Made by a program: the position numbers and the translations under genes
Part shown: one piece after another, positions 1 to 64,000 of the stretch
How the letters are laid out: every line of letters begins with the position of its first letter
Position numbering within the stretch: position 1 is the first letter of the stretch
NCBI GenBank assembly: GCA_041489925.1
Contig: JBGPSD010000005.1
Span: 1,581 to 65,580, forward strand
From: Candidatus Nanoarchaeia archaeon
GTDB taxonomy: Archaea; Nanobdellota; Nanobdellia; Woesearchaeales; ARS49
DNA length: 64,000 nt
Direction: 5' to 3'
Notes under the pieces: model-generated
Databases searched by the model: none
Told to the model about the DNA's origin: nothing
Seen by the model: the letters and a program-made list of their open reading frames with translations, nothing else

Positions 1-393
1 TCCGCCCCTTTTTACAGTGATTTCAACTGTGAATTTGGTCCGATAAGGGCAGGTTTCAGCTACGCAAACGCCCCCTTTTGAAGTTTGCTTAAAATAATTC
101 TTTCCGCCATTTGCGCAGTCTTCGCTGGTTGGTTTGGGCTTTTCAGGAACAATCTTGGGCATTACAGAGGATATTTCCCTGACTGGTTTTGCGGCGGGTT
201 TCACAGGCGGCAAATCTGCTTTTGTTTCCTCATGAGGTCCTGCCACAACCATTTTTCGCGGCGCGCTTGGTTTTGTGTAAAGAAGGCACTTTAATTCATC
301 GCCCTTATGTGCGCAGTCATACGCGCCCATACACATGCCTGAAGGCTGGTCAAAATACTGCCGTTCACACCCGCTTTCGGTTGGAATCCCCAT
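1..393 (-). CDS. Cys-rich hypothetical protein (C-terminus runs off the left edge)
   Basis: Manual minus-strand translation from the ATG at 393-391 gives MGIPTESGCERQYFDQPSGMCMGAYDCAHKG... and stays open to position 1. It is absent from the ORF track because there is no stop in the window. It shares a Y(F)-x-P-x3-4-C motif with the next two genes. Confidence 0.4.
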   Translation of the reverse strand, partial: MGIPTESGCERQYFDQPSGMCMGAYDCAHKGDELKCLLYTKPSAPRKMVVAGPHEETKADLPPVKPAAKPVREISSVMPKIVPEKPKPTSEDCANGGKNYFKQTSKGGVCVAETCPYRTKFTVEITVKRGG

Positions 394-436
394 ATAGAAC
401 AATACTTCTCGGGCTTTTATAAATCTGCGTCAGAAA

Positions 437-664
437 TCAGACAGGCTTTGCATTAGTGTTCAGTTCGGGATTGTGCTTTTTGCAGGTGTAATATTTATAC
501 GCGCCATGTGCCGTTTCAACCCTGAATTCGCACGGATAACTGACACCACACGAGCGCTTTTCAGGATTGTAGAATATTCCGGTTTTCTTGCACAGCCCAA
601 CCCTGTCTATCCTTTTTGATTCGCTCAGCGCCCTGTCATCAATGCTGCCTTTTTCATCAGCCAT
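437..664 (-). CDS. small Cys-rich hypothetical protein
   Basis: Track ORF 437..679 trimmed to the ATG at 664 (MADEKGS...). A TTTATAAA box lies 22 nt upstream on the minus strand. Contains motif GIFYNPEKRSC. Confidence 0.45.
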   Translation of the reverse strand: MADEKGSIDDRALSESKRIDRVGLCKKTGIFYNPEKRSCGVSYPCEFRVETAHGAYKYYTCKKHNPELNTNAKPV

Positions 665-716
665 GCGCGAAATTAGCAATTTGTTGTTTATAAAACTTTG
701 TCAGAAACTGAGCATA

Positions 717-1229
717 TCAGACGTTGAATCTCTCGCAGTAAGCGTACTCTTTGCCGTTTTCAACCAGAGGCATCATCAGTTCCAGCTGCTGGTGGGGGCA
801 CGCGGCAGTTCCTGTTGCGAGGCAAACCCCCTTGTGATAAAGAACCCTTGTTTCAGGGCACGCCTCCAAGTTGTATCTGATGCATTTCGCAAACTGTCTG
901 CTCTTGAATTCAGGATTGCTGGACCTGCCAGTGAATCTCGCTTCAGTCTTGTATTTGCAGGACATTGAATCATCTGCAGTGCAGGCGCCTCCCAAAAGGA
1001 AAACCTTGCTTCCCAATGCGCACTGCTCAGGGGTTGGCTTGACTTGTGCAGCCTGCTCTGTTTTTCGTATCATCATTGTTTCGCCGCGTGGCCTTGGGCC
1101 GTGCTTCCTGCACTTGTTTCCTGCGTACTTGTGCGGGCATTTGGCATTAGTGTCGCAGACTTGGTTGTCAGGGTTGTAGAATACCTTGTCTGCCCAGCAA
1201 TTTTTGACTGCCTCTTCAATGCCTGCCAT
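717..1229 (-). CDS. Cys-rich hypothetical protein
   Basis: 170-aa ORF with motif KVFYNPDNQVC and many Cys. A TTTTATAAG box lies about 22 nt upstream of the ATG. Confidence 0.5.
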   Translation of the reverse strand: MAGIEEAVKNCWADKVFYNPDNQVCDTNAKCPHKYAGNKCRKHGPRPRGETMMIRKTEQAAQVKPTPEQCALGSKVFLLGGACTADDSMSCKYKTEARFTGRSSNPEFKSRQFAKCIRYNLEACPETRVLYHKGVCLATGTAACPHQQLELMMPLVENGKEYAYCERFNV

Positions 1230-1284
1230 ATGAACCGATACAAATATTCCGCTTATAAAACTTCGGCAAAATCAGAACTTGATA

Positions 1285-1342
1285 TGTCGGAAACACTTAC
1301 GGGTGTTTCCGAGCACGCTCAAGAACCCTGATGGTTCTTGAC
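1285..1342 (+). repeat. double-hairpin element, copy F1 (core GAGCACGCTCA)
   Basis: TGTCGGAAAC-acttacgggt-GTTTCCGAGCACGCTCAAGAACC-ctgat-GGTTCTTGAC. Two stem-loops flank a palindromic core. Related copies lie at 26269-26324 and 56896-56935. This copy overlaps the 3' end of the oxidoreductase gene. Confidence 0.7.
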
Positions 1343-2698
1343 GTTCCAGAAAGCCCTCTGCACAACTTCTGGCAGTGCAGGATGGACGTGGATTGCGTGC
1401 AAAATCCCATTAACGCCTAATTTCCCCTTCATTGCAACAACAACTTCGTGAATCAAAATTGAAGCATCAGAGCCAAGTATGTGGCAGCCAAGAATCGCTT
1501 TTGTTTTAGGATCAGCAAGAACCTTCACAAACCCGTCCTTGTCCTCAATTGACTTTCCATAGGCAGTGTCATAATGCCTGTATCTGCCCACAACATAAGG
1601 AATCTTTTTCTCCTTTAATTCCTCCTCTGTCATTCCAACACCTGCAATCTGGGGCGAGGAAAACACTGCGTGGGGCATTGCGTCATAAGGAACCCTGTGT
1701 TTTTGTTTTGGATTAAGCGCGTTTTCAACAGCAAAGGAAGCCTCAAGGTTGGCAGAGTGCTTGAACAAATACACCCCTGCAATGTCGCCAATAGCCCAAA
1801 TGCCAGGGACATTTGTCTCCATAAACTCATTTGTCGTTATGAAGCCAGGCTTGTAAGTTAGCACTCCTGTCTTTGCAACGTCAAGGATGTCAGTGTTTGG
1901 AATCCTGCCTGTGGCGACAAGCAATTGCTCGCCTGCAACAATGCGCTTTTGCTTTCCAACAGAGTATTCTACCGCGATGTTTTTGCCTTGCTTGAAGACC
2001 CTTTTTGTTGTTGCGTTAAGTATGACATTGTGCTTTTTCGCAAAAACCCTGGTAAATGCCTGCGCAATCTCAGAATCCTCTGCTGTGACAAGCCAGCCGC
2101 TCCTCTGCAAAACAGTCACTTTTGTGCCCATAGAGCCAAAGAAGTGAGCCAGTTCTGCAGCAATGTAGCCGCCCCCTATTATTACAAGGCTTGCGGGCTG
2201 TTTTGGCAGCCTGAGAGCCTCGTCAGAAGTTATGTAATTTACCTTGTCCAAACCAGGAATCTGCGGTATTGAAGGCCTTGTTCCTGCGCAGATGAATATT
2301 TTGTCAGCTGTAATTACATCCTTTCCAACTTTTAGCTTTTTCTTTCCGACAAATTTTGCAGTTGTTTTGTAGACAGTGACGTTTTTTGCTTCCCTGTTTC
2401 CCTGCTCTATTTCCTTTGCCTCTGTGTCAACAGTTTCTGAAACGCGCTTAATTATCGCTTTCCAGTCAATGCCCTCCACCTTTGCTTTTATTCCGAGCAG
2501 TTGCGCGCGGTTTATCTCGTCCATCACATCTGCACTGCGGATAAGCATCTTTGAAGGCACACAACCGCGGTTCAAACAAGTGCCGCCAAAAGCACCCTGC
2601 TCAACAACTGCCACCTTTAACCCGCGCTCAGCAGCATAAGCGGAAATAATCAGCCCAGAACCCGCGCCTATTACGATTGCATCAAACCTCTTTTCCAT
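1319..2698 (-). CDS. lpd: class I pyridine nucleotide-disulfide oxidoreductase (dihydrolipoyl dehydrogenase-like)
   Basis: N-terminal FAD motif GAGSGL, redox disulfide GGTCLNRGCVPSK, second Rossmann motif IIGGGYIAAE, C-terminal HVHPALPE dimerisation/active-site motif. Confidence 0.88.
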   Translation of the reverse strand: MEKRFDAIVIGAGSGLIISAYAAERGLKVAVVEQGAFGGTCLNRGCVPSKMLIRSADVMDEINRAQLLGIKAKVEGIDWKAIIKRVSETVDTEAKEIEQGNREAKNVTVYKTTAKFVGKKKLKVGKDVITADKIFICAGTRPSIPQIPGLDKVNYITSDEALRLPKQPASLVIIGGGYIAAELAHFFGSMGTKVTVLQRSGWLVTAEDSEIAQAFTRVFAKKHNVILNATTKRVFKQGKNIAVEYSVGKQKRIVAGEQLLVATGRIPNTDILDVAKTGVLTYKPGFITTNEFMETNVPGIWAIGDIAGVYLFKHSANLEASFAVENALNPKQKHRVPYDAMPHAVFSSPQIAGVGMTEEELKEKKIPYVVGRYRHYDTAYGKSIEDKDGFVKVLADPKTKAILGCHILGSDASILIHEVVVAMKGKLGVNGILHAIHVHPALPEVVQRAFWNVKNHQGS

Positions 2699-2963
2699 GC
2701 CCCTGTTGGGGCATATATTGTATATAAATGCTTTTAAACATCAAAACGATACATTTATATACTGGAGTATATAGGTTGTATACAGCAGAGACAAAAGGTA
2801 GCACGGCACAAGAAAACTGGTGCTGTGTTGGAAGACTTGTTCTTCCTGGTCTATCACTTGACAAGCAGGGCTTGTCGAGTTCTTCGCCAATCGAGATTGG
2901 CGAGATTTTGTCAATGGCAAACAAAAGGTAGAAACCGGGTAACTTGGTTTCGGAGCAGAAACA

Positions 2964-4145
2964 ATGAAATTTACAGAGATGAATTTGAAGCCTCACTTTA
3001 TAGAGGCATTAAGCAAACAAAATATTACAGAGCCAACAAATGTCCAGGAAAAGACAATCCCTGTCATGATGACAGGAAAGGACATTATAGTCCGTTCCAA
3101 GACAGGCTCTGGAAAGACAATAGCATTCTTATTGCCAATAATGGAGCATTTGCACCCTCACGGCTTGCAGGCACTGATCCTCGCGCCCACAAGGGAGCTC
3201 GCATTGCAGACAGAGAAGGAAATCAGGAAGCTTGACAAAAACGTCACGTCCGTAACGATTTACGGCGGAGTCAGCATAAACCCGCAGATGGAGAAGCTTG
3301 AGCAGGGCGTCCAGATTGTCGTCGGAACTCCAGGAAGGATTCTTGACCACATGGAGCGCGGCACGATTGACTTTTCAAAGATTCGCTGGGTTGTCCTTGA
3401 CGAGGCAGATAGAATGCTTGACATGGGATTCATAGAAGACGTTCACAGGATCCTGAGCGCGACCCCAAAGGACAGGCAGACAACAATGTTCTCGGCAACA
3501 ATGCCTGCGGAAATCGTGATGCTTACAGAGGACTGCATGAAGCCTGACGCGAAAAGGATTATGCTCGAGCAGGACGAAATCACAGTCAAGAAAATCAGGC
3601 AGGTGTGCTACGGGCTTGACCAGAAGGAAAAGCTTGACACGCTCGTGAAGGTTTTGAGAAAGCCTGACGTGAAGAAATCCATAATTTTCTGCAACACAAA
3701 GAGCTGGGCGGACTCGCTCGGCAGAATCCTCAGAAACAAGGGATTCTGTGTCGGAAGTTTGCACTCAGCACTGAGCCAGCAGCGCAGGAACGTTGTAATC
3801 CAGGATTTCAAGGAAGGCAGGTTCAATATCCTCGTCGCCACAGACGTTGCGGCAAGGGGACTGCACATTGACGACGTCTCGCACGTCATCAACTACGACC
3901 TTCCGAAAAACCCAAAGGACTACATCCACCGTATCGGAAGAACCGGACGCGCTGGAGAGGAAGGCGACGCTATCAGCTTCTGCACCCAAAAAGACGAGCC
4001 AATGCTGAAAAACATTGAGCGCGAAATTCAGATGACTCTGGATTTGCAGACGCTCACAGGCGGAAAGCTGCAGCGCGTTGAAAGGCCGCAGGTAACTATG
4101 GCATCATCTGCGTCTGACGGCGACTGGGGCAATCTGCTCGATTAA
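2964..4145 (+). CDS. DEAD-box ATP-dependent RNA helicase
   Basis: Motifs SKTGSGKT, PTRELA, VLDEADRM, SAT and HRIGRTGRAG. A T-rich tract follows the stop. Confidence 0.93.
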   Translation: MKFTEMNLKPHFIEALSKQNITEPTNVQEKTIPVMMTGKDIIVRSKTGSGKTIAFLLPIMEHLHPHGLQALILAPTRELALQTEKEIRKLDKNVTSVTIYGGVSINPQMEKLEQGVQIVVGTPGRILDHMERGTIDFSKIRWVVLDEADRMLDMGFIEDVHRILSATPKDRQTTMFSATMPAEIVMLTEDCMKPDAKRIMLEQDEITVKKIRQVCYGLDQKEKLDTLVKVLRKPDVKKSIIFCNTKSWADSLGRILRNKGFCVGSLHSALSQQRRNVVIQDFKEGRFNILVATDVAARGLHIDDVSHVINYDLPKNPKDYIHRIGRTGRAGEEGDAISFCTQKDEPMLKNIEREIQMTLDLQTLTGGKLQRVERPQVTMASSASDGDWGNLLD

Positions 4146-4164
4146 TTTTATTTTTTTCAAAATC

Positions 4165-4172
4165 TTTAAATA
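4165..4172 (+). promoter_or_regulatory. TATA-like box for tRNA-Val
   Basis: TTTAAATA lies 27 nt upstream of tRNA position 1. Confidence 0.5.
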
Positions 4173-4199
4173 CAGAGCAGAGGGAACGCTATCCTATTC

Positions 4200-4272
4200 G
4201 AGCCCGTAGTTTAGCGGTCATAACGCCTCGTTGACGTCGAGGAGGTCGCCAGTTCGAATCTGGCCGGGCTCA
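4200..4272 (+). tRNA. tRNA-Val (anticodon GAC)
   Basis: Hand-folded cloverleaf: acceptor GAGCCCG/CGGGCUC, anticodon stem CCUCG/CGAGG with loop UUGACGU, T arm GCCAG-UUCGAAU-CUGGC, discriminator A. 73 nt, no encoded CCA. Confidence 0.9.
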
Positions 4273-4339
4273 TGAGCATCAGCGAATGAGCACGGACAGG
4301 CTCGTCAATCGCAATTGACCGCTGTCTGGCCGGGCTCAT
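4259..4339 (+). repeat. structured insertion E1 with duplicated tRNA-Val 3' end
   Basis: 15-nt TCTGGCCGGGCTCAT occurs at 4259-4273 and 4325-4339. The 51 nt between are GAGCATCAGCGA + ATGAGCACGGACAG (antisense of the target, 12/14) + GCTC + GTCAAT-cgca-ATTGAC + CGCTG. Confidence 0.8.
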
Positions 4340-4408
4340 CAGGACTTTCTGAGGAATAAACGACTACAAATGGGGTGGCTCCGCCACAGAGACCAGCCAT
4401 AGACCAAG

Positions 4409-6763
4409 TTATATGAAATTAGCTGCGCTGCCTGGTTCTTGTGCTTCTTTGGTTTCGTCCAATACGTTTGATGAGCTGGCGATGCGCTCCAGTGCCTGCT
4501 TGTGCTGGGGGTGCTGAAGCCTTTCAAGCGCAACTTTCTCAATCTGCCTGACACGCTCCCTTGTCACCTTCATTATTTCCCCGATTTCCTCGAGAGTCCT
4601 GCGCTGGACAAACCTTTCCCGAATTACTTGCAGCTGTTTTGGCTTGAGAATTTGCTCAAGATATCCCCAGAGCTCCTGGTTGTTCAGCGCCTCGCCAGCG
4701 CTTTCCAGCCTGGGGTCAAGCCGCCCAAGAAAATCGCCGATTACAGAGTCATCGTCCTCTGAAATTGCGTTGTCAATGGATGAAAACCTTTTTGCCCAGC
4801 CTCTGAGCTTGCACATCTGCCAGGGCGTCATGCCCATTCTTTCCGCAATTTCATTTATTGACGGCTCCTGGTAGTTGGTCTGGATAAATTTATCAACTTC
4901 CTGGAGATACTTTCCTAGTAGCGCCCTTATGTGAATAGGCCTTCGCAACCCAAGCCCCTGCACTTCGTCAATATATCTGGTGACGCTTTGCTTTATCCAC
5001 CAGCTTGCGTATGTTGTCAGTTTTCCGAGTTCAGGGTCCCACTTGTCAACTGCAGTCATGGCGCCCAGGTTTGCGTGGCTTATCAGGTCAATCCAGCGGT
5101 CGGTGAAGCTGCCGTGCTTTCCCCTTGTCGCGTATTTCTTTGCCCAGAACGCGCTTAGCTTTGCAATCTGCAGGACAAGGGTGTCGCGCGATTCGCGGTA
5201 AATTGCGTAGCTCTTGATTGCCTCCCTGCGGCGGTCACGCGAACCAATATGCGGTTTGTCAGCGACGTATCTTGAGACAATAGGAATAAGGGTTCGCGGC
5301 CGGAACTTATTCATCCTGTAAATCTGCACAACCTCGTCCTCAAGCCGCTCGTACTCCTTCAGTAAACTCTCCCTGCTTTTGCCTGTTTTCTCTTTCAGCG
5401 CGTTCTCAAGATTCACAGCCCTTTGAGCGCGCAGTTCCAGCCTGGCTGTGACGCTTTTCCAGGCGCCCATCTTCGCGCTTGCCTTATACGCGTCGCACTC
5501 AAAAATGCTTGTTGACTGGCGCAAATCCCCTGACTCAATAAGCGAGAGAATCTCCTTTGCGACCGCAGCTGCGGCGTGGGGGTTCCTGAGCGTGAGATAC
5601 ATGAATTTTTCCCTGTGCTCATTCATCGTGTTGCAGATTTCCTTCTGCTTTTCCGCGCTCATTACCCTGGCATTTGCGACTTTCTTGAAATAATACGGGA
5701 TTGCATCCTCCACCCTGTTCTTTGGGGGGTCGAGGTTGATTCCCTTTTTGATAATATCAAATACGTGGTCCACATCTATTTCAGAAACCTTCACCCCTAC
5801 CTGCTCAAGCTGGTCCCTTACCTTTTCGATTTTCTCAAAGTCAGAATTGCCAACAACGCCGAGAACGGCTGTGTACGAAACAACCCCTGCAGCAACCCAC
5901 TTGCTCAGCAATCCGTGCGGGATTGATTTGGCAAGCTCCCTTTCAACAGCCCTCTTGACAATGTTGCCCTCTTTTGCAAACCTTTGCTCGTCAATGAGTT
6001 TCTTCAGGTCTGCAAATTTGTAAAAGACGCGGTTGTTGCGCGTTATTGTCGCAACCTGGTGATATTCTGCCGCGTGCTTTATCCTGTGATAATCAAGATA
6101 AGGTTTTGTAGCCCTCAATGCCTTCCTTATCGGCAGGTATTCCTCGCCAGGCTCTCTCTGTTCCTCGATAAAAGCGAGGTTTCGGTAGCGCTGGCTTACA
6201 AGCCCTGAGCGCCTGTTCTTTGGAAGCAGGGCTGTTTCCTTGAGGTCTGTTGATATTGCGGTGTAAACATCCTTCAACAGGCTTATTGGAATCCCGCCCT
6301 TGACCCTGAAATATTCAGGCATTGCAATGCAATTAATCCGGAGGAATGGCAGCGATGCAACCTGGCCATTGTTTTCAGGATATGACTTGAAGATTTTTTC
6401 CCTTGCCTGCTCAACATACGCCTGAAAGTCTGCGATAAGGACTGATTTTGATGAGCCAAGGCTGTTTCCATACTTGCTTTTGAAAAACTCCTGGACAGGC
6501 GCCGTATCCGTGATGTCAAACGCGTTAGCCAGCTCCTCAAGGCTCAACCGCTGAAAAAGCCCAACATCATCGACGTGAATCATGTCCCTGAAAGTCTGGC
6601 TTTCCACGCCAAGTGTCCTGTTCAGGTTCCTGTGCCTTGAGAATCCCTCGTAAATGTCAACAGCGTCAACGCAGGGGAAAACCTGCGGCACTTCCATCGC
6701 GCAAAGGTATTCCTTGTCATAATCCGCTGCGGTAACAGCACCGTAGAACTTACCTTTGGGCAT
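4409..6763 (-). CDS. sigma-70 family protein with a long N-terminal extension
   Basis: The C-terminal ~300 aa match bacterial RpoD motif by motif. Region 2: LISHANLGAMTAVDKWDPELGKLTTYASWWIKQSVTRYI. Region 3: SINEIAERMGMTPWQM. Region 4.2: RTLEEIGEIMKVTRERVRQIEKVALERLQHP. Region 1.2-like: EDAIPYYFKKV. Confidence 0.85.
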   Translation of the reverse strand: MPKGKFYGAVTAADYDKEYLCAMEVPQVFPCVDAVDIYEGFSRHRNLNRTLGVESQTFRDMIHVDDVGLFQRLSLEELANAFDITDTAPVQEFFKSKYGNSLGSSKSVLIADFQAYVEQAREKIFKSYPENNGQVASLPFLRINCIAMPEYFRVKGGIPISLLKDVYTAISTDLKETALLPKNRRSGLVSQRYRNLAFIEEQREPGEEYLPIRKALRATKPYLDYHRIKHAAEYHQVATITRNNRVFYKFADLKKLIDEQRFAKEGNIVKRAVERELAKSIPHGLLSKWVAAGVVSYTAVLGVVGNSDFEKIEKVRDQLEQVGVKVSEIDVDHVFDIIKKGINLDPPKNRVEDAIPYYFKKVANARVMSAEKQKEICNTMNEHREKFMYLTLRNPHAAAAVAKEILSLIESGDLRQSTSIFECDAYKASAKMGAWKSVTARLELRAQRAVNLENALKEKTGKSRESLLKEYERLEDEVVQIYRMNKFRPRTLIPIVSRYVADKPHIGSRDRRREAIKSYAIYRESRDTLVLQIAKLSAFWAKKYATRGKHGSFTDRWIDLISHANLGAMTAVDKWDPELGKLTTYASWWIKQSVTRYIDEVQGLGLRRPIHIRALLGKYLQEVDKFIQTNYQEPSINEIAERMGMTPWQMCKLRGWAKRFSSIDNAISEDDDSVIGDFLGRLDPRLESAGEALNNQELWGYLEQILKPKQLQVIRERFVQRRTLEEIGEIMKVTRERVRQIEKVALERLQHPQHKQALERIASSSNVLDETKEAQEPGSAANFI

Positions 6764-7682
6764 TACCAGTCACCATGCCGAGTGCGGCTTCAACATTTTC
6801 CAGAAGATACCCTGCAGTTTTCACGCCGCCCTGACTGCTCGTGACCACATTGCCAAGAGCCTTCTTGAACTTCTCATCCTGCAGGTAGGTGCGCATTTGC
6901 TCATATGACATTTTGCCCATCACCCTCACATCTTCGATAGTGAGGACTTTTCCGCTGACACTTGCGAGCCTTGGATGGATTGTGCTGTCCTTTTCCTGCC
7001 TCAAAAGCTCAACGAGTGCGTATGCCATACTGCCAGGATTTGCGACTTGCTGGCGTCTGCCTGTCTTTATGCTGTGTTTTGCAATGACATCCTTGTATTT
7101 TGCCCTGTATGACTGAACCCTTTCATTGTCAGGGACAAAGTTATAAACCTCAAACACAGCATTGCGGATAATCCTCGCAATGGTCATTTTCTTTTCAGAG
7201 GCGGCAGGAGTGCTCTCAACCCTTTGTTCAAGCCCTGCTGGCTTTTCAGCTCGTTCAATTCTCGGTGCAGGAGGTGAGTAATCTCTTGCAGGTTTTGGCT
7301 TCGCAATAGGCACTGGCGTTACTGCAGGCGCTGCTTCATAATGCATTTTTGGCTTTGCAACCGGCGCTGGTGTTACTGCAAGAACTGGCGTGTGATACTG
7401 CGTTTCAGGCTCTGGCTTTTTTACAGCGGGCTTTGCAGTGTAATGCATTTTTGGCTTGAAAACATAATGCCTTGCAGTTTTGCCTGCATACAGCGCAAGA
7501 GCCTTCCTGATGAAATCATCATCATTCAAAGGCGATGCAAGAATGGCAGCTGCAAGCAACTGCTTTGCAACATTCCTTCTCAGCCTTTTATCCTTGCTGT
7601 TAGCTATGCTGACAAGCCCCATCTCAAGAATACGCTCAAGGGAAATTTCAACCCGCCTTTCAAGTTTCTGCAAACCAGTCAT
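6750..7682 (-). CDS. hypothetical protein, co-operonic with the sigma-like gene
   Basis: Track ORF 6750..7916 trimmed to Met79 (MTGLQKLERR...), because the upstream part runs through the divergent promoter and the start of the 7810 gene. Its stop overlaps the sigma gene start by 14 nt. Internal repeat KPKMHY-x-A-x-PAV occurs twice. Confidence 0.5.
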   Translation of the reverse strand: MTGLQKLERRVEISLERILEMGLVSIANSKDKRLRRNVAKQLLAAAILASPLNDDDFIRKALALYAGKTARHYVFKPKMHYTAKPAVKKPEPETQYHTPVLAVTPAPVAKPKMHYEAAPAVTPVPIAKPKPARDYSPPAPRIERAEKPAGLEQRVESTPAASEKKMTIARIIRNAVFEVYNFVPDNERVQSYRAKYKDVIAKHSIKTGRRQQVANPGSMAYALVELLRQEKDSTIHPRLASVSGKVLTIEDVRVMGKMSYEQMRTYLQDEKFKKALGNVVTSSQGGVKTAGYLLENVEAALGMVTGNAQR

Positions 7683-7809
7683 CCACCCACCGTAAACAAG
7701 GTTAAATTCGCTCTTTATAAAGTTTTTACTTCTAGGGAATATGCTTCGAATATCGCAGCCCGCATTCTTAAAGCAACATTTATAAACCCTGTCGCGAACT
7801 AAGACGACG

Positions 7810-8898
7810 ATGGCAACGCAGAGGTTTCCAAAAGACGGGGTGTTCAAGTACTTCTTCATAGGATTGTTTGTGTTGGTTGCAGCCCTCACATTCTGGGTTG
7901 CAAGGCCGTTCATCAATGCGCTGCTGGCAAGCGCGGTTGTAGCTTATGTCTTTTACCCGCTTTACGGCTGGCTGAACAAACACATCAAGTACAAGAACGT
8001 GTGCGCAGCGCTGGTTTCAGTACTCATACTGTTATTGTTCATCGGACCCTTGTTCCTTGTCGTCGAATCAGCAGCACCTGACGCAACATACACATATGTC
8101 AGGGCAAAGCAGAAAATAATGAGCGGCGAATTCATAGACATTGCGTGCCCTGCACAAAACGAGAACTTCCTCTGCAGCTTCCAAAGCAGAATCAAGGTCT
8201 ATCTCCAGCAGCCTGACGTGAAATATTATGTCAGCGACACAATAAGCAAGGCAACAGGGTTCATAATGCAGAAAATCGCTGACATTGTTTTTGCCCTGCC
8301 ATTAATTTTTATCAACCTCTTTGTCACTTTTTTCGCAGTCTTTTACCTGCTTAGGGATGGTAAAAGCCTTGTTGAGCACGTAAAAGACCTGCTGCCAATA
8401 CATCCAAGGCACAGGGACCACATTTTCAAAAGGCTTCAGGACACTGCAAGGGCGGTCATATACGGCACTCTTGTGATTGCAGTCATACAGGGCATTGTCG
8501 GCGGGCTTGGATTTTGGCTCTTCGGAGTTTCATCGCCGCTGTTATGGGGCATGGCAATGGCATTATGCGCGCTTATCCCATTCATAGGAACAACAATAAT
8601 CTGGATTCCTGCAGGAGTTGCGATGATTCTCGCAGGCTCTGCAGAAGGAAATCCAGCATCTGTCTGGAAAGGAATAGGGCTGCTGGTTTACGGATTCTTC
8701 ATAATTTCAGGCATTGACAATGTGCTCAAGCCGACACTTATCGGCGACAGGGCAGGAGTCCACCCTGTGCTTATCCTGGTTGGAGTCATGGGCGGGCTTG
8801 CGGCATTCGGTGTCGCAGGATTTGTAATCGGACCGATAATCATGGCGGTCTTCAAGGTCTTCCTTGACATTTACAGGCAGGAATACGAAGAAGCATAA
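7810..8898 (+). CDS. AI-2E family transporter (PerM/UPF0118)
   Basis: Multi-TM protein with family-typical LLRDGKSL and IPFIGTTIIWIPA segments. ATTTATAAA lies ~23 nt upstream of the ATG. Confidence 0.82.
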   Translation: MATQRFPKDGVFKYFFIGLFVLVAALTFWVARPFINALLASAVVAYVFYPLYGWLNKHIKYKNVCAALVSVLILLLFIGPLFLVVESAAPDATYTYVRAKQKIMSGEFIDIACPAQNENFLCSFQSRIKVYLQQPDVKYYVSDTISKATGFIMQKIADIVFALPLIFINLFVTFFAVFYLLRDGKSLVEHVKDLLPIHPRHRDHIFKRLQDTARAVIYGTLVIAVIQGIVGGLGFWLFGVSSPLLWGMAMALCALIPFIGTTIIWIPAGVAMILAGSAEGNPASVWKGIGLLVYGFFIISGIDNVLKPTLIGDRAGVHPVLILVGVMGGLAAFGVAGFVIGPIIMAVFKVFLDIYRQEYEEA

Positions 8899-8915
8899 AA
8901 AAAGAGGAGCAGGGG

Positions 8916-9008
8916 ATGAAGCTTAAAGTCAAAGACAATGAAAAAGCTGCGCTTTTTCAAGCCCTTAACTCTCAACCGAGTGATAACAAATGAAACTGAG
9001 AGTTAAGG
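8916..9008 (+). promoter_or_regulatory. 25-codon upstream ORF plus a 12-bp hairpin enclosing the deoA start codon
   Basis: uORF MKLKVKDNEKAALFQALNSQPSDNK (8916-8993) has a GAGGAG-like upstream motif and ends in ATGA overlap with the deoA ATG (8990). CCTTAACTCTCA (8963-8974) is the exact reverse complement of TGAGAGTTAAGG (8997-9008). Confidence 0.5.
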
Positions 9009-10483
9009 ATATGGACATAGCTACAGGCGACGTCCAGGTCGTAATTCTTAATGAGAAAGACGCAGATATGCTTGACCTGCACCACAATGACCGCATCTTC
9101 GTGAGGAAAGACAGGCGCCACACAATCGCAGTCCTTGACATCGGGGAAAGCGAAAAGGCAGTGCCGGCTGGCTCAATAGGGCTTTTTGAGGAAGTTCTTG
9201 ACGCACTGTACGCAAAAGACGGAGACACTGTGTCAATCGAGCTCGCGAGAAAGCCAAAGAGCGTCGGCTACATAAGGAAAAAGCTCGACGGAAAAGAGCT
9301 GACCTACAGCGAAATCTATGAGGTCATAAAGGACATTGGCAAAAACCAGCTCACCGACATAGAGCTGGCGAGCTATGTGACTGCAAATTACATAACAGGA
9401 ATGAGCGACAATGAAATCATAAACCTCACAAAGGCAATGATTTTCACAGGCACCAAGCTGAAAATTGCGAAAAAGCCTGTTGTTGACATCCACTGCATTG
9501 GCGGAGTGCCTGGCAACAGGACAACAATGATTGTCGTCCCAATCCTAATCGCTGCAGGGCTGACAGTGCCAAAGACAAGCTCAAGGGCAATAACATCTCC
9601 GGCAGGCACTGCAGACACAATGGAAGTCCTGTGCCCTGTTTCTTTGCCGATTTCAAAGCTTTACCAGATTCTCAACAGTGTCGGCGGCTTCATAATCTGG
9701 GGCGGCTCTGTCAACCTTGCGCCTGCAGATGACCGCATTATCAAAGTCGAGCACCCGCTAAGCATTGACGCAGAAGGCCAGATGCTTGCATCGATTATGG
9801 CGAAAAAGGCAAGCGTCAGCGCAACGCACCTGCTGATGGACATTCCTGTCGGCAAGGGCGCAAAAGTTGAGGACAGGAAGCAGGCAGTCCACCTTCAGGG
9901 CCACTTTGAGCGCCTTGGAAAGGAGCTCGGGATTCAGGTCTGCACGATTATAACGCAGGGCTCAGAGCCGATAGGAAACGGCATAGGGCCTGTCCTTGAG
10001 GCAAAAGACTGCCTTTGGGTCTTGAAGAATGATTCAAGGGCGCCTCAGGATTTGAGGAGAAAAAGCCTTGAAATGGCAGCAGTCGCGCTTGAATTTGCAG
10101 GAGCAGCAAAAAAAGGGCAGGGAATGCAGATGGCGACAGAAATCCTGAACAGCGGCAAGGCATACAAGGTGTTTGTTGACATGATTCGCGCGCAGGGCGG
10201 CAAAGATGTTGACCCTGAAAGCCTTAAGCCCTGCCCATTGCAGTACACCTATTCCGCGCCAAAGGCAGGACTGGTGAAATCCCTTGACAATATCTCAATC
10301 GCGCGCATAGCAAGGATGGCAGGGGCGCCAAGGGACCCTGACTCAGGAATACTTCTCCACCGCCACTGCGGAGATTCTGTGAAAAAAGGGGAGCCGATAA
10401 TGACAATTTACGCGCACACAAAAGAAAAGCTCGGCTATGCAATAGATATCCTGAAAGACCTTGACGGCATTATTGTTCAGTAA
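8990..10483 (+). CDS. deoA: AMP phosphorylase (archaeal thymidine phosphorylase family)
   Basis: 497 aa. Has the archaeal-type N-terminal domain (MKLRVKDMDIATGDVQVVILNEKDA...) followed by the glycosyl transferase family 3 core (HCIGGVPGNRTT, TSSRAITSPAGTADT). Confidence 0.88.
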   Translation: MKLRVKDMDIATGDVQVVILNEKDADMLDLHHNDRIFVRKDRRHTIAVLDIGESEKAVPAGSIGLFEEVLDALYAKDGDTVSIELARKPKSVGYIRKKLDGKELTYSEIYEVIKDIGKNQLTDIELASYVTANYITGMSDNEIINLTKAMIFTGTKLKIAKKPVVDIHCIGGVPGNRTTMIVVPILIAAGLTVPKTSSRAITSPAGTADTMEVLCPVSLPISKLYQILNSVGGFIIWGGSVNLAPADDRIIKVEHPLSIDAEGQMLASIMAKKASVSATHLLMDIPVGKGAKVEDRKQAVHLQGHFERLGKELGIQVCTIITQGSEPIGNGIGPVLEAKDCLWVLKNDSRAPQDLRRKSLEMAAVALEFAGAAKKGQGMQMATEILNSGKAYKVFVDMIRAQGGKDVDPESLKPCPLQYTYSAPKAGLVKSLDNISIARIARMAGAPRDPDSGILLHRHCGDSVKKGEPIMTIYAHTKEKLGYAIDILKDLDGIIVQ

Positions 10484-11082
10484 CCTTCCTTGTGCTCTTT
10501 GGTGTGCTCGTTGTGTATCGCGACCATTGCCCTGTGCGAGGCATAAAGCCTTCCTTTCATCACCCTGAGAACGTTTTGCCCGCCACGTAATCCCCTTGCA
10601 GTAATCCTTGCCTCCTTTGCAAGCAGTTCAGCCTCTTTTGCAATCCTTGTTTCCATTGCGAGCTTTTCCGCTTCCTGTATAAGCCTTGCCTCCCTGAGCA
10701 GGACTGCCTCGTGCGCGACTTTCTGGCCGCTCTCTGCAACCTGCTCACCGACTGCGAAAATCGCAGCCACCTGCTCATAAGCCCTGAATGCAAGATAGAA
10801 CGGGAACACTGCAATCATGTCAAGCCAGTACAGCTTGAAAAACTTCCTGACATTTTTTGTCTTGAACCACTTGAAAACAAGGTCAACAACAAAGAAGAAA
10901 ACAATTATGTAGTCAAATATGGTCATCCACGGCCCGTGTTCGCTGATTGGATACAGAGTCCAGAACGGGTTTTCAACAATGAGCACGAGGGCAAGGATGA
11001 TAACCAGAAAAGGGATTATGTGGTCAGTAAAGTGCTCAAACTCATGAGTAAACCTCTGCCACAAACTCCTCTTTTTTTCCAT
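10477..11082 (-). CDS. membrane protein with a voltage-sensor-like (ion_trans S1-S3-like) N-terminus and coiled-coil tail
   Basis: FDYIIVFFFVVDLVFKWFKTKNVRKFFKLYWLDMIAVFPFYL resembles the S2-S3 segments of ion-transport proteins. No pore or selectivity filter. The ATG directly abuts the duplicated tRNA-Ser 3' end. Confidence 0.45.
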   Translation of the reverse strand: MEKKRSLWQRFTHEFEHFTDHIIPFLVIILALVLIVENPFWTLYPISEHGPWMTIFDYIIVFFFVVDLVFKWFKTKNVRKFFKLYWLDMIAVFPFYLAFRAYEQVAAIFAVGEQVAESGQKVAHEAVLLREARLIQEAEKLAMETRIAKEAELLAKEARITARGLRGGQNVLRVMKGRLYASHRAMVAIHNEHTKEHKEGY

Positions 11083-11243
11083 ACGCCGACGGCAGGACAG
11101 CGGTCAACTTCGCTGATGCTCGTTGACCAGCCATGTCCGTGCCCTGATGAGCACGGCCAGACAGCGGTCAACTTGCGAGTTGACGAGCCCTGCCTGAACC
11201 TCACATATGTTACCTACTATATATTTATACGCCGACGGCAGGA
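11081..11243 (-). repeat. composite structured insertion E4 with duplicated tRNA-Ser 3' end
   Basis: Minus-strand 17-nt TCCTGCCGTCGGCGTAT occurs at 11243-11227 and 11097-11081. The 129 nt between hold an AT-rich stretch, a near copy of the E1 3' half including a tRNA-Val 3' end (TCTGGCCGTGCTCATCAGG), and the hairpin GTCAAC-GAGCATCAGCGA-aGTTGAC followed by CGCTG. Confidence 0.75.
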
Positions 11244-11312
11244 TTTGAACCTACAATTCCTTTCGGAACCCGCTCTCAAGGCGGGCGCACTACCGGGTTA
11301 TGCGACGTCGGC
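11230..11312 (-). tRNA. tRNA-Ser (anticodon UGA)
   Basis: Hand fold: acceptor GCCGACG/CGUCGGC, anticodon stem CCCGC/GCGGG with loop CUUGAGA, long variable arm UUCCGAAAGGAAUU, T arm GUAGG-UUCAAAU-CCUGC, discriminator G. 83 nt. Confidence 0.85.
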
Positions 11313-11479
11313 ATTATACCTTGCGATTACTTGCCTCCGTCACAAGACCTCTCGTTCTGCGGAACTTCAAGGTTATGCGACGTCGGCATTATACACTGCG
11401 ATTACTGGCCGACCTCGCTGGATCCTTTGCTCTGCGGAGCTGCAGGATATGCGACGTCGGCATTATACCGTGCGATTAT
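11296..11479 (-). repeat. tandem triplication (74-75-bp period) of the tRNA-Ser 5' flank plus its first 14-17 nt
   Basis: 35-nt blocks at 11296-11330, 11371-11405 and 11445-11479 (minus strand GTAATCGCAnnGTATAATGCCGACGTCGCATAnCC). The intervening 39-40 nt are related to each other. The distal unit folds as GCCGACGTCGC...GCGAGGTCGGC. Confidence 0.8.
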
Positions 11480-11534
11480 GTTACTCATAATCAAATACAT
11501 ACTTTAAAAAACATGCGGTTCCAAGCGGTGTTTT

Positions 11535-12020
11535 ATGGCTGCGCACAGCATTGAAGACCTTAAGAGCATTTCTTACTGGGACATTATCCGCAGGAAAAAA
11601 CAAACCCCATTCATAGTATTCATCTCTTTTGTGCTTTCCTTTGCAGTATCACGGCTTACAGTAACATACGGCCCTGAGTGGCTCAGGCTGTACATCAGGA
11701 CTTACCACATACACCACTTTTACTATGGGTTTGCACTGCTCGCGATTGCAAACTGGATTGCGCTTACAACAAACAGGGAGCACATGTTCAAGCTCTCAGC
11801 AGTGCTTTTTGGTGTGGGAATGGGATTGTTTGTTGACGAGTTCGGGCTGTTGTTAACCTGCACAACACCGCCAATGGGCTGCGATTACTGGGCAAGGCAG
11901 AGCTATGACGTATTCATGATAATCGCAGGCATACTCCTTGCTGTGCTTTACTCAAAGCCTGTTCTTTCAAGAGTAGGGAGAATTATCAAATCAACTGTTG
12001 GCTTCTTCAGGACCAAATAA
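11535..12020 (+). CDS. hypothetical membrane protein
   Basis: 161-aa ORF with about 4 hydrophobic segments. CTTTAAAAAA lies ~23 nt upstream of the ATG. Confidence 0.5.
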   Translation: MAAHSIEDLKSISYWDIIRRKKQTPFIVFISFVLSFAVSRLTVTYGPEWLRLYIRTYHIHHFYYGFALLAIANWIALTTNREHMFKLSAVLFGVGMGLFVDEFGLLLTCTTPPMGCDYWARQSYDVFMIIAGILLAVLYSKPVLSRVGRIIKSTVGFFRTK

Positions 12021-12032
12021 AAAAGTATATAA

Positions 12033-12362
12033 ATGAGCTCATTCGCAGCCACGGATATGCTAAACCGGGAAAGAATGCTTTTGATGGCTTCACTTTTCAG
12101 CCTTGTTGTGCTTCTTGCACTCGGTACATTTGTTTTTCAGATTATAGAAGGCTGGCACTTTATTGACTCATTCTATTTCACAGGAATGACAATGCTGACT
12201 GTCGGCTATGGCGACATAGCTCCAAAAACATACGCAGGCAAAATCGTTGCGGTTATTTTCGCGTTCGTCTCGGTCGGAATAGCGCTGTATTCTGTAAACC
12301 TGCTTGCAAGGCACGCATTCAGGCACGGAATTGAAGAAACCAGCTGGCTGAAGAAGAAATAA
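12033..12362 (+). CDS. pore-only two-TM potassium channel
   Basis: Selectivity filter TVGYGD flanked by two hydrophobic helices. 109 aa, no gating domain. Confidence 0.8.
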   Translation: MSSFAATDMLNRERMLLMASLFSLVVLLALGTFVFQIIEGWHFIDSFYFTGMTMLTVGYGDIAPKTYAGKIVAVIFAFVSVGIALYSVNLLARHAFRHGIEETSWLKKK

Positions 12363-12364
12363 TT

Positions 12365-12526
12365 CTAAGGCTGAGGCAGCATAACAGGAATACCGTTCTT
12401 TACAGGATATTCCTTTTTGCATCTTGTGCAGACAAGCGCAGTGCTGTCTTTTTTCATTTTCAGCTCTGCCTTGTCTTCAGGGCATGCAAGAACTTCCAAT
12501 AACTCCTTTGGAACAACATCCACCAT
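12365..12526 (-). CDS. trm112: Trm112 family protein
   Basis: Manual translation of an ORF below the track size cutoff: MVDVVPKELLEVLACPEDKAELKMKKDSTALVCTRCKKEYPVKNGIPVMLPQP. Matches the Trm112/UPF0434 pattern LL-x-LACP...C-x2-C...YP-x3-GIPVML. Confidence 0.7.
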   Translation of the reverse strand: MVDVVPKELLEVLACPEDKAELKMKKDSTALVCTRCKKEYPVKNGIPVMLPQP

Positions 12527-12700
12527 GCTCCTCTAAAAGAACCGCAACGCTTAAAAGTCTTTCTATGCGAAGTATATTCTAGAGAGAATAAATCTTTATA
12601 AACCGCCTGCTTGGAGAAGTATAAATACATTGTGGTGGTAGTTCCTCTACATTACGAATTATAGTTCGGATGTGAGGGGATAAAGCTAAAAGTTGGGGGA

Positions 12701-13636
12701 GTGCACAAAGTGTACTACATAAAAAAGTGCCCTGAATGCGCGGGCATTAATCTTTTCGTAAACCGTGAAAAAGGGGAGATAATCTGCAAGGACTGCGGTC
12801 TTGTCGTCGAAGACAAGATGGTTGAGTTCGGGCAGGAGTGGCGCGAATTTGAGAGCGAGGGCTCTGGAGAACAGAGGCACCGCCGCACAGGCGCGCCAAT
12901 GACCTACACGCAGTACGACCAGGGCTTGGGAACAGAAGTCGGCCAGAAGGCAGACCTTTTCCAGCTCGGCTCAAAAGACAGGAACAAGTTCTTCAGGTTG
13001 AGAAAATGGCAGTACAGGATAAGCACTGCAATTGAAAGAAACCTCAAATTAGCCCTTGCCGAATTAAAGAGGGTTTCAAGCTATTTGAAGCTGCCAAAGT
13101 CAGTCGAGGAAGAGGCAGCAATGATTTACACCCAGGCAGTCCAGCGCGGGCTTGTCAGGGGCAGAAGCATGGAATCAGTTGTCTCAGGCGCGCTTTATGC
13201 AGCCTGCAGGCGCCACGAGGTTCCAAGGACTCTTGACGAGCTCTCAGAGGCGTCAAGCATTGAAAAGAAGGAAATCGGAAGGACATACCGCTTCGTGACA
13301 AGGGAACTCGGCATAACCATCCTGCCAAGCAATCCAGCTGACTACATCGCAAGGTTTGCAAGCTCACTGAAATTATCGCCAGAGACGCAGTCCAAGGCAG
13401 TTGAAATCCTTGAGCAGGCACAGCACGAGGAATTAACCTCTGGAAGAGGACCGACTGGCATTGCAGCAGCGTCATTGTACGTTGCAGCGCTGATGCATGG
13501 CGAGAAAAGGACGCAAAGGGAAGTTGCAGATGTCGCAGGAGTAACAGAAGTCACAATCAGGAACCGCTACAAGGAGCTTCTTGACGAGCTCAACCTTGAG
13601 CGCGAGATAAAGAAGACCAAGAAAAAGAAGCGCTAA
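12701..13636 (+). CDS. tfb: transcription initiation factor IIB
   Basis: N-terminal zinc ribbon CPEC...CKDCG, two cyclin-fold repeats, Lys-rich tail. TATA-like boxes lie upstream. The exact start is uncertain. Confidence 0.94.
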   Translation: MHKVYYIKKCPECAGINLFVNREKGEIICKDCGLVVEDKMVEFGQEWREFESEGSGEQRHRRTGAPMTYTQYDQGLGTEVGQKADLFQLGSKDRNKFFRLRKWQYRISTAIERNLKLALAELKRVSSYLKLPKSVEEEAAMIYTQAVQRGLVRGRSMESVVSGALYAACRRHEVPRTLDELSEASSIEKKEIGRTYRFVTRELGITILPSNPADYIARFASSLKLSPETQSKAVEILEQAQHEELTSGRGPTGIAAASLYVAALMHGEKRTQREVADVAGVTEVTIRNRYKELLDELNLEREIKKTKKKKR

Positions 13637-13697
13637 ACAGCGTGCTTTAAAAAGGGCATTCTGGTTATTATTCTTATTGTGTGGGTGAAGGGAATGC

Positions 13698-14720
13698 ATG
13701 GCTCTAACCGAAGCAGAAGCACTCAAGAGTTTGGAAGCTTTGACAGCAGCGCTCAGGGTCACTCACGGTACTGATTACCGCTATCGCGTTATAGCAATCA
13801 TTTCAGATGTGCATGCAAATCTCGAAGCTTTGATGGCAGTGCTTAAGGACATTGAATCAAGGGCTGATTCTTTTGGCGGAATTGACCAGATTGCCTGCAT
13901 TGGGGACATTGTCGGCTATGGCCCAAACCCAAATGAAGTCCTTTATTTTTTCCGCAAGCACAAAATTATTGCGCTGAAAGGCAACCATGACGAGGTTGTC
14001 ACCAACCCTGACAGCCCGCTTGTCGAAAACACCAACAAATATGCGCTTGAATCATTTGCATGGACAAGAAAACAGCTCAGCAAGAGGAAAATGGACTATC
14101 TAATAAACCTGCCCTGGCAGCTTGACGACGAAAATGAGATGTATGTCCACGGCGCGCCGTGCAGCAAAATAATCCCAGAATTCCACAGCGTTTTCTTTGA
14201 AGGCAATGATGAGGTTAACATTGATTATGCCAAGATGATGCAGTACTGTGACAGGGAATTGAGCATGGAACTGCACGACAAAAAAAAGATGGACATACAG
14301 CTAAACCACAGCTTTGAAACCCTGATTCAGATGAAAAAGCAAATAGGTTTTGTTGGTCATTCCCATTTTCCGAAAGCGTACCAATACTCAAAAGACCCTA
14401 AAACACCGCACCTTGAATTTCCTTTTTGCGGCGACAGCGAGCCGTCAAGGGATGAGCAGATGTTTGAGAGCACTGTGTGGGAATTGAGGTTAATGCCAGA
14501 CCATGTCTACATAATCAATCCAGGGGCAGTGGGGCAGCCAAGGGACGGCGACAGGAGAGCAAGCTATGGCATTCTTGACAGAACGCCAGACCCTGAAAAC
14601 GGCTCAGTTGGAACTTTCTATAATATCCGGGTGCCTTACAATCAGATGAAAACCATTAGAAAGATGCTGAAGGCAGGCATTTCATACAAGCTTGCTTACA
14701 GGCTGATATTTGGCAAGTGA
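13698..14720 (+). CDS. metallophosphoesterase family protein
   Basis: Calcineurin-like motifs ISDVHAN, GDIVGYGP, GNHD and GHSH. Confidence 0.8.
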   Translation: MALTEAEALKSLEALTAALRVTHGTDYRYRVIAIISDVHANLEALMAVLKDIESRADSFGGIDQIACIGDIVGYGPNPNEVLYFFRKHKIIALKGNHDEVVTNPDSPLVENTNKYALESFAWTRKQLSKRKMDYLINLPWQLDDENEMYVHGAPCSKIIPEFHSVFFEGNDEVNIDYAKMMQYCDRELSMELHDKKKMDIQLNHSFETLIQMKKQIGFVGHSHFPKAYQYSKDPKTPHLEFPFCGDSEPSRDEQMFESTVWELRLMPDHVYIINPGAVGQPRDGDRRASYGILDRTPDPENGSVGTFYNIRVPYNQMKTIRKMLKAGISYKLAYRLIFGK

Positions 14721-14722
14721 TG

Positions 14723-15043
14723 TCAGAACCTGAAAAGCTTTTTTTCAAAGCCGGCAACTTTGCCGTCTTTTACAATAACGCCCTCTTTCTTGAGCAATGC
14801 AATCTTCTGTGCAAGCTTTTTCCCTGACTTTGCGCCCTTGTAGCCGCCAATCCTTCCGTCAGAGCAGACAACCCTGTGGCACGGAACGCGGGGAGCATAA
14901 GGATTGTTCTTCAATGCGACTCCAACAGCGCGGTAAACCTGTCCATAGCCGCCCAGCGCATTGCCTATCTCGCGGTAAGTGGAGACTTTGCCTTTTGGAA
15001 TGCGCTTGCAGATAGAATAAACTTTTTCTGAGAATGATTTCAT
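14723..15043 (-). CDS. ogt: MGMT-family protein (methylated-DNA--protein-cysteine methyltransferase DNA-binding domain)
   Basis: Active-site motif VPCHRVV. 106 aa, equivalent to the C-terminal Ogt domain only. Confidence 0.85.
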   Translation of the reverse strand: MKSFSEKVYSICKRIPKGKVSTYREIGNALGGYGQVYRAVGVALKNNPYAPRVPCHRVVCSDGRIGGYKGAKSGKKLAQKIALLKKEGVIVKDGKVAGFEKKLFRF

Positions 15044-15852
15044 ACCGGAACAAGCGCAGGCTGCAGGCGCTTTGGAAGCTCAGTCGGAAGGTAAAGGCAG
15101 TTTGGTGAGATGTTCTGAAGCAGTTTTTTTGATTGATAGTTTACCCAGTGGTATATCTCAGGGTGCCTTGTAGTGATAAAAATCTGGTCGCTGAATGCAG
15201 GGTCAGTGCTGTAATGCCCGAGCATTTTGACAGCTTCATCATCAATTTTACGCATATTATCCAGCGTCACAAGCAGGTTGTTTTTCTTGTCAACCATTGG
15301 CGATATCAGCTTCATCGCAAAGGCCTCATCAAGATGTGACGGTGCGTCCTTTACCAAGACATTGCGCCTGAACATCCTCTGGAGCCAGCTGTAAACCTTT
15401 CCTGTTGCAGAAGCAGGGTCAATCTTTGTAATGCCATTTAGCTCTGTAATCCAGTATTCTGCGCCTCCTGCGACAAACCAGTGCATTTGAGGGCTCATTA
15501 AAAGCACTTTTCTGTCCAGTGTCGGCATTGTGAAGTTGAATTCAACATCTTCAATCCCTGCTTTTGTTGAGAACTTGAGAATTTCATCAAGCCGCTTCTT
15601 GCTCGGTCCTGTGTCAAGCTCCATCCTGTTAAACGTGTCAAGCTGGCGGTAGCTGTACTCCATCTTCGTGAGCGCTTCAGGGTTTGCGTATTCCAGTTTG
15701 TAATCCCTGAAGATTAATGTCGGAATGCTGCTTTGCTCAAGCTGTTTTGCGACTCTGGAGAATAAAGGTGTTTGGAGAAGCTGGGTTCGCCTGTGTTCAT
15801 ACATGCGCTGGCGTCGCTCCTCAATCCTCTCCTTCCTCTCGCTGTGGTTCAT
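15040..15852 (-). CDS. hypothetical protein
   Basis: 270-aa ORF in 4-nt overlap with ogt. No motif recognised. Confidence 0.5.
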   Translation of the reverse strand: MNHSERKERIEERRQRMYEHRRTQLLQTPLFSRVAKQLEQSSIPTLIFRDYKLEYANPEALTKMEYSYRQLDTFNRMELDTGPSKKRLDEILKFSTKAGIEDVEFNFTMPTLDRKVLLMSPQMHWFVAGGAEYWITELNGITKIDPASATGKVYSWLQRMFRRNVLVKDAPSHLDEAFAMKLISPMVDKKNNLLVTLDNMRKIDDEAVKMLGHYSTDPAFSDQIFITTRHPEIYHWVNYQSKKLLQNISPNCLYLPTELPKRLQPALVPV

Positions 15853-15879
15853 CTAAACACTCTATTATGAATTGCCCCT

Positions 15880-17049
15880 TTATAAGTTAATACCTTTTAA
15901 AAGCGCCTTAAAGTTGCCTTTTGTCGGGCTGTGCTTGTAGTGCTTTGCCCAGTGCTTTATGTCCTTAAATGGGGCAATCCTTTGCTTTGCTGCGAATGAG
16001 CAAAGCTGAGTTACATTCCTTTGCTTTTTCACCATGTGAGTCCTTTCAAAGTCAATCAGGACAATTTTTCCTTTCGGTGTCAGTATCGCGTTCTTCAAAG
16101 GTCTTAGCATTTCCTCTTTTGCAAGCCCTGCGCTGTCAAGTGTGAATGCCTGCTCAAACAATTGCCTGAATATTTTCCTTTTCAGGGCTTTGCCTGCTGT
16201 GTCAAGAACATCCTCGACATACCTTCCAGGGATGTATTCGTAAACCACAAAATCCCTTTCAGCAGCAAAGAGTTTTGGACCCAGCCCGAGTTTGTTAACA
16301 ACATTCAGCACTTTTCCCTCTTTTGCAGGCGAGTTCACAGCAGAATCAGGGCGCTTTACCTTGACAACGCAATCTTTTCCGCAGTATTTTCCCTTGTAAA
16401 CCCAGCTGCGCTTGCCCCTTGAAAAGTAGGTTGTGCCCTTTGCCCCTGATTTTTCAATCTTTTTCAGCAATGCAGACTTTGTAATCCTGTAAACAAACAG
16501 GTCCTCAAAGAAAATGTGAAGCCTGCCAAGCTCCCTGAACTCGAAAAGGTTCTGCCTTATTGACTGCTCAATGTGGTCTTTTCCGCTAAGCGAGGAAAAC
16601 AGGAGCAAAATCACTCCATCAGCCGAAAGAAACGCGTTTGCGCTTTTCAAAAACCGCACAATTGTCTCATATCCTTTCTTTCCGCCTTCAAGCGCAACGT
16701 CCCTTTCAGGCAGCGCCGACCTGCTGGTCGGCTGGTCTGAGCTCGCTGATGCTCGCTCAGGCAGTTCCTGCGGAAGATAAGGGGGATTAAAAATTATTGT
16801 GTCAAATTCGCCCTTTACTTTTGAAAACAAATTGCTCTGCAGGCATTTTATCTTTTTGTTCCTGATATTCTTTTTGCAATGTGAGACAACAGCAGGATTG
16901 ATATCGACGGCAAGCACTGACGTTGCCTTTTTTGCAGCAGCCAGCGCCTGTATTCCTGAGCCAGTGCCCATGTCAAGGGCTCTGCCTTTTGCAAGCCTCT
17001 TGACGTGCTTTTCAAGCAATAAGGAGTCCTCTTTTGGCGGGTAAATCAT
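15880..17049 (-). CDS. HemK/Mtq2-like glutamine methyltransferase fused to a small protein-kinase-like (Bud32/RIO-like) domain
   Basis: N-terminal half: SAM motif DMGTGSGI and catalytic IIFNPPY. C-terminal half: glycine-rich GAKGTTYFSRGKRSWVYKG, VVKVKRP, and KNAIL...LIDFE resembling a kinase catalytic/DFG-like region. A 4-nt overlap links it to the downstream lipoprotein gene. Confidence 0.7.
   Translation of the reverse strand: MIYPPKEDSLLLEKHVKRLAKGRALDMGTGSGIQALAAAKKATSVLAVDINPAVVSHCKKNIRNKKIKCLQSNLFSKVKGEFDTIIFNPPYLPQELPERASASSDQPTSRSALPERDVALEGGKKGYETIVRFLKSANAFLSADGVILLLFSSLSGKDHIEQSIRQNLFEFRELGRLHIFFEDLFVYRITKSALLKKIEKSGAKGTTYFSRGKRSWVYKGKYCGKDCVVKVKRPDSAVNSPAKEGKVLNVVNKLGLGPKLFAAERDFVVYEYIPGRYVEDVLDTAGKALKRKIFRQLFEQAFTLDSAGLAKEEMLRPLKNAILTPKGKIVLIDFERTHMVKKQRNVTQLCSFAAKQRIAPFKDIKHWAKHYKHSPTKGNFKALLKGINL
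16706..16764 (-). repeat. structured insertion E2, in frame inside the methyltransferase-kinase gene
   Basis: Sense strand: CTGCCTGA | GCGAGCATCAGCGAGCTCAGACCAGCCGACCAGCAGGTCGGCG | CTGCCTGA. An 8-nt direct repeat flanks 43 nt, adding 17 codons (RASASSDQPTSRSALPE) between duplicated LPE(R) codons just after the NPPY loop. Confidence 0.75.
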
Positions 17050-17960
17050 GGTAAAGCGTCGCAGATAAAGCCTGTCAACAGGTAGTCGTTGATATTGCCC
17101 TTGAAGTATTCGTGATACATTATCCAGCTCTGGCCGTCAAAAATGACAGGCAGTTTCCTGAACCTTGTGCAGAACAGGAAGACATTGAATGCCTTTGATG
17201 TGGTTTCGAAGTCTTTTGGATTTTCGCACTTGAAATCATTCTGCTGGACATTGCTTACCAGCGTGATTGCTGTCGGACCGTAATTGACAGTTTCTTTCAG
17301 CCCGTACATCGGGCCGCTCAGGGATGAAAGCAGGCTGTAGCGCCAGTAGCCAATCACAATGTAATCATCCTGCCGCCTTATCATCCCAAGCCTGCCCTCG
17401 TCATCATAGCGCATGTCTGTCTCAATCCTGTTCTTGTACATTGCCTTTGTGCGGTTAAGCGTGTCATACTCAAACTCTGTTGATGCGCCGCTGTCCCTTG
17501 TGACACTGCTGAGCCTTCCTTTTGAGTCATAAGTGACCCCAACCCTTTCGCCGTCTTCCATTGTAATCAGGTTGCCCTTGGAGTTGTACGTGAACAGCCA
17601 CTTCCTAATCCCCTGTTCAGCGCGTGAAAGCCGCATATTGCCGTCATAATAAAACCTGATTGGCTTCACTCCGTTATCAATTGAAAGCAGCTTGTGGTCC
17701 AGATATTCAAGGACGATTGTTTTTTCAGAGGTGTTGAGCAGAACAAGGTCGCCTATTTCGTTATAGCCCCAGACAATCTGCTCAACCCCGCGCGTCTGCA
17801 GGACTGTTGTTGCAGGAACAGGAATAACGCGCTCTGGTGTCGCGTTAATCACAGGCGCCTGATTTTGCTTTACCTTCTGGACAATTGTCGGTGGTGCCTG
17901 GTATTCTGGCACGCAGGCAACAAGAAGCAACACTGCCAGCAATATGCAGAGCTTTTTCAT
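17046..17960 (-). CDS. YD-repeat lipoprotein
   Basis: Signal peptide with lipobox LLVAC. Has YD/RHS-type repeats (YDSKGRLSSV, FEYDTLNR, YDDEGRLG). Confidence 0.7.
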   Translation of the reverse strand: MKKLCILLAVLLLVACVPEYQAPPTIVQKVKQNQAPVINATPERVIPVPATTVLQTRGVEQIVWGYNEIGDLVLLNTSEKTIVLEYLDHKLLSIDNGVKPIRFYYDGNMRLSRAEQGIRKWLFTYNSKGNLITMEDGERVGVTYDSKGRLSSVTRDSGASTEFEYDTLNRTKAMYKNRIETDMRYDDEGRLGMIRRQDDYIVIGYWRYSLLSSLSGPMYGLKETVNYGPTAITLVSNVQQNDFKCENPKDFETTSKAFNVFLFCTRFRKLPVIFDGQSWIMYHEYFKGNINDYLLTGFICDALP

Positions 17961-17961
17961 A

Positions 17962-18903
17962 TTAGAAAGGCTTGAACAGCCAGAACCATATCCTGCGGAA
18001 GAATCCTGTGGGCTTGTACTTTATTGTGCCGTCCTCAAGCATTGTGACAATTGTTTCTGTGCGCTTGTCAGACGCCTTTATCTTTCCAAGGGTTTCCTCT
18101 GAAATCCACATTTCCATTGAGGTGTCATTAAGCGGATAAGGATGAACTTCCTGCACAACCGTCTCCCTTGTGACAACGCTCGCAACATATTCATTGCTAT
18201 CAGCCATCGTGATGTAAACATTGATGTCCTCTGCGTCAAAGTACTCCAGCTGTTCAGGAATGACCTCGCCAATGTAATCTTCAAGGACAAATCCTGCCAG
18301 TTCTGTCTTTGCGCCATTCCTTGTTATGTCCTCAAGCGTTGGAACAGACAAATTGTCAGTTGTAACATTATACTGCACAGGAGTCAGGTTCAAATCAGTT
18401 TCCAGCCTGATGCAGCTGCAGTTCTGGCAAACCCGCCCCTTGGGGCAGTCATCATCAGCCTCGCAGTCCTCATTTCCCTCAACCTTTTTATCGCCGCACG
18501 TTGAAAGCTTGATTATCGGCCCTGTCGGAATGCAGTCGCAGGTCTTGTTGTCGCATCTCAGGTCAATCCCGATAGCCATTGAAATGTTCGGGCAGAAGTC
18601 AATTGGCGCCTCCTTTTTTCCAGGGTCGCACATCTCAACACCCTCCCTTATTCCATTGCCGCAGTCTTTTGCACTGCGGTCAGGAAGGCAGTTGCAGGTC
18701 TTTTCATTGCAGACCAGCGCTATCTTGAGAATTTTTCCTATTGCAGGGCAGAGGTCATAAGCAGTCTCAGGCTCGCAGACCTCATATCCCTCCCTGATTC
18801 CATTCCCGCACTTCTGCTCTGTCAATGAAGAAGGGATAATGCTTGCTGATGCCGCAAGAGCAAGCACTGTGAATGCCAAAATCATTATTGCCGCGAGTTT
18901 CAT
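17962..18903 (-). CDS. secreted protein with CGNG-type cysteine-rich repeats
   Basis: Trimmed to MKLAAIMILAF... (signal peptide). Three repeats of CG(N/D)-x4-G-x-E-x-C(E/D) (CGNGIREGYEVCEP, CGNGIREGVEMCDP, CGDKKVEGNEDCEA), like the myxococcal cysteine-rich repeat. Confidence 0.65.
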   Translation of the reverse strand: MKLAAIMILAFTVLALAASASIIPSSLTEQKCGNGIREGYEVCEPETAYDLCPAIGKILKIALVCNEKTCNCLPDRSAKDCGNGIREGVEMCDPGKKEAPIDFCPNISMAIGIDLRCDNKTCDCIPTGPIIKLSTCGDKKVEGNEDCEADDDCPKGRVCQNCSCIRLETDLNLTPVQYNVTTDNLSVPTLEDITRNGAKTELAGFVLEDYIGEVIPEQLEYFDAEDINVYITMADSNEYVASVVTRETVVQEVHPYPLNDTSMEMWISEETLGKIKASDKRTETIVTMLEDGTIKYKPTGFFRRIWFWLFKPF

Positions 18904-18904
18904 T

Positions 18905-19687
18905 TTAACCAAACCAGCTTCCAATCCATCTGAAGAACCGCTTTACAGCGTTAGATATTCCCCTTGTTATCCCCACACCATTTGAATTGTCAAGGTCCTC
19001 TGTAGGCAATGGCGCCCTGTCTTCAGGAGCCTGTTCAGCAGGCGGTGTTGTTGGAGCAGGAGGCTGTACTGCAGGAGGAGGTGTTGCGGGCTGTGCTGGC
19101 GGAGGGGTTGCTGGCGGTGTTGTTGTCGTCTGAGTCACGTTCTGCACAGGCGTTGTTTCCTCAACCTTTGCCGTGCTGCCCAATGCCTTGCACTGGCATC
19201 CTCCAAATCCCTGGTCATTTGGCCTTGTGCACTGCCCTATGTTGCTGTTGGCATCATAACAAATCTTGTCAGGGGGGTCGCACTGCTCTCCTGCGTTAAC
19301 TTTATGGTCTCCGCACCTTGGAGGCTCAACTACATTTGCCTTTGTCGCATTTGCCCCTGTGCCTGCCTTTCCAATGCACTCTCCATCCTCGCACTTTGTG
19401 TAGCCATAGCGCGTACAGTCATAATCCTTGTACTTACGCAGGACAATGCTATTTTCAGTTACACAATAATACTCGCGCACCCATGGGCTTGTCGCGATGT
19501 GGTAGCCGTCTTCTCCGCTGACACACTCGTCAAACTTTTCCGTAAGCCCGTAAGTCACAGAGCCTTTTTCGCCTATGTACGGCTCTGCCTCTGAGCCTCC
19601 GCTGTCAGAGTCAGTGCAGTCAACCGCAAAGGCAGGAATAGAACAAACCAGGAGGAATAATACTGTGATTACAGGCAGTTTTCTCAT
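18905..19687 (-). CDS. secreted Cys-rich protein with Pro/Thr-rich linker
   Basis: Trimmed to MRKLPVITVLFLLVCSIPAFA (signal peptide). Has a CTDSD...YYC...C-x-DGEC module, CGDHKVNAGEQCDP, and a tail rich in TPPA/PPPA. Confidence 0.6.
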   Translation of the reverse strand: MRKLPVITVLFLLVCSIPAFAVDCTDSDSGGSEAEPYIGEKGSVTYGLTEKFDECVSGEDGYHIATSPWVREYYCVTENSIVLRKYKDYDCTRYGYTKCEDGECIGKAGTGANATKANVVEPPRCGDHKVNAGEQCDPPDKICYDANSNIGQCTRPNDQGFGGCQCKALGSTAKVEETTPVQNVTQTTTTPPATPPPAQPATPPPAVQPPAPTTPPAEQAPEDRAPLPTEDLDNSNGVGITRGISNAVKRFFRWIGSWFG

Positions 19688-19724
19688 ATCCCCTGCCGAG
19701 AACACAGCAGTATAAATATTTTAC

Positions 19725-19877
19725 TTAAAGCGCAAGAACAAGCCCTGTGATTGCAACGACAACAACAGCGCCGACAACTGCGGCGATAATGTGCCAGTCT
19801 GCCTTTTTCCTCTTCTCAAGAAGCTCCTCTATCTCCTTCATCGTTGACTTCCTGACGCGGACATACTCCATTGTCAT
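19725..19877 (-). CDS. possible small tail-anchored membrane protein
   Basis: Manual translation: MTMEYVRVRKSTMKEIEELLEKRKKADWHIIAAVVGAVVVVAITGLVLAL. Below the track cutoff, no homology evidence. Confidence 0.3.
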   Translation of the reverse strand: MTMEYVRVRKSTMKEIEELLEKRKKADWHIIAAVVGAVVVVAITGLVLAL

Positions 19878-20035
19878 AAGTGTGTTAAGAATAATGTCTT
19901 TCACTCATATCCCTCTTTTTGTCATCAATTGGTTACGCTGTGGTCCTTCATGAGCAAATAACTTGCTTTTAAGTATTGTTGTTCTCTAATATATATTTCA
20001 CAACATTTAAATAGCATGTTTATGTCTCTATTATA

Positions 20036-20419
20036 ATGGTATTCCCGCATAAAATTATGCCTCAGATGAAAAAAGCGATTAGCGCCCTTCAGGCAAAGCC
20101 AGACTTGTGGGGGGGAGACGGGAGCAACAGGAAGCTTAATGTCGAGGTTCTTGAGGAGATTGCGGCAAACCATCTTTTCGATAAATTGCATGATTTGTTG
20201 GGAATAACTGAGCGTAATGGGTTGTGCATCATGGCATATTTTCAGGATGTAAGTGCACGCTCATATCAATTTGTTGTTGACCTGCACAAGGCATTTCCAT
20301 CCCTTGCAAATGAAAGGCAAGAGTATGTGAGCCGCGTTAATTATTACAGGTCGCTTCACCGCCTGCCTCAGGTGAATTTGCCCACTGAAAAAAGGCCTGT
20401 GATGAAGCGCGCCGACTAA
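20036..20419 (+). CDS. hypothetical protein
   Basis: 127-aa ORF in an AT-rich patch. No motif recognised. Confidence 0.35.
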   Translation: MVFPHKIMPQMKKAISALQAKPDLWGGDGSNRKLNVEVLEEIAANHLFDKLHDLLGITERNGLCIMAYFQDVSARSYQFVVDLHKAFPSLANERQEYVSRVNYYRSLHRLPQVNLPTEKRPVMKRAD

Positions 20420-20471
20420 CCGCAACGTTTTGCTGAAGGTTTATAATGACCCTGCTTTTTGTGAAATTTCT

Positions 20472-21446
20472 ATGGGGGAGAATCCAGTATTGCAGTCAAC
20501 AAAAGGGATTGTTGAGAATGCACACTATATACAAATCCATTATAAAAAGCTAGCAGAAACTGCCCAAATGTTTGCCCAGGAAGAATTAAAAATACCGGCC
20601 TGGGAGGAGCCTGTATATCTCGAAGGCAAAGATGAACGGGTTATTGACTTCTTCCTGCTGGGCAACTCAATGAATTTTGCATTTACTGACTTTACCACTT
20701 TTGAAAAATTCAAAACCACTTACAAAGGGCAGGAATGGCGCGGCTCAATGGGAATGTGGGCATGCCTGACGCGGGCCATAGAAAAAGGCTGGCCTGTTTT
20801 AGACGCGCACTATCTCAAACAAGTGTCTTACAATGATGTATCACGCATTATTTTCGAAGGAAACACACCAATTCCGTTATTGGAAGAACGAACACGCATC
20901 TTCCGAGAGGTGGGCAGGGTATTGCTGGAAAAATATGACGGCCATTTTCACAATCTTGTTGCAAAGTCAAAAAACCGGCTGTTTAATCGTGGAGAAGGCA
21001 TTGTTGAGCGATTAACCAATGATTTTCTGTCCTTTGATGATTCTGTCATGTACCAAGGAAAGCAGGTGCATTTTAACAAGAGGGCGCAATTGGCGCCTGC
21101 AATGCTTTATGGCAGGTTCCAAAATCAAAGCCCCTTCAGAGTCGATGACATTGGTGAACTGACAGTTTTTGCTGATTATGTTCTTCCGCAAAGCCTGAGG
21201 CATTTGGGAATTTTTGAATATGCCCCCTCACTTGCGCAAAAAGTTGACCAGCAAAAGCTAATTCCTGCAAACTCGCAGGAAGAACTTGAACTAAGGGCCT
21301 GCACTATCCACGCTGCTGATTTTCTTGTAAAGAGAATTAACCAGATACGGCCTGATAAAAAAGTCAATGCATTGCACATTGATTACCAATTGTGGGCTAA
21401 CAGGGGCAAAGGAAACCATCATTTAACTGTCACAACAGCCTATTAA
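20472..21446 (+). CDS. Qng1/DUF2419-like protein (queuosine salvage family)
   Basis: Track ORF begins at a TTG; trimmed to the first ATG (MGENPVLQST...). Recognised from memory of family features (DFFLLGNSMNFAF, WRGSMGMWACL, FNKRAQL); needs an HMM check. Confidence 0.6.
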   Translation: MGENPVLQSTKGIVENAHYIQIHYKKLAETAQMFAQEELKIPAWEEPVYLEGKDERVIDFFLLGNSMNFAFTDFTTFEKFKTTYKGQEWRGSMGMWACLTRAIEKGWPVLDAHYLKQVSYNDVSRIIFEGNTPIPLLEERTRIFREVGRVLLEKYDGHFHNLVAKSKNRLFNRGEGIVERLTNDFLSFDDSVMYQGKQVHFNKRAQLAPAMLYGRFQNQSPFRVDDIGELTVFADYVLPQSLRHLGIFEYAPSLAQKVDQQKLIPANSQEELELRACTIHAADFLVKRINQIRPDKKVNALHIDYQLWANRGKGNHHLTVTTAY

Positions 21447-24400
21447 GCCTTGTCAAAGTGTATTGAGAACTCTTTGTCCTTGACTGTTTCCTCGCTTGTG
21501 TGCGCGTGCTTCCTTGAAAGCGGAAGGTCTGTGAGCTTCAATGCCTTTGCGCCGACTTTTTCCTTTATCGCAGACTCCCATGGCTGGAGCATCGCGAGGA
21601 AATTCTTGTCTGCATGGATGACCAGCATTATCTGGTCGCGCTTGTCCAGTCCAGCGTCCTTTCTCAAAGACTGCACGCGCCTCATTATCTCCCTTGCAAA
21701 TCCTTCGGCTTCCAGCTGCTCATTCCTTGTTGTGTCCAGGTAAACAATGAAGTCCTTTGCCTCCATTGCAACAATGTGCTTTGGAACCTGCCTTTCAACA
21801 ATTATGTGCTCTGGATTCAGGTCAAACTTTTCAGCGCCTACTTTCAAAGTGAACTTTTTGTCCTTTGACATTGCGTTCAGGATGCTCTGGCTGCTTTCCT
21901 CTGCCAGCTTTGCGATTATGTGCGGCGCTTTCGCGGCAAATGCCTTTCCAAGCGCTCCCTGATTTGCCTTTACTATCTCTTTTATCTCCTCAAATGAAGC
22001 TTCAGCGTGGATTTCCTTTGCATTGACCTGTGTCTTTATGATTGGCTTGAGCGCCTCTGCTGCCTTCAAAATGTCCTCGTTTGAGCTGACAATGTGGATG
22101 CATTTGACAGGCCATCTGAGTGAAATCTTTGCCTTTTCGCGCGCTGCCAAAGCTGCTTCTATGATTTTGCCTGCTGTCTGCATGCTGCTTTCAAGTGGCG
22201 CATTGATTTTCTTCCTGTCTGCAGAAGGCCAGGGGCACAGGTGGACTGATTCCTCTGGCAGCTTGAACGCAGCCCTCATATCCTGATACATCTGCTCTGT
22301 GATGAACGGAACAACAGGAGCCAAAATCTTCAAAGTCTCAAGCATTATGTGGTAAAGAGTGTACAAAACAACTTCCTTGTCATTGTCATTTCCAACAGCC
22401 GCCTTGTCGCGGACCAGCTGCACATAAGTCCTGCTGAGCCCAAGGAACAGCTCTTCAATCAGCCCAGGAATCTCGTTAAGATGATATTTTTCAAACTTGT
22501 CTGTGACAGCGAGTATTGTGCTGTTCAGCTTTGACATTATGTACCTTTCCTCGTCAGCGAACATTGCTTCCATAACTTTCGGGTCTGAATCAGCAGGATT
22601 TTTGCCCTGTGTCTTTGCCAAATCAACCAGGAAATTGTGAAGGTTCCACAAAATTATCAGGTTCTTGTACTTTAGCTTTGCATCCTCATGGTTGTAATTC
22701 AGGTCAAGCCCGGGGTTTGCAGCGCCAATCATGTAGAAGCGGAATGTGTCAGCGCCATACTGGTCAACAATTTCCTTCGGTTCAATGTAATTTCCAAGGG
22801 ACTTTGACATCTTCCTGCCAAGCGCGTCCTGGATGAAGCCGTGCATGTAAACATTCTTGTAGCTCTGCCTGTCTAATGCAATAACGCCTGCGACCATGAG
22901 CATGTTAAACCAGCCGCGAATCTGGTCCTTGCCTTCCAAAATAAACTCTGCAGGGAACAAATTGTCAAACAAGTCCTTTCTTTTTGGATAATAAAGGCAG
23001 TTCCAGCTTACTGTGCCTGCGTCAACCCAGACGTCAAGAATGTCAGGAATGCGCTGCATCTTCTGGCCGCACTTGCACGGTATTTCATGCCTGTCAATCC
23101 AGGGGCGGTGGAGCTCAACTATTTTCTTGTTTGACTTTTTCTCAAGCTCTTCAACAGTTGAAATTACCTCATACTCGCCGCAGGCAGGGCACTTCCAAAT
23201 CGGAACAGGCGTCCCCCAGTAGTTCTGCTTTGTGATGCTGTTGTCTCTTAAGTTTTTCAGCCAGGAATCAAATGCATTGTACGCAGCCTGAGGCACCCAA
23301 TTTGTCTTGTTGTTAATCTCAATCATCTTTGGCTTTAGGTCTTCCACCTTGAAGAACCACTGATTTGTCGTGCGGAAGACAACAGGATTATGGCACCTCT
23401 GGCAGTGCGCGTATTCGTGCTCAACAGGAGCCTGGTCAATCAGTGCTCCGCGCTTTTTCAATGCATCAACAAACTTTTTGTCATCTTTTTTCGCTATGAG
23501 CCCTGCGAATTCGCCCATGCTTTCGGGGAACTTTCCATGCTCGTCAATGTTGTTCCACGCCGGAATCTTGTTCCTGTGGCCGACTTCATAGTCTTCTGGG
23601 CCGCAGCCAGGAGCGCAGTGGACCAATCCTGAGCCTGCGCTTGTGTCAACATACTCAGATGAGAGAAGGATTGTGTGAGTCTTTGGCGATTCTGCCTCGA
23701 TTTTCTTGTATTCCGCGATTATGTCCTCGAACGGATGGATGTATTTCACTCCCTCAAGCCTTGTGCCCTTGAAAGTCTCAAGTATTTTCGGGAAAACATT
23801 GGCTATCCCCTGCACAATCACGTTTGCCAGAGCCTTTGCGAGAATCCAGACATCATTGTTGACCTGCACACGAACGTAATCAAGGTCAGGGTTTACCATC
23901 ACTGCAAGATTGAAAGGGATTGTCCACGGAGTTGTTGTCCAGATTACAAGGTATTCATTCGGCTTGTCTTTGATTCTGAACTTGACAAAGATTGAGTTTT
24001 CCTTTACATTTTCATATTCCAGCTCGTGCTTTGCCAGGTTTGTCTCGCAGCTGGCGCACCAGGGCATTGTCCTCAAGCCCTGGTAGAGCCTTCCCTGCTC
24101 TTCTGCCTTCTTGATAAGCATCCATTCGCCTTCAATAAACTCCCTGCTTATCGGTATGTACGCCTGGTCAAAGTCCATCCAGACTCCAAGGCGCTCAAAT
24201 GTCTTGTTCATCTGCTGCATTTTTTCAACAGCAAACTCTTCGCATTCCTTGTTGTACTTTTCAAGCCCAAACGCTTCAATATCCCTTTTCAGTACAAGAT
24301 TGTGCTTTTTCCTGATGTTGTTCTCTGTCGGCAGGCCGTGCATGTCATAGCCTGCGCGGTCCCAGACATCAAAGCCCTTCATCCTCTTGTAGCGCAGGAC

Positions 24401-24592
24401 AAGGTCTTTCATTGCCTTGTTCCGCGCTGTGCCGATGTGCACAGTCCCTGATGTGTAAGGCGGGCCGTCAAGGAAATAGTATTTTTTCTTGCCTTCACCG
24501 CGCTTTTTTGCCTTTTCGTAAACCTGCTCGCGCTCCCAGAACTTCATTATTTCAGGCTCGCTCTTGACAGGGTTATAAGCATCAGTTGCCAT
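21443..24592 (-). CDS. ileS: isoleucine--tRNA ligase
   Basis: HIGH-type motif PPYTSGTVHIGTARN and KMSKS. Trimmed to MATDAYNPVK... (Met24 of the track ORF). Confidence 0.96.
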   Translation of the reverse strand: MATDAYNPVKSEPEIMKFWEREQVYEKAKKRGEGKKKYYFLDGPPYTSGTVHIGTARNKAMKDLVLRYKRMKGFDVWDRAGYDMHGLPTENNIRKKHNLVLKRDIEAFGLEKYNKECEEFAVEKMQQMNKTFERLGVWMDFDQAYIPISREFIEGEWMLIKKAEEQGRLYQGLRTMPWCASCETNLAKHELEYENVKENSIFVKFRIKDKPNEYLVIWTTTPWTIPFNLAVMVNPDLDYVRVQVNNDVWILAKALANVIVQGIANVFPKILETFKGTRLEGVKYIHPFEDIIAEYKKIEAESPKTHTILLSSEYVDTSAGSGLVHCAPGCGPEDYEVGHRNKIPAWNNIDEHGKFPESMGEFAGLIAKKDDKKFVDALKKRGALIDQAPVEHEYAHCQRCHNPVVFRTTNQWFFKVEDLKPKMIEINNKTNWVPQAAYNAFDSWLKNLRDNSITKQNYWGTPVPIWKCPACGEYEVISTVEELEKKSNKKIVELHRPWIDRHEIPCKCGQKMQRIPDILDVWVDAGTVSWNCLYYPKRKDLFDNLFPAEFILEGKDQIRGWFNMLMVAGVIALDRQSYKNVYMHGFIQDALGRKMSKSLGNYIEPKEIVDQYGADTFRFYMIGAANPGLDLNYNHEDAKLKYKNLIILWNLHNFLVDLAKTQGKNPADSDPKVMEAMFADEERYIMSKLNSTILAVTDKFEKYHLNEIPGLIEELFLGLSRTYVQLVRDKAAVGNDNDKEVVLYTLYHIMLETLKILAPVVPFITEQMYQDMRAAFKLPEESVHLCPWPSADRKKINAPLESSMQTAGKIIEAALAAREKAKISLRWPVKCIHIVSSNEDILKAAEALKPIIKTQVNAKEIHAEASFEEIKEIVKANQGALGKAFAAKAPHIIAKLAEESSQSILNAMSKDKKFTLKVGAEKFDLNPEHIIVERQVPKHIVAMEAKDFIVYLDTTRNEQLEAEGFAREIMRRVQSLRKDAGLDKRDQIMLVIHADKNFLAMLQPWESAIKEKVGAKALKLTDLPLSRKHAHTSEETVKDKEFSIHFDKA

Positions 24593-24642
24593 AATCAGGA
24601 TGCCATCAACAGGGATATAAAAAGGTTGCCTGCTTTTTTCAG

Positions 24643-25494
24643 TTAATGCCTGGAGATGCAAGCAACTTGTCCTTCAGTAATTGTGCCTTTGCACCATTTT
24701 AATGCAGAACAATCACAAGTGTCCCCATACACCGTAATCACCTTTTTGCCTATTCCCGCACTACAACCACTTTCTAACATGGAGCAAGTGGGAATAATCG
24801 GAAGAGCATATTTTTGTTGGAGGATTTTTGCTTGTTCAACTATCTCTTGATTTTCTAATTGTGTGAGTGCTAATTCTTCCCTCACAGTGGGTTCATCACA
24901 AACATACTGATTTCCCCCTTGTTTCACATATCTTAGTAAATATACTCTTGGGGAACAGTATTCTTGTTGTCTCGCTTTTTTGGAAGCATAAGCAACTGCT
25001 CCTTCTAAATCCTGCTTATTTGTTCTCAATGGAACAAATCCAAAAGAAAAAGGAATTCCTGCTTTGATTACTTCATCAATCGTTGTATCGAGATGTTGAA
25101 AAACACCCTCTATCCCAACAACTTCTTCATGCGTCTGTTTAGAACCATACAGTGAGAAATTAATATTATCTACAATTCCTTTACATGCCTGAATTTTTTC
25201 TTCAGGGATTGGCTGATACTCGTTCCCATTCCTGTAAACACCGCAGGTCAGTATTGTGATTTTTCTGTTTTTCAACTTTGCTGCTCTTAGAAATTCAATA
25301 ATCCCTGGATGCATAAATGGTTCTCCCCCAGAAAGTCTTATTTCAGAAAAGTCTCGGTTTTGTTTTAAAATCTGCTTGAATTCTTCTACAGGCATTAAAA
25401 TATCGTCTCTGTCCCAAGCACCATAAGTCGAACAATGCCTGCAAGCCAAGGGGCATTTATCTGTTATCTCAACTGTAAGATTCTTCATAAACAC
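24643..25494 (-). CDS. radical SAM protein
   Basis: CPLACRHC (CX3CX2C) cluster motif near the N-terminus and a GGEP-type motif SGGEPFMH. Visibly more AT-rich than its neighbours. Confidence 0.8.
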   Translation of the reverse strand: MFMKNLTVEITDKCPLACRHCSTYGAWDRDDILMPVEEFKQILKQNRDFSEIRLSGGEPFMHPGIIEFLRAAKLKNRKITILTCGVYRNGNEYQPIPEEKIQACKGIVDNINFSLYGSKQTHEEVVGIEGVFQHLDTTIDEVIKAGIPFSFGFVPLRTNKQDLEGAVAYASKKARQQEYCSPRVYLLRYVKQGGNQYVCDEPTVREELALTQLENQEIVEQAKILQQKYALPIIPTCSMLESGCSAGIGKKVITVYGDTCDCSALKWCKGTITEGQVACISRH

Positions 25495-25521
25495 TAAGAA
25501 GTTGATTATACTTTATATTAA

Positions 25522-26073
25522 TTAACGAACCATTTGCCCTGTCTGCTGCTTTGGGGCAGGCATCGGTGCAGGTTTTACAGGCACAGGCTGTGGCGCAGAA
25601 GGTGCTTTTGGAACTGCAGGCTTCGGAGCAACAGGCTTGACTTCAGCGGGCTTTGCCGCTGCTGGCTTGACTTCAGCTGGTTTTGCAGGCAGCGCCGACT
25701 TCGTCGGCTGGTCTGCACTCGCCCCTGCTCGTGCAGGCGCTTCAGGCTTCTTCTCGCCAGGCTTTGCGCCCTTCTTCGGCTTCTCTTCTTTCTTTTTCTC
25801 AACAGGAGCGCCGACAATTTCAGCCCTTACAATGCCCTTGTCGTCCTTTATAACATTGACCTTGACCCTTGAAGGCGGATTCTTGATGCCGTGGCTCCAG
25901 AGAATCAGGTTGAGGTATTTGCCGAGCTTTATGTTGTCCATTTCCTCAACTTTCATGTGGCGCATCAGGAATTCGCGTATAGCTCGCACTGCCTTTTTCG
26001 CGCGCTTGTACTTGACTGATTTCAGCCATTCCCTGCGCAAGGGTATTGTGTAAGTGCGTTCAATGTTTGCCAT
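25522..26073 (-). CDS. rpl31e: 50S ribosomal protein L31e with a long Ala/Pro/Lys-rich C-terminal extension
   Basis: The N-terminal ~90 aa (ERTYTIPLRREWLKSVKYKRAKKAVRAIREF...) are L31e-like. The remaining ~90 aa are low-complexity. Confidence 0.88.
   Translation of the reverse strand: MANIERTYTIPLRREWLKSVKYKRAKKAVRAIREFLMRHMKVEEMDNIKLGKYLNLILWSHGIKNPPSRVKVNVIKDDKGIVRAEIVGAPVEKKKEEKPKKGAKPGEKKPEAPARAGASADQPTKSALPAKPAEVKPAAAKPAEVKPVAPKPAVPKAPSAPQPVPVKPAPMPAPKQQTGQMVR
25684..25738 (-). repeat. structured insertion E3, in frame in the L31e tail
   Basis: Sense strand: GCCTGCA | CGAGCAGGGGCGAGTGCAGACCAGCCGACGAAGTCGGCGCT | GCCTGCA. Encodes ...RAGASADQPTKSALPA... Hairpins CTGCAC/GTGCAG and GCCGAC/GTCGGC parallel those of E2. 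Confidence 0.7.
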
Positions 26074-26074
26074 T

Positions 26075-26248
26075 TTAGACCTTTAACTTCTGCCTGCGCC
26101 ACGAGCGCTTGACAAATGTGTGCCTTCCAGGGTGCACTCTGCGTCCTTTGCCGTATTTCTTTGGCACTGTCCAGAAAGGAGCCCATCTGGTCTGCCTTCC
26201 CCTCTTTGCCAAACGCTTTTTCCTTGCAGGATGCTTGTGTGGTCCCAT
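26075..26248 (-). CDS. rpl39e: 50S ribosomal protein L39e
   Basis: Manual translation of an ORF below the track cutoff: MGPHKHPARKKRLAKRGRQTRWAPFWTVPKKYGKGRRVHPGRHTFVKRSWRRQKLKV. Sits between rps19e and rpl31e, as is typical in archaea. Confidence 0.85.
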   Translation of the reverse strand: MGPHKHPARKKRLAKRGRQTRWAPFWTVPKKYGKGRRVHPGRHTFVKRSWRRQKLKV

Positions 26249-26250
26249 GT

Positions 26251-27018
26251 TCATTCACTCTTGGGCGTGTCAAGAACCTTTCGAGGTTCTTGAGCATGCT
26301 CGGAAACCTTCCTGGTTTCCGACACTTCAGGGGCTGCTGCCGGAGCAGGTGCTGCTTCTGGTGCAGGCAAAACCGCCTGAGTTTCAACTTTTTTCCTTGG
26401 CGCGCGCTTTCTCTTTGGCGCTGCCTCAACTGGCGCAGCAGGCGCACCTTCAGCCGGAGCGCTTTCAACAGGCGCTTCGCCTTCTTCAGGTGCAACTTTC
26501 TTCCTTACGCGCGCTTTCTTTGCAGGTTTCTCCTTTGGAAGCTCTGTGATATTGAGTTCTCCGCCTGGATTCTTTGGAAGGACAATGTTCTTTTCCTTCA
26601 TGTAAGCGTCTGCAATCTTGCCGAGGAATGAAAGTCCCTGGGGGGTTATCGCGCGGCCCTTGTGCAGGCCTTTGTCAATCTTCTTCGCGAATCCCGCTTT
26701 CTCAAGCTGCTGGAGAACTTTTCTCAAAATGTTTCCTGAGCCCGGGTAGAACCGCTCAGGTGCGTGGCCGCAGTTTTTCTTGCCGCCGTAAATCGTGCGG
26801 AGCTTTTGCACTCCGATAGGACCTTCAACATCGCTGAGCCTTCTCAGGACTGCTGCTGCGCGTACAAACCACCAGTCATCCCGCATCGGCTGTCTTTGCT
26901 TTGACATTCCTGTCTTGACAAAAATCGACCACTGCGGCGGCTGTATGGCTGTGACTTTCTGCAGTTCCTTTGACGCCCTTTCAATGAGCTCTGTCTTTGG
27001 AATTTCGTATATACCCAT
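26251..27018 (-). CDS. rps19e: 30S ribosomal protein S19e with a ~100-aa Ala/Pro/Lys/Glu-rich C-terminal extension
   Basis: The N-terminal ~150 aa are S19e-like (PPQWSIFVKTG, DDWWFVRAAAVLRRL). The tail is low-complexity and ends in the F2 element. Confidence 0.9.
   Translation of the reverse strand: MGIYEIPKTELIERASKELQKVTAIQPPQWSIFVKTGMSKQRQPMRDDWWFVRAAAVLRRLSDVEGPIGVQKLRTIYGGKKNCGHAPERFYPGSGNILRKVLQQLEKAGFAKKIDKGLHKGRAITPQGLSFLGKIADAYMKEKNIVLPKNPGGELNITELPKEKPAKKARVRKKVAPEEGEAPVESAPAEGAPAAPVEAAPKRKRAPRKKVETQAVLPAPEAAPAPAAAPEVSETRKVSEHAQEPRKVLDTPKSE
26269..26324 (-). repeat. double-hairpin element, copy F2, in frame at the end of rps19e
   Basis: Minus strand: TGTCGGAAAC-cagga-aGGTTTCCGAGCATGCTCAAGAACC-tcgaaa-GGTTCTTGAC. 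Encodes ...VSETRKVSEHAQEPRKVLD... Confidence 0.7.
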
Positions 27019-27217
27019 TGTTTCCCTCTACGATGGCCTTGCGGCCTACTTTGGACATCACGTGGATATCCAGAATAATGAATGAGGAAAGGGGGCTGTT
27101 TAAAAAGGTTACTAATTTTGGCAAGTTATCCTGTTCCGGAAATTCCAAAAAGTTTTTGCCTGGTTTATAAGCCTGCCAAAAAATATTCTGGCACAGCTGT
27201 TATTTCTTACAGCCAAT

Positions 27218-27246
27218 CCGGAAAGTTTACGGATTTTCCGACGAAA
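27218..27246 (+). repeat. CCGGAAA...TTTCCGACGA motif, copy G1
   Basis: CCGGAAAGTTTACGGATTTTCCGACGAAA lies upstream of the first small-membrane gene pair. Related copies lie at 30072-30100 and 54802-54840. Confidence 0.4.
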
Positions 27247-27278
27247 AACTTATATTCCACCTTCACTTTCAGTCGGTT

Positions 27279-27380
27279 ATGCGAAAGAAACCGACTGATT
27301 TCCTGGACTGGGTTATGCTGGCAATGATTTTTGTGCTGGCAATCTGGTTTGTAACAATGCTTATCCGGGGTGCTGCGTGA
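27279..27380 (+). CDS. 33-aa membrane peptide (module 1, gene a)
   Basis: Manual translation: MRKKPTDFLDWVMLAMIFVLAIWFVTMLIRGAA. GTGA overlap with the next gene. Paralog at 30143. The start codon sits in an 8-bp hairpin AGTCGGTT/AACCGACT (27271-27296). Confidence 0.4.
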   Translation: MRKKPTDFLDWVMLAMIFVLAIWFVTMLIRGAA

Positions 27381-27589
27381 AATTGTGGGAAAAGGCAGTT
27401 TATTGGATGGTGCTTTTGTTTGCGGTATACTTGATTTTTGAGATTATAAGAAAGCTTCTTGGCGGCAGCCTTGGATTTGAAGAGATAATAATCGGCCTGC
27501 TTATTGCAAATATTGGTTATTCATTCCACATAAACTCAAAACTTTCTGAGCACATTGGGTGGCATAGGGGAATGGGTGCAAAGCAGTGA
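27377..27589 (+). CDS. 70-aa membrane protein (module 1, gene b)
   Basis: Track ORF. The N-terminal TM region aligns with the 30256 gene (YLIFEIIRKLLGGS vs YWLLLKITGHS). Confidence 0.45.
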   Translation: MKLWEKAVYWMVLLFAVYLIFEIIRKLLGGSLGFEEIIIGLLIANIGYSFHINSKLSEHIGWHRGMGAKQ

Positions 27590-27640
27590 TTACCTGCTGC
27601 AAGGATACCTTTTTATACCGCCCTTCTCAACGCAATAATT

Positions 27641-29536
27641 ATGCCGTCTGTTGTAGTGAATGGCAAGAAAAAGCAGTATGACAAGCCTGTAACTGGGCTT
27701 GAGATTGTCAAGGACGCAAAGCGCGAGGGAAAAGCCCTTGCGATGAAAGTAAATGGCGAGCTCAAGGACCTTTCCGCAGTTGTTGACAAGGACTCTGAAA
27801 TACAGCTCCTGATGTTTGACGACAAGGAAGGAAAGGAGATTTTCTGGCACACTGCAGCGCACATTTTTGCTTACGCAATCAAGGAATTGTATCCTGAGGC
27901 ATTGAACACAATCGGGCCTGCTGTTGAGGACGGCTTCTATTATGATTTTGACAATTTGAAAATTGCTGCGAATGACTTTGAGAAGATAGAGAAGAAAATG
28001 CAGGAAATCGCGGCAAAGAAGATTCCAATCGAGCGAAAGGAAATGACTCTTGACGAGATAAAGAAGCTTTTCGCAAAGAATCCTTACAAAATAGAAATGG
28101 CAAATGAGTTTGCGTCAGGCGGAAAAAAGCTCACTGTTTACACCATGGGGCCCGGCTTCCTTGACCTTTGCGAAGGACCGCATGTTCCTGACACTGGCTT
28201 TGTGAAGGCAATGAAGCTGATGAACATTGCGTCAGCATTCTGGCGCGGAGACCAGAAGAACAAGCAGTTGACAAGGGTTTACGGCACTGCGTTTCCGAAT
28301 GATGACTTCCTGAAAAAGCACCTCGCGTTCCTCAAAGAGCTTGAAATGCGCGACCACAGGAAGATTGGAAAGGATTTGGAGCTGTTTATGTTCCATGAAT
28401 GGAGCCCTGGCTCGCCGTTTTTGCTGCCAAAGGGCACTATCATTTACAATGCGCTTCAGGAATTCATCCGCGAGGAATACAAAAAGCGCGGATACCAGGA
28501 AGTCATAACGCCCCAGATGTTCAACAAGGCATTGTGGGAGAAAAGCGGCCACTGGGAGCACTACAAGGATAATATGTTCATTATGAAAGTTGACGGCGAG
28601 GAGTTCTCCTTGAAGCCCATGAACTGCCCGTCACACTGCCTGATTTACCAGTTGAAGAACCACTCTTACCGTGAACTGCCATTGAGGATTGCTGATTTCT
28701 GCTTCCTTCACAGAAATGAAATTCGCGGAGCGCTTGGCGGAATGACAAGAGTCAGGAAAATGAGCCAGGACGACGCGCATATTTACTGCGCGCCTGACCA
28801 GATACAGGCAGAGATGAAGAGCCTGCTTGACTTTGTCAATTACATTTACAAGGATATTTTCAAAATGCCTTTCCACGCAAGGCTGAGCACAAAGCCAACT
28901 GACGCCATGGGAGACCCCCCGCTCTGGGAGCAGGCAGAGGCAGCGCTGAAGAAGGCGCTTGACGACTCGGGAATGAAATATGAAATCAAGCCAGGCGAAG
29001 GAGCGTTTTACGGGCCAAAGATTGACTTTGATGTCAAGGACGCGCTTAACCGCGACTGGCAGTGTGCCACAATCCAGCTTGACTTCCAGATGCCATTGCG
29101 CTTTGAACTGAAATACATGGCTCCTGACAACACTTTGAAGACACCTGTGATGATTCACCGCGCAATTGTCGGCTCAATGGAGCGCTTTATTGGAGTTATC
29201 ACAGAGCATTTCGCAGGAAAATTCCCATTGTGGCTCTCTCCTGTGCAGGTCCGCGTGATTCCTGTCGCAGAGGCATTCATTGACTACGCGCGCTCAATTG
29301 GCGCAAATTACCAAAAGGCAGGAATACGCGTTGAGGTTGATGAAACACAGGAAACCCTGAACAAGAAAATCAGGAACGCAGAGCTTGACAAGATTAATTA
29401 CATACTTGTTGTCGGCGGAAAGGAAAAGGAAAACAACTCAATCAATGTCAGGACGCGGGAAAACAAGGTCGAAGGCGAGAAAAAGATTGACGAGTTCCTC
29501 GCCCGCATGAAACAGGAAATCTCTGAAAAGAAATAA
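27641..29536 (+). CDS. thrS: threonine--tRNA ligase
   Basis: N-terminal TGS-like domain, class II core (FRGDQKNKQLTRVYG, HRNEIRGALGGMTRVR) and a C-terminal anticodon-binding domain. Confidence 0.95.
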   Translation: MPSVVVNGKKKQYDKPVTGLEIVKDAKREGKALAMKVNGELKDLSAVVDKDSEIQLLMFDDKEGKEIFWHTAAHIFAYAIKELYPEALNTIGPAVEDGFYYDFDNLKIAANDFEKIEKKMQEIAAKKIPIERKEMTLDEIKKLFAKNPYKIEMANEFASGGKKLTVYTMGPGFLDLCEGPHVPDTGFVKAMKLMNIASAFWRGDQKNKQLTRVYGTAFPNDDFLKKHLAFLKELEMRDHRKIGKDLELFMFHEWSPGSPFLLPKGTIIYNALQEFIREEYKKRGYQEVITPQMFNKALWEKSGHWEHYKDNMFIMKVDGEEFSLKPMNCPSHCLIYQLKNHSYRELPLRIADFCFLHRNEIRGALGGMTRVRKMSQDDAHIYCAPDQIQAEMKSLLDFVNYIYKDIFKMPFHARLSTKPTDAMGDPPLWEQAEAALKKALDDSGMKYEIKPGEGAFYGPKIDFDVKDALNRDWQCATIQLDFQMPLRFELKYMAPDNTLKTPVMIHRAIVGSMERFIGVITEHFAGKFPLWLSPVQVRVIPVAEAFIDYARSIGANYQKAGIRVEVDETQETLNKKIRNAELDKINYILVVGGKEKENNSINVRTRENKVEGEKKIDEFLARMKQEISEKK

Positions 29537-29566
29537 TTATATACGAGTTCTTTAATTGATGAAATT

Positions 29567-30061
29567 GTGGGAGGAGTTGTGAGAGGGCTGGCATTTATTG
29601 CGCTTTTGATAGCCATAATACTCTTTGGCGCCACTGCTTTCCTGCTTCTTGAGCAATTGCAGCCGCGCGAGGAATATGCGCTTTCTTCTGAGTCTCCAAC
29701 AGGAATGATGCCTTTTGACAGAATCCAAAAAGAGCAGATAGAGGTTTACTCTGACAGGGCAATAATTGATGTCCGCGGACTGCTGTGGGCAAACTTTTCA
29801 ACAACAGGCTCAATGCTTCCTGTGCTTGGGCCAAGCGCGCACGCACTGCAGATAATCCCCAAGTCAGCAGGCGAGATACAGGTTGGTGACATTGTCTCTT
29901 ACCGGATTGACAGCCGTGTGATAATACACCGCGTTATCAAGAAAGGAGCTGATGAAAACGGCGATTATTTCATAACAAAGGGCGACAATAATGCAGAGCA
30001 AGACCCGTTCCCAGTGAGGTTCTCGCAGATTGACCGGGTTGTTGTGGGCATTCTTTACTGA
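29567..30061 (+). CDS. signal peptidase I (archaeal/ER type, S26B)
   Basis: N-terminal TM segment, catalytic Ser motif TGSMLP, IIHRV (His) and the ITKGDNN signature. Non-ATG (GTG) start. Confidence 0.78.
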   Translation: MGGVVRGLAFIALLIAIILFGATAFLLLEQLQPREEYALSSESPTGMMPFDRIQKEQIEVYSDRAIIDVRGLLWANFSTTGSMLPVLGPSAHALQIIPKSAGEIQVGDIVSYRIDSRVIIHRVIKKGADENGDYFITKGDNNAEQDPFPVRFSQIDRVVVGILY

Positions 30062-30071
30062 TTTTTGACAT

Positions 30072-30100
30072 CCGGAAACTTTCCGATATCGTCGGAAATC
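30072..30100 (+). repeat. CCGGAAA...TCGGAAA motif, copy G2
   Basis: CCGGAAACTTTCCGATATCGTCGGAAATC contains the palindrome TTTCCGA-tatcg-TCGGAAA. It lies upstream of the second small-membrane gene pair. Confidence 0.4.
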
Positions 30101-30142
30101 TTTACAAAAAGAATATAAACAAGAGCCACTTTGTGATACTTT

Positions 30143-30259
30143 ATGGAGTTCAAAAAGATTGTTGCGTGGCTGGAAAATCCTGTTGATTATGGCATGATTG
30201 TAATGTTGTGGGTCGTACTTATGCTGATGCTCGTCTGGCTTTTTCGCGGAGGCACATGA
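30143..30259 (+). CDS. 38-aa membrane peptide (module 2, gene a)
   Basis: Manual translation: MEFKKIVAWLENPVDYGMIVMLWVVLMLMLVWLFRGGT. ATGA overlap with the next gene. Paralog of 27279. Confidence 0.4.
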   Translation: MEFKKIVAWLENPVDYGMIVMLWVVLMLMLVWLFRGGT

Positions 30260-30564
30260 TGGATTTCTGGCGTATGAGCGGCATTGTATCAAAGATTTTA
30301 TTTTATGCGCTCGGAATCCTTCTTATTTACTGGCTTCTGCTAAAGATTACAGGTCATAGCCCAACATCTGACCAGATTCTTATCATGGTATTTTCATTTG
30401 GTTTGACCGCGATATGGGGCATTGTCGTTGTTCTTTTCAAAATAGTGGGGGAACTTCGGGAGCTTCGCGGCGAATTTAGGCAGTTCACAAAGAGTACGGA
30501 ATCAGAATTTTCGCATGTCAACAAGGAACTTAATCGCATTAGTGTGCGTCTTGACAGGCAATAA
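30256..30564 (+). CDS. 102-aa membrane protein (module 2, gene b)
   Basis: Track ORF 30208..30564 trimmed to MMDFWRMSG..., which overlaps the stop of the upstream peptide. Confidence 0.45.
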   Translation: MMDFWRMSGIVSKILFYALGILLIYWLLLKITGHSPTSDQILIMVFSFGLTAIWGIVVVLFKIVGELRELRGEFRQFTKSTESEFSHVNKELNRISVRLDRQ

Positions 30565-30595
30565 GCTTTTATACTTCTTTAAGAGAATTTTTCTT

Positions 30596-30946
30596 ATGGC
30601 AGAATACAAGCAGGTCATACTTGTCAGGCACGACCTGAAGCTGACAAAGGGAAAGATGGCAGCGCAGGTGAGCCACGCTTCTGTTGAATCGCTTTTGAAG
30701 TCGCACGCTGATGACCGCGATGCTTGGCGCGCGCAGGGAATGAAAAAAGTTGTCCTGAAAGTTGCTGATTTGAAAGAGCTTCTCGAATACAAAAGAAAAG
30801 CAGAAGACGCGGGCTTGGTTGTAGCATTGATTGTTGACGCAGGCCACACACAGGTTGCCCCTGGCACAGTCACCTGCCTGGGCATAGGTCCTGACAAGGA
30901 AGAAAAGATTGATACGGTGACAGGAAGTTTGCAGTTAATAAGCTGA
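30596..30946 (+). CDS. pth2: peptidyl-tRNA hydrolase, archaeal type
   Basis: Trimmed to MAEYKQVILVRHDLKLTKGKMAAQVSHA... Motif DAGHTQVAPGTVTCLGIGP. CTTTTATAC lies ~21 nt upstream. Confidence 0.9.
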   Translation: MAEYKQVILVRHDLKLTKGKMAAQVSHASVESLLKSHADDRDAWRAQGMKKVVLKVADLKELLEYKRKAEDAGLVVALIVDAGHTQVAPGTVTCLGIGPDKEEKIDTVTGSLQLIS

Positions 30947-30966
30947 TTCATCAAGCAATAATAACA

Positions 30967-30974
30967 TTTATAAA
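30967..30974 (+). promoter_or_regulatory. TATA box for rps6e (leaderless spacing)
   Basis: TTTATAAA lies 23 nt upstream of the ATG at 30998. Confidence 0.55.
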
Positions 30975-30997
30975 CACCTTCTCGATTTTTGGACATC

Positions 30998-31402
30998 ATG
31001 GTAAGTTTCAAGCTTGTAATCGGCACAAAGGAAGGCAAATGCCTGCAAAAGGAAGTTGCAGAGCCAGATGCCAACTCATTCCTTGGAAAAAAGGTCGGCG
31101 ACAAGGTAACTGGCGAGGCAATCGGCTTCACAGGCTACGAATTCGAGATTACAGGCGGCTCTGACTATGCCGGCTTCCCTATGAGAAAGGACATTCAGGG
31201 TGTAGGAAGGAAGAAAATTCTCGCTGTTGAGGGCGTTGGGTTGAAGAAAATCGCAAAGGGAATCCGTGTCAGGAAGACTGTGTGCGGAAACACAATCCAT
31301 CCCAAGATAACCCAGATAAACCTCAAAGTCACAAAGGCAGGTGCAACACCATTGCCAATGCCTGAGCCAAAGCCAAAGGAAGTCAAGGAAGAAAAGAAGT
31401 AA
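30998..31402 (+). CDS. rps6e: 30S ribosomal protein S6e
   Basis: FKLVIGTKEGKCLQKEV...GFPMRKDIQGVGRKKIL. Trimmed to the ATG (the track starts at a TTG). Confidence 0.9.
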   Translation: MVSFKLVIGTKEGKCLQKEVAEPDANSFLGKKVGDKVTGEAIGFTGYEFEITGGSDYAGFPMRKDIQGVGRKKILAVEGVGLKKIAKGIRVRKTVCGNTIHPKITQINLKVTKAGATPLPMPEPKPKEVKEEKK

Positions 31403-31433
31403 TTTTTTAAAGACCTTTTCTAATTAACTGATT

Positions 31434-31832
31434 ATGCCAGTGCTCAGGGTGCTTGTTGCAGAGGATTATGAATCATCCCGTGAATCTACAATTGAGGTTA
31501 TAAGGGGCGCGCTTTCAGCTGCAAGCGTAATCGAGGCGGCAACAGGCGCTGCAGCGCTTGAGGCATTATTGCAGAGCGTGCCGGAAATAGCGGTTCTTGA
31601 TTTTAACATGCCGTTAATCAATGGCGCAGATGTGATAATACATTACCGCAAGCAACGGCCTGAAGCAAGAACCTGCTTTTTGCTTTATTCATGCGTCCAC
31701 ACGAATAGCGAGCACGCAGACAGGATTGGAGTGCCTTTCCTGTCCAAGCCTTTTGACATCAATGACCTGCGCGCGTATATGCGCCAGTTTGTAGAACAAA
31801 TACTGCGGGCAAACCCTGAACAAGCTTTATAA
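31434..31832 (+). CDS. stand-alone response-regulator receiver domain
   Basis: VLVAEDYE acidic pocket, phospho-acceptor context VLDFNMP, and conserved Lys in LSKPF. Confidence 0.8.
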   Translation: MPVLRVLVAEDYESSRESTIEVIRGALSAASVIEAATGAAALEALLQSVPEIAVLDFNMPLINGADVIIHYRKQRPEARTCFLLYSCVHTNSEHADRIGVPFLSKPFDINDLRAYMRQFVEQILRANPEQAL

Positions 31833-31833
31833 A
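31826..31833 (+). promoter_or_regulatory. TATA box for polB (leaderless spacing)
   Basis: TTTATAAA lies 23 nt upstream of the ATG at 31857. It overlaps the end of the receiver gene. Confidence 0.55.
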
Positions 31834-31856
31834 CCAGCTTCTCGTCGTATTGCTTT

Positions 31857-40227: not shown

Positions 40228-42611
40228 GCATATCAACATTTGTCAAGCTGGCTTACAACTATTTTGAACAGCCGTTTGTGCTGCTGCTTGCAATACCGCT
40301 CGTACTGCTTGCTCTCTGGCTCCTCAGGAAGGATTTCATCAAGCTCAAGGAAGACCCTGATATTGTGAAGCAGAAAAAGCGCGCGAGACGGGTGATGGTT
40401 GTCACGCGCACGATAATTATCATCTGCCTCTGCATAGCCCTGGCGTCTCCGTACATACAGCACGAGAAAATAATTGAGGGCGACCCGTTCATCAAGCTCA
40501 TGGTAGACAACTCGACAAGCATGGAACTTTTCGAAACCATTGCCCCTGACCTTGCCGCAAAGCTTGAGAAACGCCTGACTGTTGAAACAAAGACAATTGC
40601 GACAGAAGAACGCTCAGACATTGGCGACGCAATACTAAACAACCTTGAGCCAGGGCAAAGCGTCCTGCTTGTAACAGACGGCAACAGCAACTTTGGCGCA
40701 GACCTTGGGGATGTGGCGCTGTTCGCAGGCAAGCTGAACGCCACAATCAACGCAATCCAGCTCACCCCGAAGGAAAACGATGTTGGAATCGCAATCCTAG
40801 GACCGTCAAAGACAATGGCAGATGTTGACAACACATTCACGATTGTCATCAACCATGTCGGAAAGAAAGACCCTGTGCATGTTGTTGTGACACTGGACGG
40901 CGCGACGCTCCTTGACGAAATCACCGCAGACCCAGTAAAGGAAATCACGCAGAAGCTGTCCGAAGGCTACCACAAGATGACTGCGATGATTGATACAAAG
41001 GACTACTTCCAGCAGAACAATGTATTCTACAAGACAATAAAGGTCGTTCCAAAGCCGCGAATACTGTTTGTCTCAGACAAGGAATCGCCGATGAGGACCC
41101 TGCTCAATGAGCTTTATGTTGTTGACGGGCTTTCATCAGTGCCGGCTGACCTCAAGGACTATTACGCAATCGCAATCAATGACATTCCAGCTGACAACCT
41201 GAAAGACGCGACAGACCGCATAAACGAATTTGTGTCTGACGGCAATGGAATGGTCGTAATGGGCGGCAAGAACTCATTTGACAATGGCGGATACAAGGAC
41301 TCAATGTTCGAGACCATGCTTCCTGCCTTTGTCTCAACGCCGGGCAAGAAGCCAGGCGAGATAAGCGTGGCTGTTGTGGTTGACATCTCCGGAAGCACAG
41401 GGGCGCCTTTCGGAAGGTTCACAAGCACTGCGGAGTTTGAGAAGTCAGCCGCAATAGGAATCTACAAGGATTTGAGGATGGACATCAGGCTCGCGGTAGT
41501 GGCATTCAACACGCAGGCATACCTTATTTCAGAGCCAAGCCAGGTATTTGAAAAAGTCGGGCTTGAGGATCGCATAGGAAGGCTCAAGTTCGGCGGCGGG
41601 ACACTGATGCAGGCAGGAATGCTCAAGGCAGTCGCAATGCTCTCCCAGATGGGCGGAAGCAAGAACATAATCATAATGAGCGACGGAAAGACACAGAGCG
41701 AGAGCGCGGCAATTGAGTCTGCAAAGCTCGCGGCAAACGAGGGAATAAAGATTTACACAGTCGGAGTCGGGCCCACAACAAACGAGAACCTTATGATGCA
41801 GATGGCTGAAATAGGAAACGGAATCTACTTCCGCGCAACAGAGGAAACCAAGCTCAGGATTATTTTCGGGGATGTTGAGGAAAATAAGCAGAAAGAAGGG
41901 ACAATGGGGCTTGTTGTCCTCAATGCAAACCACTTTATCACAGAAGGCTATGATCCAAAGGCAGACCTGCACGGCTTCAACCAGGCAGTGCCAAAGACAA
42001 CAGCAAGGCTCCTGCTGACAACAACAACAGGAGAGCCAATACTCACTGTGTGGCGCGTCGGGCTCGGAAGGGTCGCTGCGTGGACAACAGACGACGGCAC
42101 AGAATGGGCTGGCGATGTCCTGAACAAGATTAACAGCAGGATTTTCGCAAGAATGTTCAACTGGGCAATAGGAGACCCTGACAGGAAGGCAGAGAGCTAT
42201 ATTGACGCAAAAGACACGATTGTGAATGAGCCCGCAGAGATTACGATAAAGTCACCCACGCCGCCAGAGGCAAAGGGAGTTACATTCTACAAGATAGATG
42301 AGGATTTGTATTCAGCGGCAATAACCCCGCCAACAGTCGGCTTCCAGGAAGTCTCAGGTGCATTGTTCGCGGCAAACTACGCCCGCGAGTATGGCGGGCT
42401 TGGCTTTAACGAGGAGCTAAGCAGGATTGTGATGAGCACAGGAGGAAAAGTATTTGACGCAAATGACATCGACGGCATAGTGCAGTACACAAAGGCAAGG
42501 GCGCGGCGCATTATCAACACAAAAGACCGCCTTGGCTGGCCGTTTGTCCTGCTTGCAGTCATAATTTTCCTCATCGAAATATTTATAAGGAGACTTGTCA
42601 GGAGGGAATGA
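40224..42611 (+). CDS. VWA-domain membrane protein
   Basis: Start set at the ATG in ATGA overlap with the upstream stop. MIDAS-like motif VVVDISGSTG. N- and C-terminal TM segments. Confidence 0.7.
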   Translation: MSISTFVKLAYNYFEQPFVLLLAIPLVLLALWLLRKDFIKLKEDPDIVKQKKRARRVMVVTRTIIIICLCIALASPYIQHEKIIEGDPFIKLMVDNSTSMELFETIAPDLAAKLEKRLTVETKTIATEERSDIGDAILNNLEPGQSVLLVTDGNSNFGADLGDVALFAGKLNATINAIQLTPKENDVGIAILGPSKTMADVDNTFTIVINHVGKKDPVHVVVTLDGATLLDEITADPVKEITQKLSEGYHKMTAMIDTKDYFQQNNVFYKTIKVVPKPRILFVSDKESPMRTLLNELYVVDGLSSVPADLKDYYAIAINDIPADNLKDATDRINEFVSDGNGMVVMGGKNSFDNGGYKDSMFETMLPAFVSTPGKKPGEISVAVVVDISGSTGAPFGRFTSTAEFEKSAAIGIYKDLRMDIRLAVVAFNTQAYLISEPSQVFEKVGLEDRIGRLKFGGGTLMQAGMLKAVAMLSQMGGSKNIIIMSDGKTQSESAAIESAKLAANEGIKIYTVGVGPTTNENLMMQMAEIGNGIYFRATEETKLRIIFGDVEENKQKEGTMGLVVLNANHFITEGYDPKADLHGFNQAVPKTTARLLLTTTTGEPILTVWRVGLGRVAAWTTDDGTEWAGDVLNKINSRIFARMFNWAIGDPDRKAESYIDAKDTIVNEPAEITIKSPTPPEAKGVTFYKIDEDLYSAAITPPTVGFQEVSGALFAANYAREYGGLGFNEELSRIVMSTGGKVFDANDIDGIVQYTKARARRIINTKDRLGWPFVLLAVIIFLIEIFIRRLVRRE

Positions 42612-42612
42612 C

Positions 42613-43167
42613 ATGGCATACATAACCAGAAACGCAAACATCGTCCTTTTGTTCCTGATTTTAATAAGCGCAGGAGCCCTTGTGGCGGCAACAGTGTTCT
42701 TTCAGGAGAACTTTGACCGCATAAACACCGCATACAACTCAAAGCTCAGCCAGCTAACGCAGGTAACGGCAGACCTTACGGACAAGCAGGCAGCGCTTGA
42801 CCAGATAAAGAGCGAGCTTACGCTCAAGGCAGCCCGCGAGGAGCAGTTCTCACAGCAGTACTCAACTGTCAAAACAGAAAAAACCCAGCTTGAGGGCGAG
42901 AAAAAGCAGCTCACGCAGGTGAAGGTGAGCCTGGAAAACGAGCTTGAGAGCACTGAAAACCAGCTTGTGACAACCAAGAACTCGCTTGAGGCATTCAAAG
43001 GGGAGAACTTGCTTTTGAAGGTAGACCTTGCAGAAGCGAATGCAGCTGTTGTGGTATTAAACAAGAAGATTGACGATTACAAGGACAGCATAGACGCCCT
43101 GCAGTCAAAGATATCCTGCCTGCAGACACAGCTCGCAAAGCCTGACGCAGAGGAGGGAACCTGCTGA
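42613..43167 (+). CDS. membrane-anchored coiled-coil protein
   Basis: Trimmed to MAYITRN... One TM segment, then a heptad-rich Q/E/L/K sequence. Confidence 0.5.
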   Translation: MAYITRNANIVLLFLILISAGALVAATVFFQENFDRINTAYNSKLSQLTQVTADLTDKQAALDQIKSELTLKAAREEQFSQQYSTVKTEKTQLEGEKKQLTQVKVSLENELESTENQLVTTKNSLEAFKGENLLLKVDLAEANAAVVVLNKKIDDYKDSIDALQSKISCLQTQLAKPDAEEGTC

Positions 43168-43958
43168 TGGTGATGAAGCCGATAATCGCGGCATTGAAGG
43201 AATTGCGCAGCGCGATTTCGCAGATAACAATCTTCACAGCACTGCTTGATACCCTTGTGGTTTTCCTGATTTGCGCACTTGTGCTGATACTGATATCGCT
43301 TCCGTGGTGGTACGGGCTTGTGCCTGCGCTCATTTACGGCGCCGTACACCTGTACAGGAACATAAGGAAATACAAGAACCTCGCGTATGTTGAGGAAAAG
43401 GTGCCTGAGCTTCAGGAGCAGCTGATAACAGTCGCTGACAACACAGACAAGGAAAACGCGATTGTCACAAGCCTCCAGCAGGATGTGCTGAGGGGGATGA
43501 GGGCTATCAAGACATCATATTTCCTCAGCTTCGGAAGGCTTGCGCGAGAGCTTATCACTCTCGCAGTCGTGAGCATACTGATTATAACAGTCTCTGCGCA
43601 CGGCGTGAAATTCCTTGACTTTAATGATGTGCTCAAGGACCTTGGCAAGCTTGGGCAGGGTGCAGGAGCATATGACCTTTCAAACATGAGCCTTGAGTTC
43701 CTTGAGAACATGAGCGAGGACATTTACGGCAACAAGAGCATTGAGGAGCTTGGCAATGACGAAATCCAGATGCAGCTCTCGCCTGTGCTTAGCGACATTG
43801 ACATCAGCAAGGTAAGCCCGCCAGAGAGCAAGGAGTTCAAGAGCTCATTGCCGCAGGAAATCAAGGCGACAACAGACGTCTCGTTCCAGGAAAGCATCCC
43901 GAAGGGATACCAGAGGATTGTCAAATCATATTTCCGTGAAATCGCAAAAACTTCATAA
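43167..43958 (+). CDS. hypothetical membrane protein
   Basis: 263-aa ORF whose start overlaps the upstream stop. Has 2-4 TM segments. Confidence 0.5.
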   Translation: MVMKPIIAALKELRSAISQITIFTALLDTLVVFLICALVLILISLPWWYGLVPALIYGAVHLYRNIRKYKNLAYVEEKVPELQEQLITVADNTDKENAIVTSLQQDVLRGMRAIKTSYFLSFGRLARELITLAVVSILIITVSAHGVKFLDFNDVLKDLGKLGQGAGAYDLSNMSLEFLENMSEDIYGNKSIEELGNDEIQMQLSPVLSDIDISKVSPPESKEFKSSLPQEIKATTDVSFQESIPKGYQRIVKSYFREIAKTS

Positions 43959-43967
43959 TAAAGGAGG

Positions 43968-44912
43968 ATGAAAAATATGAGATTGGAAGACACCAAGAAA
44001 ACATTTGACCACCTGCTCCACGAGATGAACAGGGTGATCGTCGGAATGGACGAGGTGCTTAAGCAGATGGTAGTGTCCCTGCTTACGAACTCGCACGCAA
44101 TACTGGAAGGTTATCCGGGGCTGGCAAAGACGCTCAGCATCAAGACAATGGCGCAGCTTCTGAGCCTCAAGTTCTCGCGTATCCAAAACACGCCTGACCT
44201 TATGCCATCGGACATCACAGGAACGTACATCATTGAGGAGACAACAGGCGGCAAGAGGAGTTTCAAGTTCCAGCCCGGCCCTGTCTTCGCAAACGTCATC
44301 CTGGCAGACGAAATCAACCGTGCAACCCCAAAGACGCAGTCGGCTTTGCTTGAGGCAATGCAGGAAAAGCAGGTCACTGTCGGAAACAGCACTTTCAAGC
44401 TCGAGGAGCCGTTCTTCGTGCTTGCAACGCAGAACCCGATTGAACAGGAAGGAACATATCCCCTGCCTGAAGCACAGAGCGACCGTTTCCTGTTCAAAAT
44501 CAGGACAGAGTACCCGACATTTGACCAGGAGCTGGAGATTGTCAACAGGTATGCGGAAGAGGAAAAGCGCGTTACATTGAAGCCGGTGCTGAGCCGCGAT
44601 GAGCTTATGTTCCTGCAAAGCCTCACAAGGCAGGTGCCAATCGCTGCAGACATCAAGAAGTACGCTGTCTCGCTTGTCACTGCGACAAGGCAGAAAAAAG
44701 ACCTGATTGAATACGGCGCTTCACCGCGTGCATCAATCGGAATTGTGCTTGCTGCAAAGGGAAGGGCGCTGCTTGAGGGAAGGAAGTACGTGTCAAAGCA
44801 GGACATTAACCTGATGGCGCTTCCAGTGCTGAGGCACAGGATTATCCTTAGCTTTGAGGCAGAAAGGCAAAACCTCCACGAAGACGACGTAATCAAGCAG
44901 TTCCTTAAGTGA
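43968..44912 (+). CDS. MoxR-family AAA+ ATPase
   Basis: Walker A-like GYPGLAKT, Walker B ILADEINRA, MoxR signature VLATQNPIEQEGTYPLPEAQSDRF. Confidence 0.93.
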   Translation: MKNMRLEDTKKTFDHLLHEMNRVIVGMDEVLKQMVVSLLTNSHAILEGYPGLAKTLSIKTMAQLLSLKFSRIQNTPDLMPSDITGTYIIEETTGGKRSFKFQPGPVFANVILADEINRATPKTQSALLEAMQEKQVTVGNSTFKLEEPFFVLATQNPIEQEGTYPLPEAQSDRFLFKIRTEYPTFDQELEIVNRYAEEEKRVTLKPVLSRDELMFLQSLTRQVPIAADIKKYAVSLVTATRQKKDLIEYGASPRASIGIVLAAKGRALLEGRKYVSKQDINLMALPVLRHRIILSFEAERQNLHEDDVIKQFLK

Positions 44913-44916
44913 GTCT

Positions 44917-45771
44917 ATGGCAATTGACCTAAGCTTCCTGCACCAGCTGGACAGGATGTCGCTGATTATCAACAAGCGGCTTACATCCAACTATGTGGGA
45001 GAGCGAAGGGCTGTTGCGACAGGCCGCGGGCTCATTTTCAAGGACCACGCGATTTACACGCCAGGGGATGACTTCAGGGCAATTGACTGGAAAGTGCTTG
45101 CCCGGCTTGACAAGCTGTTTATCAAGCGCTTTGAGGAGGAAAGAAACCTCACAGTCCACGTCATCATTGACTATTCCGGCTCCATGGGATTTGGCCAGAA
45201 AGTCAAGAAAGTGGATTATGCAGACATGCTCGGGCTCGGATTCTGCTATATGGCAATGAAGCACAATGAAAGGTTTGTCGTAAGCACTTTTGCTGACCGC
45301 CTTGAGGTTTTCAAGCCAAAAAGAGGCAGGACAAACCTGATGAGGGCGCTTGACTACCTGAATGAAAGGAAGCCAAAAGGGCTGAGCAAGTTTGAGGCGT
45401 CTCTTGCTGCTTACAAAAAAAGAATCAACACAAGGTCTTTTGTTGTTATAATGTCAGACTTCCTGTATGACCCTGCAGAGATAAAGAGCGCGATAAAGCG
45501 CTACAGGGACCACCACGTTGTGCTTATACAGGTGCTTGACAAGACAGAGGCAGAGATGAACATTGAGGGCGACTTCAAGCTTGTTGACGCAGAAACAGAT
45601 GACACGCTCAGGACTTTTATCTCGCCGTACGCAAGGAAGAATTATTTGCAGCAGATGGCAGAGCACCAGGCGAAGATAAGGCAGGCATGCGATGAAATCG
45701 GCGCGAAATTCTTTGTCTTCAGCACAGATTACCCGATATTTGACGCATTCTACACTGTTTTGAATGAGTGA
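44917..45771 (+). CDS. DUF58 (VWA-like) protein
   Basis: YTPGDDFRAIDWKVLARLDKLFIKRFEEE followed by VIIDYSGSMGFG. This is the canonical MoxR partner. Confidence 0.88.
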   Translation: MAIDLSFLHQLDRMSLIINKRLTSNYVGERRAVATGRGLIFKDHAIYTPGDDFRAIDWKVLARLDKLFIKRFEEERNLTVHVIIDYSGSMGFGQKVKKVDYADMLGLGFCYMAMKHNERFVVSTFADRLEVFKPKRGRTNLMRALDYLNERKPKGLSKFEASLAAYKKRINTRSFVVIMSDFLYDPAEIKSAIKRYRDHHVVLIQVLDKTEAEMNIEGDFKLVDAETDDTLRTFISPYARKNYLQQMAEHQAKIRQACDEIGAKFFVFSTDYPIFDAFYTVLNE

Positions 45772-46143
45772 TTACCATTTAAACTTCCTGTGCCACTTTG
45801 CAACTTCCTTGTTCAGGTCCCTTGCTTCCAGGATTGCGTCATCAATAGTGGTTTCCAGTGGGCGCAGTGAAATCACTTCTGTCCTGAACCCCTTTCCGTG
45901 CTTTTTGCGCTCAGCTGTCGCGATAAATATTGCCCTCTGATTCTGCCTGTAAGCGTTTATGGCATACTGAGGAATCCAGATTGAGAGCCCGTTCCTTGAA
46001 TAGCTCCATGCCTCAATCGCATCTGGAAGGAATTCCCTCTTGAATTTGCTTTCCGGAAAAGGAAGCCCCTGCCAGACCTCCCAGTAGTAAGTCTTGAATG
46101 GCTTTTTCTCTGGTGAGTATTTTAGGTAGTCTTTTCCCATCAC
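45772..46143 (-). CDS. hypothetical protein
   Basis: 123-aa ORF, no motif recognised. Confidence 0.45.
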   Translation of the reverse strand: MMGKDYLKYSPEKKPFKTYYWEVWQGLPFPESKFKREFLPDAIEAWSYSRNGLSIWIPQYAINAYRQNQRAIFIATAERKKHGKGFRTEVISLRPLETTIDDAILEARDLNKEVAKWHRKFKW

Positions 46144-46179
46144 GAATCAGAAATGCTGCCTTCGCGCGGCTTATAAAGT

Positions 46180-47829
46180 TTATTGAAGTCCAAAGTCAAG
46201 CGAAGGCTCGCGCTTTATCGGCTTTGAAAAATCAAGCTCAAGGACTGCTGGCTCAAAGCTGTCTTCAAGGTATTTCAGCTCTGTATCTGTCAAAGGAGTG
46301 AGCGTCATCTCCGGCTCAGAAGGCTTGTCCCAGATGAAGTCAAGGACTGGCTCTGCCTTTGGCGCAGGTGCTGTTGGCGCTGGCAGCATTGAAGGCGCCT
46401 CTGCGAATGCCCTTGCTATCTGTGTGGCAGCGTCATTAGCCTGTGTAACTGCGTCATTTACTGCCTCAGGCGCTTTTGTAAAGTAGCTTACGAATTTGTT
46501 TGCAGCTCCAAAAAGTGAAAAGCGCTTTGCTTCCGGCATAGTGACTGGTGCTTCCTGTTTTGGTATAGCAACCTGTGCTTCCTGCTTCAGAGGCTCTTCT
46601 TTCCTTGTGCCAGCCTGCTCTTCCTGCTTCTGAGGCTCTTCTTTGTTAATGCCCACAAGATAGTCAAGCCCAAACATCCCGCCAATTGTCACAGCAGCAG
46701 CTGTTGCAGTTGCGGCAAGGAATTTTCTGAATCCGCTTACTGGTTTCTTTACGTGCCTGCGGATTGTCCTGGTTTCGTAGTCTTTCCTGCCTGAATAAGG
46801 AACTATGTTCTGGAATTTCTTCATCATTGCCCAGTTTTCAGCGCTGTCATTAGCATAAACCTGCTTTTTAAGCGACATCAGGATTCCGGGTTTGCTTCTG
46901 AGCGCTTCCTCAAGCTCGAGGCTGTTCTCGTTTTTGAGCGCATTAAGCGCAGCAACCTTTGCCCTTGCATCCCCTTCCTTTGCAGCTTCAGAGATGTCGC
47001 CGAGCACGCTGTCGTATGTAATCATGTAGTCAATCATTTTCTCCCTTAATTTATCCAGCCTTTGTTTGCGCCTCTCAGATGCAGAGTCTTTTGCTGCCAG
47101 GTATTTTGCACGCAATTGCAGGTCAGCAAATTGCCTGCGTGATTCCGGATTGAATTTGCAGTCAGTTATTTCGCGCTCAAGATTGTAAAGCGTTTTTTCC
47201 AGCTCATCAAATGACATTGGTTTGATTTGAGGGGCATAAGTGATTTCCTCTTGCGTTTCAATTGGTTCAGTTATTTCAACAGGTTCAAGCACAATATCAA
47301 GTACTGGCGCAGACTGGCTTTTCAATGCATAATCAGCAGCATTCTGGATACGTGCATAAAGCCCGATAAAGCGTGCGTCTGGCTTGTCCATCGTAATTGA
47401 GTATTCATCAGCAGCCTTTAATGCCTGCTCAAGCAGGTGGTATGTGTTTTTGTCAAAAGTATTGCCGCGTATGCTCTGCATTATCTCATCAACCTGGCCT
47501 TCAAGGTGTGTGTATGGTGCAGGGCTTTCGCCTTTCTTTGAAGAGTCAGAAACTATGTCTGAGAACTGGAGGACCAGGTGGTAGTCTTTTGCAGCCATGC
47601 CTATTTTCGCGCCTATGCGGACCATTTCCTTGTTTCTCAGGAGTTCGTCAAAAACATCCTTATGGTCGTGCTTAAGCACATACAGCGCAGCAACCTTTGA
47701 CCAGGGGTCTCCTCCATTATCCATTGTGGAAGGGTTCTGGACGAACTGTTCGCATTCCCTGACGTAATCAGAGAGTGCCTTCTGGCTCGTAGAACTAACT
47801 TCTGCAGGATTATCGTGTGCCTCACTCAT
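46180..47829 (-). CDS. hypothetical protein with one TM segment
   Basis: 549-aa ORF with a hydrophobic stretch FLAATATAAAVTIGGMFGL. ATTTATATAC lies 21 nt upstream of the ATG. Confidence 0.5.
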   Translation of the reverse strand: MSEAHDNPAEVSSTSQKALSDYVRECEQFVQNPSTMDNGGDPWSKVAALYVLKHDHKDVFDELLRNKEMVRIGAKIGMAAKDYHLVLQFSDIVSDSSKKGESPAPYTHLEGQVDEIMQSIRGNTFDKNTYHLLEQALKAADEYSITMDKPDARFIGLYARIQNAADYALKSQSAPVLDIVLEPVEITEPIETQEEITYAPQIKPMSFDELEKTLYNLEREITDCKFNPESRRQFADLQLRAKYLAAKDSASERRKQRLDKLREKMIDYMITYDSVLGDISEAAKEGDARAKVAALNALKNENSLELEEALRSKPGILMSLKKQVYANDSAENWAMMKKFQNIVPYSGRKDYETRTIRRHVKKPVSGFRKFLAATATAAAVTIGGMFGLDYLVGINKEEPQKQEEQAGTRKEEPLKQEAQVAIPKQEAPVTMPEAKRFSLFGAANKFVSYFTKAPEAVNDAVTQANDAATQIARAFAEAPSMLPAPTAPAPKAEPVLDFIWDKPSEPEMTLTPLTDTELKYLEDSFEPAVLELDFSKPIKREPSLDFGLQ

Positions 47830-47850
47830 GCACTATCAGCTGTTTTTCAA

Positions 47851-47860
47851 GTATATAAAT
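47851..47860 (-). promoter_or_regulatory. TATA box for the 46180..47829 gene
   Basis: Minus-strand ATTTATATAC lies 21 nt upstream of the ATG at 47829. Confidence 0.5.
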
Positions 47861-47901
47861 CTTCCTGTTTTAACTACTCCTCAGTAGATAAAAACATAAG
47901 G

Positions 47902-47909
47902 TTTAAATA
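47902..47909 (+). promoter_or_regulatory. TATA box for the 47932 gene
   Basis: TTTAAATA lies 22 nt upstream of the ATG at 47932. Confidence 0.5.
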
Positions 47910-47931
47910 TGGCGGGCTTTTTACCAGAGCC

Positions 47932-49152
47932 ATGGCTGAACAAAACAGGGACATTGCAACATTGTTCGGTGACGCGTACTCAAAGAGCGCTCCAAGGGTT
48001 CTATGGGACCAGCACGGCTTCCTTCTTGACACCCTTGAAACTAAGCTCGCAGGCAAAAACGACCCTGTTGTTCTTGTTTTGGGCCCTGGCGGCAAGGTTC
48101 TTCCATACTCCTGCACTTACACTGCTGATGGAAAGCTGGGAGACACAAACAGGGGAAGGATAAAAAAGATTGTTGGCGAGGGCAAGATTGTGCTTCTCGA
48201 TTATGTTGTTGATTATAACAAGGCAGGGCTTATTCAGGGGCTTGACACCCTGACACAAATGGGCTTCTTTGAGCCTCGATATTTCAGGGTTGGAAGTTTT
48301 ATACACGACGGAAGCATTTGCATTCCACACACCAAGCCAGGAACAATATCTTTCCTCAAGAACAACCTGCGCGACCAACTGCGCGTCTCTTCAGAATCAG
48401 CTGACGCAGTTGATGCAACGCTTTCAATCCATCACGCTTCTGTCACAAGGGATGAGCTTAGGCGCGTTTACAGGGAGATTTCAAGGGCTCTGAAGCCAGG
48501 GGGCATTGTGCATCTTGGCGAAGGAAACGTAAACATGAACTATTCTGAAGACAAGCTTGTCAGAATTGGGCAGGATGTTTGCGAATATCTTGGAACACCA
48601 GTCCATCTTGAAGACAACAGGGATTCAGGAAACGGATATGTCCTGAATGCGATGTTTGTGCCTGGCAAAAAATATGACCGCCTGTCTGCCTTTAGCAAAC
48701 TCAAAGATGCAGTCCTTCCTGCAGAAGTTCTTGTTGACAAGGAAGGGATTGTCCATGTTACCGCCCAGGAACCTGTTGAGCTGATGCGCACTCTGCTTGG
48801 CAAGGGCTATGGCAATGTACGCACTACTGATGCAACTCATGTTGAAATGCCTTTGATAGACCCGTCCATGCCTGAGGACGTTGCAGGGCACATTAATCCT
48901 GTTGACGGCTATTATGCTGCAATCAAGTCGCGCATAGTCAGAGGATATCAGGGAATAGATGACGAGCTTGTTGCCAAGATATCAAAAGGGCTTGCAGATG
49001 AAAGCGGAAAGGCAAGAAAAGGAATAGTTGAGTATTACATGGGCGAGCCGCAGATTCTGGCTGCACTTAATGATGTCGGCTTCAAAGATGTGCAGGTCAA
49101 GCACCACGAAATAGAGCCATTCTACAATATTACCGCAGTTAAGCCTGCCTGA
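47932..49152 (+). CDS. hypothetical protein, possibly SAM-methyltransferase-like
   Basis: Trimmed to MAEQNRDIATLF... using promoter spacing. Weak motif resemblance only (VLVLGPGGK, ALKPGGIVHLGEG). Confidence 0.4.
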   Translation: MAEQNRDIATLFGDAYSKSAPRVLWDQHGFLLDTLETKLAGKNDPVVLVLGPGGKVLPYSCTYTADGKLGDTNRGRIKKIVGEGKIVLLDYVVDYNKAGLIQGLDTLTQMGFFEPRYFRVGSFIHDGSICIPHTKPGTISFLKNNLRDQLRVSSESADAVDATLSIHHASVTRDELRRVYREISRALKPGGIVHLGEGNVNMNYSEDKLVRIGQDVCEYLGTPVHLEDNRDSGNGYVLNAMFVPGKKYDRLSAFSKLKDAVLPAEVLVDKEGIVHVTAQEPVELMRTLLGKGYGNVRTTDATHVEMPLIDPSMPEDVAGHINPVDGYYAAIKSRIVRGYQGIDDELVAKISKGLADESGKARKGIVEYYMGEPQILAALNDVGFKDVQVKHHEIEPFYNITAVKPA

Positions 49153-49155
49153 GAA

Positions 49156-49344
49156 TTATTTCTTAATTCCCCAGTACTTTGCCAGCACGCCTGTTAGGAT
49201 TCCTATTGCTATTGAAATGAGCAAGCCGGTTGTGAACGGATACAGGCTTGTGAACAGCCCTGTGAGCAGGACTATTATCCCTATTCCGCCCATCAGCTTA
49301 ATCACTGCCTCTTTCTGTTTTTTGCTTTTTTGTTTCTTGTTCAT
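49156..49344 (-). CDS. 62-aa membrane protein
   Basis: Two TM segments. 4-nt overlap with the upstream gene. Confidence 0.4.
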   Translation of the reverse strand: MNKKQKSKKQKEAVIKLMGGIGIIVLLTGLFTSLYPFTTGLLISIAIGILTGVLAKYWGIKK

Positions 49345-49652
49345 TGCGCAAACACCTCAACGCCATTGTTTCTCATCATCATATACGCAGTCAGCCCTAT
49401 GAATATTATGTTGATAATCATCTGGGTGATGATGCCGATTGCAATATACTTTCTCTTCTCAAAGAAATATGCTATGCTCATCGCATACAAAAACACGAGC
49501 GCGACTCCGATAAAAATGATTTTCATGGACGCCTGCTGCGTATTCATCATCAACAGCATCAGGCCGTTTTTTACTATTCCTGCAGCCACCATCATCGCAA
49601 AAAAGCCAATGCAAAAATCAGTTACTTTTTGGCTTTTCTTCTTGTATTTCAT
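49341..49652 (-). CDS. 103-aa membrane protein
   Basis: Three TM segments. 4-nt overlaps on both sides. Confidence 0.45.
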   Translation of the reverse strand: MKYKKKSQKVTDFCIGFFAMMVAAGIVKNGLMLLMMNTQQASMKIIFIGVALVFLYAMSIAYFFEKRKYIAIGIITQMIINIIFIGLTAYMMMRNNGVEVFAQ

Positions 49653-50338
49653 TTCAACTCCATTCCAACCAGCTCGTTAATCTCATCCTCTGAAATAGCG
49701 CAGCCGTTCAGCTTGACTCCCCAAAGGACAGAGTCAAGGAGCTCTTTCCTTGCATTTGGAACCTTGACTACATAGTTGTCCAGCAATCCTTTTTCGTATG
49801 CAATCGTCACAAGCTCTGCAGAGCGGATTATTTCCACGTGGCGGGTTATGTTCCTGAACTGTTCAAGGCGCCCTGTGTCCACGTGAAGCTTTGTGCGGAG
49901 CCTGTGCGACATCAGCTCCTGAAGCTGCTCAGGGGTCTCAAGCAATGACCTTGTGATACGCTCGTCCATCACAACCTTGTTTATTCCCAGCCCTGAAGCA
50001 GCGGCAAGGGTTTCCATTTCACCGAGCTGGACAATACTTATCGGAGACTTTTGCGCCCAAAACACCGTGTTTGCCATGTCAAGGAACTGCAATGCCCTGC
50101 TTTTCAGCTCAGGCTTGTCAATGACTTTCAAATCGCCCTGTTCTATCAGGCGCTGGACCTGCAAAGCCTCAAACTTGAACTTCTTTGTCGCCAATGGGCG
50201 GTCAACAAGCTCCCTTTTAACGCTTGAAACAACATAGAATTTTGTGCTTGTCTTTTTCTGCAAAGCCTCAACCAGCCAGAGGAGGTTGTTTGTGGTTAGC
50301 GAGATTACCGGCCCTGCATCAAGGAGTATTTCTGTCAT
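49649..50338 (-). CDS. PIN-like (DUF3368/COG2405-like) protein, enlarged
   Basis: The N-terminus ILLDAGPVISLTTNNLLWLVEAL...VVSSVKRELVD fits the pattern D-x-x-P-(L/V)-I-x-L...V-x3-V-x-x-E-(L/V). 229 aa. Confidence 0.5.
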   Translation of the reverse strand: MTEILLDAGPVISLTTNNLLWLVEALQKKTSTKFYVVSSVKRELVDRPLATKKFKFEALQVQRLIEQGDLKVIDKPELKSRALQFLDMANTVFWAQKSPISIVQLGEMETLAAASGLGINKVVMDERITRSLLETPEQLQELMSHRLRTKLHVDTGRLEQFRNITRHVEIIRSAELVTIAYEKGLLDNYVVKVPNARKELLDSVLWGVKLNGCAISEDEINELVGMELK

Positions 50339-50889
50339 TGGAACCAGCTCCTCGCGAGCTTCAGGCGGTGCTTAACAGGCACTCCGAGCTCGTGCTCAGG
50401 GATTTGCGTCTTTCCGAAATAATCCTGCAATTCCCACTGCGATATGCCGAGCAGTTCAGCAGTCCTTGCCAGGGAGATGCCGTGCTCTGACATCTTGCTT
50501 GCCTTCTTGATTCTCGCCTGGTTAATCACCTCTGTAATGTAGAGGCTTATTTTTTCATCAAGCTTTTTCACTTCTTCAAAAATGCGCTTGACAACAGTCC
50601 TGTAAACATCCTCCTTGCCAAGCTCAAGAGCGTCCTTTGCCTCCTGCAAAAGCGAGGCAACCTGAGGGACAGGTATTTTCTCGTCACAGCAGCGCTGCAC
50701 AATCTTGCTCAGCGCGTAAATGACAACTGCAAATGAAACAGAGTCATCATCCTGGAATATGCTCGCGTCGTGGATGACGTGGTTGCTCAGCTCGCTCAAA
50801 GCGTGGTGGTCCTCAGCCTGCAAACTCGCCAAAACCTGCTCAAGCACCTCAAGAATGTCCTTTTTCAGTATGTCACGCATAAGCGTCAA
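50335..50889 (-). CDS. protein with C-terminal UPF0175-like HTH (antitoxin-like)
   Basis: The C-terminus ISLARTAELLGISQWELQDYFGKTQIP fits the UPF0175 pattern iSlgkAAEllGis-x-wEf. 184 aa. Confidence 0.5.
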   Translation of the reverse strand: MTLMRDILKKDILEVLEQVLASLQAEDHHALSELSNHVIHDASIFQDDDSVSFAVVIYALSKIVQRCCDEKIPVPQVASLLQEAKDALELGKEDVYRTVVKRIFEEVKKLDEKISLYITEVINQARIKKASKMSEHGISLARTAELLGISQWELQDYFGKTQIPEHELGVPVKHRLKLARSWFQ

Positions 50890-50911
50890 TTGCTGTTAAG
50901 GGTATATAAAT

Positions 50912-52171
50912 TTATTTCTGCAGCGTGAGAGTCTTCAGAATTGTCGGCGAGACTGTCAGCTGCGGTTTTACTATAATCGGGGTGAATGTGGACGTGGCAG
51001 GCGGATTAGGTGATGCGCCGCACTCTCCGTCATCACAGCCATACGGGCAGGCAATGTTTTCAGAGGCAAGATTGCCGCTCTGGCAGTAATACTCAAGCAC
51101 TTCCCTTGTGTTTGCACAGGAGTCAGTGTAAGTGTTTGAACTCTGCGTGCCGTCTGTGTAAGAGGTTGTTAGCGTCACTGTTCCCTTGTTCTGCGCATCC
51201 CTTCCCTTGTCATTTTCCCTGCAGGTTGTTGTTCCTGTCCTTGTGTCGCCGCCAGTGTAAACAGTCACAGGTGTTGTCGGGGTTGTTGGCTGCTGTTCGC
51301 ACATCTTCCTGACGCAGTAAGCATATGTTGTCGCGCTGCCGTCTGCGCTGTTCCAGCAGTCTCTTTCGCAGTCTGTTGGCTTTCCGCAGTCAACATCAAG
51401 GCAAATCGCAAGAGCCTCCTTGTTATTGCTGTATTTTGTCCTGCAGTTCTCCTCGCAGGTCTGTTCGCGGCATTCCCTTTGCACGCATGCCTGGTAAACT
51501 GTCGGGCTTCCCTGTGATTTCTTCCAGCAGGATGTTTCGCAAGGGTCTCCCTGGTCGCAGTCAAGCCGTAAGCACAGTGCATAAGCATCTTTGTTTGAGC
51601 CGTATTTTGTCTTGCAGTTTTCCTCGCAAGTATTGCATTCCCTTTGCACGCATGCCTGGTAAACTGTCGGGCTTCCTTTTGATGTTTTCCAGCAGGCTGT
51701 TTCGCAGGGGTCTCCTGGGTTGCAGTCAAGCCTTAAGCACAATGCATAAGCGTCCTTGTTTGAGCCGTATCTTGTCCTGCATGTGTCTTCGCAGGTTTCA
51801 GGTGCGCACCGCTCTTTTACGCAAAGGTCGTATTTTGTCTTATCCTTTCCAAATGCCTGCCTGCAGTATTCCTCGCACGTGCAGTTCTGCTGTTTAGGGC
51901 AGTCAGGGCAAGTTTCGCATGAAGGGCATTGCGGGCATCTTTGTATTTCCCCGCAGCCTGCATTTACGCTTATTCCGCCGCCTGAGCCGGTAATAACTCC
52001 GTTGCCTACTGTCACTGTTGATGCCCTCAAGTAGGGGACAAAAAACAATAGAAAGATTATCGCCATCACTTCAAGAAGTATAAGCACAAGCAGGGGCTTT
52101 GGGATGATATAGGCACGCCTACCTGTGAAAAAAGCAATGGAATAATCCTTTGCTGCCATGGTATCAGACAT
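50912..52171 (-). CDS. membrane-anchored Cys-rich repeat protein
   Basis: N-terminal TM segment. Three ~54-aa repeats (CE(D/E)(T/N)C(R/K)T(R/K)Y(G/S)(S/N)NK(D/E)A-x-A-(L/I)-C-L...). C-terminal C-x-(E/D)-x-D...YYC...C-x-YGCDDGEC module. Confidence 0.6.
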   Translation of the reverse strand: MSDTMAAKDYSIAFFTGRRAYIIPKPLLVLILLEVMAIIFLLFFVPYLRASTVTVGNGVITGSGGGISVNAGCGEIQRCPQCPSCETCPDCPKQQNCTCEEYCRQAFGKDKTKYDLCVKERCAPETCEDTCRTRYGSNKDAYALCLRLDCNPGDPCETACWKTSKGSPTVYQACVQRECNTCEENCKTKYGSNKDAYALCLRLDCDQGDPCETSCWKKSQGSPTVYQACVQRECREQTCEENCRTKYSNNKEALAICLDVDCGKPTDCERDCWNSADGSATTYAYCVRKMCEQQPTTPTTPVTVYTGGDTRTGTTTCRENDKGRDAQNKGTVTLTTSYTDGTQSSNTYTDSCANTREVLEYYCQSGNLASENIACPYGCDDGECGASPNPPATSTFTPIIVKPQLTVSPTILKTLTLQK

Positions 52172-52883
52172 ACGCAGTTACGCCAGTTGGTACACACATT
52201 CCGCGCACGCACTTTCCTGGGCAGGTCATTACAACGCGGTCAGGCTTTCCACTCCTGCAGACCCATTCTCCAACGCGCATGTCATCAGCGCAGTCGTCAT
52301 TGTAAGTCTGGCCATTGTATGTCACACTGCCTGCGGTTGTTGTGTCAGAGCCATCAGAGTCAACGCAGTCTCCGGGAGTTCCTGTGGGTGTTGTCGGTGT
52401 CTGCGGCTGCGTGGGAGTGCCTCCTGTTGTGCACTCCTGCCTTACACATGATTCATAAGCAGTCTGGCTTGTCATATAGCGCTTGTAGCAGCGCTCCTCG
52501 CACGGCGTTCTTGTTATTGTTGGTGGAGGTGTTCCTGGGCATGTCGGGCAGGACGGACATCTTCCGCCTGTGTTGTCACAGCACGCGGCATTGATTACCA
52601 CTCCTCCTCCGCCTGTCATTGTCTTGCCATCAGCGCCTATTACCTTTGCGCCTCCGAGCCAGCCATATCTGGGGAACCAGAATAGCATAAGCAATATCAT
52701 CACTGCCAAGCCGATAACAATCAGCAAAAGCAGAATATTTGTCCCGAATGTGGGCTGTCTTGGTGAAAACATAACAGCGCTTGAACGAACGTCCTGTGCC
52801 ATAAAAGCACCTCCTTTTATAGCTGTTTCAGAGAGGAGAGTATAAAAGGTTTGGTTGCCACTCTCGCGTGGGGTATCACTCAA
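52164..52883 (-). CDS. membrane-anchored Cys-rich protein (related to 50912..52171)
   Basis: TM segment, one CEERCYKRY...C repeat, and the module CVDSDGSD...GSVTYNGQTY...WVC...CPGKCVRGMC. Confidence 0.55.
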   Translation of the reverse strand: MSDTPRESGNQTFYTLLSETAIKGGAFMAQDVRSSAVMFSPRQPTFGTNILLLLIVIGLAVMILLMLFWFPRYGWLGGAKVIGADGKTMTGGGGVVINAACCDNTGGRCPSCPTCPGTPPPTITRTPCEERCYKRYMTSQTAYESCVRQECTTGGTPTQPQTPTTPTGTPGDCVDSDGSDTTTAGSVTYNGQTYNDDCADDMRVGEWVCRSGKPDRVVMTCPGKCVRGMCVPTGVTAYV

Positions 52884-53142
52884 ACCTGAAGCCGCAGGTG
52901 TCCTTTGTGATTTGCTCTTCCTCTGTCCTGGGATATATTCTACAGTTCAAAGGCCTAAATGGGTGGATAGAACAGTATGATTCCCCATTTGGCTTGAATT
53001 TCAGGAACGGGCACACATTAGGAAGCTTGCAGCAGGCGCCACAGTTAATGCACTTTCCTTTCCTGTTCTTGGCTACCGGAAGAACACAGGTAGCAGTGCG
53101 CTTTAATTTCGCGCCCCATGTATTTCCTGCTTTGTCAACCAT
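52876..53142 (-). CDS. YkgJ-family cysteine-cluster protein
   Basis: CINCGACCKLP (CxxCxxCC) plus C-x-IHPFRPLNCRIYP. Confidence 0.72.
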   Translation of the reverse strand: MVDKAGNTWGAKLKRTATCVLPVAKNRKGKCINCGACCKLPNVCPFLKFKPNGESYCSIHPFRPLNCRIYPRTEEEQITKDTCGFRFE

Positions 53143-53169
53143 TTTTAACAGCTTCAGAAATCAATTATA

Positions 53170-53808
53170 TTAAGGTTGTGGAGCAGGCAGCAGCACTACT
53201 CTTTGATAAGTGACGTTGATATTGCCGTTCATTGTTGACACCCTTAATCCGCCAAGAGCCGGTTCACCTATTGGCGCATACTTGCCGCCGCCTTTGGGTT
53301 CCATTCCTTGAATGTTGGCATTGCCTTTTATTGCAAATGCGTCAATTGCCAATGGCGCGTGCAATTTTAGCTCAATATCGCCGTTCATTGCCTCAATTGT
53401 CCCCTTGTGCGCAACATCGCCTTTTACAAAGCCGTTCATGGTCTTGACTGCGAGTTCCAAATCAGAGATTCCTTGCGGAAGCCAGAGCTGGCCTTTAAGG
53501 TCGTCGATAAACAAAGTGTTGTTTGAGTATAACGGCGCCCTGCGGGTGTCGCCTTTAACCTTCACCTTGCTGCCTTCCTGCAGGCGCAAGTCAAGTGATT
53601 CGTTCAGGGAATAAAGAACAACCCTGTCTCCTGGCTTGACATCATAATCCTGGTCTATTTCATAATCAAACCTGTTTCCGCCGATAAAGATTCCATTTCC
53701 AGATATTTCAACTGAACTGTCTGAGTGGGAATGCGCCCTGATGTGGAGCCCGCTTGCATTATAATTCACTGTGCTGCCAGGTATCATTATGTTTTTTCTT
53801 TTTATCAT
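53170..53808 (-). CDS. hypothetical beta-rich protein
   Basis: 212-aa ORF with repetitive G-(D/N)-I/V strands (NGDIELKLH, GNANIQG, NGNINVTY). Family not confidently recognised. Confidence 0.45.
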   Translation of the reverse strand: MIKRKNIMIPGSTVNYNASGLHIRAHSHSDSSVEISGNGIFIGGNRFDYEIDQDYDVKPGDRVVLYSLNESLDLRLQEGSKVKVKGDTRRAPLYSNNTLFIDDLKGQLWLPQGISDLELAVKTMNGFVKGDVAHKGTIEAMNGDIELKLHAPLAIDAFAIKGNANIQGMEPKGGGKYAPIGEPALGGLRVSTMNGNINVTYQRVVLLPAPQP

Positions 53809-53886
53809 GCTGTAATCTTAACAATTTGGCTGCTTTTAAAGTTTCGGCTTATCAGCAGATTAATAAGCCGCGTTTGCTTATCAAAT

Positions 53887-54714
53887 ATGATGGCAGATAA
53901 AGATCAGGATTCTTATCTGGAATTAGAAGATGGCTCTAAAATATGGTGCCAAAAAATGGCTGGAAAAGAAGGCTTCCTGCCTTTTGTTTTTATCCACGGA
54001 AACGCGCAAAATCACACAACTGCAGATGCCTGTTTAAAATATCTTAATGAACTGGGCCACCCTGTTCTTGTTTATGATTTACCCGGCCATGGAAAATCTG
54101 ACAGTTATCATGACGGCAAATATTCCATGGAGAGATTCACTGATACGCTTGCTAAAGTTCTGCAGTATTCAAAGATTGACAAGCCTGTGTTGATTGGGCA
54201 TTCCATGGGCGGAATGATAGCTTTGCAGTACGCTGTCCAATATCCTGAAAAAATTGCAGGGCTTATTTTGGTTGACACTTCAGACTTTGACCCAATTAAA
54301 GCAAACAAGGCAATACCCTTGGCCAGCATAATACCTGGCATAATCAAAAATTCGTATGCGCTGTTTAAATCAAAAGGAACATATCAGTTTGATAAAAACC
54401 CGCAATTAAGTGAGGATGAAATATTATCCGCAGGCCTGGATTGCACTGTTCCAGAGGCATTGGAAGGGAATTTTAATGCTACTACCACTTATGATGTGCG
54501 GCAGAAGCTGGACTCTTTAAGCGTTCCAATTCTTATTTTGCGCGGCGAAACTGACGCTTTAATGACCCAGGAAATGAACATTGATATGCAGAAAAGAATG
54601 AAAAACTCCAGGCTTGTTGTGATTCCAAAATACGGGCACAATTTCCTGATTCAAAGGCCTGATTTATTGAAGCAAACTATTGAGCAGAATTATGATTTTA
54701 TTGTACGCAAATAG
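53887..54714 (+). CDS. alpha/beta hydrolase
   Basis: Trimmed to MMADKDQ... Oxyanion HGNAQN, nucleophile elbow GHSMGG, late D and H (YGHNF). Confidence 0.85.
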   Translation: MMADKDQDSYLELEDGSKIWCQKMAGKEGFLPFVFIHGNAQNHTTADACLKYLNELGHPVLVYDLPGHGKSDSYHDGKYSMERFTDTLAKVLQYSKIDKPVLIGHSMGGMIALQYAVQYPEKIAGLILVDTSDFDPIKANKAIPLASIIPGIIKNSYALFKSKGTYQFDKNPQLSEDEILSAGLDCTVPEALEGNFNATTTYDVRQKLDSLSVPILILRGETDALMTQEMNIDMQKRMKNSRLVVIPKYGHNFLIQRPDLLKQTIEQNYDFIVRK

Positions 54715-54801
54715 GTTTCTTTGCCCACTAGTTTTTATCTATAAGACTCAGCCATATTTTTTGTTTGGGGTGTTGAAAGTGACTGTTTTCTTCGCAGCGT
54801 G

Positions 54802-54840
54802 CCGGAAAGTTTGCGGCTGAACCGGAAGATTTCCGACGAT
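54802..54840 (+). repeat. CCGGAAA...TTTCCGACGA motif, copy G3
   Basis: CCGGAAAGTTTGCGGCTGAACCGGAAGATTTCCGACGAT shares both ends with G1. Confidence 0.35.
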
Positions 54841-54960
54841 AAGCACTTCACTGGCCACTGGACAGTGAGGCACAGGGTATTTAAGGATTGTTTTCTCGCA
54901 GAGAAGCATGAAACGCAACTTTTATATACTGAGTAAGATTAATCTTATCCAGGTGATACT

Positions 54961-55227
54961 ATGGAGGTTGCAATGACCAAGATGTCCTCAAAAGGCCAGG
55001 TTGTAATACCTGCCGAGATGAGGGAAGGATTGAAAGAAGGGGACAAGCTGCTCATTATACAGACAAAAGACCAAATCATACTGAAAAAGGCAAGCGAGCT
55101 GGACAAGAATTTTGAGGAAGACCTTGAGTTTGCCAGGAGAACAGAGGAAGCATGGAAGCGGTATGAAAAAGGGGAATTTGTTTCTCTGCCCGCGGACAAG
55201 TTCCTTGAAAAGCTGTCCAAATGCTGA
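54961..55227 (+). CDS. AbrB/SpoVT-family antitoxin
   Basis: SSKGQVVIPAEMREGLKEGDKLLI swapped-hairpin motif. 7-nt overlap with the toxin gene. Confidence 0.75.
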   Translation: MEVAMTKMSSKGQVVIPAEMREGLKEGDKLLIIQTKDQIILKKASELDKNFEEDLEFARRTEEAWKRYEKGEFVSLPADKFLEKLSKC

Positions 55228-55469
55228 CAATAGAACACCGGCCGGAATTCTTGAGGAAAATTGAGAGGATAAAAGACAGGGGCCTGAAGGAGAGGGTTAA
55301 AAAGCAAATCGCAAAGATTGTCGCCTTTCCAGAGACAGGCAAGCCAATGATGTACGCCAGAAAAGGCACAAGGGAATTACACGTTCCGCCATTCAGGCTT
55401 TCTTACGCATACATCCAGCAGGAAAACAAGATAATATTCCTTGACTTATACCACAAAGACGAGCAGTAA
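55221..55469 (+). CDS. relE: RelE/ParE-family toxin
   Basis: 82 aa. F-x-K...L-x-x-I-x-x-I...P-x-x-GKPM...RELHV..FRLSY...IIFLDLYHKDE is typical of RelE-like interferases. Confidence 0.72.
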   Translation: MLTIEHRPEFLRKIERIKDRGLKERVKKQIAKIVAFPETGKPMMYARKGTRELHVPPFRLSYAYIQQENKIIFLDLYHKDEQ

Positions 55470-55513
55470 ATTATCAAACACATTTAAATACATCAAAAAC
55501 ATATATCCTGATT

Positions 55514-55780
55514 ATGGCAAGATATAATATGACCAATTTAAGGCCTGATTCTCCCAGGGATGACTCTGAGCGGGCATATATTATTGGGCGTATTGAAGAA
55601 AAAGAAAAACAAATAGGCGGTCTCGAATGCGTTCTAACCTTTGAATACCACTATGCAGGGGGATGCCGCTTTAATACGCGATCATTAGAAGAAGCAGAGG
55701 AAATGCGTCATACCGAAGGTCCAAGAGTTATTAAGTACTGGAAAAAAGAACAGTTCATTCCAGAACCAGCATACAGGTAA
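55514..55780 (+). CDS. hypothetical protein
   Basis: 88-aa ORF in the AT-rich island. Confidence 0.4.
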   Translation: MARYNMTNLRPDSPRDDSERAYIIGRIEEKEKQIGGLECVLTFEYHYAGGCRFNTRSLEEAEEMRHTEGPRVIKYWKKEQFIPEPAYR

Positions 55781-55885
55781 ATATTTCACTTCTAACAACA
55801 AAATACTCTTTTATTTGCGACTCAATCCACAATGGTTGCTTGGCTATCGAAAACCATATATTCAACACAGCATTATATCCCCCTA

Positions 55886-56152
55886 ATGGCTACCACAATT
55901 GTTTCGCCGATTGAACGGGCTATTGAAAAGGAATTCCAAATATTCCTAGATACACACAGGAACCATATACGTGAAGCGTTCAAGCGTCAGGATTTTGATG
56001 AAGTTCCTGATCTGCCAGAATACTGGAAATTTGTTGATGTGTTATATGCTCGTTGCGATGCGTTGTCGCATCAGTTTAAGGTGCCAACAGATGAAGTCAA
56101 TCGAGCTATTGACTTTTACAATGCTGAATTCTTTAGAAACCCGCAATATTAG
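55886..56152 (+). CDS. hypothetical protein
   Basis: Track ORF 55832..56152 trimmed to MATTIVSP... Confidence 0.4.
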   Translation: MATTIVSPIERAIEKEFQIFLDTHRNHIREAFKRQDFDEVPDLPEYWKFVDVLYARCDALSHQFKVPTDEVNRAIDFYNAEFFRNPQY

Positions 56153-56199
56153 TTGTTTTATTCCTTTGCCAATTTGTTGTTGTTAAGTGTTGCAATTTC

Positions 56200-56228
56200 A
56201 ATCCACAGTAAACAGCGTGTCATCGTGG
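56200..56228. repeat. 29-nt perfect direct repeat, distal copy
   Basis: AATCCACAGTAAACAGCGTGTCATCGTGG is identical to 56687-56715 (the 3' end of the DUF357 gene on the minus strand). Confidence 0.9.
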
Positions 56229-56686
56229 GCGGCATAAAAGCATATTTCCCAACCTTTAAGTTTCGCCAGGTATTTGCTTGCTGTATGAATGAAGCAGTAG
56301 CTGGCAGGTTAAGAGAATTAGGAGTTAAGGAACCGGATTTAGAAGAAACTATGGTAATTTTATCAGCCCCAACGCCTGATGAAGCATCGCAAAAAATGGG
56401 CGAGTTTCATTATGGCGCAGGATATTCCCAAGTAATGCTTCCAATGTTCAGAGTATTATACCAAAGGGGGGATATAAGACAATCAGTTCTCAGGGACCTT
56501 GAATCTACGCACGTTCCCCCTAATACAATAGATGATTATTTTATGAATATGGGAAATACGCCTCTCTTAGTATTCCATTGCAGACATGAAAATGACATTG
56601 CTATGGATGCAAGGAATGCGTTTGTTACCAGGGCGGACGAATTAATGCTAACTTATCTAAAAAAAGCTGCAGGTATCGTTAATTCT
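56229..56686. mobile_element. putative single-gene cassette inserted at the DUF357 gene 3' end
   Basis: Bounded by the perfect 29-nt direct repeat. Contains one ORF (56285..56698), convergent to the host gene. No recombinase gene is present. Confidence 0.45.
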
Positions 56687-56698
56687 AATCCACAGTAA
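56285..56698 (+). CDS. hypothetical protein (cassette ORF)
   Basis: Track ORF 56153..56698 trimmed to MNEAVAGRLRELG... Its last codons read through the repeat copy. Confidence 0.4.
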   Translation: MNEAVAGRLRELGVKEPDLEETMVILSAPTPDEASQKMGEFHYGAGYSQVMLPMFRVLYQRGDIRQSVLRDLESTHVPPNTIDDYFMNMGNTPLLVFHCRHENDIAMDARNAFVTRADELMLTYLKKAAGIVNSNPQ

Positions 56699-57038
56699 AC
56701 AGCGTGTCATCGTGGTCTACGTCAAAGAAGCCAAGCCTTGCACCGGCATCCAGCCACCCGTGGGCATAATTCAAAGCTGCAAAGGCAGTCACAATATCGC
56801 CTTTCTGCTCAAAGTGCTTTGCGTCAGAAAAATACCTTTGAGCCATGTCAAAAACCACATGCGCAAGACAGTACATGCAGGAACAATTAGCGCGTGGTTT
56901 TTGAGCATGCTCAGAAATGCGCGGCATTTCTGACATATCTAAGAAGTCTTTTGCCTTGGCTATTTTGACTTTCTCAAGTGCCCTTGAAGTCACGTCAAAG
57001 TACTTTTTCAGCTTTTCAGGAGTTATTTCCGAGCTCAT
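56685..57038 (-). CDS. DUF357-like protein, first gene downstream of rpoK
   Basis: YFSDAKHFEQKGDIVTAFAALNYAHGWLDAGARLG resembles the archaeal DUF357 family (from memory). 4-nt overlap with rpoK. Confidence 0.55.
   Translation of the reverse strand: MSSEITPEKLKKYFDVTSRALEKVKIAKAKDFLDMSEMPRISEHAQKPRANCSCMYCLAHVVFDMAQRYFSDAKHFEQKGDIVTAFAALNYAHGWLDAGARLGFFDVDHDDTLFTVD
56687..56715. repeat. 29-nt perfect direct repeat, proximal copy
   Basis: Identical to 56200-56228. Encodes the C-terminal HDDTLFTVD of the DUF357-like protein. Confidence 0.9.
56896..56935 (-). repeat. double-hairpin element, copy F3 (degenerate), in frame inside the DUF357-like gene
   Basis: Minus strand: TGTCAGAAAT-gccgcg-CATTTCTGAGCATGCTCAAAAACC. 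Encodes ...DMSEMPRISEHAQKPR..., compare F2 VSETRKVSEHAQEPR. Confidence 0.6.
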
Positions 57039-57298
57039 GCCATCTTTGCCTTTTCAGCCGCCTTTTGGGCGCGCTTGGCAGGCAATGGGCGTTTCACAGT
57101 AATCGGCAAAACGTCCTTCTCAAGCTCGAGCTTGGCAATTTCAATCGGGTTGTAGCCTATCTTTTCCAGGTCCTTCTCAGAAAGAGTGACAAGGAAAGGG
57201 GCGCCCATTGAAATCTGCAAAGCCCGTGAGCCAATCATCCTGGCGATTTCGTACTTTGTGTGCTTTTCGCGTTCTTCTGCTTTTGCCATTGGAATCAC
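57035..57298 (-). CDS. rpoK: DNA-directed RNA polymerase subunit K (Rpb6 homolog)
   Basis: TKYEIARMIGSRALQISMGAP...PIEIAKLELEKDVLPITV. Confidence 0.85.
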   Translation of the reverse strand: MIPMAKAEEREKHTKYEIARMIGSRALQISMGAPFLVTLSEKDLEKIGYNPIEIAKLELEKDVLPITVKRPLPAKRAQKAAEKAKMA

Positions 57299-58068
57299 CT
57301 TTGAAGCTTCTTGCGCAGCTCTTTTGCCTTGGCTTGCGCAATGTCTACCATTGCGATAATCTCGTCTGCAGTCAGGGGCATTTCTCCGCCTTTCTGCATT
57401 GCACAGACCATGTCCTTGTCGTTGAATGCGACAGTCAGCCTTGCGTCAAGCACTTCCTCTTCGGCAGGCAATGGGTCAACAAGGATATTGCCGCCAACCC
57501 TGATGAGAGTGACTTCGACAGGGCACTGCAGCAATGGAAGCTTTTTCTCAGTCTTCTTGGTGTAGTCAACCTCGCCTTCATCGCTAATTTCAGGGAATAC
57601 CGTGTCCCTGAGAGCAGCGACAGCAGCCAAAGCAGCCGCGTCAAGCAGGTTTCCTTCGTCATTGATTGTGCAAACGTCAATCATGACGCTCCAGACCTTC
57701 TCTTTCTCCTTGATGCAGAGCTTTGTAAGGTCAATTGCCTTTGTTTCCCTGATTGCGCGGTCAATGACACGCGCAAGCTCAGTTGCCTGGTCTCCTGGCG
57801 GTCCTGTCTCAAACAGCGGACTGCTCATAGGTGTCAGCTCTGCGTTAATCATCAGGTTGCCTTGGGCAGGAGTGTCAGGGTAAGGCGTGCCAACGCCGAG
57901 CTTTACGCCCGCGATGACTTCTGTCTCGCCTATCTTCACCCTGGCGCTTCCTTCTGCCATGTGGGACACGCCGTATTCTATTGATATCGGCCTGTATTCG
58001 TCCATCTTTCTTCCGTCATACCTGAGCGATTTTGCCAGGTATTTGAGAATGTGTTCTTTCAGTATCAT
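57295..58068 (-). CDS. rrp42: exosome complex component Rrp42
   Basis: RNase PH-like fold (LRYDGRKMDEYRPISIEYG...EGSARVKIGETEVIAGV). Position after rrp41. Confidence 0.9.
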   Translation of the reverse strand: MILKEHILKYLAKSLRYDGRKMDEYRPISIEYGVSHMAEGSARVKIGETEVIAGVKLGVGTPYPDTPAQGNLMINAELTPMSSPLFETGPPGDQATELARVIDRAIRETKAIDLTKLCIKEKEKVWSVMIDVCTINDEGNLLDAAALAAVAALRDTVFPEISDEGEVDYTKKTEKKLPLLQCPVEVTLIRVGGNILVDPLPAEEEVLDARLTVAFNDKDMVCAMQKGGEMPLTADEIIAMVDIAQAKAKELRKKLQR

Positions 58069-58805
58069 GCTCTCACCTTCTTGTGCTCTTCAGGAGCGAA
58101 CTTTGCCTTCAAAGCCTCCTGCTGGACCTTGTAAATCTCCATTGCCTTCTGCTTGGCGATTTCCAAGACTTTTTTCAGGTCTTCTTTTGGAACCTCTCCG
58201 TCAAGCTGAAGCAGTGAGAACTTGTCCATTGAAGGGATATAGGCAATCGGAATGTCCGAGATGCCGACCTCGCAGTCCTCATAGCCGTCAATGTCAGCCA
58301 TTATCTTTCCTTCATAGTGCCCCATTGAGAGCGCGACAACAAGGTCTTTCATTATAAGACCTGCGTCAGCAAGAGCCATTGCAGCTGCGCATATTGCAGC
58401 GCACCTTGTCCCTGCGTCTGTCTCAGGCAGCTCGATAAAGACATCGATAACTGCGTTCGGGTATTCCTTAAGGTCAAGCACAGGAAGCAATGACTTTGCA
58501 ATAAGCATGCTGATTTCCTGGCTTCTCCTTCCGCCTCCGGGTCTAACTCTTTCGCCGTGCCCTGAGAACGGCATCATGTTGTAGCGGCACCTGAGTATTC
58601 CTGTTTCAGGGTCCTGCTTGAACTTCGGGTGAAGCTCTCGCGGGCCGTAAACAGCCGCATACGCGACAGTGTGCCCCATCCTGAACATCGCGCTTCCATC
58701 AGCGCGCGGAATTATGCCGACCTTTCCTGCCATCGGCCTAAGCTCCTCCCAGTCCCTTCCGTCGTGGCGCTTGGGATATGCCTGTTTTACTGCTTTAGCT
58801 GCCAT
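58065..58805 (-). CDS. rrp41: exosome complex exonuclease Rrp41
   Basis: RHDGRDWEELRPM...ADGSAMFRMGHTVAYAAVYGPRE. Start set to the ATG immediately after the rrp4 stop (the track ORF extends to 58835). Confidence 0.9.
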   Translation of the reverse strand: MAAKAVKQAYPKRHDGRDWEELRPMAGKVGIIPRADGSAMFRMGHTVAYAAVYGPRELHPKFKQDPETGILRCRYNMMPFSGHGERVRPGGGRRSQEISMLIAKSLLPVLDLKEYPNAVIDVFIELPETDAGTRCAAICAAAMALADAGLIMKDLVVALSMGHYEGKIMADIDGYEDCEVGISDIPIAYIPSMDKFSLLQLDGEVPKEDLKKVLEIAKQKAMEIYKVQQEALKAKFAPEEHKKVRA

Positions 58806-58806
58806 T

Positions 58807-59670
58807 TTAATCGTGCCCCCTTGGTGCGCCGCCAAAACGCCTTGGCGGACCGTGCCTTGCGTGCGGTCTTGGACCGTCGAAATCCCTGCGCTCGCGGAAT
58901 TCCCTTCTTTCCTCCTGCGGAGGCTCGTGGAATTCCTCTGAAGTGCTGGCTGTCACAACAGGTATTTCAACAGGCTTTCCTGTCGCCTGCTCGAGGTATG
59001 CCTTCATCCGTTCAGTAAGGCCTGGCAAATGCGCCTCTTCCTCGACTTTCTTGATTGCATTGACTGCCTGCATTTCCTGCTCAGGCGAAGGTCCCTGGAC
59101 CCATATCCAGCCGTTCTGCCCGACAGAGATGTCGCAGCCTGTTGCGTTCTTTATCATCATGACCATGCTGCCTTCCTTTCCGATGACGCGCGGAACCTTG
59201 TGGGGGTTTACCTCAACAAGCCTTCCGTCCTTGAGCTTCTTCACCCCTGGCGCCTTCATCGTGACGTCAATGAGCTTCTGGCTCGTGACATTGATGACCT
59301 TGCAGAGGATATACTCCCCAATGCCATAGTACTGCGTCAGGTCAGATGACCTTGGGATGAACTCTGCTGTTGCATCCTTCAATCCCAGAACTGCGCTGTA
59401 AGGGCTTCGCGTCTCAATGCGCCACCCTGTCATCAGCACGTCGATAACCTTTCCGATTATCTTGTCATTCAGCTTTGGGACATACGCGCCTGTGAGCGGT
59501 ATCAGCTTGATGACCTTTCCTTCGATGCTTATCATTCCGAACCTGCCCGCGTGGATTTTTGCGCCCTCGCGATACAGGCCTTTGCTTGGCAGGAATCCCA
59601 TTCCATCTGCCACTATCTCACCAGGAACAACGATATCGCGTTCCTTGACATTCAGTGTTTCATCACTCAT
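58807..59670 (-). CDS. rrp4: exosome RNA-binding subunit Rrp4
   Basis: N-terminal domain plus S1 (GKVIDVLMTGWRIE) plus KH (VIGKEGSMVMMIKNATGC). Arg-rich tail. Confidence 0.9.
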   Translation of the reverse strand: MSDETLNVKERDIVVPGEIVADGMGFLPSKGLYREGAKIHAGRFGMISIEGKVIKLIPLTGAYVPKLNDKIIGKVIDVLMTGWRIETRSPYSAVLGLKDATAEFIPRSSDLTQYYGIGEYILCKVINVTSQKLIDVTMKAPGVKKLKDGRLVEVNPHKVPRVIGKEGSMVMMIKNATGCDISVGQNGWIWVQGPSPEQEMQAVNAIKKVEEEAHLPGLTERMKAYLEQATGKPVEIPVVTASTSEEFHEPPQEERREFRERRDFDGPRPHARHGPPRRFGGAPRGHD

Positions 59671-59693
59671 ATTATTTCACTCCGTGTTTGTTT

Positions 59694-60392
59694 TTATCCG
59701 TTTACCCTGACTACTTTTGAAATAAGCTCTCCGTGCGTTGCCGCATTGAGCTTGTCATACAGCTCCTGCTCCATCCCACCGGCAATCTCAAGGACTCCCT
59801 TCCAGGAGCCGTCGCTCTGCCACGACTCTGACAGGATTTTGCCGAAGTGCTTTATGAGGCTGTATGCCTTTGACGCATACTGCGCCGGAATTATGAGCTC
59901 GATTTCCTTCATCTCGAACTTGATGGGCAGGATGGGCCTCAATGCCTTCAATACGTCCTGCACCTGCTGTTCGACAGGCTTGAACTCGTCAATGCGCACC
60001 TTTGCCTCAACCAGCGCTGCTTCAATCCTCTGCGCAGGGTGCGGCGTGTGCGTCCTTGGGTCAACGCCATTGCACCTTATGAACTCGATAATCTGGAGCC
60101 GTTTCTGGTCCATGAGCTTCTGGCGGTACTCTGAGGTGACTTGTATGTTTCCGTCAACAACTATCTTTTTCGCGACTTCCAATGCGTCAGTTGTGCCGAA
60201 GATTGCCTGCATTCTTTGCTCGGATGCAAGCATTCCTTTCTTTGCGTCGCTGAAAATCTTCTGGACTTTCAGCGCGTCCCTTATGTCAGCCTTGCCGTGC
60301 CTTGCGGCAATCGCCTTTTCCGGGTCGATTACGATTTCAAACACGTCCGAGCCCTTTTTGAGCCGGGCGGTATTCATGTGTTCTTCTGTCAT
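59694..60392 (-). CDS. sdo1: SBDS-family ribosome maturation protein
   Basis: FYSH-domain N-terminus (ARLKKGSDVFEIVIDPEKA...IFSDAKKG). Conserved position between psmA and rrp4. Confidence 0.9.
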   Translation of the reverse strand: MTEEHMNTARLKKGSDVFEIVIDPEKAIAARHGKADIRDALKVQKIFSDAKKGMLASEQRMQAIFGTTDALEVAKKIVVDGNIQVTSEYRQKLMDQKRLQIIEFIRCNGVDPRTHTPHPAQRIEAALVEAKVRIDEFKPVEQQVQDVLKALRPILPIKFEMKEIELIIPAQYASKAYSLIKHFGKILSESWQSDGSWKGVLEIAGGMEQELYDKLNAATHGELISKVVRVNG

Positions 60393-61147
60393 TTCCTCTT
60401 AACTTCCTTCAGCACCCGGTCAATGTTTGCCCGCTGCATTTCCTTCAGGACCTTTTCGTCGGTCTTGATGTATGCCGCGGCAATACGCTCGACGGAGAAA
60501 TTCTTGTCAAGCACCTGGCTCAAAGCGCGGAGCGCAAGCCTGAGGCCATCCTCGATGGTCATGTTATCCTTGTACTCGCGTGCAAGGATTTCCTCAATTT
60601 CCGGCTCTCCTTCGCCTATCACAGTTGCCCTGAACTGGAAGAATATTCCTGTCGGGTCTGTTTCGTAAACCTTTGGCCCATCGGTGTCAATGCCAGCCAC
60701 GATGAGGCTGACTCCAAACGGCCTTAAGCCGCCTGACTGCGTGCACACCTGCTTTAATGCGCAGATGTCCTTGACAACGCTGATTGTGTCAATTGGCGTA
60801 TCATAAGTCACGGCGTGCTGCTGCGCCTTGATTTGCGCCCTTTCAATAAGCACTCTTGCGTCAGAGATTATTCCTGACGCTGTTGCCGCGATGTGGTCAT
60901 CAATCTTGAAGATTTTCTCAACAGATTCAGGGATGACCATCTTGTCAACTATCCTCTTGTCAGCCACAAGAATAACACCGTCAGAACAAACCATTCCTAT
61001 CGCAGTGCTTCCCTGCCTGACTGTCTTCTTTGCGTATTCAACCTGGAGCAGTCTTCCGTCCGGGCTGAACATCGTGATTGCGCGGTCATAGCCCATCAAC
61101 TGGTGGGGCATTGGCTGCGCGCTTGCTTCTTCTTCGCCTTTTTTCAT
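60389..61147 (-). CDS. psmA: proteasome subunit alpha
   Basis: YDRAITMFSPDGRLLQVEYA alpha-subunit signature. Confidence 0.95.
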   Translation of the reverse strand: MKKGEEEASAQPMPHQLMGYDRAITMFSPDGRLLQVEYAKKTVRQGSTAIGMVCSDGVILVADKRIVDKMVIPESVEKIFKIDDHIAATASGIISDARVLIERAQIKAQQHAVTYDTPIDTISVVKDICALKQVCTQSGGLRPFGVSLIVAGIDTDGPKVYETDPTGIFFQFRATVIGEGEPEIEEILAREYKDNMTIEDGLRLALRALSQVLDKNFSVERIAAAYIKTDEKVLKEMQRANIDRVLKEVKRK

Positions 61148-61154
61148 TTCTTCA

Positions 61155-61508
61155 TCACCCTGCCACGTAGTTTGTTGCTTTTTTCAAAGAGCCTGAAACG
61201 CCGACGCTTCGGACTGTTGCCGGCATCGCATCAATCTCTTGGATTAAAGTTAAGCTTGCTTTCAATGAATCAACCTGCCTGTTGTTTACTTTTACTATTC
61301 CCCTCTGCGTTTGAGGGTTATATTTCTCCGGAAGGAGCATTATACCTGCCTGCGCAGTGCCCTTTGTGCCTGTAAATGAGAGCATTCCCTGCCAGATTGC
61401 CTTGGATACGCTTGAATAGTCCTTAATTCTGCTTTTAGATAGCACTTCGAACGCTAAATAGCGCTTTTTCTCCCTCAAACTCGGCAGAATTGCCTTAATC
61501 TTTGCCAT
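61155..61508 (-). CDS. rnp2: RNase P protein component 2 (Pop5)
   Basis: LPSLREKKRYLAFEV... Pop5 pattern. Position upstream of psmA. Confidence 0.8.
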   Translation of the reverse strand: MAKIKAILPSLREKKRYLAFEVLSKSRIKDYSSVSKAIWQGMLSFTGTKGTAQAGIMLLPEKYNPQTQRGIVKVNNRQVDSLKASLTLIQEIDAMPATVRSVGVSGSLKKATNYVAG

Positions 61509-61697
61509 TTGGCCTTTTCACCTTTATAACACCGTTCATTGGTGAGAAAAACACAAATACAGTCTTCGCGTCCCTTTTCTCACTTACAATTTTGAGAGGT
61601 GGTGGGTATTTATTAAGATTGCGGTCTTATTAGTTACTGATGATTAACCCCTCTAAAGTAGTAACATTAATATAGGAGTAGTGCTTTTACCACTGTT

Positions 61698-62126
61698 ATG
61701 AGCGCAGACACAATTTACAGGATTGTTCTTGTAGACAATGACGCACTGCCAAGGAGAATTGCGCGTGGAATTTGCGAGTTAATCGCGCAAGAGATTTCAC
61801 AAAGGGTGGAGATTCAAGAGTTTGACGATGGTGTTCCAGCGTGGAATTATTTGAGCCAGCTTCAGGAGCCCCCTCACCTGCTTCTCACTGATATGAATAT
61901 GAATGTGATGTATGGCGATGAGCTGATTGAGAAAGTGCAGGCAAAGTTTCCGCGCGACAGGTTTCCTTCCTTGAACATAATCCTTGCTTCTGACACGTCT
62001 GCTGAAATGGCTGAATCAATGGCAGGGATGGCTGAATCGAACGGCTATGCGTTCCTTAGAAAGCCGTATGAAATTTCCGCGCTCAAGGAACACGTGAAGA
62101 AGTGCGCGCCAAAGCCTGCGGCTTAA
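61698..62126 (+). CDS. stand-alone response-regulator receiver domain
   Basis: VLVDND, phospho-acceptor context LLLTDMNM, ILASDTS, FLRKPY. Confidence 0.75.
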   Translation: MSADTIYRIVLVDNDALPRRIARGICELIAQEISQRVEIQEFDDGVPAWNYLSQLQEPPHLLLTDMNMNVMYGDELIEKVQAKFPRDRFPSLNIILASDTSAEMAESMAGMAESNGYAFLRKPYEISALKEHVKKCAPKPAA

Positions 62127-62128
62127 GT

Positions 62129-62136
62129 TTTATAAA
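62129..62136 (+). promoter_or_regulatory. TATA box for the 62159 gene
   Basis: TTTATAAA lies 22 nt upstream of the ATG at 62159. Confidence 0.55.
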
Positions 62137-62158
62137 CAGCCCGCTGTTTTTTGTTCTT

Positions 62159-62569
62159 ATGACTGGAGAACCTGATATTCTGGTATGGGTGGCAGACCCA
62201 GGCACACTTGTTGACAAGGTCGTGCAGACTGCTTTGGAAAGCCAAAAGATGCGCGGAGTAAACGTCGTTCAGTATCCCCATCATGCAGAATTGATTGACA
62301 AGCTAAACACGCTGCCACCTAATGAAAAACCTGATGCTGTCCTCGTAAGCAGTTTTGCATCGCCTGTTGTTGATGCAATCATGAGCAATTGGAAACACAC
62401 AGGAATTGCAGTTTCTTATTATTCCTGGGAAAACATGAAACCGCAGGCAGAAAAGGAGCTTGTGCATTATATTCACAAGGACGACCATGCAGGCCTTGCA
62501 GCATTCCTTACAGGCGTGCGCAAAATGAAGGAGTACAGCCAAAGGGCAGACAAGGCACTTCTGCAATGA
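62159..62569 (+). CDS. receiver-like protein lacking an obvious phospho-acceptor Asp
   Basis: Trimmed to MTGEPDILVWVADPG... using promoter spacing. Receiver-like alternation, but LVSSFASP sits at the acceptor position. Confidence 0.45.
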   Translation: MTGEPDILVWVADPGTLVDKVVQTALESQKMRGVNVVQYPHHAELIDKLNTLPPNEKPDAVLVSSFASPVVDAIMSNWKHTGIAVSYYSWENMKPQAEKELVHYIHKDDHAGLAAFLTGVRKMKEYSQRADKALLQ

Positions 62570-62571
62570 GT

Positions 62572-62579
62572 TTTATAAA
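62572..62579 (+). promoter_or_regulatory. TATA box for the 62602 gene
   Basis: TTTATAAA lies 22 nt upstream of the ATG at 62602. Confidence 0.55.
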
Positions 62580-62601
62580 TGGGCAATAATTTCCTGCTTC
62601 T

Positions 62602-62961
62602 ATGAGTGGAGAAAAATCAGTCTGGATTGTTGACTCTGGGCCTATTGAGGATAAAATGCGCCTGGAGCTCGAGCAGAAAGTGCCTGGTGTTGCTGTTACT
62701 GCGTTCCAAAGTGTCTGCGACGCTGTTGATGCATTGCGAAGCGGACAGAAGCCGCAGGTTATCCTCGGAAATGACCGCTCTTGGGAACTGATGCTTGAAC
62801 TCCTTTACCAGCCAAGCAAGTATCACGGAATAATTCCTGCTTATGTTTCAGAACAGGACCTTTCACAGCTTGCGGCCACGCATCATGTCGGGTATGTGAA
62901 AATAGGCAAGGAAGGCAGCTTTGACGGCCTTGCTGAATTTGTGCAGAAGTGGGCGCAGTGA
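62602..62961 (+). CDS. receiver-like protein (degenerate)
   Basis: VWIVDSGP...VILGNDRSW... has similar length and pattern to the two upstream genes. Confidence 0.45.
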   Translation: MSGEKSVWIVDSGPIEDKMRLELEQKVPGVAVTAFQSVCDAVDALRSGQKPQVILGNDRSWELMLELLYQPSKYHGIIPAYVSEQDLSQLAATHHVGYVKIGKEGSFDGLAEFVQKWAQ

Positions 62962-63010
62962 GTTGTTTTCCAAAACCTTTTTAACCACATTATTGATTTT
63001 CAAGGGTATT

Positions 63011-63100
63011 GGGCTCTTAGCTCAGTCTGGTAGAGCATTCGGCTCTTACGCTTATTGCGCAGAAACCGAATGGCCAAGGGTTCAAATCCCTTAGAGCCCG
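63011..63100 (+). tRNA. tRNA-Lys (anticodon CUU) with a 16-nt intron
   Basis: Hand fold: acceptor GGGCUCU/AGAGCCC, D arm GCUC-AGUCUGGUA-GAGC, anticodon stem UUCGG/CCGAA with loop CUCUUA[intron]A, T arm AAGGG-UUCAAAU-CCCUU, discriminator G. Confidence 0.85.
63049..63064 (+). other. putative tRNA intron at canonical position 37/38
   Basis: CGCUUAUUGCGCAGAA interrupts the anticodon loop and contains an internal CGC/GCG helix. Exact boundaries not verified by a BHB fold. Confidence 0.6.
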
Positions 63101-63178
63101 TAATGAGTAACAACGAATGGAGGAATCTAAGGCTGGACGACCGCTGTCGGCCGCTGCCTTAGAGCCCGTAATGAGTAA
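63089..63178 (+). repeat. structured insertion E5 with duplicated tRNA-Lys 3' end plus downstream gene start
   Basis: 22-nt CCTTAGAGCCCGTAATGAGTAA occurs at 63089-63110 and 63157-63178. The 46-nt insert CAACGAATGGAGGAATCTAAGGCTGGACGACCGCTGTCGGCCGCTG contains an antisense TCTAAGG and ends in GTCGGCCGCTG like E2/E3. Confidence 0.8.
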
Positions 63179-63905
63179 AACATTATTGTGTCCATTATTT
63201 GTATTCTTGCTCCTGCTTACAGCCTGCGTTCCAAAGCCAGAGCCATATGTCCTTGAAGACCGCGAGCCTTCATCGTCGAATATCACGCAGGAAATTGCCC
63301 AGCTCGAGGAGCAGGCAAAGGCGCAGGTACGGGCGCAGTTTGAAGCAGCAGAGCAGAAAAAACAGGAACAGCAACAGGAAGCGCAAAAGCCTGCAGAGGA
63401 GCCAAAGCCCCAGGTTACAGTCCAGCAGGGGGTGCAAACAGCGTCTGTCCCTCTGGGGGTTTATCCCGATTACTTCATGGACGGCGATGCTTTCAAGTCA
63501 AACTTCATAACAGTTGTCGGCGAGGAAGCGCCGTCAAGCTATGTTGTCGCTGTCTCCAACCTGATGGCCCGCAGTCCTGGAACCAAGCCGACAGGATTCA
63601 GCATGCTCGCGAGCGAAATTAATGATTTGTCAAAGTATAACATTGTTGTTGCGGGAACAGCCTGCAATAATGAGGTTGTTGAGAAATTGCTGGGCACTCC
63701 AATACCCTGCGACACTGCTCCTTTGCCGTCGGGAAAAGGGCTTATCAGGCTGTATGAGTCTGCAAACGGAAATGTCGTGCTTCTTGCAGCAGGAAAGACA
63801 GACGCGCTTGTAATCGCAGCTGTGAACGCAATCGGCACAGACCAGTTTATCAGCGTGACAGGCAATGAGATTTGCGTGCAGGGAACAACACTCGTTGCGT
63901 GCTGA
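63171..63905 (+). CDS. lipoprotein, hypothetical
   Basis: Trimmed to MSKTLLCPLFVFLLLLTAC (lipobox LLTAC). The ATG lies inside the second repeat copy. Has a Gln/Glu/Lys-rich linker and then a globular part. Confidence 0.6.
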   Translation: MSKTLLCPLFVFLLLLTACVPKPEPYVLEDREPSSSNITQEIAQLEEQAKAQVRAQFEAAEQKKQEQQQEAQKPAEEPKPQVTVQQGVQTASVPLGVYPDYFMDGDAFKSNFITVVGEEAPSSYVVAVSNLMARSPGTKPTGFSMLASEINDLSKYNIVVAGTACNNEVVEKLLGTPIPCDTAPLPSGKGLIRLYESANGNVVLLAAGKTDALVIAAVNAIGTDQFISVTGNEICVQGTTLVAC

Positions 63906-64000
63906 TTCTGACCACTGAGACAAAAAAATCATAAGGTTAATATACTAGTTGTTACTACCTAGTAGCTATGAACTCCGAACTTGAGACTGCAGTCGACCAG

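Follow-up and report, generated by a model that had tools for sequence, protein, structure and literature searches.

Short double-hairpin elements inserted in and between the genes of Woesearchaeota: evidence for a probable family of gene-less mobile DNA

Three copies of a short palindromic repeat lie in a 64,000-nt stretch of DNA (the window) from a Candidatus Nanoarchaeia archaeon, and each of them meets a protein gene: a ribosomal protein S19e, a DUF357 protein and, on the opposite strand, a pyridine nucleotide-disulphide oxidoreductase. The question raised by this locus is whether such segments are ancestral parts of the proteins or DNA that has arrived from elsewhere and, in the latter case, by what means. 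All three copies described in an earlier note on this DNA were found, and a 22-base core pattern retrieves three elements from the window against 0.03 expected from shuffles. Taken as a whole, the data are best explained by a family of gene-less mobile DNA elements, 55–205 nt long, in Woesearchaeota, a reading that is considered probable. The coordinates, with corrected copy boundaries in TGTC...GAC(A/G) form, are collected in Table 1; gene contexts are based on open reading frames (ORFs), Pfam hits and ortholog comparisons, without curated annotation.

Table 1. The three window copies, designated F1 to F3, and the genes that hold them
Feature	Position	Strand	Description	Basis
F1	1285-1343	+	59 nt; TGTC...GAC(A/G) form	sequence
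F1, hairpin A	1287-1312	+
F1, joint		+	GCACGC
F1, hairpin B	1316-1343	+
Oxidoreductase, host of F1	1319-2698	-	pyridine nucleotide-disulphide oxidoreductase; 459 aa	ORF; Pfam PF07992 + PF02852
Stranded native oxidoreductase end	1272-1283	-	ATC AAG TTC TGA (I K F stop); behind F1, no longer read
F2	26268-26324	-	57 nt = 19 codons, sense and in frame	sequence
Ribosomal protein S19e, host of F2	26251-27018	-	255 codons	ORF; Pfam PF01090 (residues 3-141)
F3	56846-56935	-	90 nt = 30 codons, sense and in frame	sequence
DUF357 protein, host of F3	56685-57038	-	117 aa	Pfam PF04010

The window genome (1.06 Mb in 25 contigs, 47% G+C, 99% complete), whose relatives are deposited as Candidatus Woesearchaeota (DPANN) MAGs, holds far more than three copies. 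Counted genome-wide there are 19 complete elements, which range from 55 to 205 nt and have no ORF of their own; 12 of the 13 exact GAGCA[CT]GCTC cores fall in elements, and the 14-mers most often repeated in the genome include words of the element. The element consists of two adjacent DNA hairpins, A and B, which meet at the palindrome GAGCATGCTC and have TGTC...GACA as their outer limits, so that each copy reads TG-TC[RRRAAN...]GA-(G)-CA followed by TG-(C)-TC[AAGAAC...]GA-CA; a single unpaired base is conserved in each hairpin, G in A and C in B. Throughout one archaeal order the hairpin bases and the joint (TTTCYGAGCATGCTCAAGAAC) have been conserved; the upper stems and loops vary freely and are able to hold other, nested hairpin modules. 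Longer copies have identical termini and joint and owe their length to extended stems or to two-hairpin modules nested in the joint or loops (ACTTGAG..CTCAAGT, TCGACAATC.., CGAAAACGC..), and elements of other genera are often 140–180 nt long, with termini and joint unchanged and interiors that are lineage-specific. No Rfam family matches the element at gathering or E-value thresholds.

Folded as DNA, F1 forms two hairpins at -20.1 kcal/mol (z -6.95 against dinucleotide shuffles), and F2 and F3 likewise form two hairpins as single-stranded DNA (z -7.46 and -4.28, respectively, against the same kind of shuffle). F3 had been described as degenerate and confined to 56896-56935, which does not hold; it is a complete copy of 90 nt, twice the length estimated, and the interval given covers its first half only. 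The other half was missed because the second hairpin has a long loop, of 25 nt on an extended stem. Compared with F1 and F2, the stems of F3 carry paired changes, TCGGAAAC/GTTTCCGA to TCAGAAAT/ATTTCTGA in one and AAGAACC/GGTTCTT to AAAAACC/GGTTTTT in the other. Besides the full extent of F3, the family size and modular build, the insertion-site rule and the coding effect of F1 on its opposite strand had gone unnoticed in the earlier note.

The same pattern of paired change is seen across the family. When the conserved blocks are aligned for 47 distinct copies, both sides have changed in 18 of 27 stem pairs and 93.9% of cells are paired, a level of covariation reached by none of 500 shuffles and not approached by slid registers either. 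Double-sided changes number 166 versus 19 one-sided (wobble-type) cells, and G-T intermediates are almost absent. The terminal pairs covary as well, the left end CGTC with GAGCGTG and the right end GACG with GAGCACG; as these are the outermost pairs, the hairpin bases can be taken as the element boundaries. Wobble pairs should be tolerated in an RNA fold under selection, and since the covariation is almost entirely Watson-Crick, the stems are inferred from these patterns to act as DNA, in the form of hairpins or cruciforms, and not as RNA.

Comparison with orthologs confirms, as far as sequence alone allows, that all three window copies are insertions. S19e ends in a long Pro/Ala-rich tail, and F2 encodes VSETRKVSEHAQEPRKVLD(T) near its C-terminus; the closest relative, a 97% identical protein, reads ...APAT-DAPKSE-stop without the 57 nt, and the segment is missing from four further orthologs. 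F2 had been taken for the last ~20 codons of the gene, and it does occupy codons 231-250, with the final five of the 255 codons being native. A peptide census with a 41-residue query, which is too short for significance among 5.8 billion sequences, returned apart from the query only a second public S19e, and this protein carries the F2 insert too.

F3 is internal to the DUF357-like gene, as had been proposed, and accounts for residues 36-65 of the 117-residue protein. Orthologs without the insert are typically 96 aa long and read ...AEDFLDM/AQRYF... across the site (marked by the slash); it is missing in ~50 of 58 family orthologs, including four genomes of the same genus. The only carriers are the window genome, its sister genome in the same genus (G004), and two genomes of two other genera (G045 and G066), and a further genome (G016) has a decayed version. 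As the four inserts have common unusual stem variants (TCAGAAATGC, AAAAACCAC), they are attributed to one old event; their occurrence is patchy within each genus. The PDB relatives 2oo2 and 2pmr (82–87 residues) align to the DUF357 query only after the insert, and an AlphaFold model of the protein (mean pLDDT 81) places the insert right after helix 1 and running into the start of helix 2, with pLDDT values of 57–62 compared to 91–97 in the core. The SEHAQEP-type segment is thus not conserved in orthologs of either protein, conservation across distant archaea being what the earlier note had named as evidence of an ancestral feature.

The effect of F1 is of another kind. It breaks the oxidoreductase gene three codons ahead of the native stop, and its overlap with the stop region on the opposite strand, already recognized in the earlier note, consists in providing the last seven codons and a TGA stop: the window protein ends ...FWNVKNHQGS on a TGA inside antisense F1, and in relatives lacking the insert the last residues are ...QRAFSSIKF or ...ANIEF, with the general form ...QRAF-x-x-(I/V/F)-(K/E)-F before the stop. 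An orthologous copy of F1 is present in the sister genome, and nine other oxidoreductase orthologs are without it. The same element frame had been said to be open in all three window copies; F2 and F3 are genuine in-frame coding insertions, but the strand on which F1 has its open SEHAQEP frame carries no real gene.

Whether such copies move can be judged from the sister genome, which has 18 copies, four of them orthologous to copies in the window genome. At least 11 lie at sites that are empty in the window genome, with flanks mostly 80–98% identical, and the two genomes, whose S19e proteins are 97% identical, differ at at least 12 sites. A filled site differs from an empty one by exactly the TGTC...GACA unit. 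In 11 filled/empty pairs the two junctions have 0–6 nucleotides in common, with the number exceeding one only at targets similar to TTGACA; therefore, no fixed target duplication is made. A target logo from 59 non-redundant copies in 12 genomes shows T at position -6 in 46, T at -5 in 39, A at -3 in 50 and A at -1 in 49 of the left flanks, with G or another base at -4 and never G at -2; the logo is repeated in 35 copies from eight other genomes (27, 24, 31 and 29 of 35), and the right flank has no comparable signal. The preferred target, TTNAHA, resembles the element's own last six bases, TTGACA, and the left flank of F1, CTTGATA, is consistent with it. Copies are shown by these genome comparisons to come and go between close relatives, and insertion, as read from the aligned sites, is clean and directly 3' of TTNAHA.

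The family is widespread but uneven. The 21-mer joint is found in 20 of 41 relatives, at 0–39 copies per genome and 0–22 within a genus, and among 401 high-quality genomes sampled across the phylum the 21-mer core occurs in 58, of which 57 belong to many families of the same order. Outside the order, this sample gave a single core match with one mismatch, and a reversed-pattern control gave no match in any of the 401 genomes. As the copies are related by descent, such counts are not fully independent and overstate independence. No match to the core was found in IMG/VR viral contigs.

Further in-frame copies are present in the sister genome, in genes for an HMGL-type synthase (just ahead of DTTLRDGEQ), a PP-loop ATPase, an ACT-domain protein and an unknown protein. 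The lengths measured for seven coding copies, 57, 57, 57, 72, 75, 90 and 90 nt, are all multiples of three; copies without a long ORF through them fall in all length residue classes (19, 12 and 21 copies). The conserved parts of the element leave four of six reading frames open, and the frame (M/V)SETxKVSEHAQEP...VLD is used by six of the seven measured copies, the remaining one using CRKP..FPSMLKNL..FLT. This could follow from the target rule: on a coding strand, TTGAYA would be readable only as xTT-GAY-A or TTG-AYA, as the third frame has a TGA, and these are the frames in which the terminal TTGACA of the element would also have no stop. Because of the target rule, coding copies of 3n length would be read through, adding the hydrophilic peptide VSETxKVSEHAQEP...VLD. 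Such copies may persist in loops or tails, and may supply a new stop codon, as with F1.

In the absence of transcript, ribosome or peptide data, it is inferred from the reading frames that coding copies are translated and not spliced; a scan of six coding copies at shifts of up to 6 nt around both boundaries found no strict bulge-helix-bulge (BHB) motif, relaxed variants being left out. For the old DUF357 insert there is an additional indication at the protein level. Its loop contains CxCxxC in all four carriers, from three genera, with Cys codons that alternate between TGT and TGC and intervening codons that change freely. A motif kept through synonymous changes is the mark of selection at the protein level, under which the insert, as judged from these codons, appears to have been retained.

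Many copies adjoin a start or stop codon. Hairpin A lies 0–1 nt from start codons such as ATGAA because TTNAHA in antisense is T-ATG-NAA, and start-abutting copies have a TATA-like box ~27–33 nt upstream of their far end, a position which places the element between the transcription start and the ATG of a formerly leaderless gene. In the window genome a leaderless signal (TATA at -30 to -28) coexists with a Shine-Dalgarno signal (-12 to -9). GGAG or GAGG is found 8–11 nt before the ATG, where the genome itself has its Shine-Dalgarno peak, in 6 of 10 start-abutting copies versus 4 of 49 others (Fisher p 7e-4), or in 8 of 12 versus 2 of 47 if two RtcA copies with an ATG across the boundary are added by hand to the start-abutting class. 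Copies could in this way place a Shine-Dalgarno-like GGAG ahead of a displaced start codon, and some begin with a short frame that is initiated by ATG and terminates at the real start (ATGA). The GGAG may reflect selection on tolerated copies or a subfamily effect, and is best treated as a lead.

Of the alternatives to a mobile family, the idea that the SEHAQEP-type segment is an ancestral protein feature lost in most lineages can draw on a DUF357 insert common to three genera, with its decayed form in a fourth (G016). It is nevertheless refuted by the ortholog comparison and can be set aside with near certainty: the same nucleotide element recurs in genes of unrelated kinds and in intergenic DNA, and does so in either orientation, ~50 DUF357 orthologs read straight through at DFLDM/AQRYF, and the solved DUF357 structures, of 82–87 residues, have alignments that begin only after the insert. 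The elements may instead be immobile relics of an old burst, shuffled by homologous recombination of their flanks and lost by precise deletion, and the one old event behind the DUF357 copies, patchy within each of three genera, would fit such a history, as would the lack of any transposase among the classes tested. However, the window and sister genomes differ at at least 12 sites, several of the junction pairs have only 0–1 nt in common, making deletion by slippage unlikely, and derived insertions are found in universally conserved motifs such as IFD/TTLRDGEQ, so that relics are judged improbable.

Two explanations assign the repeats to the machinery of the cell. If they were archaeal BHB introns or derivatives of these, cut from mRNA and tRNA by the tRNA-splicing endonuclease, they would be harmless anywhere; DPANN archaea have non-canonical tRNA introns and broad-specificity endonucleases, and related hairpin modules do interrupt a tRNA-Arg(TCG)-like gene in the D- and T-loops and a duplicated tRNA-Ser in the T-loop, at exact loop positions. 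Against this, each interrupted tRNA sequence is accompanied by an intact tRNA copy, the canonical tRNA introns of the window genome have none of the modules, the stems avoid G-T pairs, and the Cys codons of the DUF357 insert are conserved through synonymous changes. The six coding copies searched have no hBHBh' geometry within 6 nt of either boundary, and splicing would not need the seven measured copies to be 3n long and open. The missing motif, the 3n rule and the unrelated canonical introns lead to rejection of BHB introns for the coding copies, and as a general account they are very unlikely, more so than the relics. The repeats could also be motifs that serve the host, as a protein-binding site, an mRNA stabilizer or terminator, or a translation leader, kept by selection with spread being secondary. 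The conservation of the 21-base joint and hairpin bases across an order speaks for this, as do the many copies exactly at gene boundaries, those at start codons bringing GGAG at Shine-Dalgarno distance; a precedent is offered by Ssn/NTS in Neisseria, in which a host ssDNA nuclease is tied to hundreds of hairpin repeats (PMC11893778). Such a role is hard to reconcile with copy numbers of 0–39 among complete genomes of one family and 0–22 within one genus, with copies in either orientation within coding regions, or with orthologous sites that have no copy in sister genomes; the copies adjoin unrelated genes (RtcA, S3Ae, an Lrp-type regulator, a kinase and a glycosyltransferase), and GIY-YIG genes do not track the repeats. 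Host service is thus considered about as improbable as the relics, and the mobile family is preferred to all four.

For a mobile family with no genes, a mover has to be supplied in trans. It is proposed that the folded, single-stranded element would be recognized by a structure- and sequence-specific nuclease or recombinase, which would cut after the same short motif at the end of the element and at the target; an excised circle or tandem junction would then read ...GGTTCTTGACA-TGTCGGAAAC... (TTGACA-TGTC). The same-orientation end hairpins, extrahelical bases, Watson-Crick covariation, lack of target duplication, insertion 3' of a short motif equal to the 3' end of the element, and clean empty sites make an ssDNA HUH-type logic (IS200/IS605, REP/RAYT peel-and-paste or rolling-circle) the most likely route, although, granted the mobile-element explanation, its chances are put at somewhat less than even. 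The IS608 cleavage motif lies outside the hairpin; here, the motif overlaps the hairpin-B stem, which is counted against an IS608-like mechanism. DDE transposases are disfavoured because there is no target duplication.

Searches for the mover have been negative within their scope. Six-frame searches found no Y1 HUH (PF01797) or TnpB (PF07282) in the window genome, the sister genome or two further genomes (G013 and G033), and elsewhere neither follows copy number. Serine recombinase (PF00239), IS110 (PF01548) and GIY-YIG (PF01541), the superfamily of Ssn, were not found in the copy-rich window and sister genomes and are absent or uncorrelated in G013 and G033; none of the three tracks copy number. 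No autonomous copy with an ORF, and no pair of left and right ends enclosing a transposase-like gene, was found in the window genome. The ORFs in the 2.5 kb between two copies on contig C9 look housekeeping-like by eye (SppA-like and Dph2-like; no domain search), and the would-be partner gene between two nearby copies on contig C1 encodes a TRAM-domain protein. As the element ends in a -35-like TTGACA, the bacterial-type sigma factor of the window genome was considered as well; it is present in 7 of 12 copy-rich versus 12 of 29 copy-poor genomes, and no association is seen.

The mover could therefore be unrecognized, a housekeeping enzyme, or supplied from outside these MAGs. A more specific proposal, which must be regarded as speculative and is held with less confidence than the HUH-type route, is that the family and the sister hairpin modules nested in it are moved by an ssDNA cut-and-join activity outside the Y1 HUH, TnpB, serine recombinase, IS110 DEDD and GIY-YIG classes, either an unrecognized small protein or a Woesearchaeales housekeeping enzyme that has been co-opted. 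If this were true, compatibility with the reading frame would be built into each insertion, as a target has to mimic the 3' end of the element, and the elements would be a standing generator of new protein loops, C-termini and Shine-Dalgarno leaders in minimal genomes. Identification of the mover could bring to light a site-specific ssDNA nuclease or recombinase of a new kind. The family lends itself to study, with a precise sequence definition and insertion rule, many filled/empty pairs between close relatives and one old insert that is apparently selected. There is also a practical consequence for annotation, as gene calls in Woesearchaeota will contain changed C-termini, spurious N-terminal extensions and unusual peptide inserts.

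Several known systems resemble the element in part. A classical MITE would have terminal inverted repeats, and TGTC...GACA is present, but it is a weak case as each terminus pairs within its own hairpin; MITE status was rejected as there is no fixed-length target duplication and, in the window genome, no autonomous relative with matching ends, DDE families not having been searched. The miniatures of IS200/IS605, such as the PATEs of Haloquadratum, and REP/REPIN with RAYT have in common with it same-orientation end hairpins, extrahelical stem bases, insertion 3' of a short specific sequence without target duplication, and clean sites compatible with seamless excision. Unlike the IS200/IS605 miniatures, the archaeal element is only two hairpins long and has its cleavage motif in the hairpin-B stem, and derivation from that family was rejected for want of a Y1 partner, the genomes with most copies having no Y1 or TnpB gene. 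Integron attC sites were excluded by inspection, since the arms read YRRRAAC...GTTYYYR, opposite to the RYYYAAC...GTTRRRY boxes. Archaeal BHB introns in tRNA, rRNA and cbf5 mRNA are also short structured insertions at precise gene positions, including tRNA loops; the element differs in having boundaries without a BHB motif and coding copies that are 3n long and open.

Closer in build are mitochondrial double-hairpin elements and the yeast GC clusters (GC42), which are tiny two-hairpin or palindromic mobile DNA of very small genomes (PMC4478555). In these as well, stems are conserved and loops free, units merge and nest, and the mover is unidentified. GC clusters differ in a putative AG target duplication, for which there is no counterpart in the archaeal element (PMC4478555), and in their organellar, AT-rich setting; their sequences are unrelated. 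Ssn with its NTS/SRM resembles the present case in that hundreds of hairpin repeats are recognized as ssDNA by a site-specific nuclease (PMC11893778). Ssn, however, belongs to the GIY-YIG superfamily, whereas no GIY-YIG gene tracks the archaeal elements, and in-frame coding insertions of NTS repeats are not reported in the abstract of that work (PMC11893778).

Rickettsia palindromic elements (RPEs) are cited as a case of frequent in-frame insertion in a 2024 review of prokaryotic MITEs, in which archaeal MITEs are confined to Sulfolobus, Halobacterium, Haloquadratum, Desulfurococcus and a few others (PMC10969869). The earlier note knew of no equivalent described for archaea, and the review has none either (PMC10969869). 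A literature search found nothing on such elements in Woesearchaeota, and the family is apparently undescribed until now. The analogy with RPEs drawn in that note is supported by in-frame copies in S19e, DUF357 and four unrelated genes of the sister genome. Both are short, gene-less palindromic repeats that lie in frame in unrelated housekeeping genes, with an extra peptide that is tolerated by the fold, and in both the mobilizing enzyme is unidentified. RPEs differ in their alphaproteobacterial host, compared to a DPANN archaeon here, and in their length of ~100–150 nt, compared to 55–90 nt in genes; the two-hairpin build, the palindromic joint and the target TTNAHA, which mimics the 3' end, are particular to the archaeal element. 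To our knowledge there is no recognizable sequence resemblance between the two, although no alignment was made; as no RPE sequences were compared, membership is not claimed, and it is by analogy that the archaeal element can aptly be said to work like an RPE. Selfish DNA in frame in protein genes has until now been essentially a curiosity of Rickettsia, and a second, independent case in archaea with equally reduced genomes suggests that it may be a general outcome where non-coding space is scarce.

In the genome holding the window (G000), the GAGCATGCTC joint at which the two hairpins of family copies meet encloses other two-hairpin modules. These are of two types, the first having the form ACTTGAG..CTCAAGT + TCGACAATC.. 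and the second ACTTGAGCAACGC.. + CGAAAACGC..; as they are nested within the joint, the joint itself is an insertion hotspot for sister elements. A variant family copy on contig C9 carries a flank-derived hairpin (TTGACATCTCCAC...GTGGAGATGTCAA) in place of hairpin A; this hairpin resembles the insertion site copied in inverse orientation.

Features in the window and elsewhere in G000 (C, contig of G000)
Feature	Location	Strand	Source
Loop of hairpin B of family copy F3, coding CxCxxC	window 56846-56895	-	
L31e-like ORF	window 25522-26073	-	assigned by eye
tRNA-Pyl(CTA) with intron	window 63011-63100	+	ARAGORN
Family copies with nested modules	C13:9917-10023, C1:17707-17852, C1:88504-88708, C8:1288-1433, C12:20814-20971, C1:185979-186143		
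Variant family copy	C9:20838-20900	-	
Copies adjoining start codons	C10:16296-16408, C3:33329-33441, C8:32752-32838, C1:31975-32063, C1:114046-114125, C12:20814-20971		
tRNA-Arg(TCG)-like gene split by hairpin inserts	C16:5560-5860	-	
tRNA-Ser(GCT) and tRNA-Ser(GGA) with T-arm copies	C1:96803-96990 and C2:43412-43620		

Hairpin modules are also seen in tRNA-like sequences outside the window. Both the D-loop and the T-loop of a tRNA-Arg(TCG)-like gene are split by hairpins of related modules, and a second tRNA-Arg(TCG), this one intact, lies in the hairpin loop of the first insert. After tRNA-Ser(GCT) and tRNA-Ser(GGA), the gene's own T-arm and 3' end are repeated, inverted copy first and then direct copy; at both loci a chimeric insert, which joins the family's hairpin A to a different second hairpin, breaks the direct copy between TTCA and AAT (TTCA|AAT). 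Within the window, the tRNA called by ARAGORN as tRNA-Pyl(CTA) looks by eye more like tRNA-Lys(CTT), its intron being 16 nt long and close to the anticodon; neither tRNA-Asp nor tRNA-Lys(TTT) was found by ARAGORN in the assembly.

Upstream of the ATGs of long ORFs across G000 there are two peaks, one of TATA-like words (-30 to -28) and one of GGAG-like words (-12 to -9); leaderless and Shine-Dalgarno-led starts thus coexist in this genome, in which the commonest 12-mer is AAGCTTTATAAA. In family copies adjoining start codons, a GGAG or GAGG is placed at Shine-Dalgarno distance. The genes concerned (RtcA, S3Ae, an Lrp-type regulator and a sugar kinase) were formerly leaderless, and the copies lie immediately downstream of where their transcription is predicted to start; some copies also open with a short ORF whose end overlaps the real ATG (ATGA).

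As to coding sequence in the window, the L31e-like ORF and the S19e gene (26251-27018 (-)) both have long Pro/Ala/Lys-rich C-terminal extensions reaching ~100 residues past the conserved domain. Just upstream of the DUF357 insert, the sister genome G004 has nine codons (KAKTIDWEA) that are missing from the G000 gene (window 56936-57038 (-), compared with sequence L021). In the insert itself, CxCxxC is kept across three genera while the Cys codons change synonymously, and in G000 and G004 xxH comes directly after it; mobile DNA may here have been co-opted as a small metal-binding loop.

Follow-up and report, generated by a model that had tools for sequence, protein, structure and literature searches.

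Two-hairpin mini-insertions that carry a duplicated and an inverted copy of their target in a Woesearchaeota-like (DPANN) lineage

Introduction

Mitochondrial GC clusters (e.g., yeast GC42) and fungal double-hairpin elements are sporadic, hairpin-forming selfish repeats of ~40 nt whose substitutions fall mostly in loops; their units merge and shuffle, they encode no enzyme, and their mechanism is unresolved (PMC4478555). Rickettsia palindromic elements (RPEs) are short palindromic repeats of a reduced, host-dependent genome that lie in frame in unrelated protein genes, to which they add a conserved peptide (PMC10969869). Local sense/antisense/sense arrangements also occur as small inverted triplications, which form hairpins and can be removed by slippage between their direct repeats (PMC13334657). 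MITEs share their terminal inverted repeats and the fixed length of their duplications with a parent IS, while tyrosine-recombinase elements and casposons target and duplicate tRNA 3' ends. Casposons produce 14-15-bp duplications and carry inverted terminal repeats. To our knowledge, no described prokaryotic mobile element both duplicates its target and leaves an inverted copy of it at each insertion.

A first-pass annotation of the 64-kb stretch of DNA analysed here (the window) had assigned seven loci to one sense/antisense/sense architecture. Using the window and ~200 kb of related contigs, we found that five of these (E1-E5) are copies of a small insertion family, whereas the pseudo-tRNA-Ser array at 11296-11479 and the deoA leader are not. 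The family has the attributes of the short hairpin-forming selfish repeats (GC clusters, double-hairpin elements and RPEs), i.e., small structured repeats that are sporadic, acquire structure-preserving substitutions and are tolerated in genes, a kinship of function and not of homology. It resembles GC clusters in size, hairpins, sporadic pattern, loop substitutions and lack of an encoded enzyme, and two of its features, the composite copy E4 and a 12-mer at hairpin tips, recall their merging. GC clusters differ in their fixed 2-3-nt flanking repeats (AG, ACT), their lack of an inverted target copy and their residence in organelle genomes, and we claim no sequence similarity to them. RPEs share the in-frame insertion and the added peptide, but measure ~100-150 bp, and an arm complementary to the target, or a duplication of as much as 30 nt, has been reported for neither RPEs nor MITEs. 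If the finding is confirmed, DPANN archaea would have their first described family of small hairpin repeats, and prokaryotes their first mini-element whose insertion both duplicates a long, variable stretch of target and adds the target in inverted form.

Results and Discussion

Architecture of the family

One plan is shared by the five loci, which comprise six units since E4 consists of two (Table 1). In order, the plan runs through a target (T), a loop, T' (the first part of T in antisense), a short spacer, a conserved hairpin (HP-B), the sequence (C)GCTG, and T repeated; the inserted segment is made up of the short loop, T', the spacer (ACCA, CTC or CTG), HP-B, (C)GCTG and T. Units are ~40-65 nt long, have two hairpins, and occur at tRNA 3' ends and in frame within genes. 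The conserved 3' end described in the first-pass annotation (hairpin, (C)GCTG, repeated target) was present in six of six units. The variable length of the duplicated targets was likewise borne out, with exact repeats at E1, E4 and E5 and short flanking repeats at E2 and E3. T is 5-22 nt long in the window and reaches ~30 nt in related contigs, and the duplications across all copies measure 5-8, 10, 14-17, 22 or ~30 nt.

Table 1. Copies of the family, an empty site and neighbouring features of the window.
Feature	Coordinates	Strand	Parts and remarks
E1, tRNA-Val 3' end	4259-4339	+	T_L 4259-4273, identical to T_R 4325-4339 (15 nt); later 12-mer 4274-4285; T' 4286-4300 (12/15 antisense to T); spacer CTC 4301-4303; HP-B GTCAAT-cgca-ATTGAC 4304-4319; CGCTG 4320-4324; covariance-model (CM) score 42.5 bits
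E4, tRNA-Ser 3' end	11081-11243	-	Two-unit composite inside exact 17-nt repeats (11081-11097 and 11227-11243); CM matches
E4, unit B	11098-11161		CGCTG; HP-B 11103-11127 with 12-mer in its loop; tRNA-Val-type T'; CAGG; tRNA-Val 3'-end copy
E4, unit A	11162-11226		CGCTG; HP-B 11167-11184; tRNA-Ser T'; 30-nt A/T-rich loop
E2, HemK/MTQ2-like methyltransferase, in frame directly after NPPY motif	16706-16764	-	43-nt element 16714-16756 plus 8-nt duplication (TCAGGCAG, 16706-16713 and 16757-16764); HP-B 16715-16732; TGGT 16733-16736; stem and 12-mer 16737-16756
E3, ribosomal protein L31e C-terminal tail, in frame	25684-25738	-	41-nt element 25691-25731 between TGCAGGC repeats (25684-25690 and 25732-25738)
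E5, tRNA-Lys(CTT) 3' end	63089-63178	+	T_L 63089-63110, identical to T_R 63157-63178 (22 nt); loop 63111-63125; T' TCTAAGG 63126-63132; CTG; HP-B GACGAC-cgct-GTCGGC 63136-63151 (one mismatch); CGCTG 63152-63156; CM score 42.9 bits; reproduced in L055 and L056
Empty site (..CCTCTTTTTGtcatcaat..)	19905-19925	-	Family copy at this site in related contig L052
Truncated tandem pseudo-tRNA-Ser units	11289-11512	-	74-75 nt, each with 17-nt upstream region; not family
deoA leader	8916-9008	+	Not family; different part order, no (C)GCTG module
Second hairpin-insertion family	26273-26342	+	Hairpin AAGAACC, GAGCATGCTC, hairpin GGAAACC, GACAC; not in L044

The (C)GCTG end always abuts the 5' side of a YCYK site, mostly CCTG-like, which in tRNA genes is the first base(s) of the 3' strand of the T-stem, and the 5-30 nt to the right of this joint are found on both flanks of the insertion. 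In the tRNA copies T always begins 13-16 nt ahead of the tRNA 3' end, a fixed left boundary seen in six tRNAs. T' is antisense to the first 4-15 nt of the target, stands directly upstream of HP-B and always ends at target base 1 or 2; in each copy it fits a different local target over 5-10 nt (CAATTTGCAG, CCGGGAG, CGGAGG, AATGGG, TTTCAAG, CGAAAAGAG). E4 holds, at a tRNA-Ser site, a copy of the tRNA-Val target together with its 4-nt flank and its T'. No template was found in the window for the 30-nt A/T-rich stretch of E4 or for the other non-module loops.

The search of relatives suggested by the first-pass annotation added at least 14 copies from related metagenomic contigs; six of these copies lie at tRNA ends. 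The HP-B-(C)GCTG module occurs at at least 20 unrelated loci of the window and these contigs. The family is specific to one Woesearchaeota-like (DPANN) lineage. High-GC bacterial matches from genome and metagenome scans (Bradyrhizobium and others; L001-L009, L011, L013, L014, L030, L034, L037, L043) were dropped as coincidences in coding sequence. In viral contigs, a search for the HP-B pattern gave no matches, and the 14 matches to GAGCATCAGCGA..CGCTG all lacked flanking stems and were regarded as random, which made this pattern too unspecific for a metagenome scan.

Insertions and empty sites

A loosened architecture scan gave nine matches in the window vs 2.6 +/- 1.5 in 100 dinucleotide shuffles (maximum 8). 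A relaxed scan gave mostly noise at T of at most 9 nt and T' of at most 6 nt, and only its long or module-bearing matches were used. The insertion status of the copies rests not on such statistics but on comparative evidence, which is decisive. The empty orthologous sites that the first-pass annotation had proposed to look for were found for E1, E2 and E4, in genomes 87-95% identical to the window. E1 is missing from L051. E2 is a 51-nt (17-aa) insertion at which the BLAST alignment breaks and which is carried by none of 11 aligned orthologues, some of them 94% identical, and E4 (146 nt) is missing from the syntenic contig L044 as well as from L051 and L046. Conversely, the window itself provides the empty site for the L052 copy (T = CCTCTTTTTG; HP-B = GTCGAC/GTCGAC). 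For E5, a look-up via the proteasome subunit returned the same genome only and no empty site was found; an exact-protein look-up with the sigma-70-like protein gave no match. At 7785-18134 and 56389-64000 the JGI and Logan assemblies, apparently from one and the same sample, agree with the window at 100% identity, which argues against mis-assembly, and independent assemblies reproduce all loci. The copies are therefore true insertions.

Of the origins considered in the first-pass annotation, a mobile mini-element is strongly supported by the empty sites, the copies across loci and genomes, and the conserved module and junction. Purely local template-switch mutation, i.e., small inverted triplication with no mobile sequence, has the same sense/antisense/sense layout and the variable lengths of DUP/INV/DUP events (PMC13334657). 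Such events, however, use local DNA only, with ~150 bp per arm, whereas every copy here contains the non-local HP-B-(C)GCTG module, common to unrelated loci and other genomes, and a sequence-specific junction. The shared module refutes local switching as a complete explanation, and we consider it scarcely credible. Template switching is nonetheless our preferred maker of the T/T'/T arrangement itself.

A second explanation of little credit is that the copies are remnants of tRNA-targeting integrative elements, with the duplicated tRNA 3' ends as attL and attR after interior deletion. The repeats do span the T-stem to the tRNA 3' end, as integrase att sites do. However, they omit the T-loop, vary in length and enclose only 46-129 nt without cargo or gene remnants; the same module also occurs in coding and intergenic sites with 5-10-nt repeats, and T' would be unexplained. 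We regard this origin as very improbable. The resemblance matters for tRNA annotation, since duplicated 3' ends can mimic att sites.

The 12-mer

The first-pass annotation had placed a nearly invariant 12-nt loop, closed by target-specific stems, at the core of the element. GAGCATCAGCGA does occur exactly three times in the window (at 4274, 11110 and 16743), each time within a different 6-bp closing stem, although this count is weak as a statistic (33 twelve-mers are present at least three times in the window vs ~3 in shuffles). It is not an original part, as E1 is present without it in L050, a close relative, and over 8.8 kb of alignment between the window and L050 the 12-mer is the sole indel of at least 6 nt. 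The 12-mer is a separate, later insertion at hairpin tips. The stems had also been read as fully compensatory covariation. They do co-vary with the target, but the target itself forms one of the two arms, so that the RNA shows no independent covariation.

Conservation of structure and the L31e copy

In the alignment of copies, HP-B is 99% paired with three compensated pairs; pairing in the T':T helix reaches 87%, and both sides have changed in five of six pairs. The copy in L31e (E3), whose coding product includes ..ARAGASADQPTKSAL.., was found in L044, L010, L052, L053, L054, L032 and L035; among the 120 closest homologues of L31e, just 7 carry it. Between lineages 43-48 of its 48 nt are identical, while third codon positions there are only 42-73% identical; L032 and L035 were retrieved by an exact 27-nt pattern, which inflates the apparent conservation. 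The copies differ solely in the apical tetraloop and at one compensatory and one G.U pair, and old L31e copies thus keep their nucleotide sequence except in loops and compensatory pairs. This implies selection, conversion or re-insertion.

Considering this conservation, far above that of synonymous sites, the copies could be a functional structured RNA (or DNA) motif under selection, e.g., a protein-binding hairpin pair with a tandem-GA, K-loop-like tip, mobility being incidental. Orthologous intergenic copies (L033 vs L055) have diverged with both stems intact, each of the five window copies runs in the direction of its host gene, and three or four coding insertions share a frame. Against this, E1, E2 and E4 are missing in close relatives with no replacement visible, the sites are mixed (tRNA trailers, coding sequences, intergenic), and the copies in L042 (on a tRNA 5' side) and L039 (3306-3342) lie antisense to their neighbours. 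Fold z-scores of the copies are modest (-0.2 to -4.6), and Rfam provides no match: only three tRNAs pass the gathering threshold, and lenient scans gave noise (E >= 0.1) far below thresholds. We therefore find a primary function doubtful. The selected structures envisaged in the first-pass annotation are visible in the loop-only and compensatory changes of old copies, which do not exclude mobility.

Readings as C/D-box, H/ACA, hammerhead or tRNA-like minihelix were dropped after inspection by eye or Rfam, as was an archaeal bulge-helix-bulge (BHB) intron: a hand check found its motif of two 3-nt bulges around a 4-bp helix in no E3-repeat boundary register, in either BHB orientation, and the tRNAs are complete without excision. 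At the protein level, a peptide ..A(R/Q)AGASADQPTKSALP.. is added in L31e, S13 and a methyltransferase, and the family shows one route to new peptide segments in disordered extensions of ribosomal proteins and enzymes.

Possible routes of spread

In our best reading, whose chances we put at about even, copy-choice (template switching) spreads these sequences as non-autonomous mini-elements with two hairpins. The empty sites, the recurrence of the module, the target-matched T', the pairing of the T':T helix and of HP-B, and the fixed left boundary of T in tRNA genes count for this reading, as does template switching in other insertions of these genomes (see below). Furthermore, the variable duplication argues against a fixed staggered cut, and the tRNA-Val target, flank and T' inside the tRNA-Ser site of E4 show that sequence was copied from a donor locus. 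Within the window there is no transposase, integrase or reverse transcriptase. We infer every enzymatic step, as follows. Copying would be coupled to replication or repair and would require no element-encoded enzyme. A 3' end at the target could pair with a donor copy through CCTG-type microhomology and be extended through (C)GCTG and HP-B; the nascent hairpin would then snap back, so that the polymerase produces T' by reading back along a stretch, of varying length, of the target strand, and return of synthesis to the original template would duplicate T. Later, units might be copied with their former T and T' included (E4), gain the 12-nt GAGC-NNNN-GCGA cap at hairpin tips, or be lost precisely via the direct repeats, the two hairpins being maintained after fixation. 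The filled and empty sites would then offer dated natural examples of hairpin repeat spread without an obvious transposase, an open question also for mitochondrial GC clusters, double-hairpin elements and RPEs.

Several observations count against copy-choice. A sequence-specific junction and a module conserved between genomes would sooner be expected of an element that an enzyme recognises than of polymerase switching on its own; T' is not always rewritten, since that of E4 unit B is of the old tRNA-Val type and not of the local tRNA-Ser type; E5 has no known empty site; and the conservation of the L31e copy is not predicted by the model. The data comprise 64 kb plus ~200 kb of relatives, so the gene for an enzyme may lie in another part of the genome. 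Movement of MITE-like elements in trans by such a dedicated enzyme is a possibility, if a rather unlikely one. A hairpin-recognising HUH/Y1 or other recombinase would bind HP-B and cut after (C)GCTG, with T' and the duplication as repair by-products. This would fit the conserved (C)GCTG end and YCYK target start, the retention of HP-B across subfamilies through compensatory changes, and the multicopy, presence/absence polymorphism with filled and empty orthologous sites that also characterises classical MITEs. However, the elements lack terminal inverted repeats (their ends are a loop or GAGC.. vs ..(C)GCTG), their duplications range from 5 to ~30 nt, and no IS is present in the window. A duplication accompanies every copy, while IS200/IS605-derived PATEs and REP/RAYT elements insert beside a fixed short motif and produce none, and neither the window nor any related locus retrieved was found to contain a Y1/HUH or other candidate gene.

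A further variant, in which the elements would form a programmable targeting system borne on hairpins, makes T' a guide that pairs with DNA (or RNA) beside the (C)GCTG joint, directs copying of the module and is rewritten at each jump, so that the element would retarget itself with enzymatic assistance. The old T' of E4 unit B still partly pairs with the tRNA-Ser target (CCTG..CCGT), which hints at such a role. We think this improbable, though guidance of insertion by T' would be a new targeting principle.

Loci outside the family

At 11296-11479 the repeats consist of tRNA-Ser copies in tandem, each with an internal deletion, and their "antisense" part is the 3' acceptor strand of the pseudo-tRNA itself; L044 has one unit fewer, and L051 and L046 have none. 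The deoA leader comprises a 25-codon uORF with a deoA-like start, an 8-bp hairpin and 12 nt antisense to deoA codons 3-6. It is nearly unchanged in L046 and L050, missing from L044 and L051, and almost identical in a lineage that is only ~81% identical elsewhere. The second hairpin-insertion family of Table 1 has sister copies at 1285-1345 and at 56858-56935, the latter within a DUF357 gene. In these genomes, other lineage-specific insertions (e.g., 13703-13789) are pieced together from copies of nearby sequence in sense and antisense, and template switching is therefore active in them.

Layout of the element

Read along the host gene, all units in the window follow one order: a target sequence (T), a loop, an antisense copy of the start of that target (T'), a spacer (ACCA, CTC or CTG), a conserved hairpin (HP-B), (C)GCTG, and the target again. 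Scanning the window for CAGC(G) with a hairpin after it picked up E1, E2, E3 and the two E4 units, and the layout of E5 matched that of the other units with one stem mismatch. The direct repeats that the first-pass annotation had reported at the 3' ends of tRNA-Val, tRNA-Ser and tRNA-Lys were confirmed as exact (lengths in the table), and element and host gene agree in orientation at all five loci. T begins with YCYK (CCTG, TCTG, TCCT or CCTT), and in six tRNA genes it starts 13-16 nt before the 3' end, at the T-loop/T-stem junction. HP-B takes the forms GCCGAC-n3-6-GTCGGC, GTCAA(C/T)-..-TTGAC or GACGAC-cgct-GTCGGC. T' invariably ends opposite base 1 or 2 of T and has a variable length of 4-15 nt, so that T', HP-B and the right-hand target copy (T_R) make one long hairpin; the left-hand copy (T_L) is an alternative pairing partner of T'. 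In the alignment 99% of HP-B is paired, three of its pairs being compensated between subfamilies. Pairing in the T':T helix is 87%, and five of six pairs have changed on both sides; because one arm of this helix is the target, these changes measure copying rather than selection.

Elements, outside copies with the clearest plan and other features of the window
Feature	Position (strand)	Site or content	T (nt)	T' (nt)
E1	4259-4339 (+)	tRNA-Val 3' end	15	
E2	16706-16764 (-)	methyltransferase gene		
E3	25684-25738 (-)	L31e gene		
E4, units A and B	11081-11243 (-)	tRNA-Ser 3' end	17	
E5	63089-63178 (+)	tRNA-Lys 3' end	22	
L042 copy		tRNA-Leu 5' end, antisense	17	10
L038 copy		tRNA-Arg 3' end	16	7
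L040 copy		tRNA-Thr 3' end	14	6
L055 copy	365-400 of L055	diverged, just past window end		
12-mer GAGCATCAGCGA	4274-4285; 11110-11121; 16743-16754	tip of a different hairpin each		
Second hairpin family	1285-1345; 26273-26342; 56858-56935	third copy within DUF357 gene		
Helicase upstream region	2917-3022 (+)	mini-ORF and hairpin		
Sigma-70-like protein	4409-6763 (-)	784 aa		
deoA leader	8916-9008 (+)	25-codon uORF		
tRNA-Ser pseudogenes	11289-11512 (-)	two, tandem, truncated		
Metallophosphatase insertion	13703-13789 (+)	87 nt, in frame, codon 3		
Unalignable segment	14741-15876	no alignment with L044		
Radical-SAM gene	24643-25494 (-)	between IleRS and L31e		
Tandem repeats	51299-51796	in ORF 50912-52171 (-)		

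Further copies were sought with HP-B-based patterns in a genome collection and in metagenomes. True copies were found on thirteen related contigs (L010, L012, L029, L031, L032, L033, L035, L036, L038, with two, L039, with three, L040, L041 and L042), and in several of them the plan is far clearer than in the window. L042 holds two more elements after its tRNA-Leu, one with a duplication of ~30 nt. Eighteen units were used to build a covariance model, which scored every known copy at 31-55 bits, the exception being E4 unit B, which bears the 12-mer (16.7 bits, E = 0.42); scanned over the window, it gave no other convincing match.

Filled and empty sites

Comparison with relatives shows that E1, E2 and E4 are insertions. 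The E2-bearing methyltransferase reads NPPYLPQE[LPERASASSDQPTSRSA]LPERD, while all 11 aligned orthologues, with identities down to 69% and two at 94%, have an empty site, NPPYLPQELPERD (or LAERD). Contig L044, syntenic with window positions 5181-27078 at 92-96% nucleotide identity, lacks the 146 nt of E4, where a single ATACGCCGACGGCAGGA remains, as well as the 51 nt of E2, one tRNA-Ser 5' unit, the 87-nt metallophosphatase segment and the 70-nt segment that contains the middle copy of the second hairpin family; it has an insertion of its own (106 nt, near window 18905). In L051 (~87% identity) 11 nt separate the end of the tRNA-Val gene from the stop codon next to it, an empty E1 site, and the tRNA-Ser gene is bare. 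Conversely, L052 carries a family copy with T = CCTCTTTTTG whose matching site in the window (~19905-19925) is empty. Across E2, E4 and E5 the window is matched at 100% identity by JGI and Logan assemblies.

The 12-nt loop and the composite E4

The near-invariant 12-nt loop noted earlier does recur, GAGCATCAGCGA being exact at three places in the window, but it does not hold as an original part of the family. Contig L050 is 94.7% identical to window positions 275-9072, and the sole indel of at least 6 nt is 12 nt within E1, which in L050 reads ..GGGCTCAT-CA-GAGCACGGACAGG-CTG-HP-B-CGCTG-T. In ancestral E1, therefore, T' came straight after T and its 4-nt native flank, and GAGCATCAGCGA joined the hairpin tip after the ancestral insertion. 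The T:T' hairpin of E2 and the HP-B of E4 unit B have the same 12-13-mer at their tips; E3-type copies have GAGC-NNNN-GCGA there, with NNNN variable. E4 unit A has a T' that fits tRNA-Ser. Unit B closely copies the ancestral E1 unit, with a copy of the tRNA-Val 3' end, the 4-nt flank CAGG and a tRNA-Val-type T'. Entire units, along with their old copies of the target, can thus be copied to a similar new site.

Old copies

An E3-type element lies in the tail of L31e in seven contigs, but of the 120 L31e homologues nearest to that of the window only 7 contain its peptide, SADQPTKSAL. Contigs L052-L054 were obtained by protein rather than by DNA pattern; their L31e elements differ from that of the window at 0-1 of 48 nt, while for the same pairs the L31e domain is 71-88% identical at third codon positions (42-62% for the pattern-selected L032 and L035). 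Apart from one G.U pair and one compensated pair (GC/GC to GU/AC), the changes in the element fall in the apical tetraloop, whereas T_R has drifted (CCTGCA, CCTGAA, CCTGCG, CCTGTT, CCCGCG). A second protein, ribosomal protein S13 of L039, carries the element twice in its N-terminal extension, in the same frame. Between the orthologous intergenic copies of L033 and L055 both stems have diverged with most pairs retained. These patterns point to maintenance of the structure of old copies, by selection, conversion or re-insertion.

Nearest known elements and a possible mechanism

The nearest known kind is the short, hairpin-forming selfish repeat, including yeast mitochondrial GC clusters and fungal double-hairpin elements (PMC4478555), and Rickettsia palindromic elements and MITEs (PMC10969869); for the T/T'/T layout it is the small inverted triplication (PMC13334657). 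New in this family are the target-complementary arm (T') and the long, variable duplication. Literature searches on DPANN or Woesearchaeota repeats of this kind yielded nothing relevant, no Rfam family matched the element, and on manual checking a BHB intron motif formed in no register. A classical MITE was rejected for lack of terminal inverted repeats and of a fixed duplication, the IS200/IS605 or REP type because the element has a duplication, an att remnant because cargo is lacking and insertions also lie in coding sequences, and a purely local inverted triplication because non-local sequence is always present.

One end is fixed and the other variable, the duplication varies in length, T' starts exactly at the joint, and donor flanks are carried over; from these features we infer that copy-choice synthesis fits better than a staggered transposase cut. 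A 3' end at the target would pair with a donor copy through CCTG-type microhomology, and (C)GCTG and HP-B would then be copied from the donor. The new hairpin would snap back and copy a few bases of the target strand itself, giving T', and return of synthesis to the original template would duplicate T. These genomes hold other patchwork insertions, which show that such template switching occurs here. Insertion driven by an enzyme is kept as an alternative to copy-choice, since the joint is sequence-specific and the module conserved; neither the window nor the examined neighbourhoods of related contigs encode a transposase, integrase or RT.

Other insertions and the host genome

Two loci originally grouped with the family fall outside it. 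The tRNA-Ser 5' repeats align as internally deleted tRNA-Ser copies that include the upstream 17 nt: two tandem truncated pseudogenes, each with the promoter-proximal 17 nt, stand upstream of the functional gene (one in L044; none in L051 or L046). At the deoA start the order of parts differs and the (C)GCTG module is absent. The deoA leader comprises a hairpin of 8 bp, 12 nt that are antisense to codons 3-6 of deoA, and a uORF (MKLKVKDNEKAALFQALNSQPSDNK) overlapping the start codon of the gene. It is nearly unchanged in L050 and in L046, where 81 of 82 nt match against ~81% identity elsewhere, is absent from two closer relatives, L044 and L051, and may be a conserved regulatory leader. The metallophosphatase insertion repeats the LEALTA(A/V)L codons that lie downstream of it in sense orientation and a short piece of the junction in antisense, and is thus a patchwork, 'templated' insertion. 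A second, separate hairpin family consists of two 7-bp hairpins with GAGCATGCTC and the palindrome GAGCA(T/C)GCTC between them; one copy is specific to the window and another, opposite window ~18905, to L044. Upstream of the DEAD-box helicase start are a mini-ORF (ATGGCAAACAAAAGGTAG) and a GAAACC..GGTTTC hairpin, and GCAAACAAAA of this region is found again at 3013, within the helicase gene. The arrangement is shared with L050 and may be another old gene-start insertion.

The gene set of the window is archaeal (ribosomal proteins L31e and S19e, TFIIB, exosome and proteasome subunits, family-B DNA polymerase), and the closest homologues bear the names Candidatus Woesearchaeota or Nanoarchaeota, which assigns the window to a DPANN archaeon. 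Its three tRNA genes are Val, Ser and Lys(CTT), the last with an intron. The metagenome-assembled contig L010 (CAYGVI010000002.1), titled 'uncultured Methanosarcinales archaeon', is syntenic with the window's Woesearchaeota-like genome at ~93-95% identity, and its title is probably a mislabel. Although the genome is archaeal, the sigma-70-like protein has C-terminal bacterial sigma-70 regions 2, 3 and 4; it keeps its position in L044, L050 and L051 at 87-97% identity. The radical-SAM gene is missing from syntenic L044, where an additional ORF of 220 aa is present instead, near window 21450. The tandem repeats are three ~165-nt copies (63-88% identical) in an ORF with no Pfam match.

Follow-up and report, generated by a model that had tools for sequence, protein, structure and literature searches.

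A bacterial-type sigma factor and its coupled partner gene on a Woesearchaeota chromosome

The chromosome of a DPANN archaeon (Woesearchaeota) encodes a complete, strongly diverged sigma factor of the bacterial housekeeping type. The gene lies in the window, that is, the whole stretch of 64,000 nucleotides that was analysed, and forms a compact cassette with an upstream partner gene (Table 1). We read the pair as a chromosomal, partner-dependent factor for sequence-specific, promoter-type DNA recognition that acts inside the archaeal cell, with a probability of roughly 0.55. The cassette is not a new discovery: reports of sigma factors in such archaea go back to 2013, and it adds to this unsolved puzzle a case that is dissected in more detail. 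The first description of 'complete sigma factors in Archaea' is that of Rinke et al. 2013 (according to PMC6126073). In the passages of Castelle et al. 2021 cited here (PMC8204110), sigma-70 genes (fam00359) are particularly prevalent in Woesearchaeota, mis-binning is ruled out for them, their function is called unclear and an anti-sigma-like partner was not identified.

Table 1. Features of the locus; coordinates are counted from the first nucleotide of the window.
Feature	Coordinates	Strand	Basis or remark
tRNA-Val(GAC)	4200..4272	+	ARAGORN, Rfam; convergent with the sigma gene
136-bp spacer with hairpin and second copy of the tRNA 3' end	4273..4408	+	sequence, repeats
Two-gene cassette, approximate extent	4401..7732		absent from the syntenic site of L097; ends read by eye, to about 10 nt
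Sigma-70-family gene, 784 aa	4409..6763	-	ORF; stop codon 4409-4411
Region 4, aa 691-784	4412..4693	-	Pfam r4; TRERVRQIE invariant
Region 3 with acidic 3.2 'finger' (SEDDDSVIGDF), aa 613-690	4694..4927	-	Pfam r3 and alignments
Region 2, aa 526-612	4928..5188	-	-10/melting residues kept; NLRLV, DLIQEG replaced
Helical insertion like the non-conserved region (NCR), aa 386-525	5189..5608	-	long helices in AF2 model; RpoD-profile alignment
Region 1.2, aa 351-385 (DAIPYYFKKV...)	5609..5713	-	hhalign
Region 1.1-like segment and linker, aa 283-350	5714..5917	-	hhalign against RpoD profile
Family-specific N-terminal extension, aa 1-282	5918..6763	-	family alignment, AF2, Foldseek
Partner gene, 310 aa	6750..7682	-	ORF (ATG 7682 to 6750); 14-nt overlap with the sigma ATG
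Partner C-terminal module, about aa 163-310 (...IHP...VYTIxDIR...GY...)	6753..7196	-	BLASTP and alignments
Pro/Ala/Lys-rich linker with two KPKMHY repeats	7203..7502	-	composition; DNA repeats
Shine-Dalgarno-like run GGTGGGTGG	7683..7691	-	abuts the partner ATG; kept in L001, L002, L003
Archaeal TATA-like box CTTTATAAAG after an A-rich BRE-like run	7713..7722	-	about 35 nt upstream of the partner ATG

Layout of the sigma protein and its archaeal setting

The initial annotation had placed a complete sigma-70 module, in a 784-aa reading frame with two quoted motifs, in an archaeal gene neighbourhood. The frame and both motifs were recovered, and the module is complete. Pfam calls Sigma70_r2 (32.9 bits at aa 559-598, cut-off 24), Sigma70_r3 (39.3 bits at aa 616-679, cut-off 25.3) and Sigma70_r4 (60 bits at aa 706-751, cut-off 24.1), all above the gathering cut-offs, and matches all three in each of seven family members. 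The proposed Pfam check did not succeed for region 1.2, which is not called in the 784-aa protein at E≤5; Sigma70_r1_2 reaches E 0.0011 in one family member only, and Sigma70_r1_1 E 0.0011-0.0016, again in one member. Among the NCBIfam models matched, only the superfamily model TIGR02937 clears its own cut-off (80.5 bits against 42.9). The group 1 models are missed by a wide interval: RpoD_Cterm (TIGR02393) scores 146 bits (E 1e-42) against 354, and the RpoD equivalog NF004208 scores 146 against 555.

By hhalign, aa 283-763 correspond to regions 1.1 to 4.2 of the bacterial RpoD profile (probability 100%, E 1.8e-61; profile positions 60-580 of 583), in the order typical of group 1 sigma factors: 1.1, 1.2, (NCR), 2, 3, 4. 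Since this stretch is colinear with a bacterial primary sigma, only the N-terminal 280 or so residues are new. The N-terminal region of unknown function, previously put at about 450 aa, is thus too long by about 170 aa, which belong to regions 1.1, 1.2 and an NCR-like coiled coil. The segment aa 386-525 aligns with the variable insertion of the RpoD profile, and the region 1.1-like segment matches residues 4-69 of SigA (PDB 7l7b_F) at E 0.13. The best Foldseek matches of the sigma protein are sigma70/SigA chains of holoenzyme structures.

Compared with RpoD/SigA, the protein is colinear from 1.1 to 4.2, has the same -10, melting and -35 contact residues, and shares 31-38% identity in regions 2-4 with RpoD proteins from many phyla. 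It differs in being encoded by an archaeal gene with an obligate upstream partner, in the 280-aa extension, in the replacement of NLRLV/DLIQEG, in a 6-aa insertion separating 2.1 from 2.2, in a 4-aa deletion that shortens 4.1, in the net charge of the region 1.1-like segment (only -1) and in the low RpoD_Cterm score given above. With the DPANN sigma-70 homologues of Rinke 2013 and Castelle 2021 it shares the phenomenon and the host group. The extension, the coupled partner and the loss of the region 2.2 motif find no mention in the parts of these two reports on which we draw.

The extension is conserved throughout the family alignments. Its AF2 model (pLDDT 81, pTM 0.66) has only local Foldseek matches, all to winged helix-turn-helix (wHTH) proteins: GlnR (4r4e_A, 58 aa, rmsd 2.6), Sso10a-2 and ArsR/MarR. 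Neither a global Foldseek match nor a Pfam match was found for it. The extension consists of several winged-helix/MerR-like modules.

The marker genes of the contig are archaeal (TFB, PolB, Cbf5, L31e, S19e, exosome and proteasome, by Pfam). In agreement with the previous claim that the genome encodes TFB and RpoK, the TFB gene was identified at 12701-13636 by Pfam, and RpoK at about 57035-57290 on the minus strand by motif search and translation only. The window contains no gene for a bacterial RNA polymerase. The members of the 90% cluster of this TFB are named Woesearchaeota or Nanoarchaeia. Nine near-identical sigma proteins come from at least eight assemblies, and the gene has the same archaeal neighbours on both sides in independent assemblies from JGI, NCBI, ENA and Logan. 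With the whole window, the stretch 4409-7682 has a tetranucleotide correlation of 0.917 (57th percentile among equal-sized windows), and its GC3 is 0.59, similar to that of its neighbours. Hence the cassette has a native composition and was not transferred recently, as had been judged by eye. Because the junctions recur in at least eight assemblies, the composition is native and the gene is under purifying selection, it is not a chimera; the chimeric join named beforehand as the refuting outcome is excluded. The sigma-70-family gene resides on a truly archaeal (DPANN) contig, without mis-binning.

Family, selection and residue pattern

The family is small and isolated, with eight members at 26-37% identity. 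The full-length matches fall into six clusters at 50% identity, to which P0012 is added. It is monophyletic in the NJ tree (bootstrap 39/50), and the best bacterial sigma scores 300 bits lower than the family. The dN/dS of the sigma gene is 0.18-0.21, and region 2 has the lowest value in the gene, 0.086.

Residues are numbered by an E. coli reference segment. Those considered first serve -10 and -35 recognition and, in the case of Y430, W433 and W434, melting. Y430, W434, Q437, R441, R584, E585, R586, R588 and Q589 are present in all seven family members, and W433 is missing from only one of them. The alignment shows that the acidic 3.2 finger has been retained as well. Thus the recognition and melting residues of a group 1 sigma are in place. 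The motifs that dock on the beta' clamp helices, NLRLV and DLIQEGN, are not. N383 is retained in none of the seven members, R385 and V387 in one each; Q406 in none, E407 and G408 in one each, and L412 in two. All these positions are 95-99% conserved among 144 bacterial matches, a set which, being made of best-scoring matches, is biased towards primary sigmas. Within the family, positions 406-408 read SHA, SLG, GAA, SDA, SEA and SAA; by appearance, such variability suggests that an interface has been lost rather than a new one gained.

Partner gene, expression signals and the tRNA-Val locus

The upstream coupled protein with KPKMHY repeats had been annotated as 311 aa long. Its length is 310 aa; the 14-nt overlap and the repeats (at aa 76 and aa 110) stand, and the protein has no family match in Pfam, NCBIfam, PHROG or PADLOC. 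The C-terminal module matches the partners in L006 and L003 (BLASTP E 2e-13 and 3e-13, respectively). The linker evolves fast, and the whole partner is only 50% identical in a relative whose sigma is 87% identical. The two-gene unit, which the initial annotation suggested seeking in relatives, is indeed conserved: a homologous partner lies upstream at all seven full-length family loci and overlaps the sigma start by about 8-14 nt at six of them. The exception is L090, with the partner about 50 nt upstream of the called sigma start. In P0012, the sigma itself carries a partner-type repeat module as an N-terminal fusion (E 1e-14, 1e-10, 2e-9).

An AAAnnTTTAWAAAG-like element is situated 25-45 nt upstream at six of the seven partner loci, which also have a Shine-Dalgarno-like run. 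Judging by sequence, the TATA-like box and the Shine-Dalgarno-like run probably act as native expression signals, so that the cassette would be driven from an archaeal promoter. The sequences upstream of the cassette show no conserved promoter of the sigma type, and sites resembling such promoters are not enriched in positions 1-20000 (25 against 18.3 ± 3.7).

The locus of the sister Woesearchaeota genome L097 is syntenic (PyrRedox-DEAD-tRNA-Val-AI2E-AMPpase...TFB...IleRS-L31e) and has no cassette. Relative to L097, the two genes with their promoter are a 3.3-kb insertion or deletion beside tRNA-Val. Gain and loss are equally parsimonious, because the window, L002 and L001 group together, with L097 as their outgroup. 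In any case, the cassette is dispensable, as the sister genome does without it.

The tRNA had been proposed as an island integration site. The 3' end is duplicated (4259-4276 and 4325-4342; 15 nt exact, 17/18 overall), and the cassette does vary between related genomes at this tRNA; however, the repeats do not bracket it, and no integrase accompanies it. As both copies are on the tRNA side of the sigma gene, we rejected them as an att pair. No third copy with at most two mismatches was found, nor any integrase, capsid or other element gene near the cassette. The spacer itself is missing in L001 and has an altered form in L097. In the relative with the 87% identical sigma the tRNA abuts the sigma gene with no duplicate, and the sigma-less L097 also duplicates the tRNA end, by 29 nt. 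Comparable duplications flank tRNA-Ser.

Possible roles

Three roles had been proposed for the gene: an effector on a bacterial RNA polymerase (RNAP), a repurposed DNA-binding regulator and a viral remnant. None of them is established, and the first and the last find no positive support in the searches of IMG/VR and phages, in those for an integrase, a signal peptide or a transmembrane segment, or in the lost beta'-docking motif. In the reading that we prefer, the gene descends from a bacterial primary (RpoD-type) sigma, has retained its whole layout and has gained the extension of about 280 aa made of winged-helix-like modules. The partner, presumably co-translated, combines variable repeats with a C-terminal module that is conserved, and would contact the sigma protein. 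Region 4.2 would read -35-like duplex DNA, and regions 2.3/2.4 -10-like single-stranded DNA. The protein would no longer have the canonical surface that binds the bacterial beta' clamp helices. It would instead use a remodelled docking on the archaeal RNAP or rely on the partner as a scaffold, two options that are about equally likely. Several facts do not fit easily. The missing enrichment of promoter-like sites, the absence of a conserved sigma-type promoter at the cassette, its dispensability and the 406-408 variability, which looks like interface loss, count against this reading as a whole. Further, regions 1.1, 1.2 and 3.2 would hardly be retained in a DNA binder independent of RNAP, and docking on the archaeal RNAP would need several new interfaces.

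A strong version of this reading is a true alternative initiation factor, docked on the Rpo1 clamp coiled-coil and Rpo2 via remodelled regions 2 and 4. It would initiate independently of TBP/TFB or in competition with TFB, at promoters of its own, helped or regulated by the partner. The clamp coiled-coil is common to all multisubunit RNAPs. Selection over deep divergence has kept 1.1, 1.2, Y430/W433/W434, the 3.2 finger and the spacing from region 2 to 4, and the beta'-contact motif is systematically replaced. The TFB of the window has a sub-threshold Sigma70_r4 match (E 1.9e-4). TFB resembles the sigma as a promoter-recognition or initiation factor of HTH modules, a functional analogue, but homology between the two is undetectable at the family level; and since the window also encodes a conserved TFB, the sigma is not its replacement. 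However, contact with the archaeal RNAP is a prediction only, the replaced positions show no new consensus, several interfaces would have to be reinvented, sigma-type promoters are not enriched and a close relative lacks the cassette. We consider this strong version rather unlikely. Also rather unlikely is domestication of a bacterial primary sigma by DPANN archaea, in which it would depend on the partner and serve the archaeal (Pol II-like) RNAP in initiation or promoter melting, with a rebuilt docking surface and intact -10/-35 reading heads.

The sigma module is also found in other settings. MzaA of the MZA anti-phage system is likewise a long protein with a C-terminal sigma module (NF041931, model of 726 aa). 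The match is 122 bits against a cut-off of 800 and covers model positions 458-723 only (NCBIfam); in PADLOC it is 73.8 bits at positions 425-662. Membership in MZA was rejected: the sigma module alone matches, and MzaB-E genes are not adjacent, the neighbours being tRNA-Val, a DEAD helicase and an AI-2E transporter. Phage sigma factors (PHROG 351, 141 bits) are alike in the module; unlike these and the DPANN viral 'rpoS' genes, the cassette has no viral context.

It is improbable that the cassette was left behind or carried in by a mobile element or virus integrated at tRNA-Val and persists as a semi-selfish module that controls element genes, or did so in the past. The 3.3-kb presence/absence beside the tRNA, the scar-like duplications of the tRNA end and the unrelated neighbourhoods of the pair in distant relatives would agree with it, as would the sigma dS of 0.35 against L001, where flanking genes have 0.65-1.3. 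Two DPANN viral genes are annotated rpoS, one of them on a prophage (PMC12647753). Nevertheless, no element gene is nearby, the tRNA repeats fail to bracket the cassette and occur without it, the composition is fully native, the gene is under purifying selection, and neither the N-terminal domain nor the partner nor the complete protein has relatives in IMG/VR or among GenBank phages.

Just as improbable is an effector that the archaeon, a putative episymbiont, delivers into a bacterial cell so as to reprogram transcription by the bacterial RNAP, with the partner protein as a chaperone or adaptor. [quoted passage not shown] Moreover, neither a signal-like N-terminus nor a transmembrane segment was found, nor adjoining secretion genes; the near-universal bacterial N383, Q406, E407 and G408 are lost in the family; and the region 1.1-like segment is nearly devoid of net negative charge.

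Finally, an assembly or binning artefact joining a bacterial gene to archaeal DNA, suggested only by the general prior for bacterial-looking genes in MAGs, is effectively refuted by the same gene and archaeal flanks in independent assemblies, the native composition, the archaeal promoter signals upstream and the exclusion of mis-binning for the sigma-70 class in the cited part of Castelle 2021 (PMC8204110).

The role of a sigma factor in cells that use TBP/TFB has been a question since 2013, and the present analysis renders it easier to test. The sigma now belongs to a compact cassette together with a partner that the cited parts of earlier work do not report. The analysis also separates what is kept, the DNA reading and melting residues and the 3.2 finger, from what is abandoned, the canonical beta' clamp-helix motif, and it provides natural controls in the syntenic cassette-free genome and the fusion variant. 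If the bacterial sigma has been domesticated, a second, bacterial-style promoter-recognition pathway would exist beside TBP/TFB in one cell. If it is active on the archaeal RNAP, it would be a rare initiation factor that crosses two fundamentally different transcription systems.

Identity and setting of the sigma gene

The 784-aa ORF and the sigma motifs quoted for it in the initial annotation are present in the window. Pfam Sigma70_r2, r3 and r4 exceed their gathering cut-offs, whereas region 1.2, also claimed initially, is not called by Pfam here. The top-ranked NCBIfam models are RpoD, RpoS and SigA (RpoD_Cterm, 146 bits), the only model passing its own cut-off being that of the sigma-70 superfamily. 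The family alignment, comprising this sigma and its relatives, was compared with a profile built from ten bacterial primary sigmas; residues 283–763 align to the stretch from region 1.1 to region 4.2 (probability 100%, E 1.8e-61). Since this segment is colinear with regions 1.1–4.2, the protein is laid out like a primary sigma, and just residues 1–282, not the approximately 450 aa assumed earlier, are left unexplained. The gene descends from a bacterial primary sigma and has diverged.

The AlphaFold2 model of the N-terminal extension, built from a seven-sequence alignment, is fairly confident (pLDDT 81, pTM 0.66) and features repeated strand-helix-helix units. Foldseek yields no global match to this model; the local likenesses are to winged-helix/MerR-type DNA-binding domains (GlnR, Sso10a-2, ArsR/SmtB, MarR, TrmB), and weak MerR_1 and HTH_17 matches are each confined to single family members. 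Judging from the model, the extension might, at low confidence, consist of additional winged-helix modules binding nucleic acid or protein. No relationship between the extension and the partner, encoded directly upstream of the sigma, was detected by hhalign, and a PDB sequence search with both profiles produced noise, except for SigA region 1.1 at E 0.13. Searches with a four-sequence alignment of the N-terminal domain retrieved only already known contigs from the metagenome collection and nothing from IMG/VR.

The archaeal gene setting holds: Pfam identifies TFB, family-B DNA polymerase, Cbf5, L31e, S19e, Rrp41/Rrp4 and proteasome alpha in the window, and RpoK was identified by motif search. 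The named members of the 90%-identity cluster of the window TFB are 'Candidatus Woesearchaeota archaeon' or 'Candidatus Nanoarchaeia archaeon'. Nine proteins make up the 90% cluster of the sigma; they come from NCBI, JGI, ENA and Logan assemblies, with contigs of up to 169 kb, and identical neighbours flank the gene on either side in two independent JGI contigs. In tetranucleotide profile the two-gene segment is at the median (57th percentile), and its GC3 is as in its neighbours, in agreement with the resemblance to the neighbours noted by eye. The recurrence across assemblies, the same JGI neighbours and this composition exclude a chimeric join, and an artefact is among the less likely explanations of the gene. 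Mis-binning was likewise ruled out for archaeal sigma-70 genes by Castelle et al. 2021 (PMC8204110).

The sigma is native to Woesearchaeota chromosomes and is under purifying selection. Its dN/dS is 0.21 against an 87% identical orthologue and 0.18 against a 97% identical one, with the minimum in region 2 (0.086), compared with 0.03–0.15 for housekeeping neighbours and 0.30–0.35 for the partner. Separately, the sigma dS between the window and L001, the relative with the 87% identical sigma, is 0.35, about half or less of the values for the genes on either side and nearby (partner 1.30, AI-2E 1.19, TFB 0.71, AMP phosphorylase 0.65); this could reflect recent allelic exchange of the sigma alone or unusual synonymous constraint. 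The basic pI of the sigma (9.15) was discarded as a mark of free DNA binding, the neighbouring housekeeping proteins being equally basic.

Coordinates of features in the window and in related loci
Locus	Position	Strand	Feature
Window	437–1229		Two small Cys-rich ORFs (80 and 170 aa) with common repeated 'FYNP..(x)C...C..K' motifs, no Pfam match; the 170-aa ORF is also called a gene in L002, a close relative with the cassette
Window	4200–4272	+	tRNA-Val(GAC)
Window	4273–4408		Spacer between tRNA-Val and sigma; hairpin with the second tRNA-end copy as 3' arm (MFE -25.6 kcal/mol, z -1.6, not significant)
Window	4325–4342		Second copy of the tRNA-Val 3' end
Window	~4401–7732		Difference from L097 by alignment: two genes and their TATA box (7713–7722; predicted TSS about 25 nt downstream of the box)
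Window	4409–6763	-	Sigma
Window	6750–7682	-	Partner, 310 aa, ATG at 7682
Window	~7742–7762		Apparent, degenerate third copy of the tRNA-Val end
Window	11081–11097 and 11227–11243		17-nt exact 3'-end copy of tRNA-Ser, 146 nt off
Window	11229–11313	-	tRNA-Ser(TGA)
Window	11289–11512		Three tandem ~75-nt partial copies of tRNA-Ser
Window	12701–13636		TFB; sub-threshold Pfam Sigma70_r4 in the second cyclin repeat (E 1.9e-4, 21.3 bits vs cut-off 24.1)
Window	17046–19705	-	Run of three ORFs, RHS repeats in 17046–17960
Window	38401–45771		BatA-VWA-DUF7502-MoxR-DUF58 cluster
Window	52500–61200		Strongest compositional outliers: ~41% GC at 54–57 kb, then ~52% at 57–61 kb, the latter being the RpoK-exosome (Rrp41, Rrp4)-proteasome alpha superoperon
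Window	63010–63101		Rfam tRNA (62 bits); ARAGORN identity undetermined, 4-nt 'anticodon'
L001	10001–12355		Sigma
L090	10234–18229		Homologous BatA-VWA-DUF7502-MoxR-DUF58 cluster
L095	3461–3781		106-aa Pfam Sigma54_DBD protein
L097	3641–3740		Different spacer with 29-nt tRNA-end copy

Several other features deserve mention. The TFB of locus L096 shows a faint Sigma70_r4 match like that of the window TFB. The RHS-repeat ORF set, an unusual cargo for a small DPANN genome, is also kept in L097, a sigma-less syntenic sister genome (RHS_repeat and TEN_YD-shell matches). The tRNA near the end of the window is probably an intron-containing archaeal tRNA.

Residues kept and lost in the sigma module

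The family was aligned with 144 bacterial matches, the E. coli numbering being anchored at W433/W434; the E. coli segment served for numbering alone. In bacterial sigmas, Y430, W433, W434, Q437 and R441 contact the non-template strand at -10 and nucleate melting, and R584, E585, R586, R588 and Q589 read the -35 hexamer. These DNA-reading residues are intact: all five -35 residues, as well as Y430, W434, Q437 and R441, are kept in 7/7 family members, and W433 in six of the seven. The family also retains the acidic 3.2 finger motif.

The canonical beta'-docking motif is gone. Region 2.2 (DLIQEGN) is the main sigma contact to the beta' clamp helices. In regions 2.1/2.2, N383 is kept in none of the seven proteins, R385 (mostly replaced by K) and V387 in one each; in region 2.2, Q406 is kept in none, E407 and G408 in one each and L412 in two, while all these positions are 95–99% conserved among the 144 bacterial matches. 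The region 2.2 replacements lack one new consensus, which fits a beta' clamp contact that would have been lost or loosened. In addition, a 6-aa insertion separates 2.1 from 2.2, and 4.1 carries a 4-aa deletion.

The partner gene and the family

The sigma is linked to a specific partner. The 14-nt overlap of the upstream ORF with the sigma ATG is as described in the initial annotation, and both KPKMHY repeats lie in the Pro/Ala/Lys-rich linker of this ORF. A gene without a database family is situated directly upstream of the sigma in the window and in all six full-length relatives, the overlap being about 8–14 nt in six of the seven loci; in L090, one of the distant loci, about 50 nt separate the end of the partner from the called start of the sigma, which may have been called too short. 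The partners vary from 235 to 1293 aa and have a common C-terminal module of about 100–150 aa (window partner against those of L006, E 2e-13, and L003, E 3e-13). Three of them contain one to several copies of a repeat of about 75 aa. In P0012, a shorter relative that also belongs to the family, this repeat is fused straight onto the sigma N-terminus (45% identity and E 1e-14 with the L006 partner; E 1e-10 with L009; E 2e-9 with L003), hence, by the Rosetta-stone argument, sigma and partner would function jointly. In six of seven loci, a TATA-like box of archaeal type, preceded by an A-rich run, is seen 25–45 nt ahead of the partner start; in four of these, a GGTGG-type ribosome-binding run precedes the start.

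PADLOC, PHROGs and NCBIfam searches with the partner gave no meaningful match, and the profile of its C-terminal module retrieved family loci only. Since no anti-sigma candidates were identified according to Castelle et al. 2021 (PMC8204110), the partner appears not to have been observed before. Earlier literature already records complete sigma-70 genes in DPANN archaea: archaeal sigma factors were first described by Rinke et al. 2013, as cited in PMC6126073, their special prevalence in Woesearchaeota is noted by Castelle et al. 2021, and rpoS-like genes were annotated on DPANN viruses in a 2025 study (PMC12647753). In the literature, we found no description of the family-specific N-terminal extension, of the obligate partner or its fusion variant, of selective 2.1/2.2 motif loss alongside intact DNA-contact residues, or of cassette-level presence/absence beside tRNA-Val.

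HMMER was run exhaustively over 1.8 billion representatives: thousands of ordinary sigmas match residues 520–760 (about 115–140 bits), and only six clusters match at full length, with 26–37% identity (P0001, P0007–P0011). The family profile scores its members at 520–607 bits and the best bacterial sigma at 224 bits. In a neighbour-joining tree of regions 2–4, bootstrapped on a subsample, the eight family proteins form one clade (39/50); distances within it are very long (1.40, against 0.89 for bacterial sequences), and the single clade may reflect long-branch attraction. A contig search with the full-family alignment found no archaeal loci, as its patterns were universal sigma motifs and bacterial RpoD swamped the output.

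The context looks archaeal or DPANN-like in L009 (eIF2-gamma and ATP-dependent ligase), L090 (archease/RtcB and a BatA-VWA-MoxR cluster) and L095, the contig of the fused sigma (LonB); the neighbourhoods of L003, L006 and L092 contain neither bacterial markers nor clear archaeal ones. As the cassette of distant relatives is placed in unrelated neighbourhoods, either it moves or genomes rearrange over long timescales. In the window, 30 kb separate the BatA cluster from the sigma pair; the homologous cluster of L090 directly adjoins the sigma gene. Two genes upstream of P0012, the Sigma54_DBD protein is a second bacterial-type sigma-related domain on this LonB-bearing, archaeal-type contig.

The tRNA-Val locus and the role of the cassette

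The claim of an island site at tRNA-Val stands insofar as the cassette is present or absent there. L097 (GCA_038884635.1), whose TFB is 96%, AMP phosphorylase 86% and DEAD helicase 87% identical to those of the window, has the same gene order (PyrRedox-DEAD-tRNA-Val-AI2E-AMPpase...TFB...IleRS-L31e) and lacks sigma and partner. As it is an outgroup to the window, L002 and L001, gain and loss of the cassette are both compatible. The duplicated tRNA end, however, is not an att pair: both copies lie on the tRNA side, the cassette-less L097 has a longer, 29-nt duplicate, and in L001 the cassette is present, with the tRNA abutting the sigma stop, no spacer and no duplicate. The apparent third copy, a degenerate one, was rejected as attR, most of its sequence being common to the sigma-less L097. 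Partial duplications like those at tRNA-Val are seen at tRNA-Ser, and such recurring tRNA-end duplications in this genome may be scars left by integration, or else a small repeat element.

No integrase or viral gene was found near the cassette; neither the whole sigma protein in IMG/VR nor the N-terminal domain and partner in GenBank phages (tblastn) had a match. A mobile-element remnant is one of the less likely readings of the cassette.

We infer that the sigma acts within the archaeon, because it has no transmembrane segment and no signal-like N-terminus, and its expression signals are apparently native; a bacterial effector is less likely. Jointly with the partner, the sigma would perform promoter-type DNA recognition. 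A scan of window positions 1–20000 for sigma-70-type promoters showed no enrichment of sites. The sigma may dock on the archaeal RNAP, as favoured by the retention of regions 1.1, 1.2 and 3.2 and of the melting residues, or it may be a DNA binder scaffolded by the partner, as favoured by the lack of conservation among the region 2.2 replacements and by the cassette being dispensable. The question of archaeal sigma function is now more testable, and docking on the archaeal RNAP, if it occurs, would be the exciting reading.

What the first reader, a model, noticed from the sequence alone, without database searches (positions are those of the whole stretch)
11081..11243. Duplicated tRNA-Ser 3' end places the downstream ORF's ATG 1 nt after a tRNA-like discriminator
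The second copy of TCCTGCCGTCGGCGTAT ends ...CGUCGGC-G-U-AUG, so the start codon of the 10477..11082 gene begins 1 nt after the position where tRNase Z would cut a tRNA. The same geometry occurs at tRNA-Lys (AGAGCCC-G-UA-AUG, 63157-63173). Without the inserts, both ORFs would abut genuine tRNAs. This suggests tRNA-mRNA co-transcripts in which tRNA 3' processing releases a near-leaderless mRNA. The inserted elements preserve a tRNA-end mimic next to the ATG. tRNase Z is known to process a tRNA-like element upstream of 5S rRNA in haloarchaea, and tRNA punctuation is known in mitochondria. Use for mRNA 5' end formation in archaea would be new.
Basis: inference. Interest (0 to 1): 0.7.

Follow-up and report, generated by a model that had tools for sequence, protein, structure and literature searches.

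The report
Hairpin inserts that duplicate tRNA ends
In this small archaeal (Woesearchaeota) genome, short hairpin-forming DNA inserts sit at the ends of tRNA genes and copy the last ~15 bases of the tRNA, so a tRNA-like end lies just before two start codons; related genomes without the insert show that both genes already touched their tRNAs, which suggests they are transcribed together with the tRNA.

Summary
A 17-nt copy of the tRNA-Ser 3' end abuts the ATG at 11082, and a 22-nt copy of the tRNA-Lys 3' end overlaps the ATG at 63171. The copy is not special to ORFs. The third tRNA in the window (Val) has the same duplication with no ORF behind it. Related elements lie next to Val, Ser, Lys, Leu, Ala and Pro tRNA genes in other Woesearchaeota contigs.

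Each unit reads: tRNA end, loop, imperfect inverted copy matched to that tRNA, conserved covarying hairpin, CGCTG, direct copy of the tRNA end. One copy sits at a tRNA 5' end in inverted orientation, which points to a DNA-level element. Sites are filled or empty among close relatives.

In the empty sites the ORFs abut the real tRNA: tRNA-Lys + 3 nt + ATG in three species, and tRNA-Ser + 4 nt + ATG in one. The idea that the insert preserves a tRNase Z mimic is not supported. The insertion mechanism is unknown: no integrase, Cas1 or transposase is linked to the elements.

The parts
11230..11312 (-). tRNA-Ser(TGA), intact gene
   Evidence: ARAGORN; Rfam RF00005 at 55.2 bits
11227..11243 (-). Proximal repeat X1: T-stem 3' strand + acceptor 3' strand + discriminator of the real tRNA-Ser, plus TAT
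   Evidence: the repeat finder family D3, 100% identity
11098..11226 (-). 129-nt insert made of two hairpin units (A: 11148-11201; B: 11084-11144). Unit A ends in a tRNA-Val-like 3' end, TCTGGCCGTGCTCA, at 11148-11161
   Evidence: CM R1 hits of 59.6 and 51.7 bits. Homologous two-unit insert in L014. Absent in L011 and L012
11167..11184 (-). Conserved hairpin of unit A (GTCAAC-TCGCAA-GTTGAC), followed by CGCTG
   Evidence: Fold; covariation of the stem across loci
11102..11128 (-). Conserved hairpin of unit B (GGTCAAC-GAGCATCAGCGAA-GTTGACC), followed by GCTG and the distal repeat
   Evidence: Fold; alignment A2
11081..11097 (-). Distal repeat X2, the 'tRNA-end mimic', overlapping AT of the start codon
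10477..11082 (-). 201-aa Ion_trans-family membrane protein gene whose ATG follows X2
   Evidence: Pfam PF00520
11216..11228 (-). TATAAATATATAG, a TATA-box-like stretch directly after tRNA-Ser inside the insert. Possible independent promoter about 130 nt upstream of the ATG
   Evidence: Sequence inspection only. Not present in the L014/L015 versions of the insert
11313..11512 (-). Leader of tRNA-Ser: two extra ~75-nt units, each holding a copy of the first 17 nt of the tRNA (11371-11387, 11445-11461), a small hairpin with a CGCA loop, and an imperfect complement of that copy
   Evidence: the repeat finder family D1; the same unit in L014 and a related one in L096
63011..63100 (+). tRNA-Lys(CTT) with a 16-nt canonical intron
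   Evidence: intron-less orthologue in L106
63089..63110 (+). Proximal 22-nt repeat: tRNA-Lys 3' end plus 10 nt of flank
   Evidence: script
63111..63156 (+). 46-nt degenerate insert. It keeps the inverted arm remnant TCTAAGG, then GGCTGG, then GACCGCTG; the hairpin interior is deleted
   Evidence: CM R1 at 24.2 bits. Fuller versions in L094 and L103
63157..63178 (+). Distal 22-nt repeat containing the ATG (63171) of the lipoprotein gene
63171..63905 (+). 244-aa predicted lipoprotein gene (MSKTLL...LLTAC lipobox)
4200..4272 (+). tRNA-Val(GAC)
4274..4339 (+). Val unit: loop GAGCATCAGCGAA, inverted arm TGAGCACGGACAGG, hairpin 4304-4319, CGCTG 4320-4324, and direct copy TCTGGCCGGGCTCAT 4325-4339 (original at 4259-4273). 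No same-strand ORF follows
   Evidence: CM at 74.1 bits; orthologous units in L006/L015, L014 and L100

Best explanation
The duplicated tRNA-Ser 3' end is the outer direct repeat of a short, non-coding, hairpin-forming DNA element. The element belongs to a family that sits at the ends of tRNA genes in this group of Woesearchaeota. Each unit reads: real tRNA end (X1), a loop, an imperfect inverted copy matched to that particular tRNA (X'), CTCG, a conserved hairpin, CGCTG, and a direct copy of the tRNA end (X2). The duplicated segment always begins at the T-loop/T-stem boundary and runs to the discriminator plus 0-10 nt. The ATG lies against X2 only because the gene already started 1-4 nt after the real tRNA before the element was there, or after it is lost. 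That underlying abutment is real and conserved. It implies (inferred, not shown) that these genes are transcribed from the tRNA promoter, with the mRNA 5' end made by tRNA 3' processing. How the element gets in is not shown. I favour a DNA-level, site-specific insertion that duplicates the target. It may use the X1-loop-X' hairpin as a folded recombination site, as with integron attC or CTX-phage attP, or a staggered Cas1-like cut. Arrays would then be remodelled by recombination between repeats.
For: Family and anatomy. All 3 tRNAs in the window carry the duplication. GACCGCTG occurs directly before each copy. Homologous units lie next to Val, Ser, Lys, Leu, Ala and Pro tRNAs in independent metagenome and MAG contigs. 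A covariance model over 248 kb finds 16 copies, every one directly 3' of a tRNA and none orphan. The inner hairpin covaries: 95% of cells are paired, 5 pairs change on both sides, and 0 of 500 shuffles reach this. X' is matched to its host tRNA: own-duplex mean is -15.3 kcal/mol against -8.7 for non-cognate pairs. Presence/absence. tRNA-Ser and tRNA-Val sites are empty in L011 and L012 and filled in the window, L014 and L015. tRNA-Lys sites are empty in L105-L107 and filled in the window, L103 and L094. DNA-level origin. The element at the 5' end of tRNA-Leu in L087 is the same family in inverted orientation. The Ser array contains a Val-type unit. By-product. X2 abuts whatever followed the tRNA: a convergent gene region (window Val), a TATA box (L014 Ser), another tRNA (L096 Ala), or an ATG. 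Ancestral abutment. L011 reads tRNA-Ser+TATT+ATG; L105/L106/L107 read tRNA-Lys+3 nt+ATG. In L012/L014/L015 the ion-transporter gene has its own TATA at -29..-22, i.e. it is normally leaderless. That promoter is missing in L011 and the window.
Against: The direction of change is unresolved. By AMP phosphorylase and methyltransferase identities, the window, L011 and L012 form a tight trio with L014 and L015 outside. Ancestral presence with precise loss in L011/L012 is therefore as parsimonious as gain. No autonomous copy or mobilising enzyme was found: none in the window, none in viral, phage or plasmid collections, and the IS200 lead failed. X2 is perfect while X' always carries mismatches, and the Val unit is nearly identical in four species. 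This could reflect selection for a function I have not identified. A purely insertional model does not explain how X' comes to match each new host tRNA. Six of the related loci were retrieved with a pattern taken from the element, so family frequency is biased. In protein-anchored loci 8 of 16 tRNAs are filled.
Confidence: 0.75

Rival explanations
1. The copy of the tRNA 3' end next to the ATG is kept because tRNase Z, or another tRNA end-processing enzyme, cuts there in a tRNA-mRNA co-transcript and restores a near-leaderless mRNA despite the insert.
For: Both ORF-adjacent copies in the window are perfect (17/17 and 22/22). There is no TATA-like box at about -27 and no Shine-Dalgarno sequence before either ATG. 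Predicted folds let the tRNA's own 5' acceptor strand pair with the distal copy for Ser (MFE and centroid) and Val, which would place a discriminator right before the AUG. Acceptor/T-arm minihelices are substrates of tRNase Z in general (PMC3714273). tRNase Z has a non-tRNA role in 5S rRNA maturation in Haloferax (PMC7714728).
Against: The duplication is equally present where no ORF follows. Ser X2 has no local partner, because the adjacent inverted arm is Val-type and pairs upstream. The Lys hairpin is no more stable than shuffles (z = 0.01), and its fold uses X1 for the tRNA. The T-loop/elbow that tRNase Z reads (PMC3714273) is replaced by an unrelated hairpin. In L103 the Lys copy has decayed to CTTTAGAGCACC and the gene has a new GAGGAG-led start. 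X2 has also decayed in L102, and lost 1 nt in L014. A TATA-like box inside the Ser insert (11216-11228) could give an independent promoter. One element lies inverted at a tRNA 5' end, which is hard to reconcile with an RNA-level role.
Confidence: 0.12
2. The repeats are attL/attR cores left by classical integrase-mediated integration of larger viruses or plasmids into tRNA genes. The short inserts are what remains after the elements were deleted.
For: A direct repeat running from the T-loop region to the tRNA 3' end, with an intact tRNA on one side, is the normal footprint of tRNA-targeting integrases (PMC9897764). Tandem units and hybrid arrays resemble repeated integration.
Against: All 16 copies found have inserts of only 22-130 nt, and none is kilobase-sized. 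Documented cases flank 9-23 kb with repeats of about 44 bp (PMC9897764). The same conserved 25-nt body is found at six different tRNA species. The Lys repeat includes 10 nt of gene-specific flank. There is no integrase in the window and no match in viral, phage or plasmid collections.
Confidence: 0.07
3. The units are functional RNA. They would be tRNA-acceptor-like minihelices in tRNA leaders and trailers, acting as processing signals, insulators, decoys or small RNAs, and selected in the host.
For: There is host-matched complementarity and a covarying hairpin. The Val unit is nearly invariant, including its two A-G mismatches, in four species whose flanks differ. X'+hairpin+X2 folds as a 13-bp imperfect helix.
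Against: The inverted copy at a 5' end would give the reverse-complement RNA. Sites are empty in close relatives with no obvious replacement. The hairpin is deleted in the Lys units of the window and L103. Fold z-scores of single units are modest, -1.65 to -2.5. There is no Rfam match.
Confidence: 0.05
4. Local replication slippage or tandem duplication at each tRNA independently, with no shared element.
For: The 5' units of tRNA-Ser look like a simple 75-nt tandem array. Array length varies between species.
Against: The hairpin body, CGCTG and loop motifs are shared between unlinked tRNA loci and between genomes. The inserted sequence between the repeats is not derived from the local flank, as seen by comparing empty and filled sites.
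Confidence: 0.01

Closest known systems
Partial tRNA-gene duplications (attL/attR) made by tyrosine-integrase elements in archaea and bacteria
   Same: A direct repeat of the 3' part of a tRNA gene. One intact tRNA and one displaced partial copy. The repeat starts in the T-arm region.
   Different: Here the DNA between the repeats is 22-130 nt and non-coding, not 9-23 kb (PMC9897764). The same body occurs at six tRNA species. An inverted, host-matched arm lies beside the tRNA. The repeat can include gene-specific flank. No integrase was found.
Casposon / Cas1 integration at tRNA 3' ends, and CRISPR spacer integration
   Same: The target is the 3' end of a tRNA gene, with the T-psi-C region acting as an upstream anchor. 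A fixed inner cut and a duplicated segment of about 14-15 bp resemble leader-repeat logic. Casposases can insert short oligonucleotides (PMC5137440, PMC6977970).
   Different: The casposon TSD overlaps only the last 4-5 bp of the tRNA and extends downstream. Here the duplicate covers the last 13-14 nt of the tRNA. There are no terminal inverted repeats and no cas1 or polB element. The duplicate length varies from 13 to 22 nt.
Folded single-strand recombination sites: integron attC and CTX-phage attP(+) (from my own knowledge)
   Same: An imperfect hairpin mimics the duplex target. The integrated product has target copy, loop, inverted arm at one junction and a second target copy at the other. 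Conserved mismatches are present.
   Different: No recombinase has been identified and no cassette or phage body is present. The target is a tRNA gene end rather than attI or dif. This is a resemblance, not a test.
tRNA punctuation, plant-mitochondrial t-elements, the Haloferax tRNA-like element upstream of 5S rRNA, and archaeal tRNA co-transcripts
   Same: A tRNA or tRNA-like fold immediately upstream of another RNA defines that RNA's 5' end through tRNase Z. In Thermococcus kodakarensis a tRNA-Lys lies in the 5' UTR of TK0306, and a tRNA-sRNA co-transcript is thought to be cut by RNase Z (PMC4247193, PMC7714728).
   Different: In the empty-site relatives a genuine tRNA sits 3-4 nt before an ATG, which would give a leaderless mRNA; I did not find this described for archaea. 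In the window itself the element next to the ATG is only a 3'-strand copy without a tRNA-like fold.
Distal repeats of the E. coli tyrT operon, each carrying the last ~19 nt of tRNA-Tyr (from memory, not checked here)
   Same: Tandem units downstream of a tRNA gene, each ending in a copy of the tRNA 3' end.
   Different: A single locus with 178-bp units, no host-matched inverted arm, and not a multi-tRNA family.
MITEs and REP/PATE elements of IS200/IS605
   Same: Short, non-coding, hairpin-forming, multi-copy elements with presence/absence polymorphism.
   Different: There are no terminal inverted repeats of the element itself. IS200/IS605 transposition makes no target duplication. The IS200-like element of a related genome has unrelated end hairpins and non-tRNA targets.

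Membership tests
tRNA-punctuated mRNA (5' end made by tRNase Z) | A genuine tRNA, or a tRNA-like fold, lies directly upstream of the ORF on the same strand | tested here: inconclusive
   Met in empty-site relatives (L011 Ser; L105-L107 Lys). In the window the adjacent sequence is only a 3'-strand copy. No tRNA model hit and weak or no local helix.
tRNA-punctuated mRNA (5' end made by tRNase Z) | No independent promoter between the tRNA and the ORF | tested here: inconclusive
   By inspection, 3-4 nt spacing in relatives leaves no room, and there is no A/T box at -29..-22 in the window. A TATA-like box does lie inside the Ser insert at 11216-11228. The promoter tool covers only sigma-70 promoters.
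tRNA-punctuated mRNA (5' end made by tRNase Z) | A co-transcript exists, and a 5'-monophosphate end lies at discriminator+1 | not testable with these tools
   Needs dRNA-seq, 5' RACE or an in vitro tRNase Z assay.
Integrase-type integrative element (att duplication in a tRNA gene) | Direct repeat of the tRNA 3' part flanking the insert, with an intact tRNA at one end | tested here: met
Integrase-type integrative element (att duplication in a tRNA gene) | An element body encoding an integrase (or remnants of one) lies between the repeats | tested here: not met
   Inserts are 22-130 nt in all 16 copies. No integrase among about 45 window ORFs scanned.
Casposon / Cas1-mediated insertion | TSD of 14-15 bp overlapping the last 4-5 bp of the tRNA gene | tested here: not met
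   The duplicate starts at the T-loop/T-stem boundary, covers 13-14 nt of the tRNA, and totals 13-22 nt, compared with PMC5137440 and PMC6977970.
Casposon / Cas1-mediated insertion | Terminal inverted repeats, with cas1 and polB inside the element | tested here: not met
   No TIRs at the insert ends by inspection. The only family B polymerase in the window (31857-34304) sits in a housekeeping context, with no Cas1 nearby.
IS200/IS605-derived hairpin element (PATE/REP) | End hairpins shared with an autonomous Y1-transposase element of the same genomes | tested here: not met
   Three identical IS copies define the ends TTAATCACGTGAGCC...GGAGGAGGTCAC, with unrelated hairpins. TGACCGCTG lies in the flank of one copy only. 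No Y1 transposase in the window.
MITE | Terminal inverted repeats plus a short fixed-length TSD, and many dispersed copies | tested here: not met
   No element TIRs. The duplicate length is variable. Copies occur only at tRNA ends.
Known RNA families (Rfam 15) | A match to a curated covariance model | tested here: not met
   Only the three tRNAs at gathering threshold. Nothing credible at E <= 5 over the Ser and Val regions.

The most novel reading that the evidence does not exclude
Woesearchaeota carry a previously undescribed class of tiny (about 40-65 nt) non-coding DNA elements that insert specifically at either end of tRNA genes. They duplicate the terminal 13-17 bp and carry an imperfect inverted arm matched to the particular tRNA. 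That arm would act as a guide-like or folded-att feature, implying a new or unrecognised recombination mechanism. Separately, some genes in these genomes have no promoter of their own and are expressed as tRNA-mRNA co-transcripts, with the leaderless mRNA released by tRNA 3' processing.
Probability: 0.3. Interest if true: 0.8.

Novelty: new variant of a known kind. Interest (0 to 1): 0.6.

Why it matters
Two points would matter if confirmed. First, tRNA-Lys + 3 nt + ATG is conserved across species, and tRNA-Ser replaced the ion-transporter gene's own leaderless promoter. This gives a concrete, testable case of tRNA-punctuated, leaderless mRNA formation in archaea. So far only looser tRNA co-transcripts are documented there. 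Second, the hairpin elements are a clean natural example of insertions that recognise tRNA gene ends and regenerate them. They combine a target-matched inverted arm with a conserved hairpin. Finding what moves them could reveal a new site-specific or guide-dependent recombination activity in DPANN archaea. Practically, the pseudo tRNA ends and the in-frame ATG at 63117 can mislead gene callers and att-site or island predictors.

Tried and rejected
1. IS200/IS605 mobilisation. A Y1 transposase gene lies in a related MAG (L106), and TGACCGCTG occurs 40 nt after it. Three identical IS copies (L108-L110) show that this motif is flank DNA of one copy, and that the IS end hairpins are unrelated. Rejected.
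2. Viral or plasmid origin. A pattern scan of IMG/VR gave 71 hits, none near a tRNA. blastn against phages and plasmids gave nothing.
3. Hammerhead or other known RNA. CTGATGA in the Ser insert prompted a check, but there is no Rfam hit.
4. BHB-intron reading. The helix mismatches are 1x1 loops separated by 3 bp, not 3-nt bulges around a 4-bp helix.
5. T-loop as an internal TATA box for the abutting ORFs. It lies at -24..-17, about 5-7 nt too close compared with the lineage's own promoters.
6. The related-looking repeats at 16727-16767 and 25703-25743 lie inside coding genes and were not pursued.
7. The genome contigs pattern scan gave only one relevant hit, L006. The other seven were bacterial chance matches.
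8. Whether the elements were gained or lost could not be resolved, because the window, L011 and L012 are nearly equidistant and the loci look mosaic.
Full report
**Observation**

The window is archaeal: it carries TFB, family B polymerase, exosome, proteasome and Pop5/Rpp14 genes. Its closest named relatives are Candidatus Woesearchaeota MAGs. ARAGORN and Rfam find three tRNAs: Val(GAC) at 4200-4272 (+), Ser(TGA) at 11230-11312 (-), and Lys(CTT, intron) at 63011-63100 (+).

The reported repeat is exact. ATACGCCGACGGCAGGA lies at 11081-11097 and 11227-11243. On the tRNA strand the distal copy reads CGTCGGC-G-T-ATG, and this ATG starts ORF 10477..11082. At tRNA-Lys a 22-nt repeat (63089-63110 and 63157-63178) contains G-TA-ATG, with the ATG at 63171.

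Both start codons are confirmed by homologue N-termini and lengths: MEKKR/MKKKR at 194-207 aa, and MKK..lipobox at 238-248 aa. Two further assemblies of the same strain are identical over the Ser locus.

**The duplication is generic, not ORF-linked**

The third tRNA, Val, has the same feature. TCTGGCCGGGCTCAT lies at 4259-4273 and again at 4325-4339, with a 51-nt insert between the copies. The only downstream gene is convergent. All three inserts end in GACCGCTG immediately before the copy.

Related contigs were retrieved in two ways: through neighbouring proteins and through a DNA pattern. They show homologous units next to these tRNAs:
- tRNA-Val: L006/L015, L014, L100
- tRNA-Ser: L014, L015, L091
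- tRNA-Lys: L094, L103
- tRNA-Leu: L087
- tRNA-Ala: L096
- tRNA-Pro: L102

A covariance model built from 13 units finds 16 copies in 248 kb of Woesearchaeota DNA. Every copy lies directly 3' of a tRNA. The distal copy abuts whatever originally followed the tRNA: a TATA box (L014 Ser), another tRNA 2 nt away (L096 Ala), non-coding DNA, or an ATG.

**Anatomy**

Each unit reads, in order:
1. the real tRNA 3' strand (X1: T-stem 3' strand, acceptor 3' strand, discriminator);
2. a loop (GAGCRTYAGCGAA, or a short GNRA-like loop);
3. an imperfect inverted copy X';
4. CTCG;
5. a 6-7-bp hairpin (loop mostly CGNA, or the long GAGCATCAGCGAA);
6. CGCTG;
7. the direct copy X2.

X' changes with the host tRNA. 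Its duplex energy with its own tRNA end averages -15.3 kcal/mol, against -8.7 for non-cognate ends. It always keeps 1-3 mismatches, even where X2 is perfect. The inner hairpin covaries (stems GTCAAC/GTTGAC, GTCAAT/ATTGAC, GCCAGC/GCTGGC): 95% of cells are paired, five pairs change on both sides, and 0 of 500 shuffles reach this.

X' can pair either with X1 or with X2. In the second case it forms a 13-bp imperfect helix capped by the hairpin.

The Ser insert of the window and of L014 holds two units. Its internal junction carries a Val-type 3' end and a Val-type X'. This looks like a circularly permuted Val unit recombined into a Ser unit at the hairpin.

tRNA-Ser also has two extra 75-nt units in its leader. 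Each holds a copy of the first 17 nt of the tRNA, a small CGCA-loop hairpin, and an imperfect complement. Similar 5' units occur in L014, L087 and L096. The L087 5' unit, read on the opposite strand, is the same family: X', CCAG, CCAAAC-CGCA-GTTTGG, CGCTG, copy.

Orientation therefore follows the end of the tRNA gene, not the direction of transcription. I take this as the main argument that the phenomenon is at the DNA level.

**Presence and absence**

- tRNA-Ser and tRNA-Val sites are empty in L011 and L012, and filled in the window, L014 and L015.
- tRNA-Lys sites are empty in L105, L106 and L107, and filled in the window, L103 and L094.
- Comparing L012 (empty) with L014 (filled) shows the same flank, AGTTTTATAAACC, after the single or the distal copy. 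The difference is exactly insert plus one copy.

Protein identities place the window, L011 and L012 about equally close (92-94% for AMP phosphorylase). L014 (about 89.5%) and L015 (about 84%) lie outside them. Ancestral presence with precise loss by recombination between X1 and X2 is therefore as likely as gain. In protein-anchored loci 8 of 16 tRNAs are filled.

**The ancestral geometry**

In L011 the ion-transporter ATG follows the real tRNA-Ser by 4 nt. In L105, L106 and L107 the lipoprotein ATG follows the real tRNA-Lys by 3 nt. These three species have 66-69% protein identity to the window. The signal peptide requires that ATG.

In L012, L014 and L015 the ion-transporter gene has its own conserved promoter, CGCAATGCTTTTATAC, with the TATA box at -29..-22. 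That spacing means a leaderless mRNA. In L011 and the window that promoter, together with a kinase gene, is gone, and the tRNA takes its place. The tRNA T-loop lies about 5-7 nt too close to serve as a TATA box.

These genes therefore most likely depend on the tRNA promoter and on tRNA 3' processing. This is an inference. Looser precedents exist: a tRNA-Lys inside the TK0306 5' UTR, tRNA-sRNA co-transcripts cut by RNase Z (PMC4247193), and tRNase Z acting at the 5S rRNA 5' end (PMC7714728).

**Does the insert preserve a functional mimic?**

I find no support for this.
- tRNase Z reads the stacked acceptor/T-arm helix and the elbow (PMC3714273). In the units the T-loop is replaced by an unrelated hairpin.
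- The inverted arm next to the Ser X2 is Val-type and pairs upstream, leaving X2 largely unpaired.
- The Lys hairpin is degenerate and no more stable than shuffles.
- No tRNA model matches the copies.
- In L103, which is 95% identical in this protein, the Lys copy has decayed and the gene now starts behind GAGGAG.
- Copies have also decayed in L102 and L014.

Some points remain in its favour. Both ORF-adjacent copies in the window are perfect. There is no SD or TATA at the right distance. Thermodynamic folds allow the tRNA 5' strand to pair with the distal copy. A TATA-like box inside the Ser insert (11216-11228) is an alternative source of the transcript.

**Mechanism of the element**

This is unknown.
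- Classical integrase remnants are unlikely. All inserts are tiny, the same body occurs at six tRNA species, and documented cases flank 9-23 kb (PMC9897764).
- Casposases target tRNA 3' ends with the T-psi-C region as anchor and can insert short oligonucleotides. However, their 14-15-bp TSD overlaps only the last 4-5 bp of the tRNA (PMC5137440, PMC6977970).
- The layout 'target copy, loop, imperfect inverted arm, body, target copy' is what integration of a folded single-strand hairpin site would leave, as with integron attC or CTX attP. This comparison rests on my own knowledge and was not tested.
- No integrase, Cas1, transposase or RT is encoded in the window.
- An IS200-like element in a related MAG proved unrelated.
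- Viral, phage and plasmid collections hold nothing similar.

**Verdict**

The ancestral tRNA-ORF abutment and likely co-transcription hold. The 'preserved mimic' idea does not.
- The duplicated end is one arm of a tRNA-end-specific hairpin element family. I could not find this family described in the literature.

Noticed in passing
window 4409-6763 (-): A 784-aa protein in an archaeal genome with Sigma-70 regions 2, 3 and 4, all above Pfam cut-offs. It is conserved next to tRNA-Val in L011. A bacterial-type sigma factor homologue in Woesearchaeota is unexpected.
   Followed up: partly
window 11289-11512: Three tandem ~75-nt units in the tRNA-Ser leader. Each repeats the 17 nt upstream plus the first 17 nt of the tRNA. 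The A/T box sits at normal distance only from the outermost pseudo-copy, so the real tRNA would need a ~150-nt leader removed.
   Followed up: partly
window 63117-63170: An in-frame ATG at 63117 inside the insert extends the lipoprotein ORF by 18 codons (262 aa). Gene callers may pick it, but homologues support 63171.
   Followed up: partly
window 11216-11228 (-): TATAAATATATAG lies directly after tRNA-Ser. This TATA-box-like stretch is specific to the window's version of the insert and could be an independent promoter for the 10477..11082 gene.
   Followed up: no
L103 9059-9787 and tRNA-Lys 9778-9905: A LAGLIDADG-domain ORF lies between the upstream gene and tRNA-Lys, overlapping the tRNA start by ~10 nt. 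The tRNA there has a different upstream box.
   Followed up: no
tRNA-Lys in window, L103, L105, L094, L106, L107: The intron content of the orthologous tRNA-Lys varies: 16-17 nt (window, L107), ~53 nt (L103, L105, L094), none (L106).
   Followed up: no
L108/L109/L110 ~2380-3020: An IS200-like element of ~636 bp (150-aa Y1 transposase) is present in at least three identical copies in MAG GCA_900174565.1. Hundreds of close homologues sit on ~1-kb contigs, so it appears to be an active multi-copy IS in DPANN archaea.
   Followed up: yes
window 16727-16767 and 25703-25743: A 41-nt similarity lies inside two coding genes. The first contains GAGCATCAGCGA, the loop motif of the tRNA-linked units, inside a CTGAGC...GCTCAG hairpin. 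This is probably chance.
   Followed up: no
window 51299-51796: Three tandem 162-171-nt repeats (63-88% identity) lie inside the 419-aa ORF 50912-52171, which has no Pfam match.
   Followed up: no
window 37498-37839 (-): A 113-aa protein with a Kazal-type serine protease inhibitor domain (E = 1.3e-9), unusual in archaea.
   Followed up: no
tRNA-Val in window/L014/L015/L100 versus L011/L012: The T-stem pair differs in step with element presence: GCCAG/CTGGC in filled sites, GCCGG/CCGGC in empty sites. This grouping conflicts with the kinase-deletion grouping of the window with L011, which hints at recombination between lineages.
   Followed up: partly
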